64,000 nucleotides of DNA from Patescibacteria group bacterium (GTDB lineage: Bacteria > Patescibacteriota > Patescibacteriia > UBA1558 > GWA2-36-10), in contig JAQUKX010000004.1 in assembly GCA_028718865.1 (NCBI GenBank), forward strand, positions 35,753 to 99,752, in the 5' to 3' direction. The translations under genes and the position numbers were made by a program. The notes beneath the pieces were generated by a model, which worked only from the letters and a program-made list of their open reading frames with translations, had not been told where the DNA came from and did not search any database. Within the stretch, counting starts at the first letter, position 1. The number at the start of each line of letters is the position of its first letter. Shown one piece after another: positions 1-64,000 of this stretch.

Positions 1-279
1 AAACAAAATCCAATTGAGACTCAAGATTATCAAAACAGTCAAGCAGGCCAAAATTACCTTCAGAGAAAATATCTGATGGAACCATTTCCGCGAATCTTCC
101 GACTCTCTGGCCACTTCTCTAATGATCAAAGGCGACAAGCCCAAGTCTATCAACACTGAAAACATACTGGCAAAAGAAATGGCAAAAAAATACTGACCAA
201 TGCCTACTGTGCCTAAATTTCTAGCCAAAAAAGTAAAATAAACAAAAGAAAGAACCTTTTGCAGAACCAAGGCCGTCAT
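1..279 (-). CDS. partial CDS (N-terminal part only, runs off window start): MOP-superfamily flippase, MurJ/Wzx-like
   Basis: Minus-strand ATG at 277-279 opens a frame still open at position 1 (MTALVLQKVLSFVYFTFLARNLGTVGIGQYFFAISFASMFSVLIDLGLSPLIIREVARE...); N-terminal pattern R-x-LG-x-G-x-Y ... LG-x5-RE-A is typical of MurJ/Wzx flippases; absent from ORF track because no stop lies in the window. Confidence 0.45.
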   Translation of the reverse strand, partial: MTALVLQKVLSFVYFTFLARNLGTVGIGQYFFAISFASMFSVLIDLGLSPLIIREVARESEDSRKWFHQIFSLKVILACLTVLIILSLNWILF

Positions 280-370
280 AAAAAAACTGGTATTGGCAGC
301 GATTTTTTTCCCGCTTAGCATAAGGACATTATAACAAAAAAAAGCTGATAAATAAAGGCAAAAACCATAA

Positions 371-400
371 ACAAAAAGCCCCGTTTCCGGGGCTTTTTTG
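371..400. terminator. bidirectional intrinsic terminator downstream of rpsI
   Basis: aaaaaGCCCCGtttcCGGGGCtttttt: 6-bp GC stem with A-tract before and T-tract after, just past the rpsI stop at 412. Confidence 0.6.
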
Positions 401-411
401 ATTTTTTAAAC

Positions 412-825
412 TTAACGCTTGGACCACTGCGGTGCCCGCCTAGCTTTCCTCAAACCTGGCTTCTTTCTTTCCTTTACTCGAGAATCGCGGGTCAAGAAAC
501 CTTCTTTGCGCAAAGTGGTTCTCAATTCCTCATTGTCTTTCAGGAAAGCTTTGGCAATACCATTTCTAATAGCGTCTATTTGGCCTTTTAAGCCGCCGCC
601 GTGCACCTTGATTGACAAAGCAACATCATTTTGTCCAATCGCTTTAAGTGGCTTGAGCAAAAAATCCTGCCAATCTTTATAAGCAAAATATTCTTTGTAA
701 TCCCGTCCATTGATAGTGATATTGATGCCTTTGGCTGATTGCTTGAGCACTCTCACTCTGGCCACAGCGCTTTTGCGCTTGCCGACAGCGGGAACATAAT
801 CTTTATTTTCAGTCTTCTTTGCCAT
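412..825 (-). CDS. rpsI: 30S ribosomal protein S9
   Basis: 137 aa; GKRKSAVARV...KVHGGG...RRAPQWSKR C-terminus characteristic of S9. Confidence 0.92.
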   Translation of the reverse strand: MAKKTENKDYVPAVGKRKSAVARVRVLKQSAKGINITINGRDYKEYFAYKDWQDFLLKPLKAIGQNDVALSIKVHGGGLKGQIDAIRNGIAKAFLKDNEELRTTLRKEGFLTRDSRVKERKKPGLRKARRAPQWSKR

Positions 826-827
826 AA

Positions 828-1175
828 TTAACTTATTTTTAATCTCTTAATCATGCCTGCTCGCAATTTATTTTTTGGTAGCATGTCATACACCATATCC
901 CGCAGAATTTTATGGGGATTTTTGACTATCATCTCTTTTAGCTGCCTAGTGCGGATGCCACCGGGATAGCCCGTGGTGCGGTGATAAACTTTTTGTTCTA
1001 TTTTTTTGCCGGAAAAATTAATCTTAGCGACATTGGCAACTTCAACAAAATCTCCGTTATCAACATTAATTTTGTAACTAGGCTTATTTTTACCCTGCAA
1101 TAAAAAAGCAATGTGGCTGGCCAAACGACCGGCAATCTTATCAGCAGCGTCAATTTTGTGGGTTTCTCTAGTCAT
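828..1175 (-). CDS. rplM: 50S ribosomal protein L13
   Basis: L13-like core (DAADKIAGRLASHIA...GKNKPSY...VYHRTTGYPGG) begins at internal Met (MTRETHK) at 1175; the longer ORF to 1325 would overlap rplQ by about 140 nt. Confidence 0.85.
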   Translation of the reverse strand: MTRETHKIDAADKIAGRLASHIAFLLQGKNKPSYKINVDNGDFVEVANVAKINFSGKKIEQKVYHRTTGYPGGIRTRQLKEMIVKNPHKILRDMVYDMLPKNKLRAGMIKRLKIS

Positions 1176-1185
1176 TTTTTTAAAT

Positions 1186-1536
1186 TTAAACAAATTCAAT
1201 CTGAGCCATTTTAGCACCGTCTCCTTGGCGCGGAGCCATTTTGATAATGCGCAGATAACCCCCTTTTCTCTGGCTATAACGCGGTCCCAAAACATCCAAA
1301 ATTTTCTGCACAGCTTTTTTGTCATGCAAAAATCTAGTCAACTGCTGTTTGTTGTGGATAGACTTTACTCGGCCACGGCTGACAAGCTTCTCCACCAAAG
1401 GCCTCATTGCCTTGGCTTTGGCCTCGGTAGTGACTATTTTTTCATATAAGACCAAAGAAGTGGCCAGGTTTTCCAAAAGAGCCTGACGCGGGGCTTTGGT
1501 TCTGTCTAGTTTCTTGTTTACTTTTCGGTGTCGCAT
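1186..1536 (-). CDS. rplQ: 50S ribosomal protein L17
   Basis: 116 aa; MRHRKVNKKLDRTKAPRQALLENLATSLVLYEKIVTT...GGYLRIIKMAPRQGD typical L17. Confidence 0.92.
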   Translation of the reverse strand: MRHRKVNKKLDRTKAPRQALLENLATSLVLYEKIVTTEAKAKAMRPLVEKLVSRGRVKSIHNKQQLTRFLHDKKAVQKILDVLGPRYSQRKGGYLRIIKMAPRQGDGAKMAQIEFV

Positions 1537-1551
1537 TGCGGTAAAATTATT

Positions 1552-2355
1552 TTACTTGCTTTTCTTAGTTTTGGCCTTTTCTTTTTTCTCTTTGCTTGAT
1601 TTGACTTTTTCCTCTTTGACTGGCTCAATATCTTCTTCCTCTTTTTCTTTATCAGCAGTCTTGGCAGCCGGTGTTTGGACAAAAATCATAAAATGCTCTT
1701 TTAGCACATCAGCCGCCTTAGCAATGGCTTCCTTGGCATCTACTGTGCCATCAGTGACCAATTCCATGCTCAATCTCTCGTAGTTGGTCATTTCGCCGAC
1801 ACGGACATTTTCTATTTTATAACCGACATTTAAAACCGGCGAAAAGCTGGCGTCAATGGCAATGTTGCCTATTTCCAAATTGGCATTTTCTTCTTTTTGT
1901 TCGGTGGTGACATATCCCATACCCTGCTCCACGGTAATTTCCATATTGAGCTTGGCATTTTTTTCAGTCAGATTGGCAATCACTAGGTCTTGATTGATTA
2001 TTTCCACATCAGAATTTTTCTTGATGTCAGCGGCTGTGACTACTTTTTCTCCTTTGACTTCCAAAGTAAGCTTGACTGGCTCTTGGTTATGGCATTTTAG
2101 TCTCAATCTTTTTAAATTGAGCATTATTTCTACCAAGTCCTCTTTGATGCCATCAACTGAATCAAATTCATGCTGAGCGCCCTCCACCTTGAAAGCCGTC
2201 ACAGCTGAGCCGGATAAAGAAGACAAAAGCACTCTTCTTAAAGAATTGCCCACAGTGACGCCAAAGCCCGGATAAAAAGGCTCTATCACCGCCTGATAGC
2301 GGTTGTCACCGAGATCTTTGATGTCTATTTTATCTGGTAATGTAATTTGTTGCAT
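1552..2355 (-). CDS. rpoA: DNA-directed RNA polymerase alpha subunit, N-terminal domain only with K/E-rich tail (no alpha-CTD)
   Basis: EPFYPGFGVTVGNSLRRVLLSS motif and alpha-NTD throughout; C-terminal 50 aa are low-complexity KEKEEEDIEPVKEEKVKSSKEKKEKAKTKKSK; start placed at MQQITLP (2355) by alignment to bacterial RpoA, ORF track gives 2403. Confidence 0.85.
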   Translation of the reverse strand: MQQITLPDKIDIKDLGDNRYQAVIEPFYPGFGVTVGNSLRRVLLSSLSGSAVTAFKVEGAQHEFDSVDGIKEDLVEIMLNLKRLRLKCHNQEPVKLTLEVKGEKVVTAADIKKNSDVEIINQDLVIANLTEKNAKLNMEITVEQGMGYVTTEQKEENANLEIGNIAIDASFSPVLNVGYKIENVRVGEMTNYERLSMELVTDGTVDAKEAIAKAADVLKEHFMIFVQTPAAKTADKEKEEEDIEPVKEEKVKSSKEKKEKAKTKKSK

Positions 2356-2380
2356 GTCTCTTATTTTTAGATTTTTTATT

Positions 2381-2998
2381 TTACCTTGAATAAAAGTCAA
2401 CAATCAATGGTACATCAATGTTGGCGGGCAATTCATCTTTGTTCGGACGACTATTGACCGTGATGGTCATCTTATCCTTGTCCACAGCTAGCCAACCAGC
2501 ACTGGCAATCTCTCCCTCTTTTTCACCGAATTTTTTCCAATAATCTTTGCTGATTTTATTGTCTTTTACCTTTATCACCTGCCCCGGCTTGACCGAATAA
2601 GAAGGAATATTATTGTTTTGACCGTCAATGGTAAAATGGCCATGGCTGACCAGTTGACGAGCCAGACGTCTAGTCTGGGCTAAGCCCGCGCGATAAATCA
2701 CATTATCTAGGCGATTTTCCAAAAGAGTAAGAAAATTTTGCCCTAGATCTCCGGGCATTTTTCTGGCTTTATCAAAAGTAAGCCTAAATTGTTTTTCCAA
2801 AATTCCGTAGATAGCTTTGGCTTTTTGTTTTTCACTAAGCTGTTTGCCATATTCGGAAGTCTTGCTAAAAGTCTTTTTGGGACCATGGATTCCTGACGGA
2901 TAATTCCTGCCTTTATCCAAAGGAGACTTGATAGTATCGGCGACATTTTCACCAAAGCGGCGAGTAGCTTTATGTCTTGGTTTGAGATTTCTTCCCAT
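2381..2998 (-). CDS. rpsD: 30S ribosomal protein S4
   Basis: S4 signature from MGRNLKPRHKATRRFG...; start at internal Met (2998), the 254-aa ORF extension would overlap rpsK. Confidence 0.88.
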   Translation of the reverse strand: MGRNLKPRHKATRRFGENVADTIKSPLDKGRNYPSGIHGPKKTFSKTSEYGKQLSEKQKAKAIYGILEKQFRLTFDKARKMPGDLGQNFLTLLENRLDNVIYRAGLAQTRRLARQLVSHGHFTIDGQNNNIPSYSVKPGQVIKVKDNKISKDYWKKFGEKEGEIASAGWLAVDKDKMTITVNSRPNKDELPANIDVPLIVDFYSR

Positions 2999-3008
2999 TT
3001 GTTTGCTG

Positions 3009-3407
3009 TTAGACTCTTCTAATTTTCTTAGGCCGACAACCGTTGTGCGGAATCGGGGTAACATCTTTGATCGAAGAAATAGTAAAGCCATTGGCATGCA
3101 AGGCTCTGACAGCTGCTTCTCGGCCGGCGCCGACACCTTTGACAAAAACCTCGACTTCGGTCAATCCGTAATCTTTGGCTTTTTCCGCTGCTGCTCGGAC
3201 AATAACGCCGGCCGCATAAGGAGTGGCTTTTTTTGGCCCTTTAAATCCATTGGCTCCAGCTGAAGACCAAGCCAAAGCATTGCCCTGCAGATCGGTCAAA
3301 GTGACAACAGTATTGTTGTAAGTAGCCTGAATATGAGCTTGACCTTTTTTGACAACCTTTTTGACTTTTTTCTTGCTGACTTTTTTGCTAGTAGTAATAT
3401 TTGCCAT
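3009..3407 (-). CDS. rpsK: 30S ribosomal protein S11
   Basis: 132 aa; ...[28 protein letters not shown]...[11 protein letters not shown]... S11 signature. Confidence 0.92.
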
Positions 3408-3430
3408 AATCTTGATTTTTGGATGCTAAA

Positions 3431-3817
3431 TTATGTCTTTTGAGCTGCCGGCGCTTTGCCGCTACCCATAGTCACTCGTTTATTGCCTCTGACCGTGCGA
3501 GAATTGGTCTTAGTATTCTGTCCCCTGACCGGCAAGCCTTTGACATGCCTGACACCACGGTAACATTTGATTTCCTTGAGGCGCTTAATGTTGGAGGCTT
3601 TTTCCCGGCGCAACTCTCCTTCGGTTCGGAAAGTTTCCAAGCCTTGTCTGATCTGATTGAGTTGGTCTTCACTGAGGTCTTTAACTCTAGTGTCAGGATC
3701 TATCTTGGCGCTTTTGAGTATTTTTTTAGAAAGAGCCAAACCAATGCCATAAATATAAGTGAGAGCCACTTCGACTCTTTTTTCACTAGGGATATTGATA
3801 CCGGAAATTCTTGCCAT
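3431..3817 (-). CDS. rpsM: 30S ribosomal protein S13
   Basis: 128 aa; [24 protein letters not shown]... S13 signature. Confidence 0.92.
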
Positions 3818-3875
3818 ATTTTTATTAATTGCTTATTTGTCTTTAAAAATAAAAAGCCGCTTAGTCAAAAACGAC

Positions 3876-3989
3876 TTAACCTTGCCTTTGCTTGTGTTTG
3901 GGATTTTTACAGATGCAAATAACTCTATTCTTGCGACGAACTATTTTGCAATCCTTACACATTTTTTTTACTGAAGCTCTGACTTTCAT
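3876..3989 (-). CDS. rpmJ: 50S ribosomal protein L36
   Basis: Hand-translated 37-aa minus-strand [40 protein letters not shown] (C-x2-C...C...H zinc ribbon of L36); below ORF-track size cutoff; sits between infA and rpsM as in the canonical operon. Confidence 0.85.
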
Positions 3990-3994
3990 ATTTT

Positions 3995-4231
3995 TTATTT
4001 GCGGTAGGTCACGCGGCCCTTGCTCATATCATAAGGACTCATTTCCACCGTTACTTTATCGCCCGGCAAAATTCTGATTTTAAACATTCTCATCTTGCCC
4101 GACAAATGAGCCAATATTTCATGGCCGTTTTCTAAAACTACTTTAAAATTAGCGTTGGGGAGAAGCTCGGTCACTTCCCCATCCATTTCCAGAAAGCCTT
4201 TTTTATTAACTTTCGGCTCCGAAGTAGACAT
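3995..4231 (-). CDS. infA: translation initiation factor IF-1
   Basis: 78 aa; ...[43 protein letters not shown]... S1-like fold of IF-1. Confidence 0.92.
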
Positions 4232-4336
4232 TTTTATTTATTTACAAAAAAGAAAATCTTTATATAAACCAGTTATATAAGAATTTTCTTAAAATAAAAT
4301 TATTAACAATCAATTTTTTTATAATAATGCTCCTAT

Positions 4337-4364
4337 ATTATACAGATTTTTTTAAAAATGTCAA
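4337..4364 (-). promoter_or_regulatory. consensus sigma70-type promoter for infA-rpmJ-rpsM-rpsK-rpsD-rpoA-rplQ(-rplM-rpsI)
   Basis: Minus strand reads TTGACA-16 nt-TATAAT (plus coordinates 4359-4364 and 4337-4342), about 100 nt upstream of infA. Confidence 0.6.
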
Positions 4365-4440
4365 CGATTTGGGGCAAAAGATAATACTTTTAACTTTTAT
4401 CTAAAAAATAAGCTAATATTAGCCAAATAATAAAATGGGC

Positions 4441-5364
4441 TTAAATCACAATCTGCACTTCTTCTGTCAGCTGAATGCCGTACTTATCCCTTATTTGCTG
4501 TTTAATAAAGCTGATAAGCATAATTACTTCTTCAAAACTGGCCTTATTGGCGTTGATAATATAGTTGGCATGCTTTTCTGATATCTTGGCTCCGCCAATA
4601 CTATGACCTTTTAAACCGGCTTTTTCAATCAAATACGCCGCTGGAATTTTTTTAAATTTTTCAAATTTTTCTATTTCCAATTTTCTAGCCTTGAGCGCTT
4701 CAATGTCAGTATCTTCAAACTTTACATTTTTAAAGATACAGCCGGCTGAAGGCTCATTGGGCTGGGTATCCTGTCTATACTGTAATCTTTCTTTGACAAT
4801 TTGCCGTGCCTTTCCCACATCGCCTTTGGTTAGCTCTATTTCTGCTTCTATAATTATCCAGTCTTTTTTTTCTTTAAAAATACTATGGCGATAGGTAAAA
4901 TTAGCCTGTGATCCTTCCATTTCTTTGAGTTCATTATTTTTGTCCAGATAACTTATCTTTTTAACTATACTATCCATAGCTACTCCATAAGTGCCGGCAT
5001 TACCTCTGATAGCTCCGCCCACAGTTCCAGGGACACCAGCAGCAAATTCCAAACCGACCAAGTTTTCTTCCAAAGAACGATTGAGCAAAAAAGCCAAGGG
5101 TACGCCACAACCAACTTTGACTTTATTGTTTTCAAATTCCAGTTGATTAAAATCCAGTTTCAAAACCAAGCCTTTTATCCCCTGATCAGAAACCAGCATA
5201 TTGGTACCCCCGCCCAAAATAGTCAAAGGCTGTTTTTCTGTTTTAGCCCAAGTTAAAGTATCTTGCAAGTCTTTCAAATCGCTGACTTTGGCAAAATACT
5301 GAGCTGGACCGCCAATTTTAAAACTAAGATAATCTTTGAGCAATATATTTTTTTGGATATTCAT
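4441..5364 (-). CDS. murB: UDP-N-acetylenolpyruvoylglucosamine reductase
   Basis: 307 aa; FAD-binding GGG(T)N and C-terminal MurB domain (SAGCIFKN...). Confidence 0.9.
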   Translation of the reverse strand: MNIQKNILLKDYLSFKIGGPAQYFAKVSDLKDLQDTLTWAKTEKQPLTILGGGTNMLVSDQGIKGLVLKLDFNQLEFENNKVKVGCGVPLAFLLNRSLEENLVGLEFAAGVPGTVGGAIRGNAGTYGVAMDSIVKKISYLDKNNELKEMEGSQANFTYRHSIFKEKKDWIIIEAEIELTKGDVGKARQIVKERLQYRQDTQPNEPSAGCIFKNVKFEDTDIEALKARKLEIEKFEKFKKIPAAYLIEKAGLKGHSIGGAKISEKHANYIINANKASFEEVIMLISFIKQQIRDKYGIQLTEEVQIVI

Positions 5365-5367
5365 AAA

Positions 5368-5964
5368 TTATTTTTCAATTGTTATAAACTCACCTTCTTC
5401 TAAAGCATAAATTGGTAAATTTTTATTCCCATATTTTTCAAGCTCCTTATAGGCCTTTTCCCAGTCTACTGGCCCTCGGGGATCATCAACTCCATAATTT
5501 GATTTATAATGAGGTATAAATTTTATAGGTAGTATTCCCAAACCATCCAGACACTGTCGCCAATCACAAGTCCAAAAATGTGTTGCCATAGCATTTGAAG
5601 AAGCCGAACTAACTGAAACTACTTTTCCTTGCCAAATTTTTGGAAGATCAAATTGCTTTAGCCAATACTGTACCAGATGATCATCTCCGCCAAAAATTAT
5701 AATTGCCTCAGAATTCTTTGTTTGCTCCTCAAATTTATCAGGAAAAGCTAATTCAAAATGAGGAGTGATATTTTTGGGCATCATTTTTTTAAAGCCAGCT
5801 ACTTTCTCCGCAAAATTATTTTCCCAATCCTCTCTTTTTTGGGCAAAAAAACAGAACAAAAGCCTTGGCTTCTCTCCTAAACCCTTGAGAGTTTCTGCCA
5901 CAGATCTCCTAGCTCCTTCTGGATTATTTTTTGATCCTCCTGAATTTATAACATATTTAATCAT
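5368..5964 (-). CDS. peptidase S51 family (dipeptidase E-like) protein
   Basis: 198 aa; AIIIFGGDDHLVQYWL, VSVSSASSNAMA and FIPHY resemble PepE motifs (IIVGGGNTFQLL / GWSAGANLA / INPHF). Confidence 0.55.
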   Translation of the reverse strand: MIKYVINSGGSKNNPEGARRSVAETLKGLGEKPRLLFCFFAQKREDWENNFAEKVAGFKKMMPKNITPHFELAFPDKFEEQTKNSEAIIIFGGDDHLVQYWLKQFDLPKIWQGKVVSVSSASSNAMATHFWTCDWRQCLDGLGILPIKFIPHYKSNYGVDDPRGPVDWEKAYKELEKYGNKNLPIYALEEGEFITIEK

Positions 5965-6039
5965 ATTATAAATTTAATTCTTTTTAGCGTCAGCGACCAA
6001 GCGACTTGGCTTTGTCCAACGAGCCGAATAATTATCAAT

Positions 6040-7395
6040 TTAATCTACTATTTCTCTAGCCAGATTATCTATATCCCCTGCCCCAATAAACAAAATCAAA
6101 GCATTACTGGGATTTATTTTTTTCAAAATTTCTTTGACTGCGGCAAAATCCTGAGCATAATGTTTTTTGCCATGGTTCATTTTGTCTAGCAAGTCTTGGG
6201 AAGAAACATCTTCGTGCTCTTCGTTTTCCCGCCCCGAGACCTGGTAAATCTCCGATACTATCACTTGATCGGCCAGATAAAAGCATTTGGCAAATTCATC
6301 CAAAAGAGTCTGGGTGCGATTGTGATGATGGGGCTGAAAAACAGCAATTAGTTTCCTGTCTGGATAAAAATCCTTAGCCGCTCTCAGGAGCATGGCAATG
6401 GAATCCGGATGATGAGCATAATCAGAGATCACCAGATTAGTTTTCATATTGCCCACTGTTTCAAAACGACGCCAGCTGCCTTTGAACTCTTGCAAGGCAT
6501 TCCAAATCTGGTGCTTGTTTACTCCCAGCTGGTCAGCCACGGCCATAGCGGCCATGGCATTGTAGATATTGTAGAGCCCGGGAACAGACAATTCTATTTG
6601 TTCAAACTTGTTGGTCGTGAATTTCTGCTGGCCTTGACCTAGTTCAATATTGCCAAAAATATAATCGGCCTGCTCATCTTTGCCAAAAGTAATTTTTTTT
6701 CCCCGACAAGTTATTTTTTGGCTATTGACATCATCTTTATTTATCAACAAAATCCCGTCTGGGGGCAATTTGTCGGCAAATTTCTGAAAATGATTTTTGA
6801 TATCCTCTAAATCTTTATAAAAATCCAAATGGTCTTGGGCAATATTGCTAATCACTATCATCTGGGGCTGGAGCTCCAGCATATGCGCCTGCCATTCACA
6901 AGCTTCCACTAGCAAGATGTCCGATTTGCCCAGACGAAAATTAGTCCCCCACTGCGGTACTAGCGAACCCACTATCACTGTTGGATCTAGACCAGCTTTT
7001 TCTAAAATAAGCCCCAGCATAGCAGTGGTAGTGGTTTTGCCATTGGTGCCAGAAACTGCAATAGTGCGATAATTTTTTGACAAAATTCCCAAAAACTGAA
7101 AATAGCTAAAAACCGGTATGGCCAACTCTCGGGCTCGGGCAAGCTCAATATGATCATCGGGCAAAGCCGAAGAATAAATAAATACATCAATATCAGAAGT
7201 GATGTTGGATTCTTTTTGCTTGAAATTGATATCTATACCCGCTTCTTTGATTCTTTTGGTCACTTCCGACTCCAGCAAATCCGAACCAACTACTTCTTTA
7301 CCCAGATCATGAAAATAATAAGCCAAAGCGGACAAACCAATGCCGCCTATGCCTGATAAATAAACTTTATTTATTTTTTCTAAATTTATTTTCAT
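6040..7395 (-). CDS. murC: UDP-N-acetylmuramate--L-alanine ligase
   Basis: 451 aa; N-terminal GIGGIGLSALA Rossmann, central GTNGKTTTTAM ATP-binding P-loop of Mur ligases. Confidence 0.92.
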   Translation of the reverse strand: MKINLEKINKVYLSGIGGIGLSALAYYFHDLGKEVVGSDLLESEVTKRIKEAGIDINFKQKESNITSDIDVFIYSSALPDDHIELARARELAIPVFSYFQFLGILSKNYRTIAVSGTNGKTTTTAMLGLILEKAGLDPTVIVGSLVPQWGTNFRLGKSDILLVEACEWQAHMLELQPQMIVISNIAQDHLDFYKDLEDIKNHFQKFADKLPPDGILLINKDDVNSQKITCRGKKITFGKDEQADYIFGNIELGQGQQKFTTNKFEQIELSVPGLYNIYNAMAAMAVADQLGVNKHQIWNALQEFKGSWRRFETVGNMKTNLVISDYAHHPDSIAMLLRAAKDFYPDRKLIAVFQPHHHNRTQTLLDEFAKCFYLADQVIVSEIYQVSGRENEEHEDVSSQDLLDKMNHGKKHYAQDFAAVKEILKKINPSNALILFIGAGDIDNLAREIVD

Positions 7396-7451
7396 GCGTT
7401 GATTTATAAAAATTATCAGATCTCCTAGTCAAGCCGAAGATGACTTTTTTA

Positions 7452-8486
7452 TTATTTCTTTAATAATTTATCCATTAATATTTTATAATCATTAACTGCG
7501 TTTTGGGGAAAAAGTTGATAAAGGTTTTGACCCAAAGCTCGGCGCAAATCATCATTGCTCATTAGCTTGTCCAAATACCTGTCCATAATTTGATAATTGC
7601 CCTGCCTGACCATGAAAGCGGCATTATGCTTGGCCAAAAAAGCAGCATTTCTTTCTTGATGACTGGCAGACATAGGCACTAGCACCAGAGCTTTTCGCAA
7701 AGCAGAGGCTTCAGAAATCAAAGACATGCCTGCGCGGGAAATAATAATATCAGCTCTGGCCATTATCTCTATGATTTCTTGAGCCGAAAATTTTATAGGA
7801 TGATAGCCATCCAGATCAAGGCGCTGATCAAAATTCTTCTCTCCCAAAAAATGATAAACTTGATATTTTTCCAAAAGCCGAGGTATAAAAGGCGCCATAA
7901 AATCATTGAGTCCGCGAGCGCCAATGCCGCCACCGGTTATCAAAACGCAAGGAGCAAAGTCTTTGGCCTGCTTAAAATCCAAATCCCTGATTGGATTGCC
8001 AGTCAAAAGAACTTTTTTGCGGGAAAAATACTGCTCTTGCTCGGAAAAAACCACTGTTATTTTTTTGGCCAAAGGAGCAATCAATTTATTGGCCAAGCCT
8101 ATTTCCACATCCTGCTGATGGGCTACTATTGGCACTCGGTAAAGCCAAGCTGCCCAAGCCACTGGTACAGCCACAAAGCTGCCCGCTGTCAAAACCAAAT
8201 CTGCCTTGAATTTTAAAAGTATTTTTAGACTTTGAAAAAAAGCGAGTATCAGGCGGAAAATATCCCAAAAATTTTGCCAGGAAAAATAGCGGCGCAATTT
8301 GCCACTTTTGATAGCCAAAAAATTATCAAAACCATGCGAACTAAGATAATGTTTTTCCGGACCATTTTCAGTGCCAACAAAAAGATAATCCGCTGGGTAT
8401 TTTCGGGCTATTGCCAAAAGCGGACTAACTGACCCAAGAGTGCCCCCGCCTACTAGAATTATTCTTTTTCTATTTTTATCCGCCAT
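7452..8486 (-). CDS. murG: undecaprenyldiphospho-muramoylpentapeptide beta-N-acetylglucosaminyltransferase
   Basis: 344 aa; GGGTLGSV N-terminal G-loop, GT28 C-domain ...LITGGGIGARGLN... Confidence 0.9.
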   Translation of the reverse strand: MADKNRKRIILVGGGTLGSVSPLLAIARKYPADYLFVGTENGPEKHYLSSHGFDNFLAIKSGKLRRYFSWQNFWDIFRLILAFFQSLKILLKFKADLVLTAGSFVAVPVAWAAWLYRVPIVAHQQDVEIGLANKLIAPLAKKITVVFSEQEQYFSRKKVLLTGNPIRDLDFKQAKDFAPCVLITGGGIGARGLNDFMAPFIPRLLEKYQVYHFLGEKNFDQRLDLDGYHPIKFSAQEIIEIMARADIIISRAGMSLISEASALRKALVLVPMSASHQERNAAFLAKHNAAFMVRQGNYQIMDRYLDKLMSNDDLRRALGQNLYQLFPQNAVNDYKILMDKLLKK

Positions 8487-8489
8487 AAA

Positions 8490-9641
8490 TCAAGCTTTGC
8501 ATTGTCTAGATATATTAGCCAAAATACCCACGCTAATCAAGCTCACTACCAAATTGGTGCCTCCCAAAGAAATAAAAGGCAAAGTAATTCCGGTCAAAGG
8601 CGCTAGCTGTATCATGCCGGCAATATTGATAAAAACATGAATGGCGAAAAATAAGCTAATGCCTATAGCCAGCAGTTTGGCAAAATTATCATCACTATGC
8701 TTGGCGATTTGAAAACCGCGGTGAATAAGAATAAAAAATAAAAAGAGCAAGGCGGCGGAAAATACAAAACCGATTTCCTCGGCAATAATGGCAAAAATAG
8801 AGTCATTGGCTGGATGAGGAATATAGGATTTTTGACGCGACAAGCCCAGTCCCAGGCCAAACCAGCCGCCTGATCCAACCGCAATCAAAGATTGCTTTAT
8901 CTGCCAGCTAATACCCAAAGGATCACTCTTGGGATCAAGCCAAGCCACTACTCTATCCAAGCGATAAGGCGCCAATTTGATTATAGCGACAAAAGCTGCT
9001 GCCAAAGCCAACATAATAGCGCCGAAATGAAGCCAGCTGGCGCCGGCCACAAAAAACATACCAAAACTGATCAAAGCAACTATAGTCAAATTGCCCATGT
9101 CCGGCTGTTTGAGCAAAAGGAAGCCAAACAAGGAAATGAGTAAAATAAAAATTCCGACATTTTTGATATTTTTTATTTTTTCACCCAAGCTGGCAAACCA
9201 GCCGGCAAAAAAAATCAGCACAAACAATTTGGAAAATTCACTGGGTTGAAAAACAAAAGGACCGACAGCTGCCCAAGACTGAGAAGTGCCAAAATCCGCC
9301 CTGAAGAAAAAAACCAAAAGCAAAGAAACAAGCGCTGCTATAAAAAAAAGATAACGCGCTCTTTTATAAATACGATAATCAACCCGCAAAGCCGCATAAA
9401 ACAAAAGTAAGCCCGGCAGTATGCCCCGGAAAATCTGCTGTTTGACAAAACGATAACTGTCGTCAAAACGATAAAAAGCCAAATCTAAAGAAGCTGAGGA
9501 AAGAAAAAACAAGCCAAAAAATAAAAGCAAAGCCACCACTATCAACAAAGTGATATCAGCCGGCCTCTCCTCCTTTTTTCCAGCGATAAAAGGCTCTATC
9601 AGCCAATGCAAAAATTTATTTTTTCTTTTTCTGGCTATCAT
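8490..9641 (-). CDS. ftsW: SEDS-family peptidoglycan glycosyltransferase FtsW/RodA
   Basis: 383 aa polytopic; ...DPKSDPLGISWQIKQSLIAVGSGGWFGLGLG..S.QK..YIP...DSIFA... SEDS motifs; overlaps murD by 26 nt. Confidence 0.88.
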   Translation of the reverse strand: MIARKRKNKFLHWLIEPFIAGKKEERPADITLLIVVALLLFFGLFFLSSASLDLAFYRFDDSYRFVKQQIFRGILPGLLLFYAALRVDYRIYKRARYLFFIAALVSLLLVFFFRADFGTSQSWAAVGPFVFQPSEFSKLFVLIFFAGWFASLGEKIKNIKNVGIFILLISLFGFLLLKQPDMGNLTIVALISFGMFFVAGASWLHFGAIMLALAAAFVAIIKLAPYRLDRVVAWLDPKSDPLGISWQIKQSLIAVGSGGWFGLGLGLSRQKSYIPHPANDSIFAIIAEEIGFVFSAALLFLFFILIHRGFQIAKHSDDNFAKLLAIGISLFFAIHVFINIAGMIQLAPLTGITLPFISLGGTNLVVSLISVGILANISRQCKA

Positions 9642-11028
9642 TGATTAATTTGTCAAACTGTCTAGCACGATCAAATTCATTGATAAACATATTGAAGCTG
9701 GCTGCTGCCGGCGACAGCAACAAGCAATCAGCGCCTCGGCTATTTACCCAAGCCAGTCCCCAAGCTTTTTCTAAGCTGGGCAGACCAACTATCATACGAC
9801 TCTTGGGAAATCTTATCCGGCGCAACTCAAGTAATAATTTATCGCTGGCACTACCGTCCAAAAGCAACAAAAATACTTTTCCTTTTTTTATTTCCCGAGC
9901 CAAAAGACGATAATCCATATTTTTGTCCATACCACCGGCAATCAATAGAATCTTTTTACCGGCCAAGGCCCTAAGAGCGGCAATGGTGGCATCAGGATTG
10001 GTGGCAGTAGAATCATTGTAAATATCTACTCCGTCAATATTCGCCTTATACTGCAAGCGATAATCAACGCCTTTAAAGCGACTCACTGCCTTGGCAATAT
10101 TTTTGTCTTTGATGCCGACTATTTTAGCTACTGCTATGGCTGCCAAAGCGTTTTGCAGATTATGTTCGCCCAAAAGCTTAAATTCGCCAGCCGACATGAT
10201 AACCCGACTTTTTCTACCATTGTAAAAACAAATATTTCCTTTGGCCAAATAAGCGCCTTTGACTTTTTGCCCAGTAGAATAAAAATAAACTCGGGCTTTA
10301 GTGTCTTTGACAAAAGAACGGCTGTGAGTATTATCAAAATTCAAAACGCAAATGTCACTTTTGACCTGATGCCGGACTATGGCTCTTTTGGCGTTTTTGT
10401 AGGCGGCAAAATTAGCATAAGTATTTAAATGATCCTTTAAGACATTGGTCACCACTGCAATATGAGGCGACACTCGATATTCATCCATCTTTTCCAATTG
10501 CCAGCTGGAGAGCTCCACTACTGGCAGGGATTTAACTTTAAGTTTGTCTAGGGCCGCCAGCATGGGACTAGTGGCAATATTGCCGGTTACTACATTGCTT
10601 TTTATCTCCGTCTTGATGATTTGATGGATCAAAGTAGCAGTGCTTGATTTGCCTCTGGTTCCAGTCACGCCTATAGACCGACCGGGATAAAGCCCAAAAA
10701 ACATCACCGCTTCATTGATAATGGGAATATTATTTTTTTTAGCTTCCGCCAGATAAATAGAATCCCTGGGCACGCCCGGATTTTGAATAATCAAATCCTG
10801 ATCCTTGAAATCTCTGACATCATGCCGACCCAAAGTGTAGCGGATATGCTCCGATCCTTTAAAAAATTTTATTTTATCCAAAGCCGGCCTAAGCTGACTC
10901 CTATTTTTCAAATCCGTAACAGTCAAAATTGCTTTATTTTTTAGCAGCCACTCTAAAACCGCCAAAGCGCCGCCGTGCAAGCCCAATCCCATTAGCAAAA
11001 CTTTTTTGCCTTGGAACTGCTTTACCAT
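9616..11028 (-). CDS. murD: UDP-N-acetylmuramoylalanine--D-glutamate ligase
   Basis: 470 aa; GVTGTRGKSSTATL P-loop, MurD N-terminal LGLGLHGGALA. Confidence 0.9.
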   Translation of the reverse strand: MVKQFQGKKVLLMGLGLHGGALAVLEWLLKNKAILTVTDLKNRSQLRPALDKIKFFKGSEHIRYTLGRHDVRDFKDQDLIIQNPGVPRDSIYLAEAKKNNIPIINEAVMFFGLYPGRSIGVTGTRGKSSTATLIHQIIKTEIKSNVVTGNIATSPMLAALDKLKVKSLPVVELSSWQLEKMDEYRVSPHIAVVTNVLKDHLNTYANFAAYKNAKRAIVRHQVKSDICVLNFDNTHSRSFVKDTKARVYFYSTGQKVKGAYLAKGNICFYNGRKSRVIMSAGEFKLLGEHNLQNALAAIAVAKIVGIKDKNIAKAVSRFKGVDYRLQYKANIDGVDIYNDSTATNPDATIAALRALAGKKILLIAGGMDKNMDYRLLAREIKKGKVFLLLLDGSASDKLLLELRRIRFPKSRMIVGLPSLEKAWGLAWVNSRGADCLLLSPAAASFNMFINEFDRARQFDKLINDSQKKKK

Positions 11029-12074
11029 AAATGCAAATCAATAATAGCCAATATCAGCCCGCCAACCGCGCAAACCGCCGCTATTACCCAAAAGCGCATC
11101 ACCACTTTGGTTTCCGGCCAGCCTTTGGCTTCAAAATGATGATGTATAGGCGCTGATAAAAATACTTTTTTCTTTCTGATTTTTTTCGACAAAATCTGAA
11201 TAATCACCGATAGTGATTCCAAAAGCAATAAAAAGCCGATAATAGGCAAAAGCAAAGGATAGCCCGTAAGCATAGCCACTATTCCCAGAGAAATTCCCAA
11301 AGACATAGCGCCGGTATCGCCCATAAAAAAACGAGCCGGATTGATGTTGAACCACAAAAAAGCCAAAAGGGCTCCTGAAATAACACCGCAAAATGTGGCC
11401 AGATTATAATTGCCTTGAGCAAAAGCAATTGTGCCGTAGCTGGCAAAGGCCGCCAAAACTATGCCGCCGGCCAAACCGTCCAAACCATCGGCTTCATTGA
11501 CTGAAAAAGCAGTAGCCACCAAAATAAAAATGAAAAAAGGAATAAACCACCAGCCAATACTGAAAATACCGACAAAAGGCACTCTCACTAGATCCCAGTC
11601 CAGCTTGAAGTAAAACCACCAAGCGCCAAACATGGCTATCAAAGTATAAATAAACAAACGATGCTTGACTGTCAGTCCTCCACCCTTACCTCCTCCTTGG
11701 CGAGTGACATTGAACCAATCATCCAAAAGACCAACCAAAGCCGAAGCTACCAAAGCACCCAGTGGTAAATAAGTTTCACGACGAGTTAAAAAATTAAATT
11801 GCCCTAAAAAAGAATCTGGCCAAAAATGCTCTATCCAAAAAAAACCTAAAGCCAAAATCAAAACTGTCAACCAAATCAAAACCCCTCCCATAGTCGGTGT
11901 GCCGGCCTTAGTCTTGTGCATTTGAGAAAAAAGAGGTGTCTGGCCGTCGTCACGAATACTTTTTACCATTTTATACTTATACAACAAGTGGGTCCAAAGC
12001 GGTGTTAGTAAAAAAGCTAAAATAAAAGCAAAACCGGTCAAAGATAAAATTTTTACAATTTCTATAGCTGGCAT
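11022..12074 (-). CDS. mraY: phospho-N-acetylmuramoyl-pentapeptide-transferase
   Basis: 350 aa polytopic; DGLDGLAGG, NINPARFFMGDTGAMSLG and PIHHHFE motifs of MraY. Confidence 0.92.
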   Translation of the reverse strand: MPAIEIVKILSLTGFAFILAFLLTPLWTHLLYKYKMVKSIRDDGQTPLFSQMHKTKAGTPTMGGVLIWLTVLILALGFFWIEHFWPDSFLGQFNFLTRRETYLPLGALVASALVGLLDDWFNVTRQGGGKGGGLTVKHRLFIYTLIAMFGAWWFYFKLDWDLVRVPFVGIFSIGWWFIPFFIFILVATAFSVNEADGLDGLAGGIVLAAFASYGTIAFAQGNYNLATFCGVISGALLAFLWFNINPARFFMGDTGAMSLGISLGIVAMLTGYPLLLPIIGFLLLLESLSVIIQILSKKIRKKKVFLSAPIHHHFEAKGWPETKVVMRFWVIAAVCAVGGLILAIIDLHLW

Positions 12075-12075
12075 A

Positions 12076-12447
12076 CTAGGTATTATAATTTAAAATAGTG
12101 AATAAATATAAAAATAAAGCCAAATTGATAAAAAGTATGGTACTAAGGAGTAAATAAGCGCTCAAACGGCTTCTGGTCCACAACAAAATCGCCAGCCAAA
12201 AATTCAAAATAGATGCTGCCAAAAAAATTGCCGGAATAATAAATAGCCAATTATGCCCGGCAATGACATCAATGCCTGAATAAATATTGACATGGATAAC
12301 GGCCAAAGGGTCGGGTTTGACCCTTTTAAACAAAAAAACAGACCAAGAAGACAGGATAAAAAGTAAAGAAAAATTGGTCAACCAAAAGGCCAATTTATCT
12401 TTATACAAAACTTTGGCTGATCTTAAAATTGTCATATTTAATAACAA
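12076..12447 (-). CDS. hypothetical multi-pass membrane protein
   Basis: 123 aa, 3-4 predicted hydrophobic helices, 2 nt upstream of mraY. Confidence 0.5.
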   Translation of the reverse strand: MLLNMTILRSAKVLYKDKLAFWLTNFSLLFILSSWSVFLFKRVKPDPLAVIHVNIYSGIDVIAGHNWLFIIPAIFLAASILNFWLAILLWTRSRLSAYLLLSTILFINLALFLYLFTILNYNT

Positions 12448-12483
12448 TATTTTACCATAATAAGGGATAAAAATCTAACAAAA

Positions 12484-12762
12484 TTATATTGCCCTCACTT
12501 CTTTTACTTCTGGCATCTGACTTCTTATTTCTGCTTCAATGATATGCTTCAAAGTCACATCAGCCAAAGGACAATGGGCGCAAGCACCTTGGAGCACTAC
12601 CTCCACAATCCCTTTTTTCTTATCATAGCTTATCAGCTCGAGATTGCCACCGTCACGAACCAACGCTGGACGAATTTTATCCAAAATTTTATTTAATTTA
12701 TTTTCATCTTTATCAAGCTTGACTGTTTTTTTAACTTTGGGCTTTATATTTGATTTTGGCAT
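12484..12762 (-). CDS. NifU/Nfu-type Fe-S cluster scaffold domain protein
   Basis: 92 aa; ...IRPALVRDGGNLELISYDKKKGIVEVVLQGACAHCPLADVTLKHIIE... NifU C-terminal domain with C-x2-C. Confidence 0.8.
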   Translation of the reverse strand: MPKSNIKPKVKKTVKLDKDENKLNKILDKIRPALVRDGGNLELISYDKKKGIVEVVLQGACAHCPLADVTLKHIIEAEIRSQMPEVKEVRAI

Positions 12763-12776
12763 ATTTTTTAAAATGT

Positions 12777-13499
12777 TTATTTTTTTCTCAACTTAGCAAT
12801 CGTATTACCCGCTTCAAGCAAGGTATCAAAAGTTCCAGTGTCTAACCAATAATGCTCATAAATTTTTACATCAAGCTGGCCGTCTTTGAGGTATAGATTA
12901 TTAATGTCGGTAATCTCTAATTCTCCCCGAGCTGATGGTTTTAGATTTTTGGCCTTGTCTACTACGCTATTATCATAAATATATAATCCAGTAATTGCAA
13001 AATTGCTTTTTGGTTTTTTTGGTTTTTCCTCAATACTGATTGCCTGCCTATCGGCGTCAAATTCCACCACGCCAAATCTCTGAGGATCAGATACTTCTTT
13101 GGCAAAAACCCGACCGCCACTATCAAAACTTTTAATAGCGCTACGCAAAAATTCACCATCGCCAACAAAAAGATTGTCACCAAGAATCAAAGTAACATTA
13201 TCATCACCAATAAAATTCTCGCCAATTAAAAATGCTTGGGCAATGCCCTCTGGCTTGTCTTGAACTTCATAGCTTATCTTTACGCCAAAATCTTTACCAC
13301 TACCCAGAAGACGGACAAAATTACCAATATTACTCGGATCGGAAATTATCAAAATATCTTTTATACCTCCCTCTATCAAAGTTTCCAAGGGATAATAAAT
13401 CATCGGCTTGTCATAAACAGGCAAAAGCTGTTTGCTAGTTACTTTGGTAAGTGGCTGAAGTCTACTACCGGCTCCGCCGGCAAGTATTATACCTTTCAT
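12777..13499 (-). CDS. rmlA: glucose-1-phosphate thymidylyltransferase (short form)
   Basis: 240 aa; [18 protein letters not shown] nucleotidyltransferase G-loop, ...GVVEFD... sugar-binding core. Confidence 0.85.
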
Positions 13500-13586
13500 A
13501 TGTTTCTATTATGTCATTCCTGCGAAAGCAGGAATCTGGCTAGATTCCGCAATTCACCAGCTGGTAAACGGAATAACTAATTAATT

Positions 13587-14468
13587 TTACTTTTTACTAT
13601 CTCTATACTTTTTAATAGCATCCTCTACTGCTTCTTTTACTGGACGCATCTTAATGCCTAATTTTGGCAAATTAAGTGAGGTCATGACATTGTTTGATCT
13701 TTTTTTATCTGCCAAACCGAGTTCGACAAGCTCACCCTCGCTAATCCAATCATTGCTATGACTAGGATCTACATATTTTTTATACATTTCCATAATCTCA
13801 CGCCACTTGATAGAACCGGGATTGGTCACATGATATATACCTTCGGCTTTTTTTTCCAAAAGCTGATGAAATACATCTATCATATCCTCTACTACAGTAA
13901 TACTGTTTTCTACATCAACTATCTTGGGATAGCTAGCTAGCTTGTCTATCAGATTGGCAGGATGAGGCTGGCAGTCTAAAGGTATGCGAATTCTAGCCAC
14001 GCCAATATTTGGCAGTTTGGATAGGACCAAATCAGCCGCGTATTTACATCTGGTATAGACGGCCACTGGATTGGCATAATCCTCTTCTGTCCAAGCCTGA
14101 TTGTCTGGCGCAGTGCCGTAAAATATACAACCAGTTCCCATATGCAAAAGATAAACTCCTTTTTTCTGGCAAGTCTCGGCAATTATCAAAGGTAAAAGAG
14201 TATTACCTTTGTAAGTTTCCACTTGATGAGTTTCACACCAGTCTACATTGGGTTTGCCCACTATACCAGCAGCATTGAGTATAGTATCGGGCTGATGCTC
14301 GTCAATTAATTTTTCAACATCTTCTACTGTCTCGACAATCTTGTCGGTAATAACTGCATCATCCCAACTCTGAGCACAGCGAGTGCCTAAATACCCCTTG
14401 CCTATTATTAATATTTTTCCGCCAGAGGCGGATCCCGCTTTGCGGGGCATATTACTTGTATTCATCAT
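13587..14468 (-). CDS. NAD(P)-dependent sugar reductase, dTDP-4-dehydrorhamnose reductase-like
   Basis: 293 aa; N-terminal GKGYLG Rossmann, ...NAAGIVGKPNVDWCE..., Y-x3-K (YTRCK); RmlD-like fold, substrate uncertain. Confidence 0.6.
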   Translation of the reverse strand: MMNTSNMPRKAGSASGGKILIIGKGYLGTRCAQSWDDAVITDKIVETVEDVEKLIDEHQPDTILNAAGIVGKPNVDWCETHQVETYKGNTLLPLIIAETCQKKGVYLLHMGTGCIFYGTAPDNQAWTEEDYANPVAVYTRCKYAADLVLSKLPNIGVARIRIPLDCQPHPANLIDKLASYPKIVDVENSITVVEDMIDVFHQLLEKKAEGIYHVTNPGSIKWREIMEMYKKYVDPSHSNDWISEGELVELGLADKKRSNNVMTSLNLPKLGIKMRPVKEAVEDAIKKYRDSKK

Positions 14469-14471
14469 AAC

Positions 14472-15155
14472 TCAAGCTTTTAAATGCTTCATGCCTACCT
14501 CAGGAAATTGCAAAAATTCTTTGCTGTTTATCAAATATTCCAAAACTTCCGCCATGTATTTTGGATTCAAAGCTAAAGAATAATCCCTTTTTCTAGAATA
14601 AGCGCTAAATAAAGGCGTATTCATGTAACCGGGATAAAAACCAATAACTCTAATATTATATTTACTTAATTCTGCTTGCAAGCATTTACTGAAACCATCA
14701 ACCGCATATTTACTAGCATAATAGACTACCCGCTCCTCTCTCCGAAAAAAAGCCGCCTGAGAAGCAATATTGATAATCGTCCCTTTTTTATTTTTTTTCA
14801 TAGAAGCAATAACTTCTCTGGCTAAAAGCATAAGCCCTGTCACATTTACATCAATTACTCTCTTTATTTCTTCCGGCTTATTGTTTCCCAACTCGCCCTC
14901 TATCCAAACTCCGGCATTATTTATCAGCACGTCAATCCGCTTGTGCTTTTTCAGAATATTTTTTATAGCTGTTTTGATTGACTGATAATCAGTAACATCG
15001 CATAGCTCATAATCGCATTTCAAAACTCTGGCCGCTCTTTTTAATTTCGCTTCTCTTGGCGATAAAATAATTACTTTATTTTTTGGCGAAAGTTTTTTGG
15101 CAGTGGCATAGCCCAAGCCACTTGTTCCTCCGGATATTGCTATTACTTTTTTCAT
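14472..15155 (-). CDS. short-chain dehydrogenase/reductase (SDR)
   Basis: 227 aa; ISGGTSGLG cofactor loop, NNAG, catalytic YYASKYAV (Y-x3-K). Confidence 0.8.
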   Translation of the reverse strand: MKKVIAISGGTSGLGYATAKKLSPKNKVIILSPREAKLKRAARVLKCDYELCDVTDYQSIKTAIKNILKKHKRIDVLINNAGVWIEGELGNNKPEEIKRVIDVNVTGLMLLAREVIASMKKNKKGTIINIASQAAFFRREERVVYYASKYAVDGFSKCLQAELSKYNIRVIGFYPGYMNTPLFSAYSRKRDYSLALNPKYMAEVLEYLINSKEFLQFPEVGMKHLKA

Positions 15156-15171
15156 AATTTATTTTCTTCTG

Positions 15172-16128
15172 CTAATTATTCTTATACCACTCTATAGTCT
15201 TATCTATCCCCTCTTCAAAACTAACTCTTGGCTCCCAGCCCAATTCATTTTTAATTTTAGAAAAATCAATGGCGTAGCGATAATCATGGCCCGGTCTGTC
15301 AGCTACTTTTTCTATTATTGAATCATATTTACCTAATTTCTCAATCAATAATTTGGCAATATCAATATTTCTTTTTTCATTGTCACCGCCCACCAGATAA
15401 GTTTCACCAATTTTACCTTTATGAATTATTAGGTCTATTGCTCGACAATGATCTTCTACGTAGAGCCAATCGCGGATATTTTTGCCTTCGCCATAAAGCG
15501 GGACTTTTTTATTTTGGAGTAAATTGCTAATAAAAAGTGGAATAAATTTTTCTTTGTGCTGATAAGGCCCGTAGTTGTTGGAGCAGTTGGAAATAGTAAT
15601 TGGCAATCCGTAGGTATGCCAATAAGCCCGCACTAGATGATCAGAGGCTGCTTTACTGGCCGCATAAGGGCTACGGGGATTATAAGGAGTATTTTCATTA
15701 AATTGAGGATCACCATCTTCTAAATGTCCAAAAACTTCATCAGTAGAAACATGATGAAAACGAATATTTTTTTCTTTGGCCACTTTGAGCAGATTATGCG
15801 TTCCCAAAATATTTGTTTTAACAAAAGCGTCCGGTCCGCTAATAGAATTATCCACATGGCTTTCAGCCGCAAAATTGACAATAATATCTATACTGAGCCC
15901 TGCCGAAGCATTCTCTTTGATAATTTGAGAAACCAAAGCATAATCCCCAATATCACCTTTAACAAACTTATATTTAGAATTATTTTCTACTGCCTTTAGA
16001 TTCTCCAAATTACCAGCATAAGTCAAAAGATCCAGATTGACAATTTTGTAATCAGGATATTTAGCGAATATATAATGAATAAAGTTTGAGCCGATAAATC
16101 CGGCTCCGCCAGTAATAAGTAAATTCAT
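15172..16128 (-). CDS. rmlB: dTDP-glucose 4,6-dehydratase
   Basis: ITGGAGFIGSNF, ...HHVSTDEVFG..., YAASKAASDHLV motifs; start placed at MNLLITGG (16128), ORF track starts 16146. Confidence 0.88.
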   Translation of the reverse strand: MNLLITGGAGFIGSNFIHYIFAKYPDYKIVNLDLLTYAGNLENLKAVENNSKYKFVKGDIGDYALVSQIIKENASAGLSIDIIVNFAAESHVDNSISGPDAFVKTNILGTHNLLKVAKEKNIRFHHVSTDEVFGHLEDGDPQFNENTPYNPRSPYAASKAASDHLVRAYWHTYGLPITISNCSNNYGPYQHKEKFIPLFISNLLQNKKVPLYGEGKNIRDWLYVEDHCRAIDLIIHKGKIGETYLVGGDNEKRNIDIAKLLIEKLGKYDSIIEKVADRPGHDYRYAIDFSKIKNELGWEPRVSFEEGIDKTIEWYKNN

Positions 16129-16142
16129 ATACTTATCATTCG

Positions 16143-16544
16143 TCAATTTATCTTTATCTTATTTAATACTTCTTCTGCTTTGCCTTCGGGATACTCTGCC
16201 TGCGACCATAGCTTGAGACCGTCTCCTTCATGTCGAGGTATAACATGAAAATGCAAATGCGGTACTACCTGGCCAGCTACTGAGTCATTATTAAGCTGTA
16301 AATTATAACCAGAGGCTAAATTTTTCTTAATAGATTGGCCTACTTTCTGAACTACCAAAATAACTTTGGCTAAAAGCTCTGGCGGGATTTCTTCAATATG
16401 TTGATAATGTTCTTTGGGCACGACCAATGAATGACCATGATTAACTGGCGCAATATCCAAAAAGGCCAAAGTATTTTCATCTTCATAAACTTTATAGCTT
16501 GGCAACTCTTTCTTAATTATTTTACAAAATATACAGTCTGACAT
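16143..16544 (-). CDS. HIT (histidine triad) family protein
   Basis: 133 aa; CIFCKII..., HLHFHVIP histidine triad. Confidence 0.85.
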   Translation of the reverse strand: MSDCIFCKIIKKELPSYKVYEDENTLAFLDIAPVNHGHSLVVPKEHYQHIEEIPPELLAKVILVVQKVGQSIKKNLASGYNLQLNNDSVAGQVVPHLHFHVIPRHEGDGLKLWSQAEYPEGKAEEVLNKIKIN

Positions 16545-16548
16545 GTTT

Positions 16549-18210
16549 TTATTCTCCTTTTTCTATTATTTTATAAAGTCTAAAACCTTCAATTTCCGCT
16601 ATCTCCTCTAAATCTAAGTTTACCTGATTGGCTGCTTGGCGGTCAAACTTAATTTGTTCTACGCTTTTATCGGCGTAATAATAAATTGGCGCCTGATTTA
16701 TTATTTTTTCCACTCGCGGCCAAAGTGGCAAATCCCCCTGAGGAGCTATCACCCTATATGCCGGAAAAAAAACTTTGTCGCTACGCTCGCTGATAATAAC
16801 TGCTTCGGATTCTATCAGAGCTGACACTGCTACAAACTGTCGGCTATAAGACTGCAAAGTCCGGCTATTTTCCACTAGGCCGTCGGGCTTGGATAAAAAA
16901 GCAATTTTCAAGGAAGATAGCATCAGCGCTGCTACTATTAGATAAAGTGCCGCCTGATTGAAGCGATTGGCTGCATAAAAAAGCCGAAAAATAAAATAAG
17001 CTATCAGCGGCAACACCCAAATGTAAAGCGGTAAAAAATAACGGACATAAGAAATAGAAATAGTATTGAGCTCTTTGACCAAAGGATCAGCCAAATCCCA
17101 AGAAGCGTAATAAAGCAAAATCAAAAAGAAAACAAAAGGTGTCAGTAAAAAATATTTTTTCCAGACACCGCTTGCTTTATTTTTCCAGAGTAAAAATAAT
17201 CCTGCCAGAGCAAAAATAAAGTGCGGCCAAGATAAGGCCATAAAATATTTATAAAAATTGACCGCTATCAGTCGGGGATCAAAGCCAAAAGGGAAAAAGG
17301 CTATTTGTAAAAGTCCGGCCAAGCCGCCCGCCGAACTATCAAGCTCTGTCGGCAATTCGCCCGAAGCCAATTGCAAATAACCGATTGCCAAAAATCCGCC
17401 ATAAGTGGCTTTGTTTAAAAATATAAACAAAAGAAAAATTGACAAAAATGATGCCAAGCCCAGAAGCAAATGCGACCAAGATAGCTGCCGGCGCTTGACA
17501 TACAAAATAAACAAACTAACAAAAGCCAGCCAAAAAAATTCCGAAGGCCGGATAAAAACCGCCAGTGATAAAAGCAGGCTGCCAAAAATAAAATAAAGAT
17601 GATATTTATCTTTTTGCCAGCTTTTGGCAATAAAATGCCAGCCAGCCAAAAGCAAAAAAATAAAAGCCACATTGGGCAGCATCACGGTATTGGCAAAAAA
17701 TACCCAAGGAGCCAGCGATAAAAACAATAAGGTTATTATCAGACCGAGATCAGTGCTTTGAAAAATAACCCGACTCAAACGATAGACAAAATATCCGCTT
17801 AGAGCCGCCAAAAGCGGGGTTAAAAATAAAATTCCCGCTCCACCCAGCAGCTTGAAAAACAAACCGAAAATCAACAACAGAGGCAAAAATGTCATTGGTA
17901 CCAAAAATCCGTCAACCACATTGATGCTGCGGCTATGAATAAGATTGTCAGTCAAAAGATTGAGTGGTTCAAAATAAGTAAAACTATTGCTCCGGGAAAA
18001 AACTTGGGCAAAAAAATAATTGGCATTGGCATCTGGCCAATTAAAAATAATATGACCGTTAGACAAATATTGAGGCAACCAAGCGAAAAAAATTGTAAAG
18101 CTATAAACAAAGAAAAACAAAAAGCAAAGCGCCCAAATAATAATGTTTATCTTCTTTTCTTTACTCATTGATAATATCCAATAATTTTTGATTGTATTTA
18201 TCCAGGACAA
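16549..18210 (-). CDS. GT-C fold membrane glycosyltransferase (PMT/ArnT-like, GT39/GT83-like)
   Basis: 553 aa, about 12 hydrophobic helices followed by a soluble C-terminal domain; architecture and sequence style of polyprenyl-phosphate-sugar dependent GT-C enzymes. Confidence 0.55.
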   Translation of the reverse strand: MSWINTIKNYWILSMSKEKKINIIIWALCFLFFFVYSFTIFFAWLPQYLSNGHIIFNWPDANANYFFAQVFSRSNSFTYFEPLNLLTDNLIHSRSINVVDGFLVPMTFLPLLLIFGLFFKLLGGAGILFLTPLLAALSGYFVYRLSRVIFQSTDLGLIITLLFLSLAPWVFFANTVMLPNVAFIFLLLAGWHFIAKSWQKDKYHLYFIFGSLLLSLAVFIRPSEFFWLAFVSLFILYVKRRQLSWSHLLLGLASFLSIFLLFIFLNKATYGGFLAIGYLQLASGELPTELDSSAGGLAGLLQIAFFPFGFDPRLIAVNFYKYFMALSWPHFIFALAGLFLLWKNKASGVWKKYFLLTPFVFFLILLYYASWDLADPLVKELNTISISYVRYFLPLYIWVLPLIAYFIFRLFYAANRFNQAALYLIVAALMLSSLKIAFLSKPDGLVENSRTLQSYSRQFVAVSALIESEAVIISERSDKVFFPAYRVIAPQGDLPLWPRVEKIINQAPIYYYADKSVEQIKFDRQAANQVNLDLEEIAEIEGFRLYKIIEKGE

Positions 18211-19381
18211 AAGCTGCCACGCTTTGACGGCAATTATCGGCCATCAACTTGATCGCTTCTCTTTGTCTATAAATATCTTCTATTTTCTTGCTCATCATGG
18301 CAAAATCACCAGCCGGAAAAATCCAACCGTTTTTGCCCTCTTGGATTAATTCTGCCGAGCCGCCAATATCAGCCGCCAAAACCGGCATGCCCATGCTCAA
18401 AGATTCATAAATAACCGTCGGCGAATTTTCATAACACAAGGAAGGCAAAACCATCACATCTGTCCGAGACAAAAGTGACAGGAGATTCTCATTGGGTAGC
18501 CAGCCATGGAAAAATATCCTCTTGTCCTTAGCGGCCAGTTCTTTGGCTTTTATAAAATCCTGGCCTATGCCTACTATATGCAACTTAAGATGAGGCAAAT
18601 TTATTTTTCTAAAACTCTCTATCAATCCCAAAACGCCCTTGGCTTTGTTTATCTGACCAAGATAGACCAATTCCAAATCAGGACTGGGATTTTTTTCGAT
18701 ATTTATCAAAAATTTCACTGGATTGGGCAAGACAACTTTTTTGGAGTTGGGGAAAAAAGCATGTTGCTGATAAAAATCCAGCAGAAAACGAGAAGGAGAA
18801 ATAACTATTTCCGGCGATCCCATCAGCCAGCGCATTATCCGCTTATATCCTAGAACTCTAAAAAAACGATGTTCAATGGAATTTTCCCGCCCTCTGATAA
18901 TCAATCCCGAGGGAGTGACCAACTGGACATCATGCACAATATGGACATGTTTGATTTTAAGACGCTTGATAAGTCTGGGCAGTAAAAATCCCAAACCCAT
19001 CAGATTGTGGGTAATTAGCAAATCAGGCTTTTGTTCCAATAATATTTTTTTGACTTTGAAATAAGAAAAAATATTAAAAGTGTCCCACAAATGCCACAAG
19101 CCCCTGATAAAAGCCGGATATTTAAAATCGTCCAGGTAATAATAAAGATTGACCGGATTAAAACGATAAACATCAATGTTGTTGATTTCATCCTTACTCT
19201 CTCCCCAGAGGCGGCCGGAAGAAAAAGAATGGCCATAAACAGGAATCTTAGCGGGACGGGAGCTAATAACAAAAACATGCTGCCAGGCTTTTTTCAAGCC
19301 TTCAGCCTGCATAGCCGCTATTACTTCGGCCCCGCCTCTGACAAAAGGCGGATATAAATTGCTGATAATACCAATTTTCAC
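18161..19381 (-). CDS. glycosyltransferase family 4 (GT-B)
   Basis: 406 aa; PPFVRGGAEV N-term and C-terminal E-x7-E region (ENSPTVIYESLSMGMPVLAADIGG). Confidence 0.85.
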   Translation of the reverse strand: MKIGIISNLYPPFVRGGAEVIAAMQAEGLKKAWQHVFVISSRPAKIPVYGHSFSSGRLWGESKDEINNIDVYRFNPVNLYYYLDDFKYPAFIRGLWHLWDTFNIFSYFKVKKILLEQKPDLLITHNLMGLGFLLPRLIKRLKIKHVHIVHDVQLVTPSGLIIRGRENSIEHRFFRVLGYKRIMRWLMGSPEIVISPSRFLLDFYQQHAFFPNSKKVVLPNPVKFLINIEKNPSPDLELVYLGQINKAKGVLGLIESFRKINLPHLKLHIVGIGQDFIKAKELAAKDKRIFFHGWLPNENLLSLLSRTDVMVLPSLCYENSPTVIYESLSMGMPVLAADIGGSAELIQEGKNGWIFPAGDFAMMSKKIEDIYRQREAIKLMADNCRQSVAAFVLDKYNQKLLDIINE

Positions 19382-19387
19382 TTTTAT

Positions 19388-20533
19388 TTACTTTATGCTT
19401 CTGAACAAATTATCCAGTTGATAACCAATCTTGTCCCAGCTATATTTGGCCAGCACCTTTTCTCGGCCAGCCCGACCATACTCTTTGGCCAGCCTAGGAT
19501 TATCCAAAATAAAACTGATCATGTTTGACAAATTATCTACATTACCCGGCTTGACTAAGAGACCGGTTTTTTTCTTGTCCACCACTGAACGCACCCCGGG
19601 CAAATCAGCCGCTATCACCGGTACGCCTGAAGCCATGGCTTCCAAAGAAACAATGCCAAAGGCCTCTGACTTGTCTACGGAGGGCAAAACCAACATATCA
19701 GCGGTATTATAAAACTGAGGCAAAAGATTATCCGGCACAAAACCGGCAAAATGAATATATTTGCCCAAGCCCATATTTTTGACTAAGCTTTGATAACTAT
19801 CTTTCAAATCCCCTTCTCCCACTATCACCACGCGAAAATCATGACGATTTTGCGCCAAATTTTTGACTGTTTGAATAAGGACATTTACTCCCTTGAAATA
19901 ATGAGCTTTGTCCAAAGCGCCGACGAACAAAATCATCTTTTTGCCGTAAAGGTCGTATTTTTGATAAAGACTCTTATCAGCCAAGCGCGGCTTGAAAAGC
20001 AAATGATTGACACCACAGGGAATCTCGACAAATTTATCCGGATCAACTTCCAAAAGTGGCTTAATGTAAGAATGCCGGGCATAATCCAAAGAAGTGACTA
20101 TCACCCTGTCGGCTCTGTCCAAAATCCGAGGCGCAATATAATTTTTGTGCCAATGAAAAAACTTGGCCAAGAGCCCGCGGCCGACAACATCCATATGATA
20201 AGTCAGTACTATTTTCAAATCTTTGAACTTATCCAAAAAATAAACTATTTCCGCCCCGCCAAAAAATGGATAATGCAAATGAATAATATCAAAAGGCGTC
20301 AACTTATAAAAAAGCTGAGGCAAAATGCCGGCATTACCATATTTGAACCAAGGACGCAAACGCTCAACTGCAAAAGGATACTCATCCACTATCTCAAAAG
20401 GATGTTTGCCCTTCAAAGTAAAAACAGTCACCTGATGGCCTAAAGTAGCCAGAGACCAGGCATTATAATAAGCAACATTGCCCATACCGGCCTTATAAGG
20501 GGGAAACGTAGATGTCAATTCCGCTATTTTCAT
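19388..20533 (-). CDS. glycosyltransferase family 4 (GT-B)
   Basis: 381 aa; PPYKAGMG N-term, EAFGIVSLEAMASGVPVIAADLPG. Confidence 0.85.
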   Translation of the reverse strand: MKIAELTSTFPPYKAGMGNVAYYNAWSLATLGHQVTVFTLKGKHPFEIVDEYPFAVERLRPWFKYGNAGILPQLFYKLTPFDIIHLHYPFFGGAEIVYFLDKFKDLKIVLTYHMDVVGRGLLAKFFHWHKNYIAPRILDRADRVIVTSLDYARHSYIKPLLEVDPDKFVEIPCGVNHLLFKPRLADKSLYQKYDLYGKKMILFVGALDKAHYFKGVNVLIQTVKNLAQNRHDFRVVIVGEGDLKDSYQSLVKNMGLGKYIHFAGFVPDNLLPQFYNTADMLVLPSVDKSEAFGIVSLEAMASGVPVIAADLPGVRSVVDKKKTGLLVKPGNVDNLSNMISFILDNPRLAKEYGRAGREKVLAKYSWDKIGYQLDNLFRSIK

Positions 20534-20548
20534 ATTTTAATCCGCAGA

Positions 20549-21604
20549 TTACCAAAAAATAAATAATTTGACCAGACGCCAATAAATAAAAAAAATAAGA
20601 TTGGCAATCTTTAAAGCTAGAGAATCCAAAGGTTGAAATAATATCACTCCAGTAAAACGCCCTACTACTTGCCTATCGCTACAACGACGCTTAGTTTGAA
20701 TATCTTGCCTCTTGGCTTTGAGGATTTTTCTTTCTCTGGCGGAAAACAAAAATCCATAAGCCCGAATTTTATCTTTAAGTTTTTTGTTTCTTAGTGCATA
20801 AAAAAGCTGAGCTATTTCCATCAGTAGCCAGGCGGGAAAAATCAAAAGCATAGTTGCTATTTTATAATTTTTGAGCATAGTCCAAAGACGATTCCGCTCA
20901 AACCAATAATACTGACGCATACTACGGTCAAATTCATACTTATGGTAAACAATGCTCTCAGGCACCAAATAATTTTCATAACCCAAAAGAGCCAGTTGCC
21001 AACCCAAATCAAGATCTTCCAAATAAGCAAACATGGTCTCGTCAAAAAGCCCGCCTTTCTCTGCCAAGGCTTTCATTGAAAGCAATTCGCCAGCGCCGGA
21101 AGAATAATTTATTTTTTTTATTTTTTGATTGTTTTTATCAAAAGTATTAGAACCAAGACCATAACCAAAGCCTAGAAAATGAATGGCATTGCCCATTGTG
21201 TTTATTCTGTCTTTTTTTGACCATAATCTAAGCTTGGACTGCAAAGACCCAACTTGATTATTTTTTTCAGCAAACTGATAAAGTGGTAATAAAAAATCTG
21301 GTGTCACCACCGTATCCTGATTTAAAAGGTAAATATATTTAGCACCAATTTCTTTGGCATGTTGATAGCCGATATTATTGGCGCCAACATAACCAGTATT
21401 GGAGCTATTTCTGATTACTTTTATCTGCGGATAATTTTTTTCCAAAAAATCGGCTGAAGCATCAGCAGAATTATTATCAACAACTAGAATCTCCACCTCA
21501 AACTGAGCGTATTTCTGCCCAGTCAAAAGCGGTAGTAAAGACGGCCAATACTGCAAACCGTTATAACTAGGAATAATTATTAAAATTTTATCTTTTTCTG
21601 ACAT
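20549..21604 (-). CDS. glycosyltransferase family 2 with C-terminal membrane helices
   Basis: 351 aa; IIIPSYN, VVDNNSAD, ...YLEDLDLGWQ... GT2 motifs (DXD, QxxRW-like region). Confidence 0.85.
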   Translation of the reverse strand: MSEKDKILIIIPSYNGLQYWPSLLPLLTGQKYAQFEVEILVVDNNSADASADFLEKNYPQIKVIRNSSNTGYVGANNIGYQHAKEIGAKYIYLLNQDTVVTPDFLLPLYQFAEKNNQVGSLQSKLRLWSKKDRINTMGNAIHFLGFGYGLGSNTFDKNNQKIKKINYSSGAGELLSMKALAEKGGLFDETMFAYLEDLDLGWQLALLGYENYLVPESIVYHKYEFDRSMRQYYWFERNRLWTMLKNYKIATMLLIFPAWLLMEIAQLFYALRNKKLKDKIRAYGFLFSARERKILKAKRQDIQTKRRCSDRQVVGRFTGVILFQPLDSLALKIANLIFFIYWRLVKLFIFW

Positions 21605-21920
21605 TTTTTAGAGCATCACTTCTGACCAGCTTAGTAATATCAGACTCGATCCGATTGAGCCGGACAAAAATCCTAAACAAAAGATAAAAAATCAAAATCA
21701 CCGATAAATACAGCACCAAATCCGCCCCTCGACCTATGCCCAAAATATTGGCAAGATAAGAAGTGATTTCCGGCTCCCAAAAAACAATCAAAACTACCAG
21801 CCATAGAAAAGACCAAAATAGCAAAGCCGTCCAAGATATCTTATTTTTCTGTTTTTGGAAAAAAAGCTTGCTCAAGGCAAAAACAATAAAAATTGTCACT
21901 AAAATCTGTAAGTAAATCAT
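21588..21920 (-). CDS. small membrane protein, DUF2304-like GT2 partner
   Basis: 110 aa, 3 helices; overlaps both neighbouring GT2 genes; this size and context is typical of DUF2304 proteins next to GtrB-like GT2 (family call from memory). Confidence 0.4.
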   Translation of the reverse strand: MIYLQILVTIFIVFALSKLFFQKQKNKISWTALLFWSFLWLVVLIVFWEPEITSYLANILGIGRGADLVLYLSVILIFYLLFRIFVRLNRIESDITKLVRSDALKNVRKR

Positions 21921-22579
21921 TTGATAATTTTAGAAAATAATAAATCTTTCAGAATCTTAAAAGCACCGCTTAAGCCCTGACCAAATTCGTGATAAATAAC
22001 AGTAATGGGTACTTCTTTTATTTTTAATTTATTTTCATGAGCTTTGACCATAATTTCATTACAATGCGCTTTGCCGTCCTGCTCAATGATTATATTTTGA
22101 GCTGTAGTTCTGGTCATAGCCCGAAAGCCGCTTTGTGGATCACTTAACTTGATTCCCAAAAATACTCGGTTAAAAATTCTAGCCAAAGGAAAAATAATTT
22201 TTTCCTTGAAAAAAGGCAATTCCGATTTTTTGCCCAAAAAACGAGAACCAAAAACTATATCATAATTTTCTTCAACAATTGGCTTAATAACTTCCTTTAT
22301 TTCCTGAGCCAAAAATTGACCGTCAGCGTCAAAATGAACAATAATATCTGCTCCTTGACTTAGAGCGTATTCATTGCCAGTTTGCAAGGCTGCTCCTTGA
22401 TCGCGATTTATCCTATGGCGCAAAACATCAACTGGATAAGAGCAAGCCAGCTGATAAGTGTCATCGCTGGAAGCGTCGTCAACTACTACTATTTTATAAG
22501 GCAAAGCCGACAGGTCTTTGAGTACTTGCCCTATTCTTTTTTGCTCATTATAAGCGGGAATGACTATGAAGATGTTCAT
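21917..22579 (-). CDS. GT2 polyprenyl-phosphate glycosyltransferase (GtrB/DPM1-like)
   Basis: 220 aa; IVIPAYNE, VVDDASSDDT, ...HFDADGQ..., ...SGFRAM... motifs. Confidence 0.85.
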   Translation of the reverse strand: MNIFIVIPAYNEQKRIGQVLKDLSALPYKIVVVDDASSDDTYQLACSYPVDVLRHRINRDQGAALQTGNEYALSQGADIIVHFDADGQFLAQEIKEVIKPIVEENYDIVFGSRFLGKKSELPFFKEKIIFPLARIFNRVFLGIKLSDPQSGFRAMTRTTAQNIIIEQDGKAHCNEIMVKAHENKLKIKEVPITVIYHEFGQGLSGAFKILKDLLFSKIIK

Positions 22580-23067
22580 TTTTCTTTGGCTAAACTCAAA
22601 GCTTTTTTAATTAAAGTTGGGCTATCAATAGCATTATAAAATTTAATAGCCCCTATTTTATCAATATCAATCCATTCCGGCATATCAGCATATTCTTTTT
22701 CATACTCATCAAAATTATCCATTGATAATTCTCCGCTTATCTTCCGACACAAATAATACATTAATATTGAATTACTAAAAACTTCTTTATAACGAAATTT
22801 AAAAAAAGAATTTTTTATGTCTATAATCTTTACCGGTTCTACTTGCAGTCCTGTTTCCTCCCAAAACTCTCTTTTTAAAGCCTCTTCTACTGTTTCGTCT
22901 ATTTCTACTCCCCCACCTGGAAAATCAAAACCATCTTTAAATTGTCTAACTAACAATATTTTATTATCTTCTATTAAAACACCATAAACAGACGGCCTAA
23001 AAATAATATTAGAGGCATTAGTTTTATATTCCTTTCCGTAAATATCCCGACAAACTATTTCTTTCAT
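22576..23067 (-). CDS. NUDIX hydrolase
   Basis: 163 aa; Nudix box GGGVEIDETVEEALKREFWEETGL. Confidence 0.85.
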   Translation of the reverse strand: MKEIVCRDIYGKEYKTNASNIIFRPSVYGVLIEDNKILLVRQFKDGFDFPGGGVEIDETVEEALKREFWEETGLQVEPVKIIDIKNSFFKFRYKEVFSNSILMYYLCRKISGELSMDNFDEYEKEYADMPEWIDIDKIGAIKFYNAIDSPTLIKKALSLAKEK

Positions 23068-23975
23068 CTATTTTCCTTAAACCACTGATAAGTAAACCCC
23101 AGGCCTTTTTCCAGATCAAAACGCGGCTGCCAATAACTAGCTGCTTGCAGACGGCCACAATCCAAAGCACTGCGCCTCACTTCGCCAGCTATAGCCGGCG
23201 TGTGCTCTATTTTTATATCCTGATCAGCAATAAGCTTGATTTTTTCCACTAGCTCCAACAGAGAAACCTCGCGGCCAGTGCCAACATTATAAATTCCCTG
23301 CCCTGTTTTTAATAAAGACACAAAAGCATTAACCGCATCTTCAACATAAACAAAATCCCTAGTCTGCTGGCCATCACCAAAAATATAAATAGGTTTAGAG
23401 CTAAGAGCGTTATTTAAAAATATGGAAATAACTCCCGCCTCACCATAGGGGTCTTGTCTGGGACCATAGATATTAGCCATGCGCAAAGCCGCCCAATTAA
23501 TTTTTCCTTCAGCAACAATTTGCAAATATCTTTCAAAAACCAATTTATTGAGTATATAAGGCGACAATGGTTTTTCCTCTGCGCTCTCATCTATAGGAAA
23601 ACTACTGGCCTCGCCATAAATGCCACAGCTGGAAGCAAAAATAAATTTTTTGGCACCAGCTTTGATGGCTGATTGCAAAACATTGAGCGCACCCAAAATA
23701 TTTATCTCCGCATCCAAGCGCGGATTTTCTATAGAAGCTCGGACATTTTTTTGGGCCGCCAGATGATAAACCACTTCCGGAGCAAAATCAAAAAAAACTT
23801 TTTCCAAAGATTTCTCTCGGATATCCAGCTGGATTAACTCGGCCTGAGGATGGATATATTCTTTTTTGCCAAAACTCAAATCATCAACCACCAACACTTG
23901 ATGACCAGCTTTGACCAAGCTATCTGTCAAATGAGAACCGATGAATCCGGCGCCGCCAGTAACTAATATACGCAT
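23064..23975 (-). CDS. NAD-dependent epimerase/dehydratase (UDP-sugar 4-epimerase-like)
   Basis: 303 aa; VTGGAGFIGSHL, SSCGIYG, Y-x3-K (YILNK). Confidence 0.8.
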   Translation of the reverse strand: MRILVTGGAGFIGSHLTDSLVKAGHQVLVVDDLSFGKKEYIHPQAELIQLDIREKSLEKVFFDFAPEVVYHLAAQKNVRASIENPRLDAEINILGALNVLQSAIKAGAKKFIFASSCGIYGEASSFPIDESAEEKPLSPYILNKLVFERYLQIVAEGKINWAALRMANIYGPRQDPYGEAGVISIFLNNALSSKPIYIFGDGQQTRDFVYVEDAVNAFVSLLKTGQGIYNVGTGREVSLLELVEKIKLIADQDIKIEHTPAIAGEVRRSALDCGRLQAASYWQPRFDLEKGLGFTYQWFKENR

Positions 23976-23980
23976 CTTGA

Positions 23981-25015
23981 TTATTCTTCTTGATTATTAA
24001 AAATCGGCCGATGAAGAAAAGCCGTAGCTTTATAATAATCTATTGCTTCTCTCAAGCCATCATCAATAGAAACCAAAGGAAACCAATTGAGTTTTTCTTT
24101 GGCGCGACTGATGTCAGGCTTAGCCGGCTGCATTGTGTATTGATATTTTTTGGTATAACTGATAACTGAAGAAGAGGAAGTAAGAGCAATGACTTTCTGG
24201 GCTACTTCTGTCAAAGTGTGAACCTGCTCCGATCCTAGGTTGACTGGCTCGGAAACTTCCGAAGCCATCAGCGCAATCATGCCTTCTACTATATCTTTAA
24301 CATAACAAAAACTCAAAACCGATTTTTCATCGCCAGCGATTTCTATTTCTTTATTTTCTGTAGCTGCTTTTATAAAATCCGGAATCTGACGGCCGCTATG
24401 TTGCAGCATCTTTGGCCCGTAAGTGCTAAAAATCCTAGCAATGCTGGTATTAATCTCATAAACATCCCGATAAGTCATCACTAAAGTTTCGGCAAAACGC
24501 TTGCCTTCATTGTAGCAAGCCCGCGGACCCAAAAAATCCAAAAGGCCGTAATAATTTTCCTCTACTGCCCGGCCGTCTTCAGGCGGCTGGCCGTAAACCG
24601 CCGAGCTGGAGGCCAAAAGATAACGAGCCTTGTATTTTTTGGCTAGCTCCAAGCTATTGATGGTGCCAATAGCATTGGCTTTGGCAGTCTCAATAGGGAA
24701 TTTGGTAAAATCCTTAGGAGCGGTCGGACAAGCCAAATTATAAATTTCTTGAAAGCCCTGAACTTCTATTTTGAATTTTCTCAGCTCCGGATAAGCGCTG
24801 AAATCTATCTTGTGGCAGATGTCATGACGGATAAATTCAAAATTGGGATACTCCAAAAGATTGCGGATATTTTCCACATCGGAGGAAACAAAATTATCAA
24901 CACAAACCACATTATAACCTTTTTTAACCAAGTGCTCACAAAGGTGGGAGCCGATAAAGCCTGCCCCGCCCAGCACCAGGACGTTTTTATTCTCCATGTA
25001 AACTTTTGTTGTCAT
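23981..25015 (-). CDS. UDP-glucuronate decarboxylase-like (UXS family) NAD-dependent enzyme
   Basis: 344 aa; VLGGAGFIGSHL, ...RACYNEGKRFAETL... (UXS-type RACYDEGKR motif); start may be MENKNVLV at 24997. Confidence 0.7.
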   Translation of the reverse strand: MTTKVYMENKNVLVLGGAGFIGSHLCEHLVKKGYNVVCVDNFVSSDVENIRNLLEYPNFEFIRHDICHKIDFSAYPELRKFKIEVQGFQEIYNLACPTAPKDFTKFPIETAKANAIGTINSLELAKKYKARYLLASSSAVYGQPPEDGRAVEENYYGLLDFLGPRACYNEGKRFAETLVMTYRDVYEINTSIARIFSTYGPKMLQHSGRQIPDFIKAATENKEIEIAGDEKSVLSFCYVKDIVEGMIALMASEVSEPVNLGSEQVHTLTEVAQKVIALTSSSSVISYTKKYQYTMQPAKPDISRAKEKLNWFPLVSIDDGLREAIDYYKATAFLHRPIFNNQEE

Positions 25016-25139
25016 ATTTTTCTTATTGCTTATAGCTTATGGCCAAGGGCAATATAAGCTATCAACTTATTATTACTTATTATTTATTTTTTAATCTTAA
25101 ACATTTACTATCTATAAGCCGTACGCCATAGGTTATAGG

Positions 25140-25877
25140 TTATAACTCATATCTGCCAAAAGTATCATTGATTCTGATTTTCAATATATGAAGCATGGTC
25201 TTGGGATAATCAAACCACTTGACCGATGAATCAAAATTGTTATACCAGCTTACCGGCAATTCCTTAACCGCCAGTTTATTCTTTCTGGCCAAAAACATCA
25301 GCTCAAAATCAAAAGCAAAACCGCTGATAGTCAACTGGGCAAACAATGGCTTTAACTCTGTCGCCAAGAGCTTGAAACCGCACTGAGTATCTTTGATGCC
25401 CGGATAAATGAGAGCTTGACTCACCAGATTGCCCAATTTGCCAAAAAAAACTTTGAAAGCATTTTGCTTGATTTCTACTTTTGATTCTTTTAAAGCTCGT
25501 GAAGCAATCAATAATTTATAATCGGAAGTATAAGGCCAAAAATTATTCAGTTCGCTAATGCGGGTGGAATTATCAGCATCCATAAACAAAACCCACTCCC
25601 CTTGGGCTTGCGCCACGCCCTTGGCAACAGTATAGCCCTTGCCGTGATTTTTTAAGTTGCGAAAAACTCTTATACCAGTAAAAGCGCTGGCAAAAGGAAA
25701 AGTGCTGTCTTGGGAGCAGTCATCAACCACTATAATTTCGTAATTGCCCTGGCCAAAACGCGCTTGCAAAAAATCATCTACTTCTTTCAAGGTGCTAACA
25801 ATCACTTTTTCTTCATTATAAGCGGGAATAACAACACTTATTTTTACTCCTTTAGAAATCTCTTTTTTTTCCGCCAT
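25140..25877 (-). CDS. GT2 polyprenyl-phosphate glycosyltransferase
   Basis: 245 aa; VVIPAYNEEKVI, VVDDCSQDST, ...FMDADNST..., ...CGFKLL... Confidence 0.85.
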   Translation of the reverse strand: MAEKKEISKGVKISVVIPAYNEEKVIVSTLKEVDDFLQARFGQGNYEIIVVDDCSQDSTFPFASAFTGIRVFRNLKNHGKGYTVAKGVAQAQGEWVLFMDADNSTRISELNNFWPYTSDYKLLIASRALKESKVEIKQNAFKVFFGKLGNLVSQALIYPGIKDTQCGFKLLATELKPLFAQLTISGFAFDFELMFLARKNKLAVKELPVSWYNNFDSSVKWFDYPKTMLHILKIRINDTFGRYEL

Positions 25878-25883
25878 ATAAAT

Positions 25884-27902
25884 TTAGCGTCCTAAAATTT
25901 CAAAATAATAACCATTCCTATCATTGGCCGACCGCAGATAAAAGTTTTCTTTTTCCAGACCCTGATGATCATAAATCCTCATCAATGCGGCCGAGCCTTT
26001 GCTTGGCAGGGCAATTATTTCCGGCAGGAAATCCCCCGATATATCCTTGGCAATTATTCTAACACCAGAAAGCAGCTGTTGACTATAAGCCAAAAACTCT
26101 CCTTTTTGGCGTCCGCGCATGCTAAAAAGCTTGATCTGCGGTGCTCGGCCGCTGGCCGGCACAGTGATTATCTCCTGCCAATTATCGCCACTGACATTAC
26201 CGACACTGATATTTACGCCCGAGGTCATTTTTTCATCATAAGCCAAAAAACTGCTTTTTAGCTGATTACGATAATCAAAGACCCTAATCTCCGGCTCCCG
26301 ACCGCTAGCAGGAGCAACTATAATTTCATCCTCTCCATTATTACTTACATCACCCACCGCTAAATTCACGCCTCCAAAAAAATTACTCTCATAAGCGAAA
26401 AATTCCGAGATCAGCTCGCCGCTGGGGCTAAATACCCTGATGTGCGGTCCGCCGCCAGCTTGAGGAGCAGTAATGATTTCTTTTTGACCATCACCATTGA
26501 TATCACCGATAGCTACTCTGACTCCGCCTCTGAACCTAGCGTCATAAGCGAAAAATTCCGAGATCAGCTCGCCGCTGGGGCTAAATACCCTGATGTGCGG
26601 TCCGCCGCCAGCTTGAGGAGCAGTCACTATTTCTTCTTGCCCATCACCGGTCAAATCACCTACTGCCAAATGCACTCCCCCGCGAAAACTGCCGGCATAA
26701 GCCAAAAAACTATGTTGCAAATTACCTTGCTTGTCCAAAATCATAATCTCTGGGGCCAAGCCGGCTTCTGGAGCCAAAACAATGCGGGGTGAATGATTGA
26801 CATAACTTTTGGCAAGATTCAAAGCAGCGCCCACGTCTACCATGCCAGCGCCCAAGTCAAGATAATTGGTAGGATTAGCGTCTCTGATATCAGCGGCGCT
26901 ATTTATCAAGATATTGTAAATATCGCTGGGCCGCAACTCAGGAAAATTCATCTTAATCAAAGCAGCTGTAGCCGAAACTATCGGCGCGGCCAAAGAAGTA
27001 CCGTTCCAGCCACCTCTGTAAGGCGCATTGAATTCGGGGTTAGCGCTATTGTAATAAACCGTTGAATAAAAACCTGTGCCCGGAGCGGAAATATCAATAC
27101 AAGTTCGGCCAAAATTGGAAAAAGGAGCCAGTCGCCTGTCTTGATCCAGAGCCGCTACTCCCAAAACTTGATTGCCAGAGCTGATTTCACAAACCGGATA
27201 ACGAGGAAAAAGATCCAAATTGATGCCTTGACGATTTTGGTTGCCTGAAGCAGCGACTATCACTACTCCTCTGTTATAAGCGTTATTGATAGAGCGGCGC
27301 AAATTCTCATCATAAAAATCCCCTACCAAGCTCAGATTGATGACATCAGCGCCGTTGGCCACAGCATAGTCAATGGCTTGCGATAAAACTAGAGTATTGC
27401 CAGTGCCTTTTTCATTGAGAATCTTCAGTGGCATTATCTTGACCTGAGGAGCAATACCGACTATACCCTGGCCATTGGCCACAGCGGCAATAATGCCAGC
27501 AACAATAGTACCATGATTGACCGCTGTATAATCATAGCCATCAATCAATTCTGGACGCGGATTATTATTACTATTGATGAAATCCCAGCCACTGACATCA
27601 TCAATATAGCTATTTCTATCATTATCTATACCGTCACCAGCTATTTCTCCGGGATTGACCCAGATATTTTCCGCCAAATCAGGATGGTTTATATCCACTC
27701 CCGAATCCAAAACAGCCACTATTACTTCTTTGTTTACCCTAATATCATTGGACCAGCTGGGATATATATTGATAGTCTCAAAATAATTTTGATAAATAAT
27801 TCCCGGGTCGCTCGGTGTATAATCCTGAGAAAATGCCTGCGCCGGATTAACCAAGGCAAAAAACAAAAAAACCGCAATAAAAAACCTAAATTTTCCAATC
27901 AT
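25884..27902 (-). CDS. secreted subtilisin-like serine protease (S8) fused to C-terminal FG-GAP-like beta-propeller repeats
   Basis: Signal peptide MIGKFRFFIAVFLFFALVNPAQA (start 27902); catalytic D (AVLDSGVD), H (NHGT), S (GTSLAAP); then at least 5 repeats of the form FxAY...F-GGV-x2-AVGD-x2-GDGxxEI-x2-AP-x2-GGGP-x-IRVF with a 51-aa period. Confidence 0.85.
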   Translation of the reverse strand: MIGKFRFFIAVFLFFALVNPAQAFSQDYTPSDPGIIYQNYFETINIYPSWSNDIRVNKEVIVAVLDSGVDINHPDLAENIWVNPGEIAGDGIDNDRNSYIDDVSGWDFINSNNNPRPELIDGYDYTAVNHGTIVAGIIAAVANGQGIVGIAPQVKIMPLKILNEKGTGNTLVLSQAIDYAVANGADVINLSLVGDFYDENLRRSINNAYNRGVVIVAASGNQNRQGINLDLFPRYPVCEISSGNQVLGVAALDQDRRLAPFSNFGRTCIDISAPGTGFYSTVYYNSANPEFNAPYRGGWNGTSLAAPIVSATAALIKMNFPELRPSDIYNILINSAADIRDANPTNYLDLGAGMVDVGAALNLAKSYVNHSPRIVLAPEAGLAPEIMILDKQGNLQHSFLAYAGSFRGGVHLAVGDLTGDGQEEIVTAPQAGGGPHIRVFSPSGELISEFFAYDARFRGGVRVAIGDINGDGQKEIITAPQAGGGPHIRVFSPSGELISEFFAYESNFFGGVNLAVGDVSNNGEDEIIVAPASGREPEIRVFDYRNQLKSSFLAYDEKMTSGVNISVGNVSGDNWQEIITVPASGRAPQIKLFSMRGRQKGEFLAYSQQLLSGVRIIAKDISGDFLPEIIALPSKGSAALMRIYDHQGLEKENFYLRSANDRNGYYFEILGR
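26391..26626. repeat. intragenic near-identical direct repeats (about 83 nt, two copies 153 nt apart) inside the protease FG-GAP region
   Basis: ataagcgaaaaattccgagatcagctcgccgctggggctaaataccctgatgtgcggtccgccgccagcttgaggagcagt occurs at 26391 and again at 26544. Confidence 0.85.
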
Positions 27903-28047
27903 TTTAACTTTATTTTTCTTAATTATTTCCAATAAATTATAACAGAATTGACCGGTGAAAACAAGCAAATTAACAAGCCGTCAGATTGGTTTACAGAAAT
28001 CTTAAAAACAAAAAACAGCCCCCAAGACCGCTAAAGCTCTTTTTATA

Positions 28048-29070
28048 TTAATTTTTACTAAACAAAAACCTGACTAAATTCCAATACTGGTCATTGCCTT
28101 TTTGCTTTTGCAAATACCACCACTCCACTCCCCAAAGATAAGTCTGCTTGAGATCGGCATTGATAGCAAATTGCAAATTGGCCTTGAACTGTTCAAAACT
28201 CAAAGACTTATTATAATCGTCAAACTCCAAATCCGCCAAAGTACCCCGAGGCACCCAAGGCTCGGCCTGCAGCTCGCTGACTATAGCTTGATCTTTACTC
28301 AGTCGATTTAAATGAAGTTTGAAACCGTAAAACCAATCAGGAATAGGATAATAAACATATCTAAATATCGGATTCCAAACTACCCGATACATGGTAGTGC
28401 CAAAAATATCTCCTATTTTGGCTTCCTGGCGCCAGGAGCTCAGCTCTCCTGAAGCACTGATAATAATCGGTCGACTGCTGTCTAGCTCTCTGACCAAAGC
28501 CACCTCTTTTTCCAAAAATTTCCTATCGCCTTTGGGGCACTCGCCAAACCAATCAAACAAAGGCTCGTTTTCTACCTGCCAAGCCACTATCTCTGGTCGA
28601 TTTTGATACCTAGCCACTACCTGTTTTAGCAAAAAAATCGTCCTTGACTCCAACTGATCTTTGTTATAAAGATCAACCCACTCCGGTACATGACATTCAG
28701 GCCAGCGTGGCAAACGGAATCCGATATTAGCAATAAATTTCACGCCACGCTTTGCTCCTTGATCAAAAATATAATCATAAAAAGCAAAGTCAAACTGCCC
28801 CGGACTCTGCTCCACCTCGTCCCAATAAATCGGCACGCGGATATGATCAGCCTGCAAATCATCCAAAATCGCCAAATAAAGCTCGGTTCTATCCAAGCCC
28901 AGCTCATCGGCAAACTTAGGTGAATAAGTCACTCCCCAAAAATCCGCTTTGGCCTCAAAATTTATATCTCTGGGATGGTGCTTGTCTATCTTGAAAGTCC
29001 AAAGCAAAAAAAAGCTCAAGAGTAAAAGCCAAAATATTTTTTTCTTGTAAAAAGTCCGGTAAAAAAACAT
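28048..29070 (-). CDS. glycoside hydrolase, clan GH-A (GH5/GH113-like), membrane-anchored
   Basis: 340 aa; N-terminal TM (IFWLLLLSFFLLW); WQVENEP catalytic-acid motif of clan GH-A (beta/alpha)8 hydrolases. Confidence 0.6.
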   Translation of the reverse strand: MFFYRTFYKKKIFWLLLLSFFLLWTFKIDKHHPRDINFEAKADFWGVTYSPKFADELGLDRTELYLAILDDLQADHIRVPIYWDEVEQSPGQFDFAFYDYIFDQGAKRGVKFIANIGFRLPRWPECHVPEWVDLYNKDQLESRTIFLLKQVVARYQNRPEIVAWQVENEPLFDWFGECPKGDRKFLEKEVALVRELDSSRPIIISASGELSSWRQEAKIGDIFGTTMYRVVWNPIFRYVYYPIPDWFYGFKLHLNRLSKDQAIVSELQAEPWVPRGTLADLEFDDYNKSLSFEQFKANLQFAINADLKQTYLWGVEWWYLQKQKGNDQYWNLVRFLFSKN

Positions 29071-29071
29071 A

Positions 29072-30010
29072 TTATCTGGCTATAAAATAAAGTCCCAAAG
29101 CAATCAAAATAATCGCTAATATTTTTTGCCAAACTATTAAGGCCGAATTATCTTCTTTTAATATCTTGGGATTAAATAAAGTAATAAGAAAAGTAAATAC
29201 CAAGATAAAAGCATACTGCAAGCCCTGCAAAGAAGTAACCAGAGCCACCGAACCCAGAGCCACGGCGTAATTCTGCAAAATAGAACCTGCTGCTCCCAAG
29301 CCTTGCGTGCCGAAAAAAATCAAGGGCGATTTTTTGTTTTTCTTTGACTGCTTGAGATCTTTTTTAATTTCTTGGCGCCAATTTTTTTTCAGCAAAAAAA
29401 CCAACACCGCCGCAAAAGTTCCTAGCCTAATCCAAATAAAAGCGCTGCCAAAATCCTGCAGATTATAAGCTTGCTTGCTGGCTGTCCAAAATGAAGCAAA
29501 GAAAAAAGCCGCCACCAAAGATAGAAAGACACTTTGCCATTTTTGAGCCAATTTGATGCCCAGAGCTTTTTTGATTTCCTGCCAGATGCTATGGCGACTG
29601 GATATACTGGCAATCATCAAAGTTCCCAAAACCAGATAATAAATCGCCAGCCACTGAAAAAAACTGAATTTCTCACGGAAAAAAATCAAGGAAAATAAAA
29701 CCACAAAAACCGGCACTGTCCCGCCTACCAGCGTAAAAATTTTGGAAGCATCATTGCCTCGCAAAGCGCTGTACAAAAAGAAAATACCGCCGGCAAAAAG
29801 AGCGCCGGTAAACAGATTGAAGAAAAACAAGCCCCAGCCCGGCCAAGCCAAAAACCAAGGCGCAGCCAAAACCACTATTGCGCCAAAGAGTCCCACCAAA
29901 AAAGCGTAAGTGCGCGGTCCAGGTATCACCTTTTCCACAATAAATTTATCAGCCACATTGACTATGGCCATAAAAAAATAAGCAAAAATTGCCACTATAA
30001 GCCAATTCAT
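29072..30010 (-). CDS. EamA/DMT-like multi-pass membrane transporter
   Basis: 312 aa, about 10 helices in two halves; 4-nt ATGA overlap with upstream OLD-like gene. Confidence 0.5.
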   Translation of the reverse strand: MNWLIVAIFAYFFMAIVNVADKFIVEKVIPGPRTYAFLVGLFGAIVVLAAPWFLAWPGWGLFFFNLFTGALFAGGIFFLYSALRGNDASKIFTLVGGTVPVFVVLFSLIFFREKFSFFQWLAIYYLVLGTLMIASISSRHSIWQEIKKALGIKLAQKWQSVFLSLVAAFFFASFWTASKQAYNLQDFGSAFIWIRLGTFAAVLVFLLKKNWRQEIKKDLKQSKKNKKSPLIFFGTQGLGAAGSILQNYAVALGSVALVTSLQGLQYAFILVFTFLITLFNPKILKEDNSALIVWQKILAIILIALGLYFIAR

Positions 30011-31341
30011 AAATTATCAATTATTTCTTTTATCTCTGACATTATTTTGGATTCAAATTCATTTTTACTAATTAGGCTGGCTGCTCGCAGAGCATTGAGA
30101 GATTTACTGTTATCATTTTGATAACTACGAGGATAATGAGATTCTAACGCTCCTTTGGAAAAAATAAAGATATTATTATTTTTTAATTGGACGACGAGCT
30201 CACTGGAATTAAGCGGCGGCAAGTGAATGCCTAAGTGTTCAGTCAAAGAATCAATGTAGTTATTTTTTAAAGCATCGTTATCTAGCATAATAGCAAAATC
30301 AATGGCAAAAGATCGCAGTAAATCCAAATAAATATTGGTATTGCCTTTGCCGTGAGTTTGGATGACTTTTATTTCCTTTTGACCATGATAAAATCTATCA
30401 ATCAGCCCCCGCATCAGCAGACGATCAGACACCCCTTCCACCAAAAGCACCTTGTCGGCAAAAAACATTTCCAAATTATCAGCGTTTAATTCCTGCAAAA
30501 GACGCTGGTAATTGTTATAAACTTTTTTATCCAGCGTAAAGGCCAAGGTGCTTTTACCTTCTTTGACCACCCGCACCAACTGGGGCAAAGTAGCCGGCGT
30601 AATAAACAAAGGCGAATGCGTGCTGAAAAGTATCTGGCCAGCCCAAGAATTTTGCATGGCCCAAAGCAATTTTTTGATCATGGCCGGATGAAGATGGGTC
30701 TCGGGCTCATCTACCATTACTACGCTATAATTGGGATGAAAAACATAAAGCAGCATAGTAAAAATCCGAAAAAATCCTGAACCCAAGCGATCAATAGTCA
30801 CTCGCCTCTGCCCCTCATACAAGCCATCATGGCCATAGTTGATATCCAGAGCGTTTTCCCTGGCAGAAATCTTGGCAAAATGCCTTTTCAAACTGTCTTT
30901 GAACTTTTCCAAATTGGCCGGATAGCGCTGCAAGCTGTGCCAGTCCATCTCTATTTGCTTGATATCAAAAAAAGCCGCTTCATCCAATCTCTTGACGCTT
31001 GACGATAAAATTATTTTCAAAGACTGATTATAAGCCAATTCTTTTTCCTTAAAAACAATTTTCCTTTCCTGATTTTGCAGAATAAAAACTCCTTCTTTGT
31101 CCGGCAGTTGATGGCGCTTTACTTCTTGCTCGTCAAATTCCAAATAAATTTCCAAATCGGCGTTGGCATAGTATATCTGCTCGTTATCCAGCGCCCCGGA
31201 CAAAGCAAACTCAATGGCATCTAAGACATTGCTCTTGCCGCTGTTGTTCTGGCCGATAAAAACAGCAATCAAAGACAAGTCTATCAGCATAGGCTGCTTG
31301 ATGCTTTTATAGGTATTGATTTTTATTTTTTTTATCAGCAT
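30007..31341 (-). CDS. OLD-family ATP-dependent endonuclease (ABC-type ATPase + Toprim)
   Basis: Walker A GQNNSGKSN; Walker B/D-loop/H-loop VVMVDEPETHLHP; C-terminal Toprim-like LLVEGVSDRLL ... IMLDNDA; start at MLIKKIK (31341) with a 2-nt gap to the upstream gene stop; the 490-aa ORF extension overlaps that gene. Confidence 0.7.
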   Translation of the reverse strand: MLIKKIKINTYKSIKQPMLIDLSLIAVFIGQNNSGKSNVLDAIEFALSGALDNEQIYYANADLEIYLEFDEQEVKRHQLPDKEGVFILQNQERKIVFKEKELAYNQSLKIILSSSVKRLDEAAFFDIKQIEMDWHSLQRYPANLEKFKDSLKRHFAKISARENALDINYGHDGLYEGQRRVTIDRLGSGFFRIFTMLLYVFHPNYSVVMVDEPETHLHPAMIKKLLWAMQNSWAGQILFSTHSPLFITPATLPQLVRVVKEGKSTLAFTLDKKVYNNYQRLLQELNADNLEMFFADKVLLVEGVSDRLLMRGLIDRFYHGQKEIKVIQTHGKGNTNIYLDLLRSFAIDFAIMLDNDALKNNYIDSLTEHLGIHLPPLNSSELVVQLKNNNIFIFSKGALESHYPRSYQNDNSKSLNALRAASLISKNEFESKIMSEIKEIIDNL

Positions 31342-31343
31342 TT

Positions 31344-32699
31344 CTAGAGCAAATGCACATCCTCTACTTCGCTTACCTTGCTGTGGAGCACTAAATTTTC
31401 TATATGGTAAGCGCCCATTTTGGGAGCATCCAAAAATCCTTCTACCGCTGCTTCCGCCAGCCAGCCTGAATCCAGCCAATCAAAAAGCCACTCGTCGACA
31501 TAAGCCGGATCAAGACTATCAACGCCCGAACCAATAGCCAAAAGCCAGCCGCGGTTGTAAATCTCCTGCGAGCCGACCGGCTCGGACATAATAATAGGCA
31601 GTCCCAGGCCAGTATAAAAAGTCAGCTCTGATGGCTTGGTCCATAAAATATCCGTTTTTCTTAAAATTTTGTTAAAAACGGAAAAGTAAGTCATTTTTTC
31701 CTCGGTGTAGATTATCTTTACATTATCGGAATTAAATAAGCCCAGCCTTTTCACTTCGTCCTCAAAATAAGTATAAACATCATTGCGAGTGCCGGCTACT
31801 AGATTGAGTTGGATATCCTTGGCCTTGATATGTTTTTTTAGCTTTTTCAAAATAGTTATACCGATATCGCGCTGCGCGCCAGCGCCGCCGACAGCAAAAG
31901 TGATAGTCAAAGGCCGTTTGGGTTTTTTTATTTTTTTGATTGGACAAAGATAGTCTTCTATCAGCTTGGCGTATTTTTTGCGATAAACACCGCGGGGGTC
32001 TAGATTATATACTCTGTCCGCCAAATCCGCCCGCAAAACCGATTGATCCAAGCCGCCGATATTTTCCGGCGGCAAAGGAAAGCCGGTGATAAAAATATTT
32101 TTCTCCCTGACGCCGTAGAGTTTTAAACGCTCTTTGACTCTTTTGTTGGGTGCCAGATAAATTATCCGGCTCTTGGACGGATTTGGCGGCGCCCAAGCAC
32201 GGGCAATATCGGCATCGCAAACCACTAAATATATCGGTCCTTTGTAATTATAATATTCAGCAAAGTAAGCCGGAACAAAAAAAGTGGTCAAAAAAGGCAA
32301 GGGTTTTTTATTTAGCTCTCTTATTAATTCTCGACCCAGGCCTTTTTTTACTTGATTAAAAAAATAATTCTGCTGGCTGGAATTAGCGGAAAGGTCGCGG
32401 CGCGGGTAAAAAGGCTCAATTTTCTGAAAACTGTCCATAATAGAAAAAGCCGCTGTGCCTAAAAGCGGAACATTTTTGAAACGAGAAATTATTTCATACC
32501 ACTTACGGCCACTTTGCCAAACTCTCTTTTCTCGAGAGTTGATGCCGGGGTAATTATTGGCATTGATAATACCGTGATAAGCTAAGGAGGCAAAAGGATA
32601 AGCCGCTCGCTGATGTCCGTAGCCCATGTCCACCGCCACAACATACATTTTTTCCGCCGGCAGCTTAGATACTCGGGCTTGAAGGGTTTTATTTTTCAT
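31344..32699 (-). CDS. GT-B fold glycosyltransferase, GT28-like (MGDG synthase/UgtP/MurG-like)
   Basis: 451 aa; N-terminal VDMGYGHQRAA (compare GGGH of MGDG synthases), C-terminal ITFAVGGAGAQ ... ILWTKPSELTFYTGLGLPIIMSEPVGSQEIYN resembling GT28 donor-binding domain; no nucleotide-binding P-loop. Confidence 0.5.
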   Translation of the reverse strand: MKNKTLQARVSKLPAEKMYVVAVDMGYGHQRAAYPFASLAYHGIINANNYPGINSREKRVWQSGRKWYEIISRFKNVPLLGTAAFSIMDSFQKIEPFYPRRDLSANSSQQNYFFNQVKKGLGRELIRELNKKPLPFLTTFFVPAYFAEYYNYKGPIYLVVCDADIARAWAPPNPSKSRIIYLAPNKRVKERLKLYGVREKNIFITGFPLPPENIGGLDQSVLRADLADRVYNLDPRGVYRKKYAKLIEDYLCPIKKIKKPKRPLTITFAVGGAGAQRDIGITILKKLKKHIKAKDIQLNLVAGTRNDVYTYFEDEVKRLGLFNSDNVKIIYTEEKMTYFSVFNKILRKTDILWTKPSELTFYTGLGLPIIMSEPVGSQEIYNRGWLLAIGSGVDSLDPAYVDEWLFDWLDSGWLAEAAVEGFLDAPKMGAYHIENLVLHSKVSEVEDVHLL

Positions 32700-32838
32700 T
32701 TATTTTTTATTTTTATTTTCCCCGAGAAGCTTTTTTAATAGCGCAAACTCGGCACTTCTCGACCGGCTTTTTTGCGATGTTTTTTCTTGGCGATTCTTTT
32801 CTTTTTATTCATAAAATAAAAATATAATCAAAAAGAAT

Positions 32839-32859
32839 AAAAGCGTTATTTACGCTTTT
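32839..32859. terminator. intrinsic terminator hairpin (A-tract / T-tract flanked)
   Basis: aAAAGCGTtatttACGCTTTTatt; downstream of minus-strand gene 33061..33561. Confidence 0.5.
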
Positions 32860-33060
32860 ATTATAACATAAAATAGCCTTGAAGCCAAAATTATTTCTTC
32901 AGCAGACGATAAAAAATAAAAATAAAAATCAAGCTATAAAAATAATATTCCAAATTGATCAGACGATGGACTGCTCCTGGCTTCAATATTTCAAAAATCA
33001 CCAAAAGCAGCCAAGCTGTCAGTGCTGTTCTAAAAAAATCTCTAATAATCAAACTAAAAA

Positions 33061-33561
33061 TCATCTGCTAAAAGTTATCTGCCAATTATTTTTCAACACA
33101 GGGCTAAGGTCATCAGATCCCAGCGCCGGTAGGGATAAAATAACCTGTAAAGAATTTCTTTTGAGCTGGGCATTGGTCAAATCAAAACTAATCTCAAAAT
33201 CACTAGACTCAATTTCTCTAAAATCCCAAGAACCGTCTTTTTGCCGCAATCCCAATCTAACTTCCGTCATCTCCATCTCAAAGCTGCCATTGACTATCAT
33301 TGTTTTGAACTTGGTCGGCAAATAAACATCCAGATAAAGAGGCTCGCCCAAAACCAAAATCTGGCCATTGATAAATTCCACTCTAGACTGCGGATACCAG
33401 CCAAAAATATCACGGCTCAAATCATGGCGGAAATCAAGCTGATAAGTCAAATTGCGCCCCAAAACCAAAGATTGGGATAAAATCCAAATTAGCAAAACCG
33501 TAAAAACCGCTAGCCATAAATAACGGAAAAAATAAACAATTTTCTTTTGGCTTATTTCCAT
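33061..33561 (-). CDS. hypothetical N-terminally anchored protein
   Basis: 166 aa; N-terminal TM (YLWLAVFTVLLIWILS) then soluble domain; divergent from the 701-aa membrane protein gene. Confidence 0.5.
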   Translation of the reverse strand: MEISQKKIVYFFRYLWLAVFTVLLIWILSQSLVLGRNLTYQLDFRHDLSRDIFGWYPQSRVEFINGQILVLGEPLYLDVYLPTKFKTMIVNGSFEMEMTEVRLGLRQKDGSWDFREIESSDFEISFDLTNAQLKRNSLQVILSLPALGSDDLSPVLKNNWQITFSR

Positions 33562-33654
33562 GCTTATATTCTACCCTCAAAGACCTGACTCCGTCAAAAA
33601 AATCAAAATCCTTTCCCTTGTATAGTTGAAAAATTATGTTAAAATAAAGCCGTT

Positions 33655-35760
33655 ATGATTAGCTTCAGCCGAGAGCAAAATATTTTGGGCCAATTCGCTC
33701 TAGCCGGCCTGATACTGGGCAATATTTTTATTTTTCAGCTAAAAGCACTGGCCATTATCTTGGCCTTACTTTTTATCTGGCTAAACAGCCGCAAACTGGC
33801 TGATATCTTTGCCGCTGATATCCATCAGGGTTTCAAAAACTTGGTCGGATTTTTGATAATTATAGCTTATATTAGCCTGACCTACACGCTAGCTTATCAC
33901 GTCTATCAGATTGACTTCTGGGTATTTCTTTTTACTTTTTTATCAATACCGATTATTGTCGAGGTTTTTTCTTATTTTAAAAACAGTCGGCACTATTTTC
34001 TAGCCAATTTGAAACTTTCTCCTCCCAGCTTACAGCATCTCCGCCGCAATCTTTTGCCTATTTTGGTCATAGTTTTTGATATTATTCTGCTTGTCGGCTT
34101 ACAAAAAAGCACCAGCATCGGCATTATCCGCTCTCCTTGGGAGCTTTTGGGTCAAAAATTCTGGACTGTTTTCACTTTGAGTAATTTTTTCCTACTCTTA
34201 TCAATCATTGATCAGTCTTCACGCAAAAACATCCTGCTTATTTCTTTTCATTTTTTTGTTTTGGCCAGCATCGGCATTATCCTCTACCCGCTGGGTTTTG
34301 GCTATGATTCTTTTATCCACGCCGCTGTCATTAAAGTAATAGATCAAACTGGCACAATTGAACCGCGTCTTTTTCTCTATATAGGCCAATACGGCCTGAC
34401 CTTTTTCTTTGGTCAGATATTCCAGATTGACCCCTTAGTGGTAAACAAATGGCTGCTGCCTATTATCTTTGCCATTATTTGGCCGGCCAGTGTTTTTTAT
34501 GGCTTACGCTACGGCTTCAAGTGGCCTTTTTCCATCAGTTATCTAGCCAGCTGCTGGAGTCTGGTGATAGGCTTTAACTTTGCCGTCATGACTACCCCTC
34601 AGAATTTAGCTTATGTCTTCGTAGCCATGATGGTTTTTTTGCTGCCTATAATCATCAAAAAAAGCCTGCCCCTTTTCTTCCCTTGGCTGATAAGCGCTAT
34701 GACTATGGCCGTTCATCCTTTGGGCGGTGTGCCTTTATTTTTTCTCAGCGCTTATATCAGCATCTTGCGAATAAAAAAATTCCCCAAGTTGAGAAAAATG
34801 CTTCTGGGCTTAAATTTTTTTGGCGCCCTACTAGGACTACCGCTTTTGTTTGCTATATACCAAAGGCTCAACCACATCAGCTGGCCGGAAATAATCACTC
34901 CTCAAATCGGATCTTTTTTCCGCCTGCCTGATTTCTATTGGCATAACACTTTTAGTTTTCCCTTGGACATGTTCCACAATCTGGCCAATAATTTTTTCTG
35001 GCTGTACTCTATCTTATTCCTGCTTGGCCTGTATTTTATTTACCAAAACAGCAAATATATATTTTTTCAAAGACTGTTTTATCTGCTTTTGGTGATTTTT
35101 GTCAATTATGTCTTGGCAGCTTTGTTTTTGTCATTCAATCTGCAAATCAACTACCAAAAAGACGCTTATCTGGAGCGACTGCTCTATCTGCTGCTAATTG
35201 CTACTCTGCCGGTATTTCTCACTACTTTTTATTTCCTCTGGCAGCATACCCTCAAAACTAAAAAAGCGTTTTTTGGAAAAACCCTGCTTTTGCTCTTGAG
35301 CCTGCTGCTGGTATCAGTGAGCACTTACTTCAGCTACCCAATATACGACCGCTTGGGCAACAGCAAAAGCTTCAATGTCAGCGCTAGCGATCTTAAAACC
35401 GTAATTTTGATAGACCAGCACTCTCAAGGAGAGCCTTATATAGTATTGGCCAATCAAATGGTGGGAGCAGCTGCTATTGATTCCTTTGGCTTTGCCCATT
35501 ATTACAATGACAATTTCTACTACTCCATGCCTCTGGGCAGTGACAATATCTACCAAAATTATCTGGCCATGATAGAGCAAGAAGCCAGCCGCCAAGAAGC
35601 TATAAGTGCCATGGACAAAACTCAAGTTGACCGGCTTTATTTTGTCGTCAATAATTACTGGCATAGCGCTAAACAAGCCATTGCCCAAGCCAGTGTCAGT
35701 GCTGACCAAAAAATACTAGTGGATCAAGGTGTCAATACCATCTTTGTTTACCAAAGATAA
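33655..35760 (+). CDS. hypothetical large polytopic membrane protein with C-terminal soluble domain
   Basis: 701 aa, over 14 hydrophobic segments then about 130-aa hydrophilic tail; only long plus-strand gene in this region. Confidence 0.6.
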   Translation: MISFSREQNILGQFALAGLILGNIFIFQLKALAIILALLFIWLNSRKLADIFAADIHQGFKNLVGFLIIIAYISLTYTLAYHVYQIDFWVFLFTFLSIPIIVEVFSYFKNSRHYFLANLKLSPPSLQHLRRNLLPILVIVFDIILLVGLQKSTSIGIIRSPWELLGQKFWTVFTLSNFFLLLSIIDQSSRKNILLISFHFFVLASIGIILYPLGFGYDSFIHAAVIKVIDQTGTIEPRLFLYIGQYGLTFFFGQIFQIDPLVVNKWLLPIIFAIIWPASVFYGLRYGFKWPFSISYLASCWSLVIGFNFAVMTTPQNLAYVFVAMMVFLLPIIIKKSLPLFFPWLISAMTMAVHPLGGVPLFFLSAYISILRIKKFPKLRKMLLGLNFFGALLGLPLLFAIYQRLNHISWPEIITPQIGSFFRLPDFYWHNTFSFPLDMFHNLANNFFWLYSILFLLGLYFIYQNSKYIFFQRLFYLLLVIFVNYVLAALFLSFNLQINYQKDAYLERLLYLLLIATLPVFLTTFYFLWQHTLKTKKAFFGKTLLLLLSLLLVSVSTYFSYPIYDRLGNSKSFNVSASDLKTVILIDQHSQGEPYIVLANQMVGAAAIDSFGFAHYYNDNFYYSMPLGSDNIYQNYLAMIEQEASRQEAISAMDKTQVDRLYFVVNNYWHSAKQAIAQASVSADQKILVDQGVNTIFVYQR

Positions 35761-35835
35761 AAATAATAAAACAAAAATAAAAAAGAGCTATCCACTATGG
35801 AAAGCCCTTTTTTATTATAATCTCTTCAAAATCAA

Positions 35836-36117
35836 CTATAGTACTGCGTCTTTGCAGGCTTTGGCTACTCGGAATTTGACCACGGTTTTGGCCGGAATAT
35901 TGATGGTCTCACCGGTGGCTGGGTTGCGTCCCTGTCTGGCAGCTCTAGCTTTTTTTACTAGTTTGCCCAATCCAGGAACAGTAAATTCTCCGTTCTTTTT
36001 GACTTCGCTGTAAGCGACGTCAGTCAAAGTGTCCAGCAGAGTAGACACTTCTTTTTTGCTCATGTTGGTCTTTTCGGCCAAGACATTGAGCAACTGTGCT
36101 TTGCTTAGTTTTGCCAT
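35836..36117 (-). CDS. hup: DNA-binding protein HU
   Basis: 93 aa; ...GEFTVPGLGKLVKKARAARQGRNPATGETINIPAKTVVKFRVAKA... HU/IHF arm. Confidence 0.9.
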   Translation of the reverse strand: MAKLSKAQLLNVLAEKTNMSKKEVSTLLDTLTDVAYSEVKKNGEFTVPGLGKLVKKARAARQGRNPATGETINIPAKTVVKFRVAKACKDAVL

Positions 36118-36247
36118 AAGCTTAAGTTTAATTATTTTAATGATTAATTTTCATCAATAAATATAGCACATTTATAAAAGTTTGTGAATATTTGTCAATA
36201 AAAATAGGCTAAAACACATACACATCCCCAAAAAAATGTCAAATTGC

Positions 36248-36283
36248 TAAAAAATTACCCAGCCCCTCGGCTAAGAGGCTGGG
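36248..36283 (-). terminator. intrinsic terminator of GC-rich islet A (minus strand)
   Basis: Minus strand: ACCCAGCCucuuagccgagGGGCUGGGUaauuuuuu, 27 nt below the stop of 36309..36610. Confidence 0.65.
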
Positions 36284-36308
36284 TAAGCTGTCTGCCGCAA
36301 AAAAACGG

Positions 36309-36610
36309 CTAGATCAGGTAGGCGATGTTGTAGCTACAACGAACCGTGTGTCCGTTGACAGCCCCACACTCGTGGCAGGGCTCGGCCGGTTGCTGAGAAC
36401 GGTCATTGGACTGATTACTCTGTTTTTCCTGGCTCATGCTAGCATCTCCTTGGGTTTGTTCCTGAGGGTTGACTGACGCTAAAATAGCGCCTCTTTCTTT
36501 CTTGATTTTCTGCCAACAACTGACAGGGTTGCAAAAAGCTTGTCCGCAATAAAGACAACGCCACTCTCCTTTGGGCAGGCTGCTTTGACAGCCGCTTTTT
36601 TCATCAGACA
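36309..36610 (-). CDS. hypothetical small Cys-rich protein (islet A)
   Basis: 100 aa from internal Met MSDEKSGCQSS...; AGGAGGA SD 5 nt upstream (gcttcAGGAGGAagcttATG); Cys motifs C-x2-C ... C-x4-C and C-x2-C ... C; GC-rich codons unlike the host. Confidence 0.55.
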
Positions 36611-36627
36611 TAAGCTTCCTCCTGAAG

Positions 36628-36876
36628 CTAAATGGCCGTATTGATGCCTCGTGGATCAAAGCCGCCGCCACACATGCAGTAGATGCTATCATCAGGACAG
36701 CGACAATTCTCCCTAAGAATAAAGGCAATGGAATGCTCGTAGCCACGACGGTGGCTTGAATTTGCTCTACAGCGCTCCAACAAAGCGTAGAGACTATCCA
36801 AAATGGCGATTTTGAAAGGTCCGAGGACCGGCCCTTTCTTGGGCTGATGCCTCAAATCAACTGACAACTGACTCAT
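36628..36876 (-). CDS. hypothetical small protein (islet A)
   Basis: 82 aa; SD GGGAGGTAAGGAGCA then ATG; C-terminal CRCPDDSIYCMCGGG; 17-nt gap to the next gene. Confidence 0.5.
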   Translation of the reverse strand: MSQLSVDLRHQPKKGPVLGPFKIAILDSLYALLERCRANSSHRRGYEHSIAFILRENCRCPDDSIYCMCGGGFDPRGINTAI

Positions 36877-37147
36877 TGCTCCTTACCTCCCTGTTGGTTG
36901 AAAAGATGAAAGTGAACCTGGAACTTAGCTAAAATTGAAATGTACTAGCCAAAAAACAACAAAAAAATCGCCTAAGTATTGGCGATTCGCGTTTTGGTGT
37001 TTAGAGGCTTGATTATTATTACCAGCAAAAAGCGACCGCCTAAGGCGAGAGCAAAATAATGCTAATAATGACAATCAAATTTCTAAACATATATTTATCT
37101 TAAATATAATAACATAAAATATAAAAATGTCAAATTAAAAAATGATT

Positions 37148-37180
37148 GAGCGGGCGGAAAGCAGTGCTTTCCGCCCGCTC
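37148..37180 (-). terminator. intrinsic terminator inside islet A
   Basis: Perfect 15-bp GC-rich stem GAGCGGGCGGAAAGC-agt-GCTTTCCGCCCGCTC; on the minus strand it is followed by aaucauuuuuu. Confidence 0.65.
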
Positions 37181-37184
37181 TTGC

Positions 37185-37325
37185 CTAAAAATGACGCTCC
37201 AATCCCTGGAAAAACTGCCGGATGATTTCCTCCTTTCTGGCTTTGGCTTTATTGTCCTCAGAACCGGCCGGCGAAGCCGAAGCAGGCAGATTTTCTCGGC
37301 CGGGAAGCTGATCTCTCGGATTCAC
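37185..37325 (-). CDS. possible 46-aa ORF with GTG start (islet A)
   Basis: GGAGGAgtagtcGTG then NPRDQLPGRENLPASASPAGSEDNKAKARKEEIIRQFFQGLERHF stop; hand-translated, below the ORF-track cutoff. Confidence 0.25.
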   Translation of the reverse strand: MNPRDQLPGRENLPASASPAGSEDNKAKARKEEIIRQFFQGLERHF

Positions 37326-37342
37326 GACTACTCCTCCTCTGC

Positions 37343-37558
37343 TTAAGGAAAAATCCTAGCCAAGCAAGACCGGAGGTCTTGCAGAACAAAGCGCCGGCAC
37401 TCATCGCCGTCGCAGCAGTCAAAAACCATACAGCCACGGCTGTACTCATAGCGAGCTGGCGCTCCGCAATTACTGCAGATTCTGACCTGACCGCTGGCAT
37501 CCAGCTGCGACTTGGGGTTCAACTGGTATTCCCTAGGTTCTTCCCTGTACTTGCTCAT
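37343..37558 (-). CDS. hypothetical small Cys-rich zinc-ribbon-like protein (islet A)
   Basis: 71 aa MSKYREEPREYQLNPKSQLDASGQVRICSNCGAPARYEYSRGCMVFDCCDGDECRRF...; SD gtcAGGAGGagctgacaATG. Confidence 0.55.
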   Translation of the reverse strand: MSKYREEPREYQLNPKSQLDASGQVRICSNCGAPARYEYSRGCMVFDCCDGDECRRFVLQDLRSCLARIFP

Positions 37559-37810
37559 TGTCAGCTCCTCCTGACTGCTTGTGGTTTGTTTGACCCTGAA
37601 TTGAAGAAGACTTCTAGACTTGGATGTGAAAAGAACAATCAAAAAAGGCCGCTTTTAGGCGCCCTTAGTTTCACTATACTCAAATTATCGGATATATGAA
37701 AAAACTAAGTCGCCAAACGACCAATGAAAAAGTAAAAGCTAAAGAATGACGAATTTGATCTTATATCCATAAATAAATCATAACAAAAATAAAAGATAAG
37801 TCAAGCAAAA

Positions 37811-38821
37811 TTAATCTTTTGCTTCAAAATCCAAAAAATAACCGAACCTAGCTCTTCCTCTATATTGCGGTTTTTTCAAATTCAAAGTAGTGATTATGCC
37901 GCGCGGACTCAAATCATAACCTTCTATTTTTACATCCCGACCGTCAACAATGGCCGTGGCCATTACCGGTTGAGGATGGCCTATGGCATAAGCCAATTTT
38001 ACCAAGACTTCTTTGGCCTGATATTTTTTCAAATACTTTGTAGCCAGATAACGAGCCATATAAGCAGCGCTACGATCAACTTTGGTGGCATCCTTACCGC
38101 TATAGCAGCCACCGCCGACTGGAATCTGCGGGCCATAGTTATCCACAATAATTTTACGTCCGGTTAAGCCGGTATCTGCCTCAAAACCTCCTTGGACAAA
38201 AGGACCAGCTGGATTGATAAAAATATTTTTATAATCCGGTACAATAGTATCTACTATTTCTTTTTGAACCAGTTTTCTCAATTGCTCAATCTCAATCTCC
38301 GGACTATGCTGGGTGGAAATAACTACGGTTTCCACTTGGCCGTTATTGATAGTGATTTGTGATTTGCCATCGGGCCGCAAATATTTTGCCAGCTCTGACT
38401 GGCCTTTTACCCTTACTTCCTCGAGCTTTCTGGCCAAATTATAAGCCAAGACATGTTCGCGAGGAAGGAGCTCTTTGGTTTCGCTGCTAGCATAACCCAC
38501 CATGATACCCTGATCGCCAGCGCCACCGGTATCTACTCCCCGGGCAATATCAGGGCTTTGCTTAACAATATTGACGAATATTTCCAATTCTTCATCATAG
38601 CCGATTTCTTTATAAACTTCCCTGGCAATTTGGGCGGCGTCAAACTTGGCGCTGGTAGTCACCTCGCCCATAATAACTAGCTGGCCATGCCCGCCCAAAG
38701 CTTCTACTGCCACCCGACTGTCGGGATCTTGCCTCAAACATTCATCTAAAATAGCATCCGATATCTGGTCGCAAACTTTATCCGGATGACCGTAAGTTAC
38801 ATTTTCCGCTGTCTTTAGCAT
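37811..38821 (-). CDS. metK: S-adenosylmethionine synthetase (short form)
   Basis: 336 aa; GHPDKVCDQISDAILD, GGAGDQGIMVGYA and other MetK motifs. Confidence 0.88.
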   Translation of the reverse strand: MLKTAENVTYGHPDKVCDQISDAILDECLRQDPDSRVAVEALGGHGQLVIMGEVTTSAKFDAAQIAREVYKEIGYDEELEIFVNIVKQSPDIARGVDTGGAGDQGIMVGYASSETKELLPREHVLAYNLARKLEEVRVKGQSELAKYLRPDGKSQITINNGQVETVVISTQHSPEIEIEQLRKLVQKEIVDTIVPDYKNIFINPAGPFVQGGFEADTGLTGRKIIVDNYGPQIPVGGGCYSGKDATKVDRSAAYMARYLATKYLKKYQAKEVLVKLAYAIGHPQPVMATAIVDGRDVKIEGYDLSPRGIITTLNLKKPQYRGRARFGYFLDFEAKD

Positions 38822-38842
38822 TTTTTCTACTTTAATTATTTA

Positions 38843-38990
38843 AAAAACTCTCCTTTAAGAGAGTGGATAAAAATTATCTTTCCCTCACAAAGGGTTGGAC
38901 TGAGCACCTTTCTCTGCCTGCCAGCTGGCAGACAGCAAGATGGTTGCCGGCGGATCACAGAGCCAATTCTCTCCCCGCTCTCTTGATAAA
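38843..38990 (-). promoter_or_regulatory. SAM-I (S-box) riboswitch with terminator expression platform, in metK leader
   Basis: Minus strand: UUAUCAAGAGAGCGGGGAGAGAAUUGGCUCUGUGAUCCGCCGGCAACC...AAGGUGCUCAGUCCAACC...GGGAAAGAUAA (P1 UUAUC/GAUAA, conserved AGAGNGG, GGCAACC, GGUGC, AGAUAA), then hairpin CCACUCUCUUAAAGGAGAGU plus UUUUUU before the metK ATG. Confidence 0.8.
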
Positions 38991-39109
38991 ACTTTTCCGC
39001 AACTGCTGCGAAAAATATTAAATTGTTAAAAATAGTATAGCTTATTTTGAAAATTTTGACAAATATGCAATAATAATAGAGTAAAAAATAAAAAAGGAGA
39101 AATATAAAA

Positions 39110-39337
39110 ATGATTTTTAAAGAATTGAAATCCCGCAGTTTTATAAAAACTCTTAGCTGGTTTATAGTGGGATTTTCTATAACTTTAGTTGCCTTTTCCC
39201 TGATTACTGGTAATATCAAAGAAGGCTTTCATGGCTCTATTGTTGTTCAATCAATCAAGCTCTTTGCCTATTATTGGCATGAGCGAGTCTGGAGCCGCCT
39301 CAAATACGGCAAGAAATTCAATCCTGGCTTAAAATAA
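39110..39337 (+). CDS. small 2-TM membrane protein (possibly DUF2061-like)
   Basis: 75 aa; SD aaAAGGAGaaatataaaaATG; ...YYWHERVWSRLKYGKK C-terminal motif. Confidence 0.45.
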   Translation: MIFKELKSRSFIKTLSWFIVGFSITLVAFSLITGNIKEGFHGSIVVQSIKLFAYYWHERVWSRLKYGKKFNPGLK

Positions 39338-39341
39338 TTAT

Positions 39342-39653
39342 ATGAAGCTGTCTGCTCTGCAAAAATTTATTCTCAAAGAAAATTTTTTAAATAGCCGGCA
39401 GGGAAAAATTTCACGGCGCAGCTTTGATAATTTTTACAGTCAAATAAAAAAAGCGCCGGCAAAAAAAATCCGCGCTAATATCATTACCAAAAGCATAGAA
39501 CGACTAATAGATAAAGGACTGCTTATTGGTTTTGGTGAAAAAACTCAACACAAGCTTTTTATTACTCATACCAAGCTGACCAGTCATGGCCTTAAAACAG
39601 CCAAAGGGTTATTAGGAAAACAAAGTCAATTACCTTTTAAAAAAAGAAAATAA
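39342..39653 (+). CDS. hypothetical basic protein
   Basis: 103 aa, K/R-rich, 4 nt after the preceding small gene. Confidence 0.4.
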   Translation: MKLSALQKFILKENFLNSRQGKISRRSFDNFYSQIKKAPAKKIRANIITKSIERLIDKGLLIGFGEKTQHKLFITHTKLTSHGLKTAKGLLGKQSQLPFKKRK

Positions 39654-39655
39654 AG

Positions 39656-40387
39656 CTACTCAATTATCACTTTGGTGCCTAGCTGAGCCCACCAGTATAA
39701 ATGCTCCATGTCTTTATAAGCAACATTGACACAGCCGTGGCTCATAGGCTGACCAAAATTATTATGCCAATAAGCGCCGTGAATGTAATAACGGTAGGTT
39801 TTGGTAGTAAAATGCAGATTCCATTTGGTATTGGGATAATCAAAGCCTACCCCGCCATAATGTTTGACTGGTACTTTATCCAAAATTTTAAACTCTCCTT
39901 TGGGCGTTGGCGTACGAGATAAGCCGCCGGAAATAGGAAAAGAGCCAAACTCTTTACCGCCAAAATAATAAGCCAAAGTTTGTTTTTTTAAATCCACTTT
40001 GATTATTTTTTCCAATTGCACTGGCTCGGGGTTGAGAGGATCAAAGCCGGCAGCTACTTCTGTTCCGTCTAGATACAAATCACCGTCGCTGTCTGGATTC
40101 ATCAGTCCAGTACCCAAAATCAATTCCCAATAATCATTGAGATAATCATTATCCGAATCAACGTCAATTAATCTTTTACCGTTTCCGTGACGAGGCGAAT
40201 AGCCATTTTTAATTTCCAAGCCATCAGGATAACCATCGCCATCGCTATCGGGATTAAAAGGATCAGTAAAATAAATATTCAATTCATCATAATCAGACAA
40301 ACCATCGCCATCGCTATCTATCACTGCCTGAGCTGACAAGCCTAAAGGAAAACTTAAAAAAATAATTGCCAAAAATATTTTTCTCAT
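39656..40387 (-). CDS. L,D-transpeptidase (YkuD domain) with N-terminal Asp-rich Ca-binding (thrombospondin type 3-like) repeats
   Basis: Signal peptide MRKIFLAIIFLSFPLGLSAQA (start 40387); four D-x-D-x-DG repeats (DSDGDGLSDYDE, DSDGDGYPDGLE, DSDNDYLNDYWE, DSDGDLYLDGTE); catalytic YIHGAYWHNNFGQPMSHGCVNV. Confidence 0.8.
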   Translation of the reverse strand: MRKIFLAIIFLSFPLGLSAQAVIDSDGDGLSDYDELNIYFTDPFNPDSDGDGYPDGLEIKNGYSPRHGNGKRLIDVDSDNDYLNDYWELILGTGLMNPDSDGDLYLDGTEVAAGFDPLNPEPVQLEKIIKVDLKKQTLAYYFGGKEFGSFPISGGLSRTPTPKGEFKILDKVPVKHYGGVGFDYPNTKWNLHFTTKTYRYYIHGAYWHNNFGQPMSHGCVNVAYKDMEHLYWWAQLGTKVIIE

Positions 40388-40448
40388 TTTTATTATTCTA
40401 AATAATATTTGATATATTAGCATATTTTTACCTAAAATTACAGCTGAA

Positions 40449-40477
40449 TTGACAGAGAGCGTATATTATTGTATATT
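40449..40477 (+). promoter_or_regulatory. sigma70-type promoter for islet B plus-strand gene
   Basis: TTGACA-17 nt-TATATT; followed by about 115-nt leader containing three AAGGAG(G) repeats. Confidence 0.5.
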
Positions 40478-40598
40478 AAAAAAATACAAAGCCCTTTACA
40501 ACCCTTGCAATAGAAAGGAGGTTATTGAAGGAAATCAAGGAGGAGTTGGTTGTAAAACCAGCAAAAAACTTTCCCTGGGGAACAAGGAGTTGGCACGC

Positions 40599-40955
40599 AT
40601 GTGCAAGCAAAACGGAACGGCCATTCTTGGTCAATTCACCAGCAGTCTCTTCGGACTGGATCGTCCTCGCAGTGAAGCCCAAGCGGCCGAAATTGCCAAG
40701 CAAGCAGTCTTGTCTTGGGCTGCTGACCCGAGGCGGATCCGCTCCGCCTACGGTGCTCTTTCCGGAGCAACCAACGAGGCCCGACGCCTCGCCGCTCTGC
40801 CTGAGAACGACCCCCATCGACTACTGGCCACCGCCATGGTGGCCAGGATGAATGAGCTCGCCACCGACGAGCTCAAGAAGAGTCGGCAGTTCGCCGAGAT
40901 CATCAACGAGCTCAACGCTTCCCTTTATCCTCCTCGTCAAGCCGCCACGGCTTGA
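40599..40955 (+). CDS. hypothetical alpha-helical protein (islet B)
   Basis: 118 aa MCKQNGTAILGQFTSSLFGLDRPRSEAQAAEIAKQAVLSWAADPRRIRSAYGALSGATNEARRLAALPENDPHRLLATAMVARMNELATDELKKSRQFAEIINELNASLYPPRQAATA; SD AAGGAG 9 nt upstream; GC-rich codons. Confidence 0.5.
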   Translation: MCKQNGTAILGQFTSSLFGLDRPRSEAQAAEIAKQAVLSWAADPRRIRSAYGALSGATNEARRLAALPENDPHRLLATAMVARMNELATDELKKSRQFAEIINELNASLYPPRQAATA

Positions 40956-41002
40956 TCCTCTACCTCTCGCCCCTAGCTCCCTGAGCTAGGACCATGCCCC
41001 GC

Positions 41003-41035
41003 TTGCTGCCCGCAGTAGGCGGGGTTTTCTTTTTT
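41003..41035 (+). terminator. intrinsic terminator after islet B plus-strand gene
   Basis: GCCCGCagtagGCGGGGttttcttttttt. Confidence 0.6.
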
Positions 41036-41103
41036 TAAACTAAAAAATAAGGCGCCAGACAAAACTGTCCAGCGCCCAAGAGGAAAGAGGCCGATGTTTC
41101 GGC

Positions 41104-41481
41104 CTAGTCCCAACCGGCCGGAGCCGGATCCGGAGGTACGATGTGTCCGACCAGTTCTAGATAGCTCTCCAGATCCTGCGGTTTGACCGCAGCGGCTGAG
41201 CGTAAGTTGCGCCAAGCCACCACTACTTCGTCGCCACCAGCCAAACCGGCTGGCAGAAAGAGCTTGAAGCCGCGGTTGCTGGGAAGATAGACGGCAAAAC
41301 GGAAAAGGGTACGCCCATTTTTCTTGCCAGCCGGCTGCAAACAAGCTAGACGAGGCAGAGCCCATCTAGCCGCACGAATGTGGGGCCTGATAAAATATGC
41401 GGCTGCCCCGGGCGGAATGATGATCTTCTGCCCTTGGGCAACTTCAAAGCTGGGATTTTCCAAATGAATGCCCTGATTCAT
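41104..41481 (-). CDS. hypothetical protein (islet B), convergent with 40599..40955
   Basis: 125 aa MNQGIHLENPSFEVAQGQKIIIPPGAAAYFIRPHIRAARWALPRLACLQPAGKKNGRTLFRFAVYLPSNRGF...; SD cctGGAGGtcaaaaATG. Confidence 0.5.
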   Translation of the reverse strand: MNQGIHLENPSFEVAQGQKIIIPPGAAAYFIRPHIRAARWALPRLACLQPAGKKNGRTLFRFAVYLPSNRGFKLFLPAGLAGGDEVVVAWRNLRSAAAVKPQDLESYLELVGHIVPPDPAPAGWD

Positions 41482-41573
41482 TTTTGACCTCCAGGGAAGA
41501 GGGTGTTGTCAGGCACTCTTACTCCTTAATGCGGCGCCTAACTTATTAATATAAGCGGATTTTATAAGCAAAG

Positions 41574-42725
41574 TCAATACTGACGGCTCCGGCGGCTGGC
41601 TTGACGACTAAAACGATGCGCTTCTTCCCGACTTTGCAGCAGAATATTTTTTATACTATCGGTCAACTGCTTAAACTGCTTGTCGGCTCCTCTGGTATAG
41701 ACTAGTTTATCACCGGCTAATTTGGAAATACCGACTATCGGCACTCTGATATTTTTTAATTTAAAAAAATTATCCACAAAATCAACCTGCGGCCGGCCGC
41801 CATCCAGCATAATAATATCAGGCTGGGGCCACTCATGATGATTAAAACGCCTAGTTAAGACTTCAACCAAGGCCCGCAAATCATCGGCGGCCGGAGCGCT
41901 TTTTATTTTAAACAAACGATACTGACTTTTATCAGCTTGACCGTTACTAAAAACTACCATGGATCCATAAGGCTCCTTGCCAGCCAAATGGGATATATCA
42001 TAACCCTCAATGCGGCTCAGGCCGGCCATACCGAAATCATCACGGCTGATTAAAGAAGCATCGCTGATATGTTTGAGGCTGGCTATCAAATCTGGATTTT
42101 CTTTGGCCAATTTTTTGACCAATCTTTTTTTGTCGCCTTGTAAAAGCAAAATTATATTTTTTATATTATTTTTATATTTTGCCCGACTGACTTCGCCAAC
42201 ACAAATACCTGGACACAGACCTATCTGATAATCAAAACAAGGCCGGCCTTGCTTGGGCCGACAAGTGCTATAAGGGAAAAGGCGACGGATTATGCGCAAG
42301 GCACCGCGCAGTAAATGCTGAGCCTGATAAGGCCCAAAAATATAAGCCTTGCTTTTGGGAAATTTTTTTAGCTGGCGACCGCGGACAATAAACGGATAAG
42401 GATAATCACCTTTGGCAATGACTATGTAGATAAAAGAACGGTCATCGCGATCACGGACATTATACTTGGGCCAAAATTTCTTGATCAAATTGGCTTCCAA
42501 AATTACACTGTCAAGGATAGTCTCGGTTTTTTCGTATTTAATATCATTAGCTTGGGTAACCATCTCTTCTATTCTTGGCTCCAAATCTTTTCGAAAATAC
42601 TGGGAAATTCTCTTTTTGAGCGAGCCAGCCCGGCCAATATAAAGCACTCCTCTCTTTTTATCCAAAAAGCGATAAACGCCCGGTGTATCAGGAAAATTTT
42701 TAATTTTATTTTTCAAATTCGGCAT
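41574..42725 (-). CDS. uvrC: excinuclease ABC subunit C, short form lacking the C-terminal (HhH)2 domain
   Basis: 383 aa; GIY-YIG (PGVYRFLDKKRGVLYIGRAGSLKKR), Cys-rich region, UvrBC-like helix and RNase H-like domain (EGYDISHLAG...); ORF stops where the HhH region would begin. Confidence 0.8.
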   Translation of the reverse strand: MPNLKNKIKNFPDTPGVYRFLDKKRGVLYIGRAGSLKKRISQYFRKDLEPRIEEMVTQANDIKYEKTETILDSVILEANLIKKFWPKYNVRDRDDRSFIYIVIAKGDYPYPFIVRGRQLKKFPKSKAYIFGPYQAQHLLRGALRIIRRLFPYSTCRPKQGRPCFDYQIGLCPGICVGEVSRAKYKNNIKNIILLLQGDKKRLVKKLAKENPDLIASLKHISDASLISRDDFGMAGLSRIEGYDISHLAGKEPYGSMVVFSNGQADKSQYRLFKIKSAPAADDLRALVEVLTRRFNHHEWPQPDIIMLDGGRPQVDFVDNFFKLKNIRVPIVGISKLAGDKLVYTRGADKQFKQLTDSIKNILLQSREEAHRFSRQASRRSRQY

Positions 42726-42726
42726 T

Positions 42727-45237
42727 TTATTTTAAATACTCTTTTAAATATTTGCCGGTGACTGATGCTTGATTGGCAGCCACTTGCTCCGGCGTGCCTT
42801 TGGCCACCAATTTGCCGCCAGCCTGGCCGCCTTCTGGGCCAAGATCAATCAGATAATCCATAGATTTGATGACATGAAGGTTGTGTTCTATCACCACTAC
42901 TGAGTTGCCCTTTTCTATCAGTTTGTTTAAAACTTTCAATAACAATTCTATGTCATGATAATGCAGGCCGACTGTGGGCTCATCCAAAAGATAAAGGCTG
43001 CGCTTACCCAGCTTATGAGTAAGCTCTCTGGCCAATTTTATCCTTTGAGCTTCACCGCCCGATAAGGTGGTAGCGCTCTGGCCGAGTTGTAAATAGCCAA
43101 GCCCGACTTCCTGTAAAACTTTTAGCTTGTCAATGATATGATAATTGCCGTCAAAATAATCTATGGCTTCCTCAATGGTCAATTTCAAAACCTCGGCGAT
43201 ATTTTTGCCTTTGTGCTTTACTTGCAAAGTTTCTCTATTAAACCTCTTTCCCCGACAAACATCGCACTCCACATAAACTGCCGGCAAAAAATGCATTTCT
43301 ATCAGCTTGTAGCCAGCGCCGTCACAAGCCTCGCAACGGCCACCTGCCCGATTGAAAGAAAATCTTGATAAGGTATAGCCGCGCTCTCTGGCATCAGGCA
43401 ATTGGGCAAAAAATTCTCTGATTGGCGTAAATATGCCGGTGTAAGTAGCAGGATTTGACCGCGGCGTACGGCCAATCGGCGACTGGTCTATCACGATTAC
43501 TTTGGCTACATATTCACTGCCTTCCAAACGGGTCAAGTCCTGCAGTTTGAATCTACCGGGACGGTTTTTGATAGCAGCCAAATTTTTGTAAAGCACATCA
43601 TAGAGCAAAGTTGACTTACCGCTGCCGGATACTCCGCTGATGCCGACCAGTCTTCGCAGAGGTATTTCTACTTGCAGATTTTTCAAATTATTAGCTCGGG
43701 CGCCGATTAATTTCAAACTTTCCGTGCTCCTCTGCCGTCTTTTTTCAGGTACAGCAATACGCCTATCGCCGACAATATAATCCACTGTCATTGACTGAGC
43801 CGTATTTTTCTTGGCCAAAACCTGTTTGCTAGGCCCGGCAATTACGACCTCGCCGCCATGCACTCCAGCCATCGGACCCAAATCAACCAAATAATCCGCA
43901 TCCAAAATAGTCTGCTCATCATGCTCGACCACTATCACGGTATTATTTTTGGCTCGCAAAGATTTGAGAGTATCTATCAGCTTCTGAGTATCTCTTTCGT
44001 GCAGGCCTATGGTCGGCTCGTCCAAAACATAAAGGGTGCGGGACAAATGCGAGCCGATTTGCGAAGACAGCCTGATGCGCTGGGCTTCGCCGCCTGAAAG
44101 CGTATGCGCCCGCCTATCTAGCGTCAAATAATTCAAGCCAACTTTTAGCAAAAACTCCAAACGGCTGATTATCTCCACTACTACCGGCTCAGCTACTGCC
44201 CTGTCCTTGGTCGGCATTTTTTCAAAATAAGTATTGAAAAATTCCTGCGCTTGATCAATCGGCAAGGCTGTCAACTGGGCAATGTTTTTATTGCGGATTT
44301 TGACTGACAAAGTTTCGGGTCTCAATCTCTGGCCACCACAATCAGCGCAAGCTTCGTCGTTTTCCCAAGAGGCTACTCCCAAGCCATTACAAGCCGGGCA
44401 AGCGCCGTGCGGGCTATTGAAAGAAAAAAGCCTAGGCTCCACTTCGGGAAAAGAAAAATTGTCCTGCGGGCAAGTCCAATTGGAAGAAAGTAAAAACTCT
44501 TCGGGCTTTGACTTATCATCGTCAAATAAAACTGTCATTACCGATTGGCCGTAATCAAGGGCGTTTTCTACTGCCTCGGACAAACGGGATTGGTCGCTCA
44601 GCAATACTTTGTCCACGATGATATCTATGTCATGCTTTTTGTATCTGGCTAGATTTATCTTTTCATGCAGATTGTGATAGCGGCCGTCAATTCTGGCTTG
44701 AGAATAACCCAAAGCCAGATAATCATACAGGAGCTGATAATACTCGCCCTTACGGCCTCGGATCACTGGCGCTAAAATACTGACATACTGCTGCTTCAAT
44801 TCTTTGCCGCGCTTGACAATAATGTCTGCCATTTCATCCACTGACAGCTTTTGAATTTTTTGTCCGCAAAGCGGACAAAATACTTCTCCCAGCCGTGCGT
44901 ACAAGACCCGCAGATAATCATAAATCTCAGTCAAGGTGCCGACTGTGGAACGCGGATTGTGGCTCAAAGACCTCTGATCAATGGAAATAGACGGCGCTAG
45001 TCCGATAATCTCATCAACGTCTGCCGGCTTCATTTGTCCCAAAAATTGCCGCGCATAAGGCGATAGCGATTCAATATAGCGCCTTTGGCCTTCGGCAAAA
45101 ATAGTGTCAAAAGCCAAAGACGATTTGCCGCTGCCGGAAACGCCGGTGATTACCGTCAATTGATTATGAGGTATAGTCAGGCTGATATTTTTCAAGTTGT
45201 GCACTCTGGCGCCCTTGATAATTATATTTTCTTCCAT
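42727..45237 (-). CDS. uvrA: excinuclease ABC subunit A
   Basis: 836 aa; two ABC ATPase modules (GVSGSGKSSLAFDT / GVSGSGKSTLLYDV) with zinc-finger Cys clusters. Confidence 0.92.
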   Translation of the reverse strand: MEENIIIKGARVHNLKNISLTIPHNQLTVITGVSGSGKSSLAFDTIFAEGQRRYIESLSPYARQFLGQMKPADVDEIIGLAPSISIDQRSLSHNPRSTVGTLTEIYDYLRVLYARLGEVFCPLCGQKIQKLSVDEMADIIVKRGKELKQQYVSILAPVIRGRKGEYYQLLYDYLALGYSQARIDGRYHNLHEKINLARYKKHDIDIIVDKVLLSDQSRLSEAVENALDYGQSVMTVLFDDDKSKPEEFLLSSNWTCPQDNFSFPEVEPRLFSFNSPHGACPACNGLGVASWENDEACADCGGQRLRPETLSVKIRNKNIAQLTALPIDQAQEFFNTYFEKMPTKDRAVAEPVVVEIISRLEFLLKVGLNYLTLDRRAHTLSGGEAQRIRLSSQIGSHLSRTLYVLDEPTIGLHERDTQKLIDTLKSLRAKNNTVIVVEHDEQTILDADYLVDLGPMAGVHGGEVVIAGPSKQVLAKKNTAQSMTVDYIVGDRRIAVPEKRRQRSTESLKLIGARANNLKNLQVEIPLRRLVGISGVSGSGKSTLLYDVLYKNLAAIKNRPGRFKLQDLTRLEGSEYVAKVIVIDQSPIGRTPRSNPATYTGIFTPIREFFAQLPDARERGYTLSRFSFNRAGGRCEACDGAGYKLIEMHFLPAVYVECDVCRGKRFNRETLQVKHKGKNIAEVLKLTIEEAIDYFDGNYHIIDKLKVLQEVGLGYLQLGQSATTLSGGEAQRIKLARELTHKLGKRSLYLLDEPTVGLHYHDIELLLKVLNKLIEKGNSVVVIEHNLHVIKSMDYLIDLGPEGGQAGGKLVAKGTPEQVAANQASVTGKYLKEYLK

Positions 45238-45339
45238 AAATTTAATTAAAAATTTCTGCGGACAGATAATACTACGAGCGATTTAGGCGAAGCCGTTAAG
45301 CGAATAATATTATCTGGAAGCGATATTATTCGTTAGTTA

Positions 45340-47193
45340 TTATTTTTTAATTTTTGGCTTAGCTTCAATATCCAAAAATCTTTCCATTTTTTTAATAATG
45401 GTTTTAGGTTCTATTTTGTGTTTTTTATTATAAGCCAGTTGTAAAAAACGGCGGCGATTGACTTCATTGATTGCTCTTTTGATAGAACCAGTGAGCTTGT
45501 CGGCATAAAGTATTACCTGGCCTCTGACATTTCTAGCTGCTCGCCCCATAGTCTGAACCAATGAAGTTTCACTGCGCAAAAAGCCTTCCCGGTCAGCATC
45601 CAAAATCGCCACCAAAGACACCTCTGGCAAATCCAAACCTTCCCGCAAAAGATTGACGCCAATCAAGACATCAAACTTGCCGCGCCGAAAATCCAGCAGA
45701 ATATCCGTCCGCTCTATTGTCTTGATATCCGAATGAATATAATTGGATTTTATGTTTTTTTTCTTTAAATAAGCGTGCAAATCCTCGGCTTGACGCTTGG
45801 TCAAAGTATTGATTATTGTTCTTTCTTTTTTACTACTGATTTTTTCTATTTCTTTGATAATATCGTCTATTTGGCTTTGATTATTTTTTTTGTCAAAAAC
45901 CGGCCGGACTTCTATTGGCGGATCTATCAAGCCAGTAGGCCGGATAAGCTGCTGGGCTACTTGCCGACTGTGCTCAAGTTCCCATTTGCCTGGAGTGGCT
46001 GAGGTAAAAATAGTCTGCCCAACGCGGCTGATAAACTCATCAAATTTTAGCGGTCGATTATCCAGCGCTGAAGGCAAGCGCCAGCCGTATTGCACTAGAG
46101 TTTCTTTGCGACTTCTGTCACCCTCGTACATACCTCTAACTTGAGGCAAAGCAATATGCGACTCATCCATAATAGTCAAAAAATCTGGCCGACCGTCTTT
46201 GGCTGGAAAATAAGCCAGCAAAGTATCCGGCGCTTGGCCAGCCGGCTTGCCCGTCAAGTGGCGGGAATAATTTTCTATGCCATGGCAGTAGCCCAGCGAA
46301 GCCAGCATCTCCATATCATAGCGAGTCCGCCTTTCCAGACGCTCCTGTTCCAGATAAAGTTTTTTCTTGGCCAGATAAGCCAGCCTTTCTTTGAGCTCGG
46401 CTTTGATATCCCTTATGGCTCGCTTGGTTTCTGGCTGGGAAGAGACAAAATGCTTGACTGGAAATAACAAGGCTTCTTGCAAATCTTCTTTTACTTTTCT
46501 GGTCAGTTTATCTACCAGCAAAATTGAACTAATTTTTTGTTCAGTAAGCTCTAAACGATAAATCAGCTTCTGGGCAGCCGGCATTATTTCAAACACATCC
46601 CCCCTGACTCGGAAAAGCCCTCTTTTCAATTCTCCGGGCGTGCGAGTAAATTGGATATTGACCAGTTGTTTTATCAAATCGCCTCTGACTATATTCTGCC
46701 CCAGAGTCAAATGAAGGCAAGACTGCAAATAATTGACCGGTAAGCCGAGATTGTAAATACAGGAAACCGAAGCCACTACTATCACATCTCTTCTGGTCAA
46801 AAGAGCGGAAGTAGCTTGATGGCGCAAGCGGTCAATTTCATCATTGATCATTGCTTCTTTTTCTATATAAGTATCAGTGATAGGCATATAAGCCTCAGGC
46901 TGATAATAATCATAATAAGAAACAAAATAATTAACCGAATTTTCCGGAAAAAAATTCTTATACTCACGATAAAGCTGAGCAGCCAGAGCTTTGTTGGGCG
47001 CCATTACCAAAACCGGCTTGTCAAACTGAGCAATTACATTGGCCATAGTAAAAGTCTTGCCCGAGCCAGTTACTCCCAAAAGAGTTTGATAATCATAGCC
47101 TTTTCCCAATCCAGCAATAAGCCTGTTTATAGCTTGAGGCTGATCTCCGGCCGGCTCAAAAGGCGCTTTTAATTTAAATATTTTTTTAGTCAT
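45340..47193 (-). CDS. uvrB: excinuclease ABC subunit B
   Basis: 617 aa; LGVTGSGKTFTMANVI Walker A, helicase motifs, C-terminal UvrB/UvrC interaction region. Confidence 0.92.
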   Translation of the reverse strand: MTKKIFKLKAPFEPAGDQPQAINRLIAGLGKGYDYQTLLGVTGSGKTFTMANVIAQFDKPVLVMAPNKALAAQLYREYKNFFPENSVNYFVSYYDYYQPEAYMPITDTYIEKEAMINDEIDRLRHQATSALLTRRDVIVVASVSCIYNLGLPVNYLQSCLHLTLGQNIVRGDLIKQLVNIQFTRTPGELKRGLFRVRGDVFEIMPAAQKLIYRLELTEQKISSILLVDKLTRKVKEDLQEALLFPVKHFVSSQPETKRAIRDIKAELKERLAYLAKKKLYLEQERLERRTRYDMEMLASLGYCHGIENYSRHLTGKPAGQAPDTLLAYFPAKDGRPDFLTIMDESHIALPQVRGMYEGDRSRKETLVQYGWRLPSALDNRPLKFDEFISRVGQTIFTSATPGKWELEHSRQVAQQLIRPTGLIDPPIEVRPVFDKKNNQSQIDDIIKEIEKISSKKERTIINTLTKRQAEDLHAYLKKKNIKSNYIHSDIKTIERTDILLDFRRGKFDVLIGVNLLREGLDLPEVSLVAILDADREGFLRSETSLVQTMGRAARNVRGQVILYADKLTGSIKRAINEVNRRRFLQLAYNKKHKIEPKTIIKKMERFLDIEAKPKIKK

Positions 47194-47335
47194 AAATATT
47201 CCTAAAATACCGCAAACGCCCCAAGTTTTTTGGGGTGTTTATAGACGATAAATATATCATAACATATATCAGAAAAAAGGCTAGTTTTGATATCTATTAA
47301 ACAAAAAAATCAAGCTCAAAGCTTGTTTTAAAATA

Positions 47336-47364
47336 TTGACATTTAATAATATTTATGCTATATT
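47336..47364 (+). promoter_or_regulatory. sigma70-type promoter for islet C gene
   Basis: TTGACA-17 nt-TATATT about 45 nt upstream of the SD. Confidence 0.5.
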
Positions 47365-47408
47365 ACTATGTTTTTTGTACAAAAACCCTCTGCCTAAGGG
47401 AGATAAAG

Positions 47409-47666
47409 ATGGAAATCCGAATCATCCTCTACCTCATGATGGCTACCCAAATGGTAGCCTGGGCTTGGATGCAATCCAAGGGAGGCAAATTGTCCGACCA
47501 CCGTTATATCGCCTTTTGTGCGATGATGATGGTCGGCCAGACCGGCGCCAGCTTGGAATGCATTTTCAACCAAGCTTGGGGCACCCTGGTGGTGCAAATC
47601 TACTTCTTCCTCTTTACCGCCTATGGCGGCTACAAGAGGTATCAACAAATGAGACCCACCTCATGA
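47409..47666 (+). CDS. hypothetical small membrane protein (islet C)
   Basis: 86 aa MEIRIILYLMMATQMVAWAWMQSKGGKLSDHRYIAFCAMMMVGQTGASLECIFNQAWGTLVVQIYFFLFTAYGGYKRYQQMRPTS; SD ctAAGGGAGataaagATG; three hydrophobic segments; GC-rich. Confidence 0.5.
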   Translation: MEIRIILYLMMATQMVAWAWMQSKGGKLSDHRYIAFCAMMMVGQTGASLECIFNQAWGTLVVQIYFFLFTAYGGYKRYQQMRPTS

Positions 47667-47671
47667 ACATG

Positions 47672-47713
47672 ACCCGCTAAGTAGCTTCGGCCAACAGCGG
47701 GTTTAATTTTTTT
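47672..47713. terminator. intrinsic terminator between convergent islet C gene and NUDIX gene
   Basis: ACCCGCTaagtagcttcggccaacAGCGGGTttaattttttt. Confidence 0.55.
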
Positions 47714-48232
47714 CTACAACAATTTTAAATAATCCAAACCCAAATAAGCCGACTCAATATCTGTAAGTTGTCCACCTTTTAAATGTTTCCTAAATTCTGC
47801 CAAAGACATTTCTACTATTTCTATAAACTCATTTTCTTCTAACTTTTGTTTCTGTATTTTATGGCAATTTATAGCAACAAAATTATACCTAATCATCGTT
47901 GAATAAGCACAATCCAAGCTCTCTCCCACAAATTGAAAATCTCCTATATAACCTGTTTCTTCCAAAAATTCTCTTTTGGCCGCCTCTAGAGGAGTTTCGT
48001 TTTTATCCACCAATCCCCCTGGTAATTCCAAAAGTGTTTTTTCCGGACCAGGTCTAAACTGTCTAGCCAATACTACATTATTATCTTTACTAAGAGCCAA
48101 AATACAAACTGCCGGCCCTTCTTTTTTAATATCAAAATCCTCTATTTTACCATTTGGCAACTGAAAAGTTTTTTTAATCAACTTCCTAAAACCTGCTTGA
48201 AAAGAATCTTCTTTTATTTTTTTCCAGTCCAT
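47714..48232 (-). CDS. NUDIX hydrolase (ADP-ribose pyrophosphatase-like)
   Basis: 172 aa; Nudix box GGLVDKNETPLEAAKREFLEETGY. Confidence 0.85.
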   Translation of the reverse strand: MDWKKIKEDSFQAGFRKLIKKTFQLPNGKIEDFDIKKEGPAVCILALSKDNNVVLARQFRPGPEKTLLELPGGLVDKNETPLEAAKREFLEETGYIGDFQFVGESLDCAYSTMIRYNFVAINCHKIQKQKLEENEFIEIVEMSLAEFRKHLKGGQLTDIESAYLGLDYLKLL

Positions 48233-48247
48233 TAGTTTTTTAATTTT

Positions 48248-48862
48248 TTATTTCCCCAGTTCATTTTCATTTAGCACTTTTTTATTTTTGTTTTTTATAA
48301 ACCTACTCCTATAAATTATCAGCATCAACGATGAATTGAGAATAAGCAGATATATAGGAAAAGCTATTTCTGAAATAGCAAATGTCCTTAAAGCGAAAAA
48401 ACTAGTCAAAGAATTGAATACTCCTGTTGAATAAGCTTCTACTGATTCTGTTTCTGGATATTTCCAAGACTTGATAAGAGTCGGCATAGCCGCAAAAAAA
48501 TCAGCCGCCAGGGCAAAGATAATAGCCACTACTGGCTCCTTGGTAATCCACCAAAGAATTAGGGCTAAAATTGATAGAGTGCCACAAGCATAATCAAAAG
48601 TTCTCAATCGCCAATATGATTTTTTATTTGCAAAAGAAACAATAAAAACCAACAATGGAGCAAAGCCAGCCATAAATACTGGCAACACAGCCAAACGAAC
48701 GCCATCAGATAAGGCTGCTGAAGTGGCAATCAGCGGTGCTATAGACCACATTAGCCAAGTGACCCGATTGGGTTTTGTGTTGCCTTTGATTGTTTCTTTT
48801 ACATAGATATATATTCCAGCCAACTGGACAAAAGCACCTATGAAGACTATGTATTGGGTCAT
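48248..48862 (-). CDS. hypothetical multi-pass membrane protein
   Basis: 204 aa, 6-7 hydrophobic helices. Confidence 0.5.
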   Translation of the reverse strand: MTQYIVFIGAFVQLAGIYIYVKETIKGNTKPNRVTWLMWSIAPLIATSAALSDGVRLAVLPVFMAGFAPLLVFIVSFANKKSYWRLRTFDYACGTLSILALILWWITKEPVVAIIFALAADFFAAMPTLIKSWKYPETESVEAYSTGVFNSLTSFFALRTFAISEIAFPIYLLILNSSLMLIIYRSRFIKNKNKKVLNENELGK

Positions 48863-48875
48863 GTATTTATCTATG

Positions 48876-49871
48876 TTATTTTTCTCTCTTTACCACCAAC
48901 TGCCCGCAAGCAGCCTCTATATCTTTGCCAAAACTATAGCGCTGAGTAACTAACACTCCTTCTCTTTCCAAAATGCTTTTAAATTTTCTGATTTCTGAAC
49001 TACGAGAAGCTTTGAAAACTTCCGTAGGATTATAAGCAATTAGATTGAGTAGATAAAGCGGTTTTTTCATCAGCTTGGCCAGCTCTTGAGCATGCTGAGG
49101 CTGATCATTGACACCTCGGATCATCAAATATTCAAACATCACTTGCCTATCGGTCTTGGCAATATATTTATCTACTTCGGCCAAAAGATCTTTAAGGGGA
49201 AAGCGTTTGTTAATTGGCATTAGTTGAGTACGCAATTTATCATTGGGAGCATGTAAAGATATAGCCAGATTAATTTGCTTGTCATAAGTAGCTAATTTTT
49301 TGATACCATGAATAACTCCGCTGGTGGAAATAGAAATTCGTCTGGCGCCAATTTTGAAATCTTCATTGAGATATTTGATAGCCTTGATTACATTATCGTA
49401 ATTTAAAAAAGGCTCGCCCATGCCCATAAAAACAATATTGCTTATCCTCTGCTTGTCTTTGGCCAAATAGCGAGCAAAAAATAAAGCCTGATCAATTATC
49501 TCGCCATATTGCAAATTCCTGACCAGACCCATTTTGCCGGTAGCACAAAAACTGCAACCCAAAGGACAGCCAATCTGACTGGAAAGACAAACTGTATATC
49601 GTCCGTCTTTATGACTAAGGAGCACAGTTTCTATTTTTTGGTCATCGGCCAAAATCAAAAGAGCTTTTATAGACTGTCCGTCTGAGGAAATCTTTGTTTC
49701 TCCTTTTATTTCCAAAGGACAGGCCTGATTAAGCTGATTTTTGAGTTCTTTGGGCAAAGTACTGGCTTGCTCCCAATTATCAGCTAGTTGATCAAAAATA
49801 ACCGCTTTAGCCTGGCTAACGCGGTATTTGGGCTGATCTTTTAAAATCTTATATAATTTATCAAAATCCAT
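48876..49871 (-). CDS. rlmN: radical SAM 23S rRNA/tRNA adenine C2-methyltransferase RlmN/Cfr family
   Basis: 331 aa; CPLGCSFCATG radical-SAM cluster motif, GMGEP and C-terminal Cys of RlmN. Confidence 0.85.
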   Translation of the reverse strand: MDFDKLYKILKDQPKYRVSQAKAVIFDQLADNWEQASTLPKELKNQLNQACPLEIKGETKISSDGQSIKALLILADDQKIETVLLSHKDGRYTVCLSSQIGCPLGCSFCATGKMGLVRNLQYGEIIDQALFFARYLAKDKQRISNIVFMGMGEPFLNYDNVIKAIKYLNEDFKIGARRISISTSGVIHGIKKLATYDKQINLAISLHAPNDKLRTQLMPINKRFPLKDLLAEVDKYIAKTDRQVMFEYLMIRGVNDQPQHAQELAKLMKKPLYLLNLIAYNPTEVFKASRSSEIRKFKSILEREGVLVTQRYSFGKDIEAACGQLVVKREK

Positions 49872-49916
49872 GTTTGCATTATAGCAAAAGTCCTAGAAAA
49901 TACTAGGACTCTATAC

Positions 49917-51254
49917 TTACAAAGAAAATTTTTCGTAATGGATTTTGCTTGGCGGATTTGGCAATGACTTGAGTAATTTTTTGACACTATCAATCATGGC
50001 TGGCGGACCGCAAAGATAAACTTCTCGCCTATCAATATCCGGCACTAGACGTTTTATTTTTTCCTCATCCACATGCCCTTTTTCCCCAGCAAAGTCAGCT
50101 TGCTCGCTCAAAATATGAATTATCTGCGCTCCTTTGGCTTGAGCCAATTGTTCTAGTTCATCTTTGAAAACAATATCTTGACTACTTCTGTTGGCATAAA
50201 GCAATTTGATGTCCTTGCCTTTTTTTAGCATCTCTTCCATTAGCGATCTAATAGGAGTAATGCCAATACCACCGGCAATCAAAAGAATTGAACGACTGTC
50301 GCTAAATAAATCAGTAAAAATACCATAAGGCCCTTCAATAATTATTGGCGTGCCCGGGACAATTTGATCAATGCGAGAAGTAAAGTCCCCGATTTTTTTT
50401 ATAGTAAAACGCAGAGAATGGCCATCAGGTAATTTGGATAAAGAAAAAGGATGAGCCTGCCACCAATTTTTTTTATCCAAAAAGCGTAAAATCATAAACT
50501 GACCAGCTTGAATTTTAAAATTTTCTAAATTGCGTCCGGAAATATAAACTGAAACAGTGTTGTGGTTTTCCCTAAATATTTTTTCCACCTTAAATTGATG
50601 CTTTTTGAAAAGTATAAAAGGTCTAAAAAAACGAAAAAACAAATGACTAGAAAAAACCAAAACATACAATCCTATCCAGTAGCTATAAAAAACCTTGCTG
50701 GCCAAAAAATCGCCCCCTAACCTGACTTGATGCCAAAAAGAAGAAAAAACTGCCAGATAAACCAGCAAGTGCACAAAATACCAAGCTTCATAAGGTAATT
50801 TTTTACGCACTATATAAATAGAGCTGGCAATCACCACTAAAAATAAAAACAGACCCAAGAAAGCCAAGCCAAGGTCGTCAAAGTTTTTGAAAAAAACTAG
50901 CAGTTGAGCGCCAAAGCCAGAGCGGGAAAAAACCGAATAGCTGGCCACTAAAAAAACAGGATGAAGCAAGAGAAAAATCAAGCTCCATTGTCCGCTCAAG
51001 CGATGAACTCGTGACAACTTGTCCAGACCAAAAGCGCTCTCCAGCCAGGGCATACGACCCATAAAAACAAACTGGAGCATCACTGCATAAGCTGCCAATA
51101 GTCCAGCAATGCGCCCCAGGGCTAGGAGCAAATAGCCTCTGCCCTGAGAAAGAAGCGAGCCTGATCCTTGCCACCAGAAAAATAAAATAAGCAAAGCATT
51201 GACCAGTAGAAAACTCAGCCAAAATCGTCTCGCCCAAAAAATATTTTTGCGCAT
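49917..51254 (-). CDS. ferric reductase-like transmembrane domain fused to FAD/NAD(P)-binding FNR-like domain
   Basis: 445 aa; 6 TM helices with paired His (HRLSGQW...LLLHPV; YFVHLLVY...FWHQV), then HPFSL FAD motif and LIAGGIGITP NAD(P) motif. Confidence 0.8.
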   Translation of the reverse strand: MRKNIFWARRFWLSFLLVNALLILFFWWQGSGSLLSQGRGYLLLALGRIAGLLAAYAVMLQFVFMGRMPWLESAFGLDKLSRVHRLSGQWSLIFLLLHPVFLVASYSVFSRSGFGAQLLVFFKNFDDLGLAFLGLFLFLVVIASSIYIVRKKLPYEAWYFVHLLVYLAVFSSFWHQVRLGGDFLASKVFYSYWIGLYVLVFSSHLFFRFFRPFILFKKHQFKVEKIFRENHNTVSVYISGRNLENFKIQAGQFMILRFLDKKNWWQAHPFSLSKLPDGHSLRFTIKKIGDFTSRIDQIVPGTPIIIEGPYGIFTDLFSDSRSILLIAGGIGITPIRSLMEEMLKKGKDIKLLYANRSSQDIVFKDELEQLAQAKGAQIIHILSEQADFAGEKGHVDEEKIKRLVPDIDRREVYLCGPPAMIDSVKKLLKSLPNPPSKIHYEKFSL

Positions 51255-51256
51255 TT

Positions 51257-51781
51257 TTATTCAACTATCAATTTTCCTACCATGCCCATTTGGCGATGTT
51301 GGCCAACCGAGCAGTAAAATTCAAATTCACCAGTTCTGTCAGCGATAAATTCAATAGTCTGCTCTTCACCAGCCTGCATTTGCCTGGTAGCGGCATTGAA
51401 TTCATCCAGCACCCAGTCATGGAAGCCTTCTTCATTGACAAAACGCAAACGCACCAAGTCTCCCTGCTTGACTCTGATCTCGCTACTAGAATAGCCAAAG
51501 TTAAAAGCAGTTATATTGACCTCGCTGACATTAAGGCTTGTATCAATATCAAGGCTAGTGTCAATTCCTACTTCTAAAACAGAATTGTCACTATCATTGT
51601 CCATTTCCTCTCCTAAATTGCCGTTATTTTCCAGCTCCAGCTCAAAATCGCCATTGTTTTCCTGGGCAACTTCCTGGCCGTTTTGTAATCCCAAACCCTC
51701 TTCGCTTTGACGGCTGGAAACAAACCACAAGCCTCCCAAGAGAACAACTAGCAAAATTATAAATAAATATACTTTATTCAT
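51257..51781 (-). CDS. cupredoxin (type-1 blue copper protein), membrane-anchored/secreted
   Basis: 174 aa; N-terminal TM/signal; C-terminal ...GFHDWVLDEF...YCSVGQHRQMGM with the H/C/H/M type-1 Cu ligand set; 2 nt upstream of the ferric-reductase gene. Confidence 0.75.
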   Translation of the reverse strand: MNKVYLFIILLVVLLGGLWFVSSRQSEEGLGLQNGQEVAQENNGDFELELENNGNLGEEMDNDSDNSVLEVGIDTSLDIDTSLNVSEVNITAFNFGYSSSEIRVKQGDLVRLRFVNEEGFHDWVLDEFNAATRQMQAGEEQTIEFIADRTGEFEFYCSVGQHRQMGMVGKLIVE

Positions 51782-51972
51782 ATATTTTCTTACTATTAAT
51801 TATTATTTATTAGATAAATAGCAATGAATTGCTTTATTTATAATAAAGGAAAAAAGGAAATTCTTCAATAGCTAGCAGGAACATTGACGATTTTAAAAAA
51901 AAATTATATTATAAAAAAACCTGGTTTATCTGGGCAATAGGCAGGATGGACACTGCTCAGGAGGAAATACAG

Positions 51973-52137
51973 ATGCGCAAAAACTACGATCTGCATCACA
52001 CTGTTCTCAAACTAAGCTGGCTATATCTGGCCAGCCAGGTCGCCATCGCCGCCTTGCTGGGCTTCATGCCCAAACACAGTTCTCATGCTCCGCAAGGAGC
52101 AACTCATCATATAGAGCGAGTCGTCTCCTCAAAGTAG
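51973..52137 (+). CDS. hypothetical 54-aa protein (islet D)
   Basis: MRKNYDLHHTVLKLSWLYLASQVAIAALLGFMPKHSSHAPQGATHHIERVVSSK; SD gctcAGGAGGaaatacagATG; one hydrophobic helix; GC-rich. Confidence 0.45.
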   Translation: MRKNYDLHHTVLKLSWLYLASQVAIAALLGFMPKHSSHAPQGATHHIERVVSSK

Positions 52138-52154
52138 ACGACGCTGGTAGCTCC

Positions 52155-52192
52155 GCCGGCAGACGCAAAGCGTCTGCCGGCTTTCTTTTTTT
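52155..52192 (+). terminator. strong intrinsic terminator after islet D gene
   Basis: GCCGGCAGACGCaaaGCGTCTGCCGGCtttcttttttt (12-bp perfect stem). Confidence 0.75.
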
Positions 52193-52211
52193 ATTATTTA
52201 TTAATAAAAAA

Positions 52212-53417
52212 TTAATTAAAAATCGCCGGATTTATTCTAATCACTTTGTCGTCGCCATCTCTGACTTGTCCTCGTCCATCTTGATTGCTGGTAGATAAAT
52301 AAAAATGTCCATCTGGCCCTAAAGCCACAGCTCTAAGCCGACCGAATTCTTTGAAAAAATGATATTTCAACTCTCTTGTCTCTAAATTATATTCATAAAG
52401 AGATTCCCCTCTAAGACCGGCAAAAAATAATCTATTTTGATAATAAAATAATCCAGCCGGCGCCCAAGTAGTACTAGCTCCCGACTGAATAACTGGACTG
52501 ATCATACCCTGACGACTTTCTCCTCCTTGAATAATTGGCCATCCATAATTTCCGCCGGCTTGTATCAAATTGAGTTCGTCATAACCAGAGGTCGCTCCTG
52601 ATCGCCCATGTTCAGTTGCCCAAAGCCTGCCCAAATTATCCCAAGCTAAGCCTTGGGGATTTCTATGACCGTAAGAATAAACTGGGCTACTAACAAAAGG
52701 GTTGTCATCGGGAATACTACCATCTTTGTTTATTCTCAATATTTTGCCTCCCAAAAAATCCAATTCCTGAGCTCGGTTGGCCTGACCCGCATCACCTACG
52801 GCAATATAGAGCCGACCGTCCGGCCCAAAAGCTATCCGACCACCGTCATGATATTGAGCTCCCGGCAAATCATCAATAATAATAGTTCTATTTAAGAGAG
52901 TTTTGTCAGAAATCTGATAGCGCTCTACTCTATTTATCAGACTGCCGTCTTTTCTGCCGGTCAAATACAAATAAAGATATTGATTGGCTGAAAAATCCGG
53001 ATCAAGTGCCATTCCCTGTAAACCACCTTCTCCTACATGAGACACTCCTTCAATACTAACTGTTGTCTGACCGCTGTTTATCAACAAAAGACTACCTGGT
53101 CTTTGGGTGACTAACATTTCTCCACTAGGCAACCAAGCTATTTCCCAAGGAATCTGTAAATCAGTCGCCACCACTTCAATATCGCTTAATTCTTCAATTA
53201 GCTCATTTTCTGACTCAACTATCTCCTCTGGCTCTGGAGCATCTTCTTCTTGATCTATTTCCCTCTGCTCCTCTTGAGTTTCATTGATACTTACGCCAGG
53301 CAAAGCTGTTTGCTCAGTAGGTTGAAAAAAATATTGCTGTAGCTTTTGGGCAAAGAAGAAATAAAACAGCCAAATCGCTACAATTAAGCTGATTATTATA
53401 ATAAATAGTTTTTTCAT
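52212..53417 (-). CDS. membrane-anchored soluble-type (PQQ-dependent/GSDH-like) sugar dehydrogenase beta-propeller
   Basis: 401 aa; N-terminal TM, acidic linker, then motifs ...QIPWEIAWLPSGEMLVTQRPG..., ...YSYGHRNPQGLAWD..., ...LWATEHGRSG... typical of glucose/sorbosone dehydrogenase family. Confidence 0.7.
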   Translation of the reverse strand: MKKLFIIIISLIVAIWLFYFFFAQKLQQYFFQPTEQTALPGVSINETQEEQREIDQEEDAPEPEEIVESENELIEELSDIEVVATDLQIPWEIAWLPSGEMLVTQRPGSLLLINSGQTTVSIEGVSHVGEGGLQGMALDPDFSANQYLYLYLTGRKDGSLINRVERYQISDKTLLNRTIIIDDLPGAQYHDGGRIAFGPDGRLYIAVGDAGQANRAQELDFLGGKILRINKDGSIPDDNPFVSSPVYSYGHRNPQGLAWDNLGRLWATEHGRSGATSGYDELNLIQAGGNYGWPIIQGGESRQGMISPVIQSGASTTWAPAGLFYYQNRLFFAGLRGESLYEYNLETRELKYHFFKEFGRLRAVALGPDGHFYLSTSNQDGRGQVRDGDDKVIRINPAIFN

Positions 53418-53493
53418 AATATTATAGTTAATGCTTATTATTTTTAGTATAACAGATTATTTTATAATATAGTAATCAACCCTAAGCAAAGCA

Positions 53494-53522
53494 TTGACAT
53501 TTAAGCCATTTTTGCCTATAAT
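53494..53522 (+). promoter_or_regulatory. consensus sigma70-type promoter upstream of tRNA-Thr
   Basis: TTGACA-17 nt-TATAAT (53494-53499 / 53517-53522). Confidence 0.6.
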
Positions 53523-53646
53523 TCACCCCGTATTTATTTTATAAACACGCCGAGATAGCTCCCCGAGATAAACTCGGGGCAGGCAGTGGTAGAAATATAA
53601 ATAAATAATATATATAGTATTTATATAAAATTTAAACTTAATTTTT

Positions 53647-53722
53647 GCCGAGATAGCTCAGTTGGTAGAGCAATGGTTTTGTAAACCATGGGTCGGGGGT
53701 TCGAATCCTCTTCTCGGCTCCA
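53647..53722 (+). tRNA. tRNA-Thr (anticodon UGU), CCA encoded
   Basis: GCCGAGAtaGCTCagttggtaGAGCaATGGTtttgtaaACCATgggtcGGGGGttcgaatCCTCTTCTCGGCtCCA; cloverleaf with TTCGAAT T-loop and anticodon loop uuUGUaa. Confidence 0.85.
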
Positions 53723-53847
53723 TCCTTCGCTTGCGAAGAATGTCGTCCGAAGCCCTGTGCGTAGGACGACAATAACATCGCCCCTTGCTTTTATTTATAA
53801 AGCTTCGGATGGCAAGCCATAATAATTAATAATTATAATCAAAAAAT

Positions 53848-54004
53848 TATGTCACAAGATAATCTGGCTAAGCTGGAATGTACTGAATGTAAAAGCGTCA
53901 ACTATAACAGCCGCCGCAACAAAAAAACTATCAAGGAAAGATTGACAATGAAAAAATATTGCAAAACATGTAAAGCGCATATTTTGCACAAAGAGACCAA
54001 ATAA
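53848..54004 (+). pseudogene. rpmG: 50S ribosomal protein L33 gene with apparent +1 frameshift
   Basis: Frame 0: ATG at 53848 gives MSQDNLAKLECY then TGA; frame +1 continues NVTECKSVNYNSRRNKKTIKERLTMKKYCKTCKAHILHKETK stop at 54002-54004; deleting one T of the TT at 53880-53881 restores a canonical 51-aa L33 with LECTEC...CKTC zinc ribbon. Confidence 0.8.
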
Positions 54005-54018
54005 TTTTGGACTCTTTT

Positions 54019-54092
54019 GGGGGAGTAGTATAGTGGTAGTACAGGGGTCTCCAAAACCTCTAGCGAGGGTTCGATTCCTTCCTCCCCTGCCA
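54019..54092 (+). tRNA. tRNA-Trp (anticodon CCA), CCA encoded
   Basis: GGGGGAGtaGTATagtggtaGTACaGGGGTctccaaaACCTCtagcGAGGGttcgattCCTTCCTCCCCTgCCA; anticodon loop cuCCAaa. Confidence 0.8.
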
Positions 54093-54125
54093 ATTGTTAG
54101 TGATTTTTATTGGCAAAATTAAAAT

Positions 54126-54147
54126 CGAGCTAAGGGCTCGTTTTTTT
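54126..54147 (+). terminator. intrinsic terminator after tRNA-Trp
   Basis: CGAGCtaaggGCTCGttttttt. Confidence 0.6.
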
Positions 54148-54370
54148 AATAAATAAACTCCCCTAATTTCTGACTAAATAACTCCGAATTCCAAATATCA
54201 TTTGCCCCATGCCCTCTATAACTGGACGGTCCTCAAAACTCTGATTGTCCGGATAATAAATCATTGATTTTTGGCGCCAAAAAAGCAAAAGGCCAAAAGC
54301 TAAATAAGTAGCTGTTATCAATAAAAAAAAATTATAAGCATTCTTTTGATATTCATCTTTATAAAAAATA

Positions 54371-54622
54371 TCAAACTGATAAGTCTTGCCGAATCAAGTC
54401 TTCAAATTGCTCCCTAATTCTCTCATTGTATTGCTGCAGATAGCGAATCTGTAACTCCAAATCGCTGATATAGACGGATTTCAACCTTGATTTATAAGCA
54501 CAGTTGATCAAAAAAATCAGTAAAAAAATAATTGCCGCCAGAGCCAACCACAATTTCATATCTCTGCCCACCGTCTTTTTCCCGGATATTTTTGCAATTA
54601 AGCTTTGTTTTTTGCCAAACAT
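54371..54622 (-). CDS. hypothetical single-TM coiled-coil protein (FtsB/FtsL-like?)
   Basis: 83 aa (or 62 aa from MKLWLAL at 54559); TM then heptad-like ISDLELQIRYLQQYNERIREQFEDLIRQ. Confidence 0.35.
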   Translation of the reverse strand: MFGKKQSLIAKISGKKTVGRDMKLWLALAAIIFLLIFLINCAYKSRLKSVYISDLELQIRYLQQYNERIREQFEDLIRQDLSV

Positions 54623-54759
54623 AATGTTAAAAAATTTAATTCCCCTTAAGTTAGTGGAATTTTATCATTTTTTTCTCCGCTTGAAAATGCCTACTTAACC
54701 TATTTGCCAAGGCCAGCGCAATGGGCTATAATCACCAAATAATCATTAATAAGCATTAT

Positions 54760-55446
54760 ATGAAAAAAAATCTGCTTATCTTTGCTCTAGCTCTTTTGTC
54801 CTTGGCCTTAGGCATAGTCCTCTTGCTAAACCAAGGATCAGAAAAGAGTATCAGCTCCCAGGAAGCAAAAAACCTAACGGAAAAATTCATCAATGAAAAT
54901 CTTCTGCCCCCCGGCATGGAAATAGCTGTAGAGAGCATATCTCTAGAAAAAGGCCTCTACAAAATGTCTCTTAAGCTGGCTGACGGCAATCAGGTGGATT
55001 CTTATCTGACCAAAGACGGCACTGTCTTTTTCCCTGAAGGCATAGACATAGCTCAATTTGAGCAAATGCTGGCCGAACAAGATTTATTAACTAATAATTC
55101 AGCCGACAATCAAATGCCAAAAGAATTTTTACAAATAGAAGTACTACAAGAAGGTAGCGGAGAGCAAATGACCGAATTCGGTAATTCCATTACTGTCCAC
55201 TATACTGGTACGCTCACTGATGGCAGTAAATTTGACTCTAGTCTTGACAGGGGCGAACCATTCACCTTTACTCTAGGCAGCGGTCAGGTCATTGCCGGCT
55301 GGGATCAGGGTCTTACTAGTATGAAAGTGGGTGAAAAAAGAAAACTGACCATTCCCTACGATCTAGCTTACGGCGAAAGGGGCCAGGGATCTATCCCTCC
55401 TTATGCTACTTTGATTTTTGAAGTAGAGCTTATATCTATAAACTAA
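54760..55446 (+). CDS. FKBP-type peptidyl-prolyl cis-trans isomerase, membrane-anchored
   Basis: Start at [15 protein letters not shown] (54760); C-terminal FKBP domain ...[60 protein letters not shown]... Confidence 0.85.
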
Positions 55447-55466
55447 ATAAAACCTTTATTATAAAA

Positions 55467-55497
55467 ACACTCTCCGCTTATCGGAGAGTGTTTTTAA
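55467..55497. terminator. bidirectional intrinsic terminator
   Basis: aaaaACACTCTCCGcttatCGGAGAGTGTtttt between convergent FKBP gene and 55506..55739. Confidence 0.7.
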
Positions 55498-55505
55498 GAT
55501 AAGAA

Positions 55506-55739
55506 TTATTGTTTGGCAACACCACTATCAGGACTGCTTGTCTGGCTTTGGCTTTTGTTTTTTCTCTTAGGATCAAAAAACAACAGATAAATAATCGGGG
55601 CAACGCCAGCTGTATTGAGGATAAAAAGCACTACATACCATTTAAGCTGCTTATTACCAGCCGCTTTCCATAAAGCAATTGCTTTCCAAACGCCATCCCA
55701 AATTATAATTGGCCACCATTGCAAAATAGCTTCTTCCAT
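55506..55739 (-). CDS. hypothetical small membrane protein
   Basis: 77 aa, two Trp-rich hydrophobic helices, S/Q-rich tail. Confidence 0.45.
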   Translation of the reverse strand: MEEAILQWWPIIIWDGVWKAIALWKAAGNKQLKWYVVLFILNTAGVAPIIYLLFFDPKRKNKSQSQTSSPDSGVAKQ

Positions 55740-55894
55740 TTTGATAATTTTTAATAATTATGCCTATATTATACTATTTACCGCCTTTGCTTGTCCATAT
55801 CAAAAAATAAATGCCCTTATCCGCAGCTCCGCTTGACAATAATGTTAGAATTATATAACATAATAAATAGTTAATTATTTCTAACATTAAAAGT

Positions 55895-56284
55895 ATGAAC
55901 AAAAAAACATTTCTATTTATCAGACTGCTCATCGCCATGCTTTTGGGAGCATTGGTCAGCATCTCCATAACTATCGGTAATTATATTCTGCCAATAATCG
56001 CCGTCCTGAGCATCGTCATCCTCTTTCACACCCTAAAGAAAAAAGTAAAAGGAGTAATTGCCGATGAAAGAGATTATCAAATAGGCGGCAAAGCCGCCCG
56101 AAATGCCATCAGTATATACTGCCTAGCTATGGCTATTTTGGCAACGACAATGATGGCTATGAGTAAAACTCATCCGGATTTTTTTCTGCCCGGACAAATT
56201 ATCGCCTATTCAACTTGTGGCCTACTAATACTCTACTCTATCCTGTTCAAAATATACGGTAAATACGGAGATTATGAAAAATAA
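55895..56284 (+). CDS. membrane protein, DUF2178-like, partner of XRE regulator
   Basis: 129 aa, 4 helices; overlaps the downstream HTH gene by 11 nt, the arrangement known for DUF2178/YozG-type pairs (family name from memory). Confidence 0.45.
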
Positions 56285-56465
56285 TATTAAAAAACTAAGA
56301 ATTCAATCTGGCTTAACTCAAGAGGAGCTAGCCGACAAAGTAGGGGTCCGCAGAGAAACAATAGTTTTTTTGGAGCAAGGCCGCTACAACCCCTCTTTGC
56401 TTTTGGCTCACAAAGCAGCCAAAGCGCTCAAAACAAGTGTTGATAAGCTTTTTTATTTAAAATAA
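56274..56465 (+). CDS. XRE-family helix-turn-helix transcriptional regulator (YozG-like)
   Basis: 63 aa; [45 protein letters not shown] canonical HTH_3. Confidence 0.85.
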
Positions 56466-56560
56466 ATCAAGCACAGCCCTGTCCTAAAAAAAGTTATTCG
56501 TATTTGCAAAAATTATAGAAGTGCTATAATAATGCTGTTAGCTAATAATTAAAAAACAAA

Positions 56561-57886
56561 ATGAACAACGATCACCCTTCGGGGACGCAACTGGAGCCGA
56601 AAAACTTCCTTTTCGTTTCCTTCGATGCGCTCATCAGCGATGTGGCCTGGCGCGTACTAAAAGAAGGCCACAATGTCAAGTACTTTATCAAACACAAATC
56701 CGTCCAAGATGTTGCCGATGGCTTTGTGCCCAAAACCAATAATTGGGAAAAAGAGCTCAAATGGGCGGATATTGTCGTCTTTGATGATGTCCTGGGCATG
56801 GGTGAAATGGCCGACAAAGTCAGAAAAAAAGGCATCCCAGTAATTGGCGGCACTGCCTACACCGACCGCTTGGAAGACGACCGATCTTTTGGCCAAGAAG
56901 AGCTCAAAAAAGCTGGTATCCCCATAATCCCCTATGAAACCTTCACTGATTTTGACGCGGCCATAGAATACGTCAAAAAAAATGAAAACCGCTATGTGAT
57001 CAAGCCTAGCGGTGAAGCTCAAAATACCAAGCATTTCCTTTTTGTCGGCCAGGAAGAAGACGGCAAAGATGTTGTCCAGATGCTTGAAGCCTACAAAAAA
57101 GTCTGGAGCCAAAAAATAAAAGAATTCCAGCTGCAAAGAAGAGTTTCGGGCGTGGAGGTGGCGGTAGGAGCTTTTTTCAACGGCTACGAATTCGTCTATC
57201 CCCTAAACATCAATTTCGAGCATAAAAAAATGTTTCCGGGCAATATTGGTCCTTCTACCGGTGAAATGGGCACTTCCATGTTCTGGTCCGATCCCAACAA
57301 AATCTTCAACCAGACTCTCAAGAAAATGGAAAATATTCTACGACGAGAAAAATATACTGGCTACATAGACCTCAATTGCATAGTAAATGGCAATGGTATT
57401 TATCCGCTGGAATTCACTGCTCGCTTTGGCTACCCGACCATCCAAATCCAAATGGAAGGCATCCTGATGCCTATTTCCGATTTTCTTTATGAAATAGCTG
57501 TCGGCAAGCTCAAAACCTTCAAAGCCAAAAGCGGCTTTCAGGTAGGCGTCAGGCTAGTAGTGCCCCCTTACCCTTATGGCGCCAAAATAAAAAGCCAGCT
57601 GGCCGAATACAAAGATGCGATTATTATCTTCAAAAAACCCAGTCTAGACGGCGTCCATATTGTAGAAACTAAGCTGTTGAACGACCAATGGGTAGTGACC
57701 GGCGACCATGGCGTTGCTCTGATAGTAGTCGGTACGGGCTCCACTATGAAACAAGCCCAACAGCAAGTTTACAATCGCATCCAAAATATCCTTATACCTA
57801 ATATGTTTTATCGCGATGATATAGGCGAGCGCTGGTACGAAGACAGCGATAAATTGCATAATTGGGGCTACTTAAGAGAAGTATAA
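56561..57886 (+). CDS. ATP-grasp enzyme, phosphoribosylamine--glycine ligase (PurD)-like
   Basis: 441 aa; YVIKPSGEAQNTKHF, GPSTGEMGTSMFWSDP, YTGYIDLNCIVNGNGIYPLEFTARFGYPTIQ, DDIGERWYED match PurD blocks (IVIKADGLAAGKGV, GPNTGGMGAYSP, YTGFLYAGLMI...IEFNCRFGDPETQ, KDIGWRAIE). Confidence 0.65.
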   Translation: MNNDHPSGTQLEPKNFLFVSFDALISDVAWRVLKEGHNVKYFIKHKSVQDVADGFVPKTNNWEKELKWADIVVFDDVLGMGEMADKVRKKGIPVIGGTAYTDRLEDDRSFGQEELKKAGIPIIPYETFTDFDAAIEYVKKNENRYVIKPSGEAQNTKHFLFVGQEEDGKDVVQMLEAYKKVWSQKIKEFQLQRRVSGVEVAVGAFFNGYEFVYPLNINFEHKKMFPGNIGPSTGEMGTSMFWSDPNKIFNQTLKKMENILRREKYTGYIDLNCIVNGNGIYPLEFTARFGYPTIQIQMEGILMPISDFLYEIAVGKLKTFKAKSGFQVGVRLVVPPYPYGAKIKSQLAEYKDAIIIFKKPSLDGVHIVETKLLNDQWVVTGDHGVALIVVGTGSTMKQAQQQVYNRIQNILIPNMFYRDDIGERWYEDSDKLHNWGYLREV

Positions 57887-57909
57887 AATACCCAAAAAAT
57901 CATAAAAAT

Positions 57910-57934
57910 ACCCCGCAAAGCGGGGTATTTTTAT
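57910..57934. terminator. bidirectional intrinsic terminator between purD-like and dnaJ
   Basis: aaaaatACCCCGCaaaGCGGGGTattttt. Confidence 0.65.
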
Positions 57935-57940
57935 CTAATT

Positions 57941-59071
57941 TTAAAACCAAGCCTTTTTATCAGACTCTTGGGCAAAATCTTCCAAGAGTTTTTTCTGTTT
58001 TTTGGTCAATTTGGTCGGCACAGCCACCTGCACTGTTACTACCTGATCACCGCGACCGCGGGCTTTGAGGCGACCCAGTCCTTGGCCGCGAAGAATAAAT
58101 TTCTTGCCGCTAGGCGTACCGGCCGGAATTTTGAGTTTGACCTCGCCGTCAATGGTTTTGACTTTTATCTGCCCTCCCAAGGCTGCCAAAGTAAAAGGAA
58201 TTTCATATTCACTAAGAAAATCATCCCCTTCTCGGACAAAGCCCTCTTCTTCCATTACATTGACCCGGATATAAAGGTCACCGCTGGCTACGCCGTTTTT
58301 GCCGGCATTACCCCGGCCAGACAAGCGGATGGATTGGCCGTCTTCAATGCCAGCGGGAATTTCTACGGCAATATTCTCTTCTTTATGCTCTACTCCCTGC
58401 CCTTGACACTCTGGGCATTTTTCTTTGATTACTTTTCCCTGCCCGCGACATTCTGGACAAGGAGTCTGAGTACGAAAATTTCCAAAAACCGTGCTGTTGA
58501 TCACGCCACTACCGGCACAAGTCGGGCAAGTAGTAAAAGCTGAACCATCTTTAGCACCGCTACCAGAACAAGCTTGACAGTTGTCGTCTCTTTCAATAGT
58601 AATATCACGTCTGCTACCAAAAGCTGCTTCTTTTAGGCTGATTTCTATTTCTACTTCTAGACTAGCCCCTTTACGGCTACGGCCACCTCTTCCTGAACGA
58701 CTACCGCCAAAAAAACTGTCAAAAATATCACCCAAATCAAAATCAAAATCTACATTACTGGCATTGCCACTAAAATTCCCAAAGCCGGAAAAATCCCAAC
58801 CGCCTTGAGCACCGCGGCCGGCAAAACCCTGGCCAAAAGGATTGGTGCCAGAAGCGGCATCGCCGGCAAAACCAAAACGATCATACTGCTGGCGGCGATC
58901 CTTGTTGCCTAGCACCTGATAAGCTTCGTTTATTTCCTTGAATTTTTCGGCATTACCAGAACCGTTTTTATCCGGATGATACTGATGGGCTAGTTTACGA
59001 AAAGCTTTTTTAACATCAGCTTCTGTAGCGCTCTTGTCCACTCCCAGTATTTTATAATAATCTTTGGCCAT
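57941..59071 (-). CDS. dnaJ: molecular chaperone DnaJ
   Basis: 376 aa; J-domain (YHPDKN), G/F region, four C-x2-C-x-G-x-G zinc repeats. Confidence 0.92.
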   Translation of the reverse strand: MAKDYYKILGVDKSATEADVKKAFRKLAHQYHPDKNGSGNAEKFKEINEAYQVLGNKDRRQQYDRFGFAGDAASGTNPFGQGFAGRGAQGGWDFSGFGNFSGNASNVDFDFDLGDIFDSFFGGSRSGRGGRSRKGASLEVEIEISLKEAAFGSRRDITIERDDNCQACSGSGAKDGSAFTTCPTCAGSGVINSTVFGNFRTQTPCPECRGQGKVIKEKCPECQGQGVEHKEENIAVEIPAGIEDGQSIRLSGRGNAGKNGVASGDLYIRVNVMEEEGFVREGDDFLSEYEIPFTLAALGGQIKVKTIDGEVKLKIPAGTPSGKKFILRGQGLGRLKARGRGDQVVTVQVAVPTKLTKKQKKLLEDFAQESDKKAWF

Positions 59072-59088
59072 TATTTGATAATACTATT

Positions 59089-59445
59089 TTATTTTTTTAA
59101 TTCGGATCTAATTACAGAAACACCAGCAAGAATGAATATTGCGTAAATAACCCAAATATACACATTGTTAATTATTGCAACTACTTGTGTTATTCCAACA
59201 AAAACAAGAGCCGAAGTTAATATTAATCCCATCTTACTTAATCTATGATTTTCAGCAGCCGCTTTTTTATTAGAGTTAATAATACCATCTGATATTTTCT
59301 GTAATGATTTTGACAAATAAAAATTTGAAATTATATTTGCCTGATTTGCTGCTGCTGTATTGGCATAATCTGGAATACTTAAAAATTTTTTTTCATTATC
59401 AGATAATTCCAACTCTTCTACAAGATCGGAAATTACTTTATCCAT
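59089..59445 (-). CDS. hypothetical C-terminally anchored protein
   Basis: 118 aa; hydrophilic N-part, C-terminal TM pair; between dnaK and dnaJ. Confidence 0.45.
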   Translation of the reverse strand: MDKVISDLVEELELSDNEKKFLSIPDYANTAAANQANIISNFYLSKSLQKISDGIINSNKKAAAENHRLSKMGLILTSALVFVGITQVVAIINNVYIWVIYAIFILAGVSVIRSELKK

Positions 59446-59499
59446 ATATTTAATTAATATTTACTAAGCAACGCCAACTTGGCGAACATTAGGCTGTTG

Positions 59500-61404
59500 T
59501 TACTTTTTAGCTTCCTCTTTTTTTACTTCTTCAAAATCCCCTTCGACCGGCTCTTTTTTGTCAGCAGACTGAGTATTTTCAGTAGAAGCCGACTGATTTT
59601 CTTGGGCTTGAGACTGATACATAGCTGCGCCAATAGCCTGTACCACTTCCTCCATTTCGGCAATGGCTTTTTTGACGGTTTCTAGATCCTTGTCTTTGAC
59701 CTCTTTCAGATTCTTCATTTTCTCCTCGATTTTTTTCTGATCGTCTTCTTTGATTTTGTCTTTATTGTCTTTGAGGAATTTTTCAGTGCTGTAGATGATA
59801 TTATCAGCGCTATTTCTCACTTCCACTTCTTCTTTTTTCTTTTTGTCCTCTTCCGCGTGCACTTCCGCGTCCTTGGTCATCTTTTGCACTTCTTCATCTG
59901 ACAAACCAGAAGAAGACTTGATAGTGATGGACTGCTGTTTGCTGGTGGCTTTGTCCAAGGCTTTGACATTCAAGATGCCATTGGCGTCAATATCAAAAGT
60001 GACTTCAATTTGCGGCACGCCGCGCGGAGCTGGCGGAATACCGTCTAGGATAAAGCGTCCCAATGACTTGTTGTCAGCGGCCATTGGTCTTTCACCCTGC
60101 AAAACATTGATTTCTACTGATGGCTGATTATCGGAAAAAGTGGAAAAAATCTGACTCTTGGAAGTCGGGATAGTAGTATTTCTCGCTATCATGGCTGTAG
60201 CTACGCTGCCGGCAGTTTCAATAGCAAGTGTCAAAGGCGTAACATCCAAAAGCAAAACATCCTTGACATCGCCCTGCAACACTCCGGCCTGCACTGCCGC
60301 TCCCATAGCCACTACTTCATCTGGATTGACCGAGATATTGGGCTTTTTGCCGAAAAACTCCTCTACTTTTTTCTGCACCAAAGGCATTCTGGTCATACCG
60401 CCGACCAAAACCACTTCTTCAATATCTTTGGCTTCCAAATTGGCGTCTTTGAGAGCTTGACGGCAGGGCTCTAGAGTTTTTTCCACCAAATCACCGACCA
60501 GTTCTTCCAGCTTGGCTCTGGTCATTTTCATTACCAAGTGCTTGGGACCGGAAGCGTCAGTAGTGATAAAAGGCTGATTGATTTCTGTTTCCATAGAAGA
60601 AGATAACTCCATTTTGGCTTTCTCAGCCGACTCTTTGAGGCGTTGCAAGGCCAAAGGGTCTTTGGACAGATCTATGCCTTCCTGTTTTTTGTATTCATCT
60701 GCTATCCAATTGATTATTTTCTGGTCAAAATCATCACCGCCCAGATGAGTATCGCCGTTGGTGGATTTTACTTCCACAGTATCGGCGGAAACATCCAAAA
60801 TAGAAATATCAAAAGTACCGCCGCCCAGGTCATAGACAGCGATTTGCTGATCTTTTTTCTTATCAAAGCCATAAGCCAGAGCTGCAGCTGTGGGCTCATT
60901 GATAATGCGCTTGACTTCCAAGCCGGCGATTTGACCGGCATCCTTGGTGGCTTGGCGCTGGCTGTCGTCGAAATAAGCCGGTACAGTAATAACTGCTTCT
61001 TTGACTTCTTCGCCTAGTCTTTCTTCAGTATCAGCTTTTATTTTTTGCAAAATCATAGCTGATATTTCTTGAGGAGTATAATCTTTGTCGCCCATCTTGA
61101 CTTTGACGCCGTCGCCGGATTGCACTATTTCATAAGGCACACTGGCCGTGTCTTTTTTTATTTCTGCATCACTGAAACGGCGGCCAATAAGTCGCTTGAC
61201 CGAAAAAATAGTATTTTTGGGATTGGTGACAGCTTGGCGCTTGGCCGGCAAGCCGACTAGACGCTCATTGTTTTTGGAAACAGCCACAATAGAAGGAGTG
61301 GTGCGATTACCTTCTTTATTTTCCAAAATCTTCGGCTTGCCGCCTTCTATGACTGCTACCGCCGAATTGGTCGTTCCCAGGTCTATTCCGATTATTTTTG
61401 GCAT
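59500..61404 (-). CDS. dnaK: molecular chaperone DnaK (Hsp70)
   Basis: 634 aa; [22 protein letters not shown], and other Hsp70 signatures. Confidence 0.95.
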
Positions 61405-61410
61405 AATTGT

Positions 61411-61746
61411 TTATATTAATTTCTTTAAACTGCTGATTAATTCTTTTTTGCTGATAAGCTGATAGAGAGACAGGACATCATCCGCCCTCAAATCATCGCC
61501 GGCGGCAAATTCCAGCACTTCCTGGGGCTGTAAGTCGGTCAAAATAGCATTGCCGATAAGCCCTTGAGGCAAGGCAGCGAACTTGGTCAGCAGATTTGCC
61601 CCGCAAGATTGGCAACTAGCATAAGTGAGCGCCCCCAGCTCAGACTCATCCAAAATCTGAATCTCGTTTTGCCGATACTCAATGTTGCAAATCGGGCATT
61701 GCCTGATAAGCCGCAGATTTTGGGAAGAGTTAAAATTATTTAACAT
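61411..61746 (-). CDS. hypothetical zinc-ribbon protein
   Basis: 111 aa; CPICN...20 aa...CQSCG; embedded between hsp20 and dnaK. Confidence 0.45.
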   Translation of the reverse strand: MLNNFNSSQNLRLIRQCPICNIEYRQNEIQILDESELGALTYASCQSCGANLLTKFAALPQGLIGNAILTDLQPQEVLEFAAGDDLRADDVLSLYQLISKKELISSLKKLI

Positions 61747-61755
61747 TATTTTAAT

Positions 61756-62154
61756 TTATTTTTTATTGATATCAATTTTAATGCTCTTGGTTTTGGCTTT
61801 TTCTTCTTTGGGCATAACGATTTTTAGCAAACCGTTTTCAAAAGTAGCCTTGGCCTTGTCAGCTGTCACGGAAGCCGGCAATACCAGCGAGCGGTGGAAA
61901 GAACCGCTTCTGACTTCTTTGCGATAATAATTCTTTTCTTCTATTTCACTAGAGCTTTCTCTTTGGCCTTCGATAGTTAAGACATCTTCGTGGATTTTGA
62001 TATCCACATTTTCCGGCTTAATACCGGCCAGAGTCGCCTCCACCACTACATTATCATTTTCCTCATAGATATCTATGGCGGGCACAAAATTGGAAAAATT
62101 CTTTTCCAAAGCGTCAAAAGTGTCTAAAAATGGTGTCCATGGTATAAGTGACAT
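61756..62154 (-). CDS. Hsp20/alpha-crystallin family small heat shock protein
   Basis: Start at MSLIPWTPF (62154) with SD AAAGGAGAaatattATG; ...PAIDIYEENDNVVVEATLAGIKPENVDIKIHEDVLTIEG...FHRSLVLP...AKATFENGLLKIVMPK ACD domain. Confidence 0.85.
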   Translation of the reverse strand: MSLIPWTPFLDTFDALEKNFSNFVPAIDIYEENDNVVVEATLAGIKPENVDIKIHEDVLTIEGQRESSSEIEEKNYYRKEVRSGSFHRSLVLPASVTADKAKATFENGLLKIVMPKEEKAKTKSIKIDINKK

Positions 62155-62242
62155 AATATTTCTCCTTTCTATTATCTTTGGCCGGGGCTTCTCTTTAGGA
62201 AGAACAGCCAAAAGATTTTTTATATTTTTATTATTAATTTAA

Positions 62243-62737
62243 TTAATTATCTTTTTGATTATTAATGATGACTTTGGCCGGTCGTATCAGCCTGTCTTTG
62301 AGCCGGTAACCAGTCTGTTTTTCCTCTACTATTTCCTGATCAGCCTTGCTTTCATCACTTACTTGGCCGACCGACTCATGCCGCTGGGGATCAAATTGCT
62401 CACCAATGGCTTTTATTTTTACTATTTCCTGATCAGCCAAAAATGACTCCCACATTTTCAAGATATGCTCCAAGCCCATAGCCCACTGCTCTTTTCTCTG
62501 TTCTTGAGGAATATGCTCCATTGCCAGCCGATAATTGTCAAAAATTGGCAAAAGCTGAAGAATATAGGAGCTACTGATAAAATCGCTCAAGTCGGCAATT
62601 TTTTTGTCGGTTTCTCTTTGCAGATTCTGATAGTCAGCCAGAGCTTTTTGCCAGCCCAAGAGATTCTGGGCAGCTTTGGTCTCTAGTTCATCTAATTTTT
62701 TATCTTTCTTGTTTTTGTCTTTTTCTCTACTGGACAT
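62243..62737 (-). CDS. grpE: nucleotide exchange factor GrpE
   Basis: 164 aa; coiled N-part then ...KKIADLSDF..., C-terminal GrpE beta domain ...TGYRLKDRLIRPAKV. Confidence 0.85.
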   Translation of the reverse strand: MSSREKDKNKKDKKLDELETKAAQNLLGWQKALADYQNLQRETDKKIADLSDFISSSYILQLLPIFDNYRLAMEHIPQEQRKEQWAMGLEHILKMWESFLADQEIVKIKAIGEQFDPQRHESVGQVSDESKADQEIVEEKQTGYRLKDRLIRPAKVIINNQKDN

Positions 62738-62762
62738 TTTTTCTACTATTGCTTATTAATGA

Positions 62763-63422
62763 TTATTTGGCGATATTGATAGTTTCTTCCAAAATTCCCA
62801 AGACCCGATTATAATCCATGCGCAAGGGTCCCAGTATTGCCAGTAATCTATCTTGAGAAAGCGGAGCAATAGCTACTGAACAATCCGGGCTAAAAGGATT
62901 ATCCTGGCCCAACAAAACTTCTGGCTTGCTTATTTTAAGGTAAATATCAGCCATAGCTATTTCTAGAGTATCCACTACCTGGCTCATAGACAAAACCATT
63001 TTATAATCTTCAAATTCTGGCTGGGAAAAAAGATTGAACAAACCGGTAAAGTAAAAGCTGCTGGGGCCAAAACCGACCAGAGTTGCCAAATTGGTTTTTT
63101 CCACTATCAGCTTGGCCAAATCGCGCAGGTCTTTTTGATAAGCTAGCGCCAGTTCTTTTTTTTCTTGAGCTGGCGGTCGTTTGACTGACAAAAGCCCGTC
63201 CAAATAGTAGCGATAGCCGGCAGCTGTTGGCAGTCGGCCAGCCGAAGTATGCGGCTGGGTAATATAACCGGCTTGCTCCAGCTCGTTCATTTCATTTCTA
63301 ATGGTAGCTGGTGAAAGATCAAACTGTCCGCTCTCAGACAATATCTTTGAGCCGACCGGCCCGGCGGTTTTGATGTGGATTTCTACAATTGCCTTCAATA
63401 ATTCTTCGCTCCTTTTTTCCAT
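62763..63422 (-). CDS. hrcA: heat-inducible transcription repressor HrcA (short form)
   Basis: 219 aa; N-terminal winged helix LLKAIVEIHIKTAGPVGSKIL, sits directly downstream of a perfect CIRCE element. Confidence 0.8.
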   Translation of the reverse strand: MEKRSEELLKAIVEIHIKTAGPVGSKILSESGQFDLSPATIRNEMNELEQAGYITQPHTSAGRLPTAAGYRYYLDGLLSVKRPPAQEKKELALAYQKDLRDLAKLIVEKTNLATLVGFGPSSFYFTGLFNLFSQPEFEDYKMVLSMSQVVDTLEIAMADIYLKISKPEVLLGQDNPFSPDCSVAIAPLSQDRLLAILGPLRMDYNRVLGILEETINIAK

Positions 63423-63441
63423 AGATACATTATAAACTAAA

Positions 63442-63468
63442 TTAGCACTCTAAGTCAAGGAGTGCTAA
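63442..63468. promoter_or_regulatory. CIRCE operator (HrcA binding site)
   Basis: TTAGCACTC-taagtcaag-GAGTGCTAA: perfect match to the TTAGCACTC-N9-GAGTGCTAA consensus, 20 nt upstream of hrcA. Confidence 0.9.
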
Positions 63469-63513
63469 TAACTATCTTTATTTATTTATTTTTTAGCCAA
63501 TTTTAGCAAAAAA

Positions 63514-64000
63514 TTATTCTTTACGCAAAGCGCTTATCGGATCCAAATCAGCGGCTTTTTTGGCCGGATAAATGCCGAAGATCAAACCAACGGCAATAGA
63601 AAAAGATAAGGCCACCATAATGCCGACCAAAGAAAAGGACAGGCTCCAATCAAAACCATAATTTTGAGCTACAAAATAAAGACCATAAATCATAATCAGA
63701 CCCAAAGACAAACCCAAAAAGCCGCCTAGTATTGTGATGATTATGGCTTCAAACAAAAATTGTTGCAAAATGGCTTTTTTGCTGGCGCCAATGGATTTTC
63801 TCAGACCGATTTCAAAAGTTCTCTCAGCCACGCTAGCATACATTATATTCATAATCCCCACTCCGCCAACTATCAGAGAAACTCCGGCCAAAGCCAAAAG
63901 CAAAATAGTCACGCCGCCGATAACCGTGCCCAGCATATCTTGAGCCTGATCCATAGACATCACTTCAAAATCATCTCTGTCCGGATTGGTGATGCCATGA
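63514..64000 (-). CDS. ABC transporter permease, FtsX/MacB/LolE-like (C-terminal part; gene continues beyond window end)
   Basis: ...GGVGIMNIMYASVAERTFEIGLRKSIGASKKAIL... FtsX-domain signature; frame open to position 64000. Confidence 0.7.
   Translation of the reverse strand, partial: HGITNPDRDDFEVMSMDQAQDMLGTVIGGVTILLLALAGVSLIVGGVGIMNIMYASVAERTFEIGLRKSIGASKKAILQQFLFEAIIITILGGFLGLSLGLIMIYGLYFVAQNYGFDWSLSFSLVGIMVALSFSIAVGLIFGIYPAKKAADLDPISALRKE

What the first reader, a model, noticed from the sequence alone, without database searches (positions are those of the whole stretch)
29072..32699. OLD-family ATPase/Toprim nuclease translationally coupled into an envelope-glycan operon
Gene 30007..31341 has a Walker A (GQNNSGKSN), an ABC-type Walker B/H-loop (MVDEPETHLHP) and a C-terminal Toprim-like segment (LLVEGVSD ... 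MLDNDA). That is the OLD (overcoming lysogenization defect) nuclease architecture used by several anti-phage systems (class 1 OLD, Gabija GajA, PARIS). Here it is not next to a helicase or a second defence gene. Its ATG lies 2 nt after the stop of a GT28-like glycosyltransferase, and its last codons overlap (ATGA) the start of an EamA-like transporter. A defence nuclease embedded in a cell-surface glycan operon in a reduced genome is unusual and may represent a stand-alone or novel-partner OLD variant.
Basis: partly seen in the sequence, partly recalled or inferred. Interest (0 to 1): 0.6.

Follow-up and report, generated by a model that had tools for sequence, protein, structure and literature searches.

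The report
Stand-alone OLD nuclease in glycan operon
A complete single-gene OLD-type ATPase-nuclease, from a little-studied branch found only in ultra-small bacteria (CPR) and archaea (DPANN), sits inside a cell-envelope sugar operon that related organisms carry without it, so it is a long-resident passenger gene and not a new multi-gene defence system.

Summary
On the minus strand, 30007..31341 encodes a 444-aa OLD-family protein with an ABC-type ATPase and a Toprim domain. All catalytic residues are present and invariant in relatives. Its ATG lies 2 nt after the stop of a GT28-like glycosyltransferase, and its end overlaps (ATGA) an EamA transporter, which is followed by a PslG-like glycosidase. 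No helicase, reverse transcriptase or AriB partner is nearby.

The "novel-partner" reading is not supported. Thirty related metagenomic loci carry GT-EamA-glycosidase directly adjacent without OLD. The GT-adjacent OLD is confined to one monophyletic lineage, where it co-diverges with its neighbours under strong purifying selection.

The protein belongs to the uncharacterised OLD clade "U2" (CPR plus DPANN) of Yang et al. 2025. Other U2 members sit just as stably in unrelated housekeeping operons: dnaK-OLD-dnaJ in DPANN, and OLD-mnmA-alaS in other CPR. Tight gene junctions are the norm in this genome.

Best reading: a stand-alone, class-1-like OLD nuclease riding on a housekeeping operon. It is probably an innate anti-phage or anti-foreign-nucleic-acid enzyme. 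A Cran1-like housekeeping role is a serious rival. Interest is moderate.

The parts
32860..32888 (-). Promoter-like site (TTGGCT-17 nt-TATAAT with upstream TG) in the 360-nt gap upstream of the GT gene. It is the candidate start of the four-gene transcription unit.
   Evidence: Consensus scan only, 10 of 12 matches; sequence read. Not evidence of function.
31344..32699 (-). GT28-like (UgtP/MGD1-type) GT-B glycosyltransferase, Pfam DUF6938. First gene of the ancestral GT-EamA-glycosidase envelope operon.
   Evidence: Pfam DUF6938 at 1.5e-15. NCBIfam diglucosyl-DAG synthase at 3.7e-7, below cutoff. The family profile hits processive diacylglycerol beta-glucosyltransferase 9wde at 3.9e-9 and MGD1 4wyi at 0.028. 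Relatives are 52-74% identical.
30007..31341 (-). OLD-family ATPase + Toprim nuclease, 444 aa, clade U2 (CPR/DPANN). Stand-alone, with no cognate partner gene.
31231..31254 (-). Walker A / P-loop G30-S37 (GQNNSGKS, K36)
   Evidence: Read directly. G30, N32, G35 and K36 are invariant in 20 homologues.
30685..30723 (-). Walker B / D-loop segment, aa 207-219 (VVMVDEPETHLHP; D211, E212, H218)
   Evidence: E212, P213, E214, H218 and P219 are invariant. The segment aligns to TsOLD IIEEPEMYLHP, in which E276 is the Walker B residue and H283 the D-loop residue (PMC7049728).
30610..30624 (-). H-loop, aa 240-244 (STHSP, H242)
   Evidence: T241 and H242 are invariant. Aligns to TsOLD STHSP.
30274..30465 (-). 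Toprim core, aa 293-356, with metal-binding acids E302, D306, D354 and D356
   Evidence: PF20469 at 8.3e-15. All four acids are invariant, as is E400 further on. They align to TsOLD LLVEGYGD...VHDED. The equivalent P2 Old residues E398, E402, D453 and D455 are essential (PMC7049728).
29072..30010 (-). EamA/DMT-superfamily 10-TM transporter; its start overlaps the OLD stop (ATGA). Second gene of the ancestral operon. Its substrate is inferred to be a glycolipid or sugar, working as a flippase or exporter.
   Evidence: Pfam EamA at 1.4e-14. No solved relative. Directly follows GT in 30 OLD-less loci.
28048..29070 (-). Membrane-anchored clan GH-A TIM-barrel glycosidase-like protein (PslG / GH5-like). 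Third gene of the ancestral operon.
   Evidence: Weak Pfam hits to GH42, GH5, GH2 and GH10. PDB hits: endoglucanase H at 1.1e-6 and PslG at 1.8e-6. The N-terminal hydrophobic segment was read.
28014..28032 (-). Terminator-like hairpin plus T-run, 16 nt after the glycosidase stop. Candidate end of the transcription unit.
   Evidence: Consensus scan only.

Best explanation
Gene 30007..31341 (minus strand) encodes a catalytically intact, stand-alone OLD-family enzyme. It has an ABC-type ATPase head with a short helical insertion, fused to a Toprim two-metal nuclease. It belongs to the CPR/DPANN-specific clade 'U2'.

The gene was acquired long ago between the first and second genes of a pre-existing envelope-glycan operon: a GT28-like glycosyltransferase, an EamA transporter and a PslG-like glycosidase. 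It is co-transcribed with these genes but is not part of their function. It uses the operon as a constitutive expression platform. The same pattern holds for its relatives inside dnaK-dnaJ (DPANN) or upstream of mnmA-alaS (other CPR).

Inferred mechanism, by analogy with class 1 OLDs (P2 Old, Vc OLD, TsOLD): a homo-oligomer in which ATP binding and hydrolysis by the ABC heads gates the Toprim site, which nicks or cleaves nucleic acid (DNA, or structured RNA such as tRNA).

Inferred role: single-gene innate protection of a small genome against phage or other invading nucleic acid.

Shown here: domain identity, residue conservation, fold, operon anatomy, presence/absence pattern, co-divergence and purifying selection.

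Inferred only: enzymatic activity, substrate, oligomeric state, co-transcription and the defence role.
For: Identity:
- Pfam, PADLOC and PDB matches.
- AF2 model with pLDDT 85.7 and pTM 0.83. The best PDB fold is 6p74, TsOLD (E 2.3e-18), followed by GajA and the retron Eco8 OLD.
- K36, E212, H218, H242, E302, D306, D354, D356 and E400 are invariant in 20 homologues at 49-67% identity.

Stand-alone status:
- No helicase, RT or AriB in the window or in any of more than 40 related loci.

Passenger in a pre-existing operon:
- 30 loci have GT-EamA directly adjacent, usually followed by the glycosidase, with no OLD (gaps 4-281 nt). Only 9 of the 80 loci fetched have GT-OLD.
- All GT-adjacent OLD loci form one clade in the GT tree.
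- On an EamA+glycosidase bootstrap tree, that clade groups with OLD-less lineages (83%) and not with the second OLD-EamA-glycosidase clade (8%). The two OLD clades are nevertheless sisters on the OLD tree. This implies gain and loss relative to the backbone.

Stable functional resident:
- OLD distances co-vary with those of GT, EamA and the glycosidase (Mantel r 0.72-0.85, p 0.0005).
- dN/dS is 0.05-0.14, like its neighbours.

Clade behaviour:
- Closest literature clade is U2, CPR + DPANN.
- U2 members lie in dnaK-OLD-dnaJ on 3 DPANN contigs, and in phosphatase/MetRS-OLD-(...)-MnmA-AlaRS on 4 CPR contigs.

Defence prior:
- Every characterised bacterial OLD is anti-phage: P2 Old, a tRNA nuclease (PMC12445682); Vc OLD, a nickase (PMC12392090); YbjD (PMC13261556); plus Gabija, retron Eco8 and PARIS.
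- The cross-domain CPR/DPANN distribution, and the absence of OLD from many sister lineages, fit an accessory gene.
Against: - Nothing here shows anti-phage activity.
- The gene is not in a defence island. There is no other defence gene in the 64-kb window (PADLOC found none among the five neighbouring proteins scanned; housekeeping annotation).
- No clade member was found on IMG/VR viral contigs, phage records or plasmids.
- Within each lineage it is vertically inherited at a fixed position under purifying selection as strong as that on its neighbours. That is the pattern that led Yang et al. 2025 to discover a non-defence role for the Sulfolobales OLD Cran1.
- OLD immediately upstream of EamA-glycosidase in two deeply diverged clades could still reflect a functional link and not only inherited synteny.
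Confidence: 0.45

Rival explanations
1. Housekeeping OLD. The U2 clade is a non-defence ATPase-nickase needed for chromosome or nucleic-acid maintenance in ultra-small CPR and DPANN cells (replication, segregation, repair or chromatin). This would parallel the essential cell-cycle OLD Cran1 of Sulfolobales. Its place in constitutive housekeeping operons would reflect a constitutive cellular role.
For: - Lineage-stable positions inside housekeeping operons: the glycan operon here; dnaK-OLD-dnaJ on three DPANN contigs at 51-61% identity; OLD-mnmA-alaS-infA-rpsM on four CPR contigs.
- Co-divergence with neighbours and dN/dS of 0.05-0.14.
- Absence from viral, phage and plasmid collections.
- Retention in roughly 1-Mb genomes.
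- Precedent of Cran1, clade U11 (PMC12796447).
Against: - The clade is small: only 34 clusters at 50% identity reach E <= 1e-30. It is therefore far from universal in CPR.
- At least 30 related lineages keep GT-EamA with no OLD at the site. The neighbour tree implies gain or loss.
- The mixed bacterial/archaeal membership of U2 suggests horizontal transfer.
- I could not test whether OLD-less genomes carry a copy elsewhere.
Confidence: 0.3
2. Novel-partner system. OLD works together with the EamA transporter and the membrane-anchored glycosidase, and perhaps the GT. One version couples a nucleic-acid sensor/nuclease to an envelope effector or surface remodelling. Another has the ABC-type head energising or regulating the transporter.
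For: - OLD lies immediately upstream of EamA-glycosidase in two clades whose OLDs are only about 40% identical and whose outer flanks differ completely. One has GT upstream; the other has a CAP-domain protein upstream and PilB/PilC downstream.
- GT-OLD junctions are 8 nt or less, or overlapping, in 15 of 17 loci counting the window.
Against: - The operon exists without OLD in 30 loci, with GT-EamA gaps as small as 4-6 nt.
- The OLD-EamA spacer ranges from -4 nt to about 2 kb and can hold unrelated inserted genes.
- More distant clade members have no EamA or glycosidase nearby and sit in unrelated operons.
- The two OLD-EamA-glycosidase clades are sisters on the OLD tree. The shared adjacency is therefore explained by common descent.
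- PADLOC finds nothing for the neighbours.
Confidence: 0.07
3. Nucleotide-salvage or DNA-uptake nuclease. CPR bacteria that cannot make nucleotides might use this cytoplasmic ATP-dependent nuclease to process DNA imported by the type IV pilus / competence machinery.
For: - Type IV pilus genes (PilB, PilC) lie just downstream of OLD-EamA-glycosidase in one clade.
- A PilB lies just upstream of GT in L004.
- A pilin-like gene is inserted next to OLD in L012.
- OLD enzymes can act as 5'-3' exonucleases in vitro (PMC10568477).
Against: - Pilus-gene proximity is not seen in the window or in most loci.
- The clade is absent from most CPR lineages that share the same auxotrophy.
- No ComEC or DprA linkage was seen.
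Confidence: 0.05
4. Not an OLD nuclease at all: a RecF/SbcC/SMC-like housekeeping ATPase mis-read as OLD.
For: Weak N-terminal hits to SMC_N, RecF and Rad50 P-loop regions, all below family cutoffs.
Against: - Those hits cover only residues 1-70.
- The full-length architecture, the Toprim domain with invariant acids, and the fold matches are to OLD, GajA and retron-OLD proteins.
Confidence: 0.01

Closest known systems
Class 1 OLD nucleases (P2 Old, Thermus scotoductus OLD 6p74, Vibrio cholerae Vc OLD, E. coli YbjD/OldB)
   Same: - Single polypeptide with an N-terminal ABC ATPase, a helical insertion and a C-terminal Toprim.
- Same catalytic residues: Walker A Lys, Walker B acid, D-loop His, H-loop His, and the E / DxD metal ligands.
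- Isolated gene without a helicase, RT or AriB partner.
- Best PADLOC model ('Old') and best solved structure (6p74).
   Different: - About 80-140 residues shorter: 444 aa against 528 (TsOLD) and 552 (YbjD).
- Only about 25% identity to P2 Old, over residues 183-369.
- Falls in clade U2, not among the class 1 sequences of Yang et al. 2025.
- Restricted to CPR, with DPANN sisters.
- Embedded in and co-oriented with a housekeeping operon, whereas YbjD is convergent and isolated.
- Not on a prophage or mobile element.
OLD clade U2 of Yang et al. 2025 (EMBO Rep, PMC12796447): Kerfeldbacteria/Parcubacteria/Patescibacteria plus Nano-/Woesearchaeota
   Same: - Best BLAST matches of all the clade representatives I tested: 31-37% identity over the full length, E 1e-61 to 7e-78, to CPR members; 45-48% over the core to DPANN members. 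For comparison, U1, U3 and U4 give E 1e-7 to 1e-17.
- Shared signature QELNA(D/E)N.EMFFAD.V.LVEG.SD.
   Different: - The paper only lists the clade as uncharacterised. It gives no genomic context, function or CPR/DPANN interpretation.
- The window protein belongs to a sub-branch (Komeilibacteria-like, about 444 aa) that I did not find among the Patescibacteria-labelled entries of the dataset (term search; parts 11-12 read).
- Membership rests on BLAST, not on a tree.
Cran1 (Sulfolobales OLD, clade U11)
   Same: OLD-family ATPase-nickase in a taxonomically coherent clade that is vertically inherited at a conserved locus. It is the precedent for a non-defence role.
   Different: - Different clade and domain of life.
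- Cran1 is conserved across the whole order, whereas this gene is missing from many sister lineages.
- No essentiality or cell-cycle data exist here.
Gabija GajA (class 2), retron Eco8 OLD (class 3), PARIS AriA/AriB (class 4)
   Same: Homologous ATPase and Toprim modules. All match the model and the sequence significantly.
   Different: - Each is defined by a partner: the GajB helicase, an RT plus ncRNA, or a split AriB.
- None of these is present here or in any related locus.
Glycolipid/exopolysaccharide operons such as ypfP(ugtP)-ltaA of Gram-positives and the PslG hydrolase of Psl operons (for the host operon, not for OLD)
   Same: A UgtP/MGD-type GT-B transferase followed by a polytopic membrane transporter and a membrane-anchored clan GH-A hydrolase. 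The parallel with ypfP-ltaA comes from my own knowledge.
   Different: - The transporter is EamA/DMT, not MFS.
- Similarities are weak (E 1e-6 to 1e-9).
- The product is unknown.

Membership tests
OLD family (ATPase + Toprim nucleases) | N-terminal ABC/SMC-type ATPase with Walker A lysine, Walker B acid, D-loop and H-loop | tested here: met
   AAA_21 at 6.6e-22 and AAA_15 at 9.3e-21. K36, D211/E212, H218 and H242 are present. K36, E212, H218 and H242 are invariant; position 211 varies D/N/S. They align to the TsOLD motifs.
OLD family (ATPase + Toprim nucleases) | C-terminal Toprim domain with the conserved Glu and DxD metal ligands | tested here: met
   PF20469 at 8.3e-15, residues 293-356. 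E302, D306, D354 and D356 (plus E400) are invariant in 20 homologues.
OLD family (ATPase + Toprim nucleases) | Overall fold like solved OLD proteins | tested here: met
   AF2 model with pLDDT 85.7. Foldseek top hits are 6p74 TsOLD (E 2.3e-18, TM 0.60), then GajA and retron Eco8.
OLD family (ATPase + Toprim nucleases) | ATP hydrolysis and metal-dependent nuclease activity | not testable with these tools
   Needs purified protein.
Class 1 OLD | Isolated gene: no adjacent helicase, RT/ncRNA or AriB, and not near other defence genes | tested here: met
   Neighbours are a GT, EamA, a glycosidase, an S8 protease, GT2s, epimerases, HU and MetK. PADLOC finds nothing for the neighbours. The same holds in more than 40 related loci. 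Unlike classic examples, it shares an operon with non-defence genes.
Class 1 OLD | Groups phylogenetically with class 1 sequences (P2 Old, TsOLD, Vc OLD) | tested here: inconclusive
   The best HMM is PADLOC 'Old' and the best structure is TsOLD. By BLAST it is far closer to clade U2 (E 1e-61 to 7e-78) than to TsOLD (4.8e-11) or P2 Old (5e-7). No full tree with class 1 representatives was built.
Class 1 OLD | Anti-phage activity as a single gene | not testable with these tools
   Needs a phage challenge.
Class 2 OLD / Gabija GajA | UvrD/PcrA/Rep-like helicase (GajB) immediately downstream | tested here: not met
   The downstream gene is EamA. No GajB-type (UvrD/PcrA/Rep-like) helicase lies next to OLD here or in any related locus examined; the only helicase-domain protein found in the window is UvrB, about 14 kb away.
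Class 3 OLD / retron effector | Adjacent reverse transcriptase and msr/msd ncRNA | tested here: not met
   No RT domain in the neighbours. Rfam finds only two tRNAs and a SAM riboswitch in the window. The NCBIfam retron Eco8 effector score is 60 bits against a cutoff of 250.
Class 4 OLD / PARIS | ATPase (AriA) and Toprim (AriB) encoded as separate adjacent genes | tested here: not met
   ATPase and Toprim are fused in one 444-aa ORF.
OLD clade U2 (Yang et al. 2025) | Closest sequence relatives are the CPR and DPANN sequences assigned to U2 | tested here: met
   BLAST against dataset sequences: U2 CPR members at 31-37% identity over the full length; U2 DPANN at 45-48% over the core; U1, U3 and U4 much weaker. 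In the reciprocal search, a DPANN U2 query retrieves the CPR short OLDs next after DPANN. A tree-based placement was not done.
Cran1-type housekeeping OLD (clade U11) | Sequence membership in the Sulfolobales clade; essential, cell-cycle-regulated | not tested
   No U11 sequence was compared. Essentiality is not testable here. Only the evolutionary pattern (vertical, locus-stable) resembles it.
GT28 / UgtP-MGD glycolipid synthases (upstream gene) | Significant match to the GT28 catalytic domains | tested here: inconclusive
   Pfam assigns DUF6938 only. NCBIfam PRK13609 scores 29 bits against a cutoff of 500. The profile hits UgtP 9wde at 3.9e-9 over about 65 residues.

The most novel reading that the evidence does not exclude
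The U2 OLDs may be a conserved non-defence ATPase-nickase of ultra-small episymbionts, shared between CPR bacteria and DPANN archaea and hard-wired into housekeeping operons (the glycan operon here, dnaK-dnaJ in DPANN, mnmA-alaS-ribosomal genes in other CPR). This would be a second case, independent of Cran1, of an OLD enzyme recruited for core nucleic-acid or chromosome biology, possibly acting on tRNA.
Probability: 0.3. Interest if true: 0.7.

Novelty: new member of a known kind. Interest (0 to 1): 0.4.

Why it matters

What is worth keeping is the pattern around it. A compact OLD clade is confined to the two groups of ultra-small symbiotic prokaryotes (CPR and DPANN). It always occurs as a single gene and is stably embedded in housekeeping operons, including between dnaK and dnaJ in DPANN. 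It is under strong purifying selection, yet it is absent from many sister lineages.

That pattern gives a concrete test case for two open questions:
- Do partner-less (class-1-like) OLDs defend on their own?
- Is the recently discovered non-defence role of an archaeal OLD (Cran1) an isolated case?

It also bears on how organisms with genomes of about 1 Mb and few known defence systems protect themselves.

Tried and rejected
1. Hidden RNA gene or conserved element in the variable OLD-EamA spacers of relatives (L003, L007-9, L013). There were no Rfam gathering-level hits. The spacers are not alike except between close relatives, apart from a short shared stretch that corresponds to a 48-aa Cys-rich ORF. 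They are not part of the system.

2. Helicase, RT or AriB partners, or any PADLOC hit for the five neighbouring proteins scanned. None was found.

3. A phage or plasmid origin for the clade. The IMG/VR scan with clade-specific peptide patterns found none. Phage and plasmid tblastn gave only distant partial OLD hits, none covering 80% or more of the query.

4. Functional coupling with EamA and the glycosidase. I considered this seriously because of the two OLD-EamA-glycosidase clades. I rejected it as the main reading after the OLD-less loci, the sister relationship of the two OLD clades and the unrelated contexts of other U2 members.

5. Structure prediction of the GT from alignment A2.

6. 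A first bootstrap script timed out. It was redone with a faster distance routine.

7. Literature search for CPR defence surveys that mention OLD. Nothing relevant turned up.

8. Rfam at a permissive threshold on the 1.7-kb HU-metK spacer. Only chance-level hits appeared.

Full report
**1.

The region lies on the minus strand. ORF listing gives four consecutive genes:
- a 451-aa protein at 31344..32699;
- the OLD candidate at 30007..31341, which is 444 aa from its ATG;
- a 312-aa protein at 29072..30010;
- a 340-aa protein at 28048..29070.

The mechanical ORF for OLD extends to a TTG at 31479. The N-terminus conserved among homologues supports the ATG at 31341.

The GT-OLD junction is TAG-AA-ATG, a 2-nt gap. 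The OLD-EamA junction is an ATGA overlap.

Pfam assigns AAA_21 (6.6e-22), AAA_15 (9.3e-21) and OLD-like_TOPRIM PF20469 (8.3e-15, residues 293-356) to the middle protein. It assigns EamA to the downstream one and DUF6938 to the upstream one. The best PADLOC model is 'Old' (2.4e-39), followed by many GajA models. None of the five neighbouring proteins scanned hits PADLOC.

**2. It is a complete OLD enzyme**

Twenty homologues at 49-67% identity align without large gaps. They keep K36 (Walker A), E212 (Walker B), H218 (D-loop position), H242 (H-loop), E302 and D306 (LVEGxSD), D354 and D356 (DxD) and E400 invariant.

These align to the motifs of Thermus scotoductus OLD. They also correspond to residues whose mutation abolishes P2 Old activity: K37, D299, H306, H332, E398, E402, D453 and D455 (PMC7049728).

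An AlphaFold2 model (pLDDT 85.7, pTM 0.83) has as best solved-structure matches TsOLD 6p74 (E 2.3e-18), then GajA and the retron Eco8 OLD. SMC and Rad50 heads match the ATPase part only.

The protein is short: 444 aa against 528 for TsOLD. In the model, the helical insertion in the ATPase spans only about residues 104-156.

**3. The surrounding genes form an envelope-glycan unit in an ordinary housekeeping stretch**

- The upstream protein's family profile hits the processive diacylglycerol beta-glucosyltransferase UgtP (3.9e-9) and plant MGD1 (0.028). NCBIfam gives a sub-threshold UgtP-type hit. 'GT28-like' is plausible but weakly supported.
- The fourth gene has an N-terminal hydrophobic anchor and weak clan GH-A matches, including endoglucanase H and the exopolysaccharide hydrolase PslG (about 1e-6).
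- Further downstream lie an S8 protease, GT2 transferases, a NUDIX protein and sugar epimerases.
- Upstream lie two conserved unknown proteins, HU, and metK with a SAM riboswitch. UvrABC, Mur ligases, RpoA/S4 and DnaK lie elsewhere in the window.
- A promoter-like site lies in the 360-nt gap upstream of the GT. A terminator-like hairpin follows the glycosidase (consensus matches only).
- About 45 of 53 ORFs of 150 aa or more are on the minus strand. Of 44 adjacent minus-strand pairs, 17 have gaps of 6 nt or less, or overlap.

Co-orientation and tight junctions therefore carry little special information in this genome.

**4. Relatives show that OLD is an insertion into a pre-existing operon**

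A protein search found more than 370 homologues. The best 120 are all about 420-460 aa and, where named, all from Patescibacteria.

In contigs carrying OLDs at 49% identity or more to the window's (L001-L016), the order GT-OLD-EamA-glycosidase is kept. This holds even where the outer flanks differ. The GT-OLD junction is 8 nt or less, or overlapping, in 15 of 17 loci counting the window. The OLD-EamA spacer varies from -4 nt to about 2 kb and can hold unrelated genes.

A second clade, with OLD about 40% identical, has a CAP-domain protein, then OLD, EamA, the glycosidase, a small membrane protein, PilB and PilC. OLDs at 34-39% identity have no EamA or glycosidase nearby. They lie next to glycogen genes (convergent), MacB, HlyD or YfhO.

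The reverse query was decisive. I scanned metagenomes with the GT family. Of the 80 loci returned:
- 9 have GT-OLD;
- 30 have GT followed directly by EamA (gaps 4-281 nt), usually then by the glycosidase, with no OLD;
- 24 have other genes after GT;
- 15 are too short to judge;
- 2 have EamA or the glycosidase further away, with no OLD.

All GT-adjacent OLD loci form one clade in the GT tree.

I built a bootstrapped NJ tree of EamA plus the glycosidase (648 columns, 100 replicates). In it:
- the main OLD-bearing clade is monophyletic (96%);
- it groups with OLD-less lineages (83%) and not with the second OLD-bearing clade (8%);
- on the OLD tree, by contrast, the two OLD-bearing clades are sisters.

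So OLD was gained upstream of EamA once and later lost cleanly at least once, or it was transferred. Either way, the three-gene operon does not need it.

**5. Within its lineage, the gene is a stable, selected resident**

Pairwise OLD distances correlate with those of GT, EamA and the glycosidase (Mantel r 0.72-0.85, p 0.0005). This is as strong as the correlation of those genes with each other. dN/dS for close pairs is 0.05-0.14, like its neighbours. Base composition is unremarkable.

**6. The wider clade**

An exhaustive profile-free search of 1.84 billion cluster representatives finds only 34 clusters at E <= 1e-30. There is a step down to generic OLD/GajA proteins of about 640 aa at about 1e-27. 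This is a small, distinct clade.

Yang et al. 2025 (PMC12796447) describe eleven uncharacterised OLD clades. Their clade U2 contains Kerfeldbacteria, Parcubacteria and Patescibacteria, plus Nano- and Woesearchaeota.

The window protein matches U2 CPR members at 31-37% identity over the full length (E 1e-61 to 7e-78). It matches U2 DPANN members at 45-48% over the core. Its matches to U1, U3 and U4 are far weaker. A DPANN U2 query retrieves about 17 DPANN clusters of about 526 aa, and then the CPR short OLDs.

Contexts found for other U2 members:
- Three DPANN contigs at 51-61% identity have GrpE-DnaK-(one gene)-OLD-DnaJ, with gaps of 2-6 nt before dnaJ.
- Four other CPR contigs place OLD just upstream of MnmA, AlaRS, IF1 and S13-S11-S4-RpoA (with two extra genes in between on one contig). 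Upstream of OLD is a phosphatase on three contigs and MetRS on the fourth.

No clade member turned up on IMG/VR viral contigs, phage records or plasmids. P2 Old is a 25%-identity partial hit.

**7. How it most likely works**

Shown here: an intact ATPase-Toprim enzyme with no cognate partner, expressed (by position) from a housekeeping operon, selected for function, and dispensable for the operon.

Inferred, by analogy with class 1 OLDs: a homo-oligomer whose ATP cycle gates a two-metal Toprim site that nicks or cleaves nucleic acid. Vc OLD nicks DNA and blocks phage replication. P2 Old, activated by ATP hydrolysis, cuts tRNA anticodon stems. TsOLD and P2 Old are 5'-3' exonucleases in vitro.

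I commit to single-gene innate defence against phage or foreign nucleic acid as the most likely role (0.45). Three reasons support this. Every characterised bacterial OLD is anti-phage. The gene shows gain and loss relative to its backbone. The clade spans two domains of life.

The strongest rival (0.30) is a Cran1-like housekeeping role. It is favoured by locus stability inside essential operons, strong purifying selection and absence from mobile elements.

A true functional partnership with EamA and the glycosidase (0.07) and a DNA-uptake or salvage role (0.05) are not excluded, but the comparative data argue against them.

**8. Comparison and novelty**

By the context criterion it is class-1-like, an isolated OLD gene. 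By sequence it belongs to, or lies next to, clade U2, which is catalogued but uncharacterised. It fails the defining partner features of classes 2, 3 and 4. I file it as a new member of a known kind.

The part I could not find described in the papers I read is the behaviour of U2. It is a CPR/DPANN-restricted, single-gene OLD stably embedded in different housekeeping operons. That pattern is moderately interesting. The specific claim of a novel OLD-glycan system is not supported.

Noticed in passing
L165 6001-7581, L166 6001-7587, L169 5001-6584 (DPANN archaeal contigs): The closest archaeal relatives of this OLD (about 526 aa; Woese-/Nanoarchaeota) sit between dnaK and dnaJ, in the order GrpE-DnaK-(PEP-utilizer in one)-OLD-DnaJ. 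Only 2-6 nt separate OLD from dnaJ, and the arrangement is conserved on three contigs at 51-61% identity.
   Followed up: partly
L167 6001-7305, L168 6001-7296, L170 5001-6305, L171 5001-6365: In Kerfeldbacteria-type CPR the homologous OLD lies upstream of mnmA (tRNA 2-thiouridylase), alaS, infA, rpsM-rpsK-rpsD and rpoA, immediately so on three contigs and two genes away on L171. A DSPc phosphatase or MetRS is upstream. The tRNA-related neighbours are notable because P2 Old and PARIS target tRNAs, but this may be coincidence.
   Followed up: no
window 36118-37810: A 1.7-kb stretch between HU and metK has no convincing gene and no Rfam match. Relatives have only about 130 nt here (L001-L003). 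It contains a 33-bp palindrome (37148-37180) and two small Cys-rich (zinc-ribbon-like) ORFs on the minus strand (36309..36746 and 37343..37642).
   Followed up: partly
window 38871-38992 (-): A SAM riboswitch (RF00162, 61 bits) lies upstream of metK (37811..38821). It is also found upstream of metK in L010, L013 and L014.
   Followed up: yes
L012 9358-9504; similar DNA in L003 9353-9425 and L010 9331-9415: A small 48-aa Cys-rich (metallothionein-like) ORF lies immediately downstream of OLD in some relatives. It is absent from the window.
   Followed up: no
L003 9339-10291, L007/L008 9348-9844, L009 9333-9706, L013 9339-10891: ORF-poor spacers that are G+C-richer than their surroundings (0.41-0.50 against a locus mean of 0.34-0.42) lie between OLD and EamA in several relatives. 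They have no Rfam hit and are not similar to each other except between close relatives. Their nature is unknown.
   Followed up: partly
L012 9565-11289: An insertion between OLD and EamA carries a transposase-like ORF on the opposite strand and a type IV pilin-like gene (N-terminal GFTLIEI motif). This shows that the OLD-EamA junction tolerates insertions.
   Followed up: no
L017-L019, L024, L028 (about 6400-14700): A second OLD-EamA-glycosidase clade has a CAP-domain membrane protein (and, in L024, a sortase and a 1200-aa surface protein) upstream. Downstream it has a small membrane protein, PilB and PilC.
   Followed up: partly
window 33061-33561 (-) and 33655-35760 (+): Two proteins without any Pfam, NCBIfam or PADLOC hit (166 aa, and a 701-aa polytopic membrane protein) are syntenic with the operon in most close relatives (37-54% identity).
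   Followed up: no
window 32760-32812 (-): A tiny Lys/Arg-rich ORF (MNKKKRIAKKKHRKKAGREVPSLRY) lies between the promoter-like site and the GT start. Gene calls of 58-63 aa exist at the same place in L002 and L003.
   Followed up: no

Follow-up and report, generated by a model that had tools for sequence, protein, structure and literature searches.

Four GC-rich islets in a Patescibacteria contig hold six small-gene transcription units, probably native in islets 1 and 2

Why should short GC-rich genes, each led by a strong Shine-Dalgarno (SD) site, lie scattered among the AT-rich housekeeping genes of a Patescibacteria bacterium? The window (the whole stretch of 64,000 nucleotides analyzed here) is a contig of a Patescibacteria MAG with a mean GC content of 40.4%, which makes the genome AT-rich, as a sequence-only reading had it, but only moderately so. 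That reading had pointed to four GC-rich patches and suggested either repeated acquisition of foreign small-gene cassettes or a family of small accessory proteins. The best explanation of our data, which we hold with moderate confidence, is that the patches carry six small-gene units and that, at least in islets 1 and 2, their genes are accessory ones, native to a small Komeilibacteria-like Patescibacteria clade, inherited vertically and restricted to that lineage. The proteins are indeed small and accessory, but they belong to several lineage-specific families, unrelated to each other, instead of to a single family and, as had been noted, match no known family.

The abrupt switch in base composition is borne out: in 200-nt windows, GC content rises to 0.54–0.645 in the four patches, the change being abrupt at the islet edges. 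Only islet 2 (40.5–41.5 kb) exceeds 0.6, a value reached by no other stretch of the window, and the peaks of islets 1, 3 and 4 are close to values also seen within a few host genes. At the level of genes there is no overlap, as the least GC-rich islet gene (0.494) lies above the most GC-rich host gene (0.468; n = 56; Mann–Whitney p = 2e-10). A sliding-window GC and GC3 check likewise upholds the GC-rich codon usage (GC3 of 0.52–0.70 for islet genes versus 0.39 ± 0.08 for host genes). GC1 and GC2 are also shifted upward, and the islet proteins are enriched in Ala, Arg, Pro and Cys and depleted in Lys and Ile, so that codon selection alone is insufficient to explain the islet composition.

The patches number four, as had been claimed, but the autonomous transcription units that they contain number six, and these lie between the neighbors named from the sequence (hup, metK, YkuD L,D-transpeptidase, uvrC, uvrB, NUDIX, cupredoxin and GSDH dehydrogenase). 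Their ORFs, of 46–125 aa as first described, are all preceded by an SD core of at least 5 nt (8/8), which is the case for only 2 of the 56 host genes (Fisher p = 1e-8) and is missing even upstream of the genes for ribosomal proteins S11 and S13 and for IF1. The start regions of islet genes are more GC-rich (0.47 versus 0.28) and more structured (MFE of –11.4 versus –5.7 kcal/mol; p = 3e-4) than those of host genes. The rest of the genome would initiate translation on AT-rich, unstructured start regions devoid of SD; GC-rich, structured start regions would be unable to initiate in this way and would therefore need an SD. A consensus scan of the 35.7–52.5 kb region placed the top three promoter matches (40449+, 47336+ and 37133–, each 11/12) and the five strongest terminator hairpins in the islets. 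The promoters singled out earlier are thus the best matches of the region, but their type is not specific to the islets, since TTGACA/TATAAT-type promoters are also found at host genes (hup, metK leader); it follows that only the SD and the composition distinguish the islets. In each unit, a host-type sigma-70 promoter and a conserved leader precede the SD-led small ORFs, of which there are one or two, and a strong intrinsic terminator closes the unit; the terminators would insulate the units from the housekeeping genes on both sides.

Islet 1 contains two operons, both on the minus strand. The promoter of unit 1 (TTGACT-16-TATGAT with TG, 37777..37804) is conserved in the relatives L001 and L002. 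It is followed by a Phe/Tyr-rich leader ORF (MDIRSNSSFFSFYFFIGRLAT, 37705..37770), which, with synonymous TTT/TTC exchanges, is conserved in L001, L002 and L088, and in two copies in L005. Its ATG is located 6 nt downstream of the –10 box (6–9 nt in all Phe-type copies), so the mRNA of unit 1 is likely leaderless. Four mutually complementary segments (37640..37722) can form the alternative, attenuator-like helices 1:2 (37708–37722), 2:3 and 3:4 (37645–37666, then a U-tract), all three of which are possible in 5–6 divergent sequences. Downstream lie a71 (37343..37558; SD AGGAGGAG; GC3 of 0.62), encoding a 71-aa Cys-rich protein (CxxC...C...CC...C) with a dN/dS of 0.05–0.09 versus L001 and L002; b46 (37185..37325; SD GAGGAGGAG), encoding from a GTG start a 46-aa protein whose C-terminus, GLERxF, is kept in L002; and a terminator with a 15-bp perfect stem and a T-tract (37148..37180). 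The promoter of unit 2 (TTGACA-16-TATTAT, 37106..37133) is conserved in L002, L005, L085 and L088, as is the peptide encoded by its Ile-rich leader ORF (MFRNLIVIISIILLSP, 37040..37090), with mostly synonymous or conservative changes. This ORF makes up the 5' side of a roughly 100-nt hairpin (consensus of 39 pairs; z = –4.65 for the leader fold), and a leader terminator (GAAUCGCC...GGCGAUU plus U-tract, 36950..36988) precedes c82 (36628..36876; SD GGGAGGTAAGGAG). The 82-aa product of c82 has an invariant motif, NCRCPxDSxxCxCGGG, a dN/dS of 0.11–0.25 and an AF2 model that combines a helical hairpin with a Cys knuckle (pLDDT 73.5); of its seven family members, every one whose context could be read adjoins hup. 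Then come d100 (36309..36611; dN/dS of 0.19–0.5), which encodes a 100-aa protein with two Cys clusters and whose internal SD-led start at 36437 corresponds to a separate 48-aa gene in L088, and the terminator of unit 2 (36255..36286). The Cys-rich proteins a71, c82 and d100 are probably metal-binding.

Both islet-1 operons sit behind conserved short leader ORFs, Phe/Tyr-rich in one case and Ile-rich in the other, that resemble leader-peptide attenuators. Both leaders contain mutually exclusive hairpins and terminators, the short ORFs are kept in 5–6 sequences with synonymous changes, and helices 1:2, 2:3 and 3:4 are possible in nearly all leader sequences, with some compensatory changes; among the four islets, amino-acid leaders of this kind occur in islet 1 only. 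In the mechanism that we propose, each operon would open with a nearly leaderless short ORF whose end reaches into segment 1 of the four RNA segments, with a U-tract after segment 4, in the layout of a classical leader-peptide attenuator. With a ribosome at the leader stop codon, or with no ribosome at all, the terminator would form; a ribosome stalled on Phe or Ile codons would leave segment 2 free to pair with segment 3, so that transcription would read through into the Cys-rich genes. As read-through would depend on stalling, a shortage of charged tRNA or of translation capacity would induce the small proteins, and to an auxotrophic symbiont such a shortage would be a relevant cue. When ribosome footprints were simulated, the sequences of the window, L001 and L002 did not fold cleanly into the expected antiterminator, and the regulated genes have no visible tie to Phe or Ile metabolism. 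The only cis-regulatory Rfam families giving sub-threshold matches on the correct strand in this pair of leaders are Phe_leader and Trp_leader; these matches are weak, their scores of 20 and 18 bits being at chance level compared with gathering thresholds of 55 and 41, and that of Phe_leader falls on the Ile-type leader, not on the Phe/Tyr-type one.

The leader peptides are conserved as a whole, beyond the need of an attenuator, and hence may be functional hydrophobic peptides or be constrained by RNA structure only. That the short ORFs encode such peptides (type I toxin-like or membrane peptides), or that the leaders are sRNAs that end at terminators of their own and are unrelated to downstream control, is conceivable though rather improbable. 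Such a role would account for the strong conservation of the entire peptide (MFRxLIxIISIILLxP) in five lineages, for the presence, in each leader, of its own promoter and of a terminator that precedes the next ORF by about 90 nt, and for the long stable hairpin over the ORF, which is like those of type I toxin mRNAs. However, 16–24 residues are short for a membrane-spanning toxin, the four-segment alternative pairing is conserved, with the stop codon directly after segment 2, and, among the top scan matches, no promoter separates the leader terminator from the SD-led genes that follow it, so that their expression requires read-through.

Islet 2 is made of two convergent units and displays overlapping ORFs in four frames. 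Unit 3, on the plus strand, has a TTGACA-17-TATATT promoter (40449..40477), conserved in L093, and a 120-nt leader (40478..40598) with three SD-like motifs, in which conservation relative to L093 exceeds that of the coding region; a 1-nt indel in the comparison with L093 indicates that this leader is non-coding. It is followed by e118 (40599..40955; GC3 of 0.64), which encodes a 118-aa Ala/Arg-rich protein, probably helical judging from its sequence, and has an ortholog (x134) at the equivalent place in L093, and by a terminator (40996..41025). On the minus strand, unit 4 comprises a TTGACT-18-TATATT promoter that overlaps the uvrC stop codon (41548..41577), f125 (41104..41481; SD TGGAGGT), encoding a 125-aa protein that is a small beta-barrel, and a terminator (41050..41077). 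Orthologs of f125 and e118 follow uvrC in L093, and L006 has an f125 homolog.

Islets 3 and 4 carry one unit each, on the plus strand, both encoding putative membrane peptides. Unit 5 is composed of a TTGACA-17-TATATT promoter with TG (47336..47364), g85 (47409..47666) and a terminator with an 8-bp stem, a large loop and a T-tract (47672..47705). The 85-aa hydrophobic product of g85 probably has three membrane spans, and the SD of this gene, GGGAG, can pair with CCCUC at 47386–47390, a hairpin seen in folding. Unit 6 is composed of a TTGACG-17-TATTAT promoter (51884..51912), h54 (51973..52137; SD AGGAGGAA), whose 54-aa product (63 aa if the start is at 51946) contains one hydrophobic span, and a terminator with a 12-bp stem and a T-tract (52155..52181). 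No ortholog of either islet was found and both are absent from L005 and L006, where the radical-SAM gene directly adjoins uvrB, with g85, NUDIX and p204 missing between these two genes. This arrangement makes a later gain possible for islets 3 and 4, and the qualification as native and ancient is consequently limited to islets 1 and 2.

The history of islets 1 and 2 can be read from their relatives. Related Patescibacteria from other samples (L001, L002, L005, L006, L085–L088 and L093) have orthologs at the same loci, which are the metK–hup interval and the one that separates uvrC from the L,D-transpeptidase gene. In L001 and L002 (92 and 78% nt identity), metK is followed by a71 and b46 homologs. 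L005 and L006, whose UvrB is 78–79% identical to that of the window at the amino-acid level, share the gene order uvrB-uvrA-uvrC-[islet]-ldt-metK-[islet]-hup, with GC-rich, SD-led genes at the equivalent spots. Similarly, c82 and d100 adjoin hup in L005 and L085–L088, except that L087 lacks d100; L005 has no f125 homolog, and in L006 only 137 bp separate metK from hup. The orthologs are under purifying selection (dN/dS of 0.05–0.5), the islet proteins being fast-evolving yet constrained. Their GC3 is 0.49–0.80 versus 0.27–0.36 for neighboring genes, in genomes of 33–40% GC, even though synonymous sites are saturated between the window and the L005 group (pS of at least 0.76). Parsimony-polarized synonymous changes (n = 29) are balanced, with 16 S>W and 13 W>S, where the host mutation bias predicts about 0.7–0.8 S>W (p about 0.002–0.16 depending on assumptions). 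Thus, the GC richness of the islets is a maintained state and not a fading foreign signature.

These data bear on an unlikely alternative, namely that an ancestor of the clade acquired the islets from a very GC-rich donor or phage and that vertical descent followed, the GC excess reflecting not selection but an amelioration still under way, which GC-biased gene conversion, acting at a recombination hot spot, may have slowed. The GC shift at all three codon positions and in the amino-acid make-up is consistent with such an origin, as are the variable presence of the islets, the breaks of contigs from several assemblies at islet borders and the occurrence of similar GC-rich orphan genes at other Patescibacteria loci; in one pair, L086 versus L087, the dS of c82 (0.76 versus 0.11–0.16 in its neighbors) also fits a recombination hot spot. 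Nevertheless, with UvrB only 78% identical between lineages and pS saturated, neutral amelioration should be essentially complete, but GC3 is similar in all lineages (0.5–0.7), S>W and W>S changes are in balance, and no GC-rich donor relatives were found.

Recent and repeated acquisition of cassettes by permissive intergenic sites, from GC-rich, SD-using donors (bacterium, phage or plasmid), is quite doubtful. It would explain the deviant composition and SD usage, GC1, GC2 and amino-acid compositions like those of genes evolved in a GC-rich genome, the absence of some islet genes from each of L005, L006 and L087, and the lack of orthologs for islets 3 and 4. The location of islets at equivalent loci in relatives, however, argues against it: a71, c82, d100, e118 and f125 have orthologs at the same loci in lineages with saturated synonymous sites, and, as far as islets 1 and 2 are concerned, we reject it as a general account. 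Moreover, the islet protein families have only 3–8 members each among 1.8–5.8 billion proteins, and all members with readable context belong to similar AT-rich Patescibacteria genomes (L092 being only a 1.5-kb contig). Phage, plasmid and viral-contig (IMG/VR) collections hold no islet relatives, neither flanking repeats nor an integrase were found at the islets, and the promoters are of the host type. The foreign-cassette proposal of the sequence-only reading therefore finds no support in islets 1 and 2.

It is very improbable that the patches are structured non-coding RNAs, GC-rich as such RNAs are in AT-rich genomes, with ORFs that are by-products of the scarcity of stop codons. GC-rich DNA does yield ORFs in many frames here (four in islet 2), and the transcripts of units 5 and 6 fold better than shuffled sequences (z = –3.9 and –5.1), but much of these z-scores is due to the terminators. 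No Rfam family reaches threshold in the islets, a correctly spaced SD precedes every ORF, GC content is periodic along codons (most clearly in g85, 0.43/0.41/0.70), and dN/dS values of 0.05–0.5 go with conserved amino-acid motifs in a71, c82, d100 and f125; for islets 1 and 2, we reject this possibility. Finally, assembly chimeras joining GC-rich metagenome fragments of other organisms into an AT-rich contig, an alternative raised at the outset and evoked by the abrupt borders and by short contigs of other assemblies that often stop near islets, are excluded for islets 1, 3 and 4 and very unlikely for islet 2, their overall probability being minute: Logan contigs of the same run (SRR22315506; L003, L004 and L091) match the window at 100% identity and run from islet 1 into hup and, for islets 3 and 4, into the flanks on either side; for islets 1 and 2, the same junctions recur in assemblies of different samples (ENA, NCBI, JGI and other Logan assemblies).

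Among known systems, phage morons come close, with one or two small genes per unit, their own promoter and strong terminator, a composition that deviates from the surroundings, a location between conserved genes and a presence that varies among relatives; the islets, however, lie among housekeeping genes of a bacterial chromosome, not in a prophage, have no phage relatives that we could find and are kept at the same loci over deeply diverged lineages. Horizontal transfer has been invoked for compositionally atypical genomic islets and for ORFan genes, which also combine deviant GC content and codon usage with orphan proteins and a patchy distribution, but the composition of the present islets is stable over long divergence, and they are syntenic in relatives and have no known donor. 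In integron gene cassettes, too, the ORFs are small and mostly orphan, and an inverted repeat (attC) comes after every one of them. The islet hairpins, on the other hand, lack R/L boxes and extrahelical bases, and being perfect, short and followed by T-tracts they are terminators, not attC sites; furthermore, a separate promoter belongs to every islet unit, and the units are dispersed instead of forming an array, with no integrase. The islet-1 leaders share with the leader-peptide attenuators of Proteobacteria (pheL/pheM, ilvL, trpL; RF01859, RF00513) a short ORF rich in one class of amino acids (FFSFYFF; LIVIISIILL), a stop codon that adjoins the first hairpin, four segments forming 1:2, 2:3 and 3:4, and a U-tract after segment 4. 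They differ in scoring below the Rfam gathering thresholds, without sequence or covariance-model membership, in their nearly leaderless mRNAs, in their Patescibacteria host and in their targets, which are orphan Cys-rich small proteins instead of genes for amino-acid biosynthesis or tRNA synthetases. As to translation, most genes of Bacteroidota have no SD, and the present genome is similar in that nearly all genes, including those for ribosomal proteins, are SD-less with AT-rich starts, next to a minority with a strong SD; here, most members of this minority are small orphan genes rich in GC.

The eight small ORFs of the four islets stand apart from the 56 host genes of the window in composition and in translation signals. 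They are a71, b46, c82 and d100 in islet 1 (metK–hup gap), e118 and f125 in islet 2 (between uvrC and ldt, the L,D-transpeptidase gene), g85 in islet 3 and h54 in islet 4, each number being the length in amino acids; genes of the contig carry locus tags of the series PHO91_021xx–022xx (exact-sequence match with the eight small ORFs, UvrB and MetK). Mean GC is 40.4% over the window, and 200-nt windows peak at a GC of 0.645 in islet 2 and of 0.54–0.57 in the other three islets. Gene GC does not overlap between the two classes (islet minimum 0.494, host maximum 0.468, n = 56 host genes), GC3 is 0.52–0.70 in islet genes versus 0.39 ± 0.08 in host genes, and a Shine-Dalgarno (SD) core of at least 5 nt precedes 8/8 islet ORFs versus 2/56 host genes (p = 1e-8). 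Islet elements also take the top three promoter matches and the top five terminators when 35.7–52.5 kb is scanned against consensus. These figures bear out the GC-rich, SD-led small-gene patches described in the sequence-only reading, together with its remark that nearby host genes mostly lack strong SD sites; likewise, Pfam supports the flanking genes that it named (HU, MetK, YkuD L,D-transpeptidase, UvrC/A/B, NUDIX, cupredoxin and GSDH). The shared expression architecture that it proposed also stands, except that there are six transcription units, not four, and that the SD is distinctive but the promoter is not: the TTGACA/TATAAT type is also found at host genes, namely hup and the metK riboswitch leader, so that the islets are set apart by composition and SD only.

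Islets 1, 3 and 4 are not assembly artefacts, and islet 2 is very unlikely to be one: Logan contigs L003, L004 and L091 (run SRR22315506) are 100% identical to the window over islets 1, 3 and 4 and their flanks, and the junctions of islets 1 and 2 recur in contigs of other samples. A structured-RNA reading of the islets was rejected on the basis of low dN/dS (0.05–0.09 for a71, 0.11–0.25 for c82, 0.19–0.5 for d100) and conserved protein motifs (NCRCPxDSxxCxCGGG in c82, WRCxYCxQxFCxPxSC in d100), which, with the codon-phase GC periodicity (e.g. 0.43/0.41/0.70 in g85), indicate that the islet ORFs are coding. Rfam 15 at gathering score returned only two tRNAs and the metK SAM riboswitch over the whole window, none of them inside the islets, and a scan of islet 1 at E ≤ 5 gave no match above threshold. 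The riboswitch (RF00162, 61 bits, 38871–38992, −), the sole cis-regulatory Rfam match in the window, lies directly 5′ of a shortened metK (336 aa). Integron cassettes would carry attC sites, and the units do end in hairpins; these are perfect 12–15 bp stems followed by T-tracts, not imperfect palindromes of 60–140 nt, no R''/L''–L'/R' boxes (GTTRRRY) were recognized on reading the sequence for such motifs, and no repeat family is common to different units, which also counts against cassettes. A mobile-element origin was rejected: no direct or inverted repeats are common to the unit flanks, a tblastn search with all eight islet proteins found no match in 50,697 phage or 72,556 plasmid records, and IMG/VR, scanned with c82, f125 and g85, yielded no relatives. 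Apart from the already known L005 contig, a metagenome scan with a c82 profile gave just a spurious antisense match in a 51%-GC contig (L090).

The possibility that the islets are recently acquired foreign cassettes, which their composition had suggested, was addressed by comparison with relatives. Syntenic loci were retrieved by a UvrB scan, the closest species representatives being a Patescibacteria MAG from groundwater (L005) and a Candidatus Komeilibacteria (L006), with a UvrB 78–79% identical to that of the window. The common gene order is radical-SAM gene, uvrB, uvrA, uvrC, [gap], ldt, o103, metK, [gap], hup and h701 (o103 and h701 being ORFs). In both L005 and L006, the uvrC–ldt gap holds GC-rich, SD-led small genes, among them related 140-aa genes and, in L006, a 127-aa homologue of f125 (32% identity), which is absent from L005. 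Contig L093, from another sample, contains clear orthologues of f125 (52% identity) and e118, arranged and oriented as in the window, with a GC3 of 0.66 and 0.70 and neighbours at 0.29–0.36; e118 has its true orthologue there, whereas the genes of 140 aa that L005 and L006 have at this position show no detectable homology to it. The metK–hup gap of L005 is occupied by a 2-kb GC-rich islet with c82 and d100 orthologues, c82 also lies beside hup in L085–L088, and metK is followed by a71 and b46 in L001 (92% nucleotide identity) and L002 (78%). Thus, islets 1 and 2 are found at the syntenic gaps of relatives (L001, L002, L005, L006, L085–L088 and L093) and yielded no relatives in the phage, plasmid and viral collections searched, so that recent acquisition is not supported for either of them; islets 3 and 4 may be later gains. 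The competing proposal of lineage-specific small accessory proteins is supported.

The content of these sites nevertheless varies between relatives. The protein d100 is present in L085 and L086, absent from L087 and represented in L088 by its C-terminal half only, encoded as a separate gene, and metK and hup are separated by just 137 bp in L006. Between uvrB and the radical-SAM gene (48876–49871), the window has g85, a NUDIX gene and the 204-aa ORF p204 (47714–48862 compared); the radical-SAM gene abuts uvrB in L005 (~9848–10001) and L006 (~9875–10001), with no g85, NUDIX gene or p204 in between. The whole block is therefore variable, not the GC-rich g85 alone. Contigs of several independent assemblies start or stop close to islet 1, no more than a few hundred bases away (L085 1–313, L086 1–229, L087 1–187 and the end of L003, at window position 37621), which may reflect strain-level variation or uneven coverage. 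The islet protein families are tiny, with 7, 3 and about 5–8 members among 1.8–5.8 billion proteins. Single GC-rich genes (GC3 0.62–0.84) with SD-like motifs and no Pfam match were also seen in genomes of 36–43% GC, in L010 (3124–3903, −), L008 (19212–19871, +), L022 (15336–16160, +, between uvrA and uvrC) and L005 (7726–8115, +); GC-rich orphan islets may be widespread among Patescibacteria.

An older foreign signature in the process of decay is a rival with its own prediction, because neutral host mutation bias at a GC3 of ~0.57 should yield a fraction of 0.7–0.8 of GC→AT changes. The polarized synonymous changes among the closely related L005, L085, L086 and L087 are balanced (16 GC→AT, 13 AT→GC), a departure with p about 0.002–0.16 depending on assumptions. 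In addition, synonymous sites are saturated between the window and the L005 group (pS at least 0.76), and c82 and d100 have a GC3 of 0.49–0.67 in all six genomes, with hup and h701 at 0.28–0.36 in the AT-richer relatives. Balanced changes and a GC3 kept despite saturation argue against decay and favour a GC-rich state maintained by selection or by GC-biased gene conversion at a recombination-prone site. Between L086 and L087, dS is 0.76 for c82 and 0.11–0.16 for the adjacent hup and h701, which may point to replacement of the allele or to faster substitution at this locus; together with the variation in content between relatives, this excess fits a recombination hot spot. The codon bias of highly expressed genes accounts for the high GC3 in part at most: islet and ribosomal protein genes share a preference for C-ending codons (TAC, AAC, GTC, GAC), but islet genes exceed the latter in GC3 and are also raised in G-ending codons, GC1, GC2 and Ala/Arg/Pro/Cys, for which codon optimization alone is insufficient.

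As the sequence-only reading had stated, the islet proteins match no recognizable family: Pfam, NCBIfam and PHROGs, queried with all eight plus two homologues found in relatives, gave no match that reached a curated cut-off or an E-value below 0.01, and four of the islet proteins had no match when searched against PDB sequences. The AlphaFold model of c82 (pLDDT 73.5) displays a helical hairpin and a C-terminal Cys knuckle and had no fold match. CxxC-type clusters suggest metal binding by a71 and d100; g85 and h54 are hydrophobic. Note that d100 contains an internal SD-led ATG (stretch 36309–36437, −) and that its last 42 residues match a stand-alone gene of 48 aa in L088 (1528–1674); d100 may be a fusion of two mini-proteins or the source of two products. 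For c82 (36628–36876, −), the protein collection holds only a Logan prediction and the cluster look-up gave no NCBI entry, so that the annotation of the MAG itself may have missed it.

The start regions (−30 to +33) of host genes have a GC of 0.28 and a mean MFE of −5.7 kcal/mol, versus 0.47 and −11.4 kcal/mol for islet genes (p = 3e-4). Such AT-rich, SD-less start regions suggest that this organism initiates translation independently of an SD by default. Most of its genes, with open start regions, would use this route, and the GC-rich genes would require one for translation because their start regions are GC-rich and structured. The S11, S13 and IF1 genes (3009–4231, −) have no SD, like nearly all of the 56 host genes. 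The AGGAG motif is rare among AT-rich host-type genes, examples being those of a 75-aa DUF2061 membrane protein (39110–39337, +) and a HIT-family protein (16143–16544, −); since such genes exist, the ribosome is presumably able to use an SD where present. The SD of g85 is covered by a CCCUC/GGGAG hairpin, and the f125 leader has a hairpin with compensatory changes around an SD-like motif. The 120-nt e118 leader (40478–40598, +; counterpart in L093 at about 6332–6460, −) is better conserved than the e118 protein and contains three conserved SD-like motifs, AAAGGAGG, AAGGAGGAG and AAGGAG; a 1-nt indel rules out a conserved upstream ORF, and the leader could be a ribosome standby site or decoy.

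Between metK and a71, islet 1 has a non-coding stretch that is better conserved than the genes on either side. It includes a promoter, the short ORF MDIRSNSSFFSFYFFIGRLAT, which starts 6 nt past the −10 box, and four alternatively pairing segments (1, GGUCG; 2, GGCGACU; 3, (A/G)GUCGCC; 4, GCGGCC), with the leader stop codon directly after segment 2 and a U-tract after segment 4. Of the 21 residues of the predicted peptide, 5 are Phe and 1 is Tyr; relatives have kept the ORF, with synonymous changes. The same module is found in L001, L002 and L088 and twice in L005, upstream of different Cys-rich genes and with peptides that vary while again being Phe/Tyr-rich (SFFFFYFFSG, NYFGFYFFFS), plus one poorer variant. 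Upstream of c82, a second module comprises a promoter, the ORF MFRNLIVIISIILLSP (of 16 predicted residues, 5 are Ile, 3 are Leu and 1 is Val), a long hairpin and a terminator ~90 nt upstream of the c82 SD. MFRNLIVIISIILLSP is kept in five lineages, most of its changes being synonymous or conservative, and forms the 5′ arm of the ~100-nt hairpin (z = −4.65). Both modules have a promoter-proximal short ORF whose predicted peptide is enriched in one amino acid class, and two small-gene units appear to be under the control of attenuator-like leaders. Helices 1:2, 2:3 and 3:4 are possible in nearly every copy of the Phe-type leader (5–6 sequences, RNAalifold and pair counts), with a few compensatory changes, and crude folding with a masked ribosome footprint did not consistently form the antiterminator. 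A covariance model of this leader, run over 0.7 Mb from 48 sources (47 Patescibacteria loci plus the window), detected no further copies, its sole other match being a weak one on the Ile-type leader. Alternatively, the short ORFs could encode functional hydrophobic peptides, or the leaders could be stand-alone small RNAs.

Altogether, the islets are most likely native, insulated, SD-dependent small-gene units with an actively maintained GC-rich composition. A fuller account, which we put forward tentatively and consider doubtful as a whole, is that an SD-independent lineage keeps a GC-rich, SD-dependent class of small genes, that part of this class, islet 1, would be under leaderless Phe/Ile-sensing attenuators, that the cell would thereby have a regulon for starvation or translation stress, made up of orphan zinc-type mini-proteins, and that composition would be maintained via selection on mRNA structure or stability, or via biased gene conversion. 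If this is true, leader-peptide attenuation is used outside amino-acid metabolism, and islet 1 provides, as far as could be found, the first attenuator of the leader-peptide type in the candidate phyla radiation (CPR). Patescibacteria are reduced, mostly uncultured symbionts, much of whose gene content is unannotated, and to our knowledge almost nothing is known of gene regulation in this lineage; literature searches on SD use, small Cys-rich proteins and leader-peptide attenuation in Patescibacteria/CPR returned nothing relevant. Three testable candidates emerge: leader-peptide attenuation on nearly leaderless mRNAs, SD-independent bulk translation versus an SD-dependent special gene class, and new families of Cys-rich mini-proteins, which may serve as a readout of how well the symbiont is nourished. 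More generally, odd composition and foreign-looking signals need not imply recent transfer; here the GC-rich state persists across deep divergence and, judging by the balanced synonymous changes, seems to be actively kept. GC-based screens for horizontal transfer would mislabel such genes, which annotation pipelines partly miss, as with c82.

Finally, the islet 1 leaders share the anatomy of the pheL/pheM and ilvL attenuators. They do not belong to the corresponding families, their Rfam scores being at chance level: 20.2 bits for Phe_leader (RF01859, threshold 55; 36959–37102, −) and 17.8 bits for Trp_leader (RF00513, threshold 41; 37639–37721, −), each with an E-value of about 2. Taken singly, the parts of the islets resemble known kinds, namely moron-like units, ORFan islets and attenuators; what is unusual is their combination, their persistence and the lineage that hosts them.

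Follow-up and report, generated by a model that had tools for sequence, protein, structure and literature searches.

Between metK, which carries three S-AdoMet synthetase domains, and hup, with a Bac_DNA_binding domain, lies a minus-strand islet of small open reading frames (ORFs). Are these frames genes, what kind of protein would they encode, and what governs their expression? We addressed these questions by computation throughout, for positions 36249..37804 of a 64,000-nt stretch of DNA, referred to here as the window. The initial annotation had described four small Cys-rich ORFs on this strand. All four are present, but ORF2 contains no Cys and ORF4 starts at 36611, not 36610; because of this one-base shift, the gap between ORF3 and ORF4 is 16 nt instead of the 17 nt claimed. 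The ORFs form two cassettes, ORF1 with ORF2 (cassette 1) and ORF3 with ORF4 (cassette 2):

37343..37558, minus strand: ORF1, 71 aa, 7 Cys, C-x2-C-G ... C-x4-C-C-x4-C; SD AGGAGG
37185..37325, minus strand: ORF2, 46 aa, GTG start, SD GAGGAGG, no Cys
37137..37180, minus strand: terminator closing cassette 1, 15-bp stem at 37148..37180, AATCA, U6 at 37137..37142
36628..36876, minus strand: ORF3, 82 aa, QPKKGP near the N-terminus
36309..36611, minus strand: ORF4, 100 aa, N-terminal LPKG-x-W-x-C-x2-C-x-Q-x-FC-x-P-x2-C
36249..36286, minus strand: terminator closing cassette 2, 14 pairs at 36255..36286, directly followed by U6 at 36249..36254
36170..36242: conserved hup promoter region, past the cassette 2 closing terminator

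A predicted promoter and terminator for each cassette agree with the two transcription units proposed earlier. The first closing terminator had been placed correctly, stem included; the second, given as 36248..36283, was close to its actual position. In L082, one of the related loci, the cassette 1 terminator shows a compensatory change from G-C to A-T. Alternative-frame ORFs over the islet had been dismissed as artefacts, and they are: the 37258..37500 frame is open in L082 solely through a 4-nt indel that joins it to ORF2.

Judged from comparison with homologous DNA, the four small genes are real and conserved in a small Patescibacteria clade. Their reading frames are kept there and substitutions concentrate at third codon positions, the pattern that the initial annotation had named as a check. 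Between the window and L082, ORF1 differs at 10, 9, and 29 sites of codon positions 1, 2, and 3 (dN/dS 0.13); the corresponding counts for ORF3 between L086 and L088 are 5, 5, and 20 (dN/dS 0.18), and ORF4 has a dN/dS of 0.22–0.39. By these substitution patterns, ORF1, ORF3, and ORF4 are under purifying selection (dN/dS 0.13–0.39). The dN/dS of 0.5–0.6 for ORF2 indicates weak constraint. Its C-terminal II-x2-FF-x-GLERHF is conserved, and in L082/L083 the homologue starts with ATG, carries a 6-nt indel that keeps the frame, and stops at an identical position; no relation was detectable between the window ORF2 and the ‘HGCGM’ ORFs of L088 and L090. All four ORFs have a 6-nt match to the SD core, which is rare in this genome: among 966 candidate starts of 40–110-codon ORFs in the window, only six have GGAGG at −5..−16, four of them being the islet ORFs. 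Cys makes up 6–10% of ORF1, ORF3, and ORF4, compared with 0.61% in the window’s long ORFs.

ORF1 is listed at NCBI as hypothetical protein PHO91_02190. A word-indexed protein search returned one relative (80%), and a weak relation links ORF1 to a 76-aa ORF of L089 (E 0.0015). ORF3, which contains a conserved IAF-x-LR-x-NC-x-CP-x-DS-x2-C-x-CGGGF near the C-terminus, has homologues in L084, L086, and L088; in L083 it is truncated and fused to ORF4, and in L089 and L090 a short ORF takes its place. A word-indexed search of 5.8 billion proteins with ORF3 and ORF4 returned self-matches alone. Exhaustive HMMER with ORF4 gave 10 proteins at E ≤ 1e-3 including the query, five of them family members (E 1e-17 to 2e-6). 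The word-indexed search had thus missed real families that an exhaustive profile search recovered.

We give next to no credence to the notion that the ORFs are chance open frames in GC-rich non-coding RNA. The orphan status of ORF3 and ORF4 in the word-indexed search, the lack of Pfam matches, and codon scores under the host average would fit it. It is already contradicted by the dN/dS values and the third-position excess, and the in-frame indels, the conserved SDs, and the recovered ORF4 family speak for genes, as does the lack of any Rfam family at threshold within the islet.

What the proteins might be is suggested by their Cys spacing. In ORF4, C19, C22, C27, and C32 are invariant in seven family members (C-x2-C-x4-C-x4-C, knuckle spacing). 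A variable polar linker follows, and then a C-terminal C-x-EC..H-x3-CSYNIA-x2-I, whose C-x2-C..H-x3-C is kept in five of the seven. The N-terminal C-x2-C-G-x3-C-x4-C and this second motif recall the zinc knuckle (C-x2-C-x4-H-x4-C), and the P-x-G-x-W-x-C-x2-C turn resembles the knuckles of PHD and rubredoxin. ORF4 differs from the zinc knuckle in having Cys in place of the knuckle His and in matching no Pfam or PDB entry significantly. In ORF3, a C-x-C..C-x-C motif is invariant. On these spacings, the mini-proteins probably bind zinc, and we infer for them a role as stress factors that bind nucleic acids or proteins.

The four ORFs, scanned together with additional small ORFs in L088 and L089 against Pfam, NCBIfam, PHROGs, and PADLOC, gave nothing above threshold, and PDB profile searches had no significant match. 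Pfam, NCBIfam, and PDB returned only sub-threshold zinc-knuckle or rubredoxin-like matches (best E about 0.008–0.2). AlphaFold models had a pLDDT of 51 for ORF4 (seven-sequence alignment) and 48 for ORF1 (two sequences), values at which the models are unusable and the fold is not confidently predicted. No homology was detected among the islet protein families. As far as these searches reach, the Cys-rich families are new and confined to one Patescibacteria clade.

The initial annotation had also offered precursors of ribosomally synthesised, post-translationally modified peptides (RiPPs), a reading that seems extremely improbable. The products are small and Cys-rich, relatives end in conserved C-terminal motifs (CGGGF, FGC-stop, HGCGM-stop), and the adjacent metK would supply SAM. 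Within 10 kb, however, there is no maturase, whether radical SAM, YcaO, lanthipeptide, or other, and no dedicated transporter or protease; a subtilase at a distance of about 8 kb and an EamA-family transporter at about 6 kb are both unlinked to the islet. Genomes without the islet also have metK next to hup, and the conserved Cys spacings resemble metal-binding knuckles.

A metagenome search for the cassette, suggested earlier, found related contigs with the islet between metK and hup. The gene order metK, islet, hup, and a 700-aa membrane protein is common to L083, L086, L088, and L089; in L002 and L003 the islet is absent and metK and hup are adjacent. Within 10 kb of the window’s islet lie metK, hup, a 701-aa membrane protein, uvrABC, a YkuD transpeptidase, an EamA transporter, a glycosyl hydrolase, an OLD-family nuclease, and a DUF6938 protein. 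Such a locus could be a horizontally acquired accessory module (anti-defence, toxin–antitoxin, or phage-derived) whose upstream leaders serve silencing and which is unrelated to host physiology. Several features would fit: an islet GC of 0.50–0.52 with GC3 of about 0.5, compared with 0.27–0.46 in flanking genes; strong SDs in an SD-poor genome; ORF codon scores under those of host genes; the missing islet in L002 and L003, which makes its presence patchy; decayed copies (frameshifted in L089, fused in L083); and the OLD-family nuclease, 5 kb from the islet.

We nevertheless consider horizontal acquisition distinctly unlikely. Position and order are constant in at least five diverged lineages, and L002 nests among islet carriers, which indicates loss rather than gain. 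For hup, dS between the window and L083 reaches 1.3, a value at which neutral sites are saturated; that the unusual composition persists in spite of this argues against a recent transfer. There is no integrase, and no repeats or mobile-element ends were found flanking the islet. Anti-defence or toxin–antitoxin factors, as proposed earlier, also found no match in PADLOC, PHROG, or IMG/VR, the last scanned with ORF1, ORF3, ORF4, and the ORF4 family; a first JGI scan with ORF1 was negative as well. With the module syntenic across the clade, a recent insertion is not supported. A test for duplication found no DNA similarity between cassettes 1 and 2, and a three-way alignment of the leaders was uninformative on this point.

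The most constrained part of the locus is one that the initial annotation had passed over, the two 5′ leaders. Each is about 210 nt long and comprises a sigma-70-like promoter, a hydrophobic mini-ORF without an SD, and four segments capable of alternative pairing. The type-1 leader precedes cassette 1:

37777..37804, minus strand: promoter-like site, TTGACT, 16 nt, TG-TATGAT; 10/12 matches, extended −10
37705..37770, minus strand: type-1 mini-ORF, MDIRSNSSFFSFYFFIGRLAT and stop, without an SD
37699..37722, minus strand: hairpin 1 (segments 1:2, GGTCGTTTGGCGACT), which encloses the stop codon of the mini-ORF and is followed by U6
37641..37664, minus strand: leader terminator (segments 3:4, GGGCGCCTAAAAGCGGCC and U6); segment 3 alternatively pairs with segment 2 (antiterminator)
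37625..37640, minus strand: conserved box GATTGTTCTTTTCACA, directly past the leader terminator

The type-2 leader precedes cassette 2:

37106..37133, minus strand: promoter-like site, TTGACA, 16 nt, TG-TATTAT; 11/12 matches
37040..37090, minus strand: type-2 mini-ORF, MFRNLIVIISIILLSP and stop, without an SD; predicted 5′ UTR of about 8 nt
36998..37027, minus strand: 3′ arm of a long stem locking both the mini-ORF and hairpin 1:2 (37037..37047)
36961..36988, minus strand: leader terminator (GAATCGCC..GGCGATT and U-run)
36933..36946, minus strand: conserved box AGTACATTTCAATT, past the leader terminator and also found in L084

Saturated neutral sites notwithstanding, the leaders are highly conserved; leader 1 is about 90% identical to that of L082. 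In the complete leaders of the window, L083, L086, L088, L089, and L090, a mini-ORF of 16–24 codons is the first to follow the promoter. Its ATG lies 6–9 nt (type 1) or 15–19 nt (type 2) past the −10 box in every complete leader, and its length differs by whole codons always. A GC hairpin with a U-run between the mini-ORF and the structural genes is conserved in all homologous leaders. Covariance models of the leaders match solely within islets, the two types cross-matching weakly, and a search of the window and 37 other loci found no further copies. A leader match in L028 was rejected as a tRNA beside its own inverted copy, and a leader-pattern match in L091 (IMG/VR) as a chance match within a phage gene.

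Promoter-like sites equivalent to that of cassette 1 precede every type-1 leader in L088 and L089. In the window, the ATG is exactly 7 nt past the −10 box, and the mRNA is therefore predicted to be leaderless. Homologous mini-ORFs of 21–24 codons occur in L082/L083 (where the leader copies are cut off before the start codon), L088 (two), and L089. The ATG-to-TAG lengths of 66, 69, 75, and 75 nt are all multiples of 3, and the other two frames contain 0–4 stops each. In dinucleotide shuffles of each mini-ORF body the frame stays open with a probability of 0.24–0.45, and the product over four leaders, 0.011, is modest. The peptides are Phe/Tyr-rich in the window, L082/L083, and L088-B and of mixed composition (F, Y, I, L, V) in L088-A (NFLKVYFII) and L089 (TYIRISFIL). 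Hairpin 1 is kept in all type-1 leaders and is predicted to be a pause site or first terminator.

The type-2 peptide is identical in L083, where the mini-ORF differs by 1 of 51 nt, reads MFRSLIIIISIILLTP in L086, L088, and L089, and starts MFRNLVIIISIILL in L090. Its substitutions are all synonymous or conservative, with 3, 1, and 5 variable columns at codon positions 1, 2, and 3, and every lineage has 5–6 Ile in 16 codons. The mini-ORF also supplies the 5′ arm (37060..37089) of the long stem. Pairwise identity is 91% for the mini-ORF, 89% for the 5′ arm, and 64% for the 3′ partner. Across the alignment 89.5% of cells in the long stem are paired, compared with 29–57% when the partner is slid, and five pairs have changed on both sides; covariation is limited, as only about five independent lineages are available. 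Leader 2 folds with z = −4.1.

The switch was modelled by folding nine distinct leaders (five type-2, four type-1) with a 30-nt ribosome footprint. At equilibrium and with a fixed footprint, which ignores co-transcriptional kinetics, a ribosome at the stop codon gives a terminator probability of 0.93–1.0 (0.66 for the window type 1), and a ribosome in the hydrophobic stretch reduces it to about 0, with the antiterminator forming. In eight leaders tested, this switch size was matched by 0–1 of 100 dinucleotide shuffles in six and by 8–9 of 100 in two. Free type-1 RNA at equilibrium favours the antiterminator.

From these patterns we put at roughly 55% the probability that each cassette of probably zinc-binding mini-proteins is gated by a leader-peptide transcription attenuator. 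In such an attenuator, the sigma-70-like promoter would start an mRNA whose first feature is the (nearly) leaderless, SD-less hydrophobic mini-ORF. The mini-ORF stop codon would lie within hairpin 1:2, and segment 3 could pair either with segment 2, as the antiterminator, or with segment 4, as the terminator with its U-run. A ribosome that smoothly reaches the stop would cover segments 1 and 2, so that the terminator forms and the Cys-rich genes are off. One stalled in the stretch rich in Ile (type 2) or in Phe, Tyr, and Ile (type 1) would leave segment 2 free, the antiterminator would form, and RNA polymerase would read on into the genes with their strong SDs. In type 2, an untranslated mini-ORF would also give termination, through the long stem between the mini-ORF and the downstream arm. 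The likely input would be slow translation, either from a shortage of charged Ile, Phe, or Tyr tRNA or from arrest by the conserved nascent peptide.

Some observations run against an attenuator: U-rich sequence yields Phe and Ile codons by composition alone, the type-1 peptides have no one common regulatory amino acid, and the genes downstream have no link to amino-acid metabolism, their ORFs matching no metabolic family in Pfam or NCBIfam.

The leaders could instead be RNA elements that act independently of the ribosome, such as a riboswitch-like element, a protein- or tRNA-binding attenuator, or leaky tandem terminators. The mini-ORFs would then be by-products of U-rich sequence and conserved hairpins, which would agree with their lack of an SD, the modest open-frame statistics, and the coincidence of the conserved C-terminal codons of type-1 mini-ORFs with hairpin 1; the boxes past the terminators, moreover, play no part in the ribosome model. 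We regard this as unlikely. A ribosome-independent element does not account well for the fixed spacing of ATG and −10 box in every complete leader, indels of whole codons, synonymous or conservative changes in the type-2 peptide, or the unequal conservation of two arms of the same stem (89% versus 64%), and the leaders match no Rfam family at threshold. Based on these features, we infer that the mini-ORFs are translated.

The mini-ORFs could also encode functional hydrophobic peptides (type I toxin-like or small membrane peptides), with the Cys-rich genes merely downstream. Type I toxin mRNAs with a stem-buried start codon are known from the Ibs/Sib and Fst systems, and the type-2 start codon is likewise buried in the long stem, which would then be a translational lock; the type-2 peptide sequence is conserved, too. 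This explanation is very unlikely, as 16–24 residues are too short for a membrane span, no antisense RNA promoter is evident, and beyond the hairpin the type-1 peptides show little conservation. Moreover, the stop codon is always in segment 1:2 of the terminator/antiterminator set, an arrangement needless for a free-standing peptide gene.

The attenuator proposed here shares its parts with those of amino-acid operons (trp, phe, ilv, leu, his, thr): a mini-ORF lies close to the promoter, four segments pair as 1:2 and 3:4 or as 2:3, an intrinsic terminator precedes the structural genes, the stop codon falls at segments 1/2, and Ile or Phe/Tyr codons cluster immediately before segment 1. Likeness to the corresponding Rfam models is far under threshold, with 17.8 bits (gathering 41, E 2.6) for Trp_leader RF00513 and 20.2 bits (gathering 55, E 3.1) for Phe_leader RF01859. 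Whereas amino-acid operon attenuators control biosynthetic enzymes, the islet leaders precede orphan Cys-rich mini-proteins. The mini-ORFs also differ in being SD-less and leaderless or nearly so, type 2 in its conserved peptide and the extra long stem locking the off state, and the host in being a Patescibacteria lineage. In the antibiotic-responsive erm, cat, and ARE-ABCF leaders of Firmicutes, the leader peptide is likewise short and its sequence matters, and stalling of the ribosome leads to an open antiterminator or an accessible SD; the genes downstream in the islet, in contrast, are not resistance genes.

In mycobacteria, leaderless short ORFs act as amino-acid-responsive attenuators; polycysteine sORFs sense cysteine and act on translation by unmasking a ribosome-binding site (Canestrari et al., bioRxiv 10.1101/834739). 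As proposed for the islet leaders, the sORF is a leaderless first cistron, and stalling in a tract of a single codon type remodels the downstream mRNA and so turns on the operon genes (bioRxiv 10.1101/834739). The islet tract consists of Ile/Phe/Tyr codons and not of Cys codons, despite the Cys-rich proteins that it would regulate, and its terminator hairpins, each with a U-run, suggest attenuation of transcription, unlike the translational control in mycobacteria. The best reading is that the islet leaders belong to a known regulatory kind, leader-peptide attenuation, here in a variant that would control new protein families. We found no earlier report in the literature of leader-peptide attenuator control in Patescibacteria.

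A more specific version, which we hold only tentatively and at well below even odds, is that the cassettes are lineage-specific stalling-controlled operons, in which two related leader peptides (one of which, MFR[NS]LI[VI]IISIILL, is conserved at the level of single residues) sense amino-acid supply or translation stress and induce zinc mini-proteins. If true, host-derived amino acids would be sensed through the nascent chain or charged tRNA, and fast-evolving zinc mini-proteins would remodel the function of nucleic acids or of the ribosome. The cassettes would then form a response to starvation in organisms that synthesise no amino acids themselves.

To our knowledge, almost nothing is known of how the tiny, host-dependent cells of the CPR (Patescibacteria) perceive their surroundings and control gene expression. 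If confirmed, the islet leaders would be a compact and directly testable cis-acting sensor, and leader-peptide attenuation with leaderless mini-ORFs would operate in this phylum, beyond amino-acid biosynthesis. Several new families of Cys-rich mini-proteins would gain a predictable induction condition, which would open a route into orphan function, and the two covariance models can be used across CPR genomes to find other targets of the switch.

Four small minus-strand genes, arranged as two cassettes (ORF1 with ORF2, ORF3 with ORF4), separate metK from hup in the window.

Features of the islet and its flanks
37811..38821, minus strand: metK (Pfam), one flank of the islet
37343..37558, minus strand: ORF1, 71 aa
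37185..37325, minus strand: ORF2, GTG start, 46 aa
37148..37180, minus strand: hairpin closing cassette 1, 15-bp stem
36628..36876, minus strand: ORF3, 82 aa
36309..36611, minus strand: ORF4, 100 aa
36255..36286, minus strand: hairpin closing cassette 2, 14 pairs, then U6
35836..36117, minus strand: hup (Pfam), other flank of the islet

The initial annotation had proposed this islet, and all four ORFs are present; its ORF4 start (36610) was one base short, so that the gap between ORF3 and ORF4 is 16 nt and not 17 nt. Both hairpins that it placed behind the gene pairs are strong, and the Cys-richness it described is borne out for ORF1, ORF3 and ORF4 (6–10%, against 0.61% in long ORFs of the window). 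The islet ORFs have a GC and GC3 of ~0.5 in every lineage (window 36309..37558; homologous loci L083, L088 and L089), while GC3 is 0.27–0.46 in the flanking genes and synonymous sites are saturated. A 6-nt match to the Shine-Dalgarno (SD) core stands in front of all four islet ORFs, whereas only 9 of the 53 long ORFs of the window have a match of at least 5 nt, and none of that length precedes metK (start at 38821) or hup (start at 36117). Of 966 candidate starts for ORFs of similar size, 6 are preceded by GGAGG at the proper distance, and four of these 6 belong to the islet ORFs. Judged by these matches, the translation-initiation style of the islet differs from that of its host.

Several neighbouring features were also observed. 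A SAM riboswitch (S-box) lies upstream of metK (38871..38992, minus strand; 61 bits, gathering score 44.4), and the ORF called over it at 38836..39219 is probably spurious. Beyond it are a YkuD L,D-transpeptidase gene with TSP3 repeats (39656..40423) and a uvrC, uvrA, uvrB cluster (41574..47193, minus strand). A subtilase/FG-GAP gene (25884..27968) contains a tandem 153-nt duplication (26310..26615, 78% identity). An OLD-family AAA ATPase/TOPRIM nuclease gene (30007..31479, minus strand) overlaps one for a DUF6938 protein (31344..32699, minus strand); the same pair, which may be of defence type, follows the hup neighbourhood in L086.

The four ORFs had no match in Pfam or other curated family libraries, and ORF3 and ORF4 had no relatives in a word-indexed search of 5.8 billion proteins; word-indexed protein searching gave ORF1 a single relative (80% identity). 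An exhaustive HMMER search with ORF4 yielded a small family (homologous proteins P0005–P0009 and P0013; E values down to 1e-17). The contigs of its members, together with a JGI scan using the family alignment, provided the homologous loci L082–L090, and with them the cassette that the initial annotation had suggested seeking in metagenomes. The same annotation had made frame conservation and third-position excess in homologous DNA the test of coding. Differences at codon positions 1/2/3 were 10/9/29 for ORF1 (window against L082; dN/dS 0.13), and 5/5/20 for ORF3 and 6/7/13 for ORF4 (L086 against L088; dN/dS 0.18 and 0.22); dN/dS of ORF4 between the window and L083 was 0.39. ORF2 differed from its L082 homologue at 21/14/21 positions, with dN/dS of 0.5–0.6 against L082 and L083, and its homologues carry an in-frame 6-nt indel; its C-terminus is conserved. 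This codon-level comparison indicates that the ORFs are very probably protein-coding, ORF2 less certainly so. The islet genes belong to new small-protein families.

Conserved motifs in ORF3 (QPKKGP and NC-x-CP-x-DS-x2-C-x-CGGGF) and ORF4 (LPKG-x-W-x-C-x2-C-x-Q-x-FC-x-P-x2-C and C-x-EC..H-x3-CSYNIA) look like metal-binding knuckles. Zinc-finger matches of the islet proteins were all sub-threshold and AlphaFold models were of too low confidence for use; the motifs suggest that these proteins may bind nucleic acids or proteins in a zinc-dependent manner.

The order metK, islet, hup and a 700-aa membrane protein is common to L083, L086, L088 and L089, which does not support a recent insertion, one sense of the word islet. 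No repeats, integrase, or phage or defence-family matches were found. In the relatives L002 and L003, hup directly follows metK and the islet is absent. L002 nests among islet carriers (MetK 89% identical to that of L089, membrane protein 76% identical to its L088 counterpart) and L003 is an outgroup, so that the simplest history is a module ancestral to a clade and secondarily lost in L002. In some copies its content is decayed or has been replaced. A deletion in L083 (897..1376) joins the ORF3 N-terminus via the intergenic SD to ORF4, giving a 159-aa product; L089 and L090 have a short ORF in place of ORF3, and the L089 ORF4 homologue (4947..5329) is split by a frameshift. Cassette 1 of L088 (3469..3912) and L089 (4038..4559) holds other Cys-rich ORFs behind type-1 leaders: a 63/64-aa family common to both (PSG-x-GF..CYCR-x-CL..YD-x-CL; 50% identity over 34 aligned residues) and ORFs of 73 and 76 aa, of which the L089 one is weakly ORF1-like (hhalign E 0.0015). 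Upstream of hup, two tandem TTGACA promoter-like elements (36170..36242, minus strand) are kept in islet carriers and in a relative that lacks the islet (L002, L083, L086–L089); where present, the islet occupies the space from metK to this conserved block.

The best-conserved part of the islet is the ~210-nt leader of each cassette, type 1 before cassette 1 and type 2 before cassette 2.

Predicted leader elements (segments 1:2, hairpin 1; 3:4, leader terminator; 2:3, antiterminator)
37804..37777, minus strand: predicted sigma-70-like promoter, cassette 1
37770..37705, minus strand: type-1 mini-ORF, MDIRSNSSFFSFYFFIGRLAT and stop; ATG 7 nt past the -10 box
37722..37708, minus strand: type-1 hairpin 1, containing the mini-ORF TAG stop; U-run next
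37664..37641, minus strand: type-1 second hairpin and U6, leader terminator
37133..37106, minus strand: predicted sigma-70-like promoter, cassette 2
37090..37040, minus strand: type-2 mini-ORF, MFRNLIVIISIILLSP and stop; 5' arm of a long stem
37047..37037, minus strand: type-2 hairpin 1:2, inside the long stem
37027..36998, minus strand: type-2 long-stem 3' arm, pairing with the mini-ORF arm
36988..36961, minus strand: type-2 leader terminator

The dS of hup is 1.3 between the window and L083, yet leader 1 is ~90% identical to that of L082. The type-2 mini-ORF differs from that of L083 at 1 of 51 nt, and is nearly constant in L086, L088, L089 and L090 despite an ORF4 identity of 36–39%. In the type-2 alignment, 89.5% of cells pair, against 29–57% in slid controls, and five pairs of the stem have changes on both sides, so the structure is supported by comparison. 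Between lineages, identity is 89% in the mini-ORF arm (91% in the whole mini-ORF) but 64% in its pairing partner; variable sites fall at codon positions 1/2/3 as 3/1/5, and every change is synonymous or conservative. These patterns suggest selection for more than base pairing, translation being the simplest cause. The position of the type-1 ATG predicts a leaderless mRNA; sensory short ORFs that are leaderless have been described in mycobacteria (bioRxiv 10.1101/834739). Type-1 equivalents in L088 (two copies) and L089 have 22–24 codons and ATGs placed alike, and every ATG-to-TAG length is a multiple of three. Taken by themselves, the open-frame statistics of four type-1 leaders carry modest weight (0.011). 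Each leader type weakly matches the covariance model of the other, so that both probably diverged from one element. The window and 37 other loci contained no additional copies; a match to the type-2 covariance model in L028 (3430..3580) was a false positive, a tRNA 3' half forming a long hairpin with its own inverted copy. Conserved boxes (GATTGTTCTTTTCACA, 37625..37640; AGTACATTTCAATT, 36933..36946; minus strand) lie 0–20 nt past the U-runs of the leader terminators and are common to leaders of L083, L084, L086, L088 and L089.

Nine leaders (five type 2, four type 1) were folded up to the terminator with a 30-nt ribosome footprint masked codon by codon. A ribosome at the stop or on the last few codons covers segments 1 and 2, and the terminator then has P 0.93–1.0 (0.66 for type 1 of the window, ribosome at the stop codon). 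A ribosome in the stretch rich in Ile (type 2) or in Phe/Tyr/Ile (type 1) leads to pairing of segments 2 and 3 and of segments 1 and 4, and P of the terminator falls to ~0. In RNA without a ribosome, type 2 forms the terminator, its hairpin 1:2 being locked by the long stem, and type 1 favours the antiterminator at equilibrium. When the upstream region was dinucleotide-shuffled in eight of the nine leaders (all except the L083 type-2 copy), the switch was matched by 0–1 of 100 shuffles in six leaders and by 8–9 of 100 in the other two. In the predicted logic, smooth translation of the mini-ORF would leave the cassette off, as would a lack of translation in type 2, and slow translation would turn it on; the signal could be how much charged tRNA is available, or the conserved peptide could itself arrest the ribosome. 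On the computational evidence as a whole, we give a probability of about 0.6 that the leaders are attenuators, with start sites, termination and mini-ORF translation all predicted. That they sense amino-acid supply is rather doubtful. No single regulatory residue is common to all type-1 peptides.

The leaders have the same geometry as classical leader-peptide attenuators, and the Rfam Trp and Phe leader models match them below threshold. Our literature search found no paper tying Patescibacteria to leader-peptide attenuation and, to our knowledge, ribosome-mediated attenuation has not been described in this phylum before. Most likely, the islet genes are gated by a hitherto undescribed variant of ribosome-mediated transcription attenuation.
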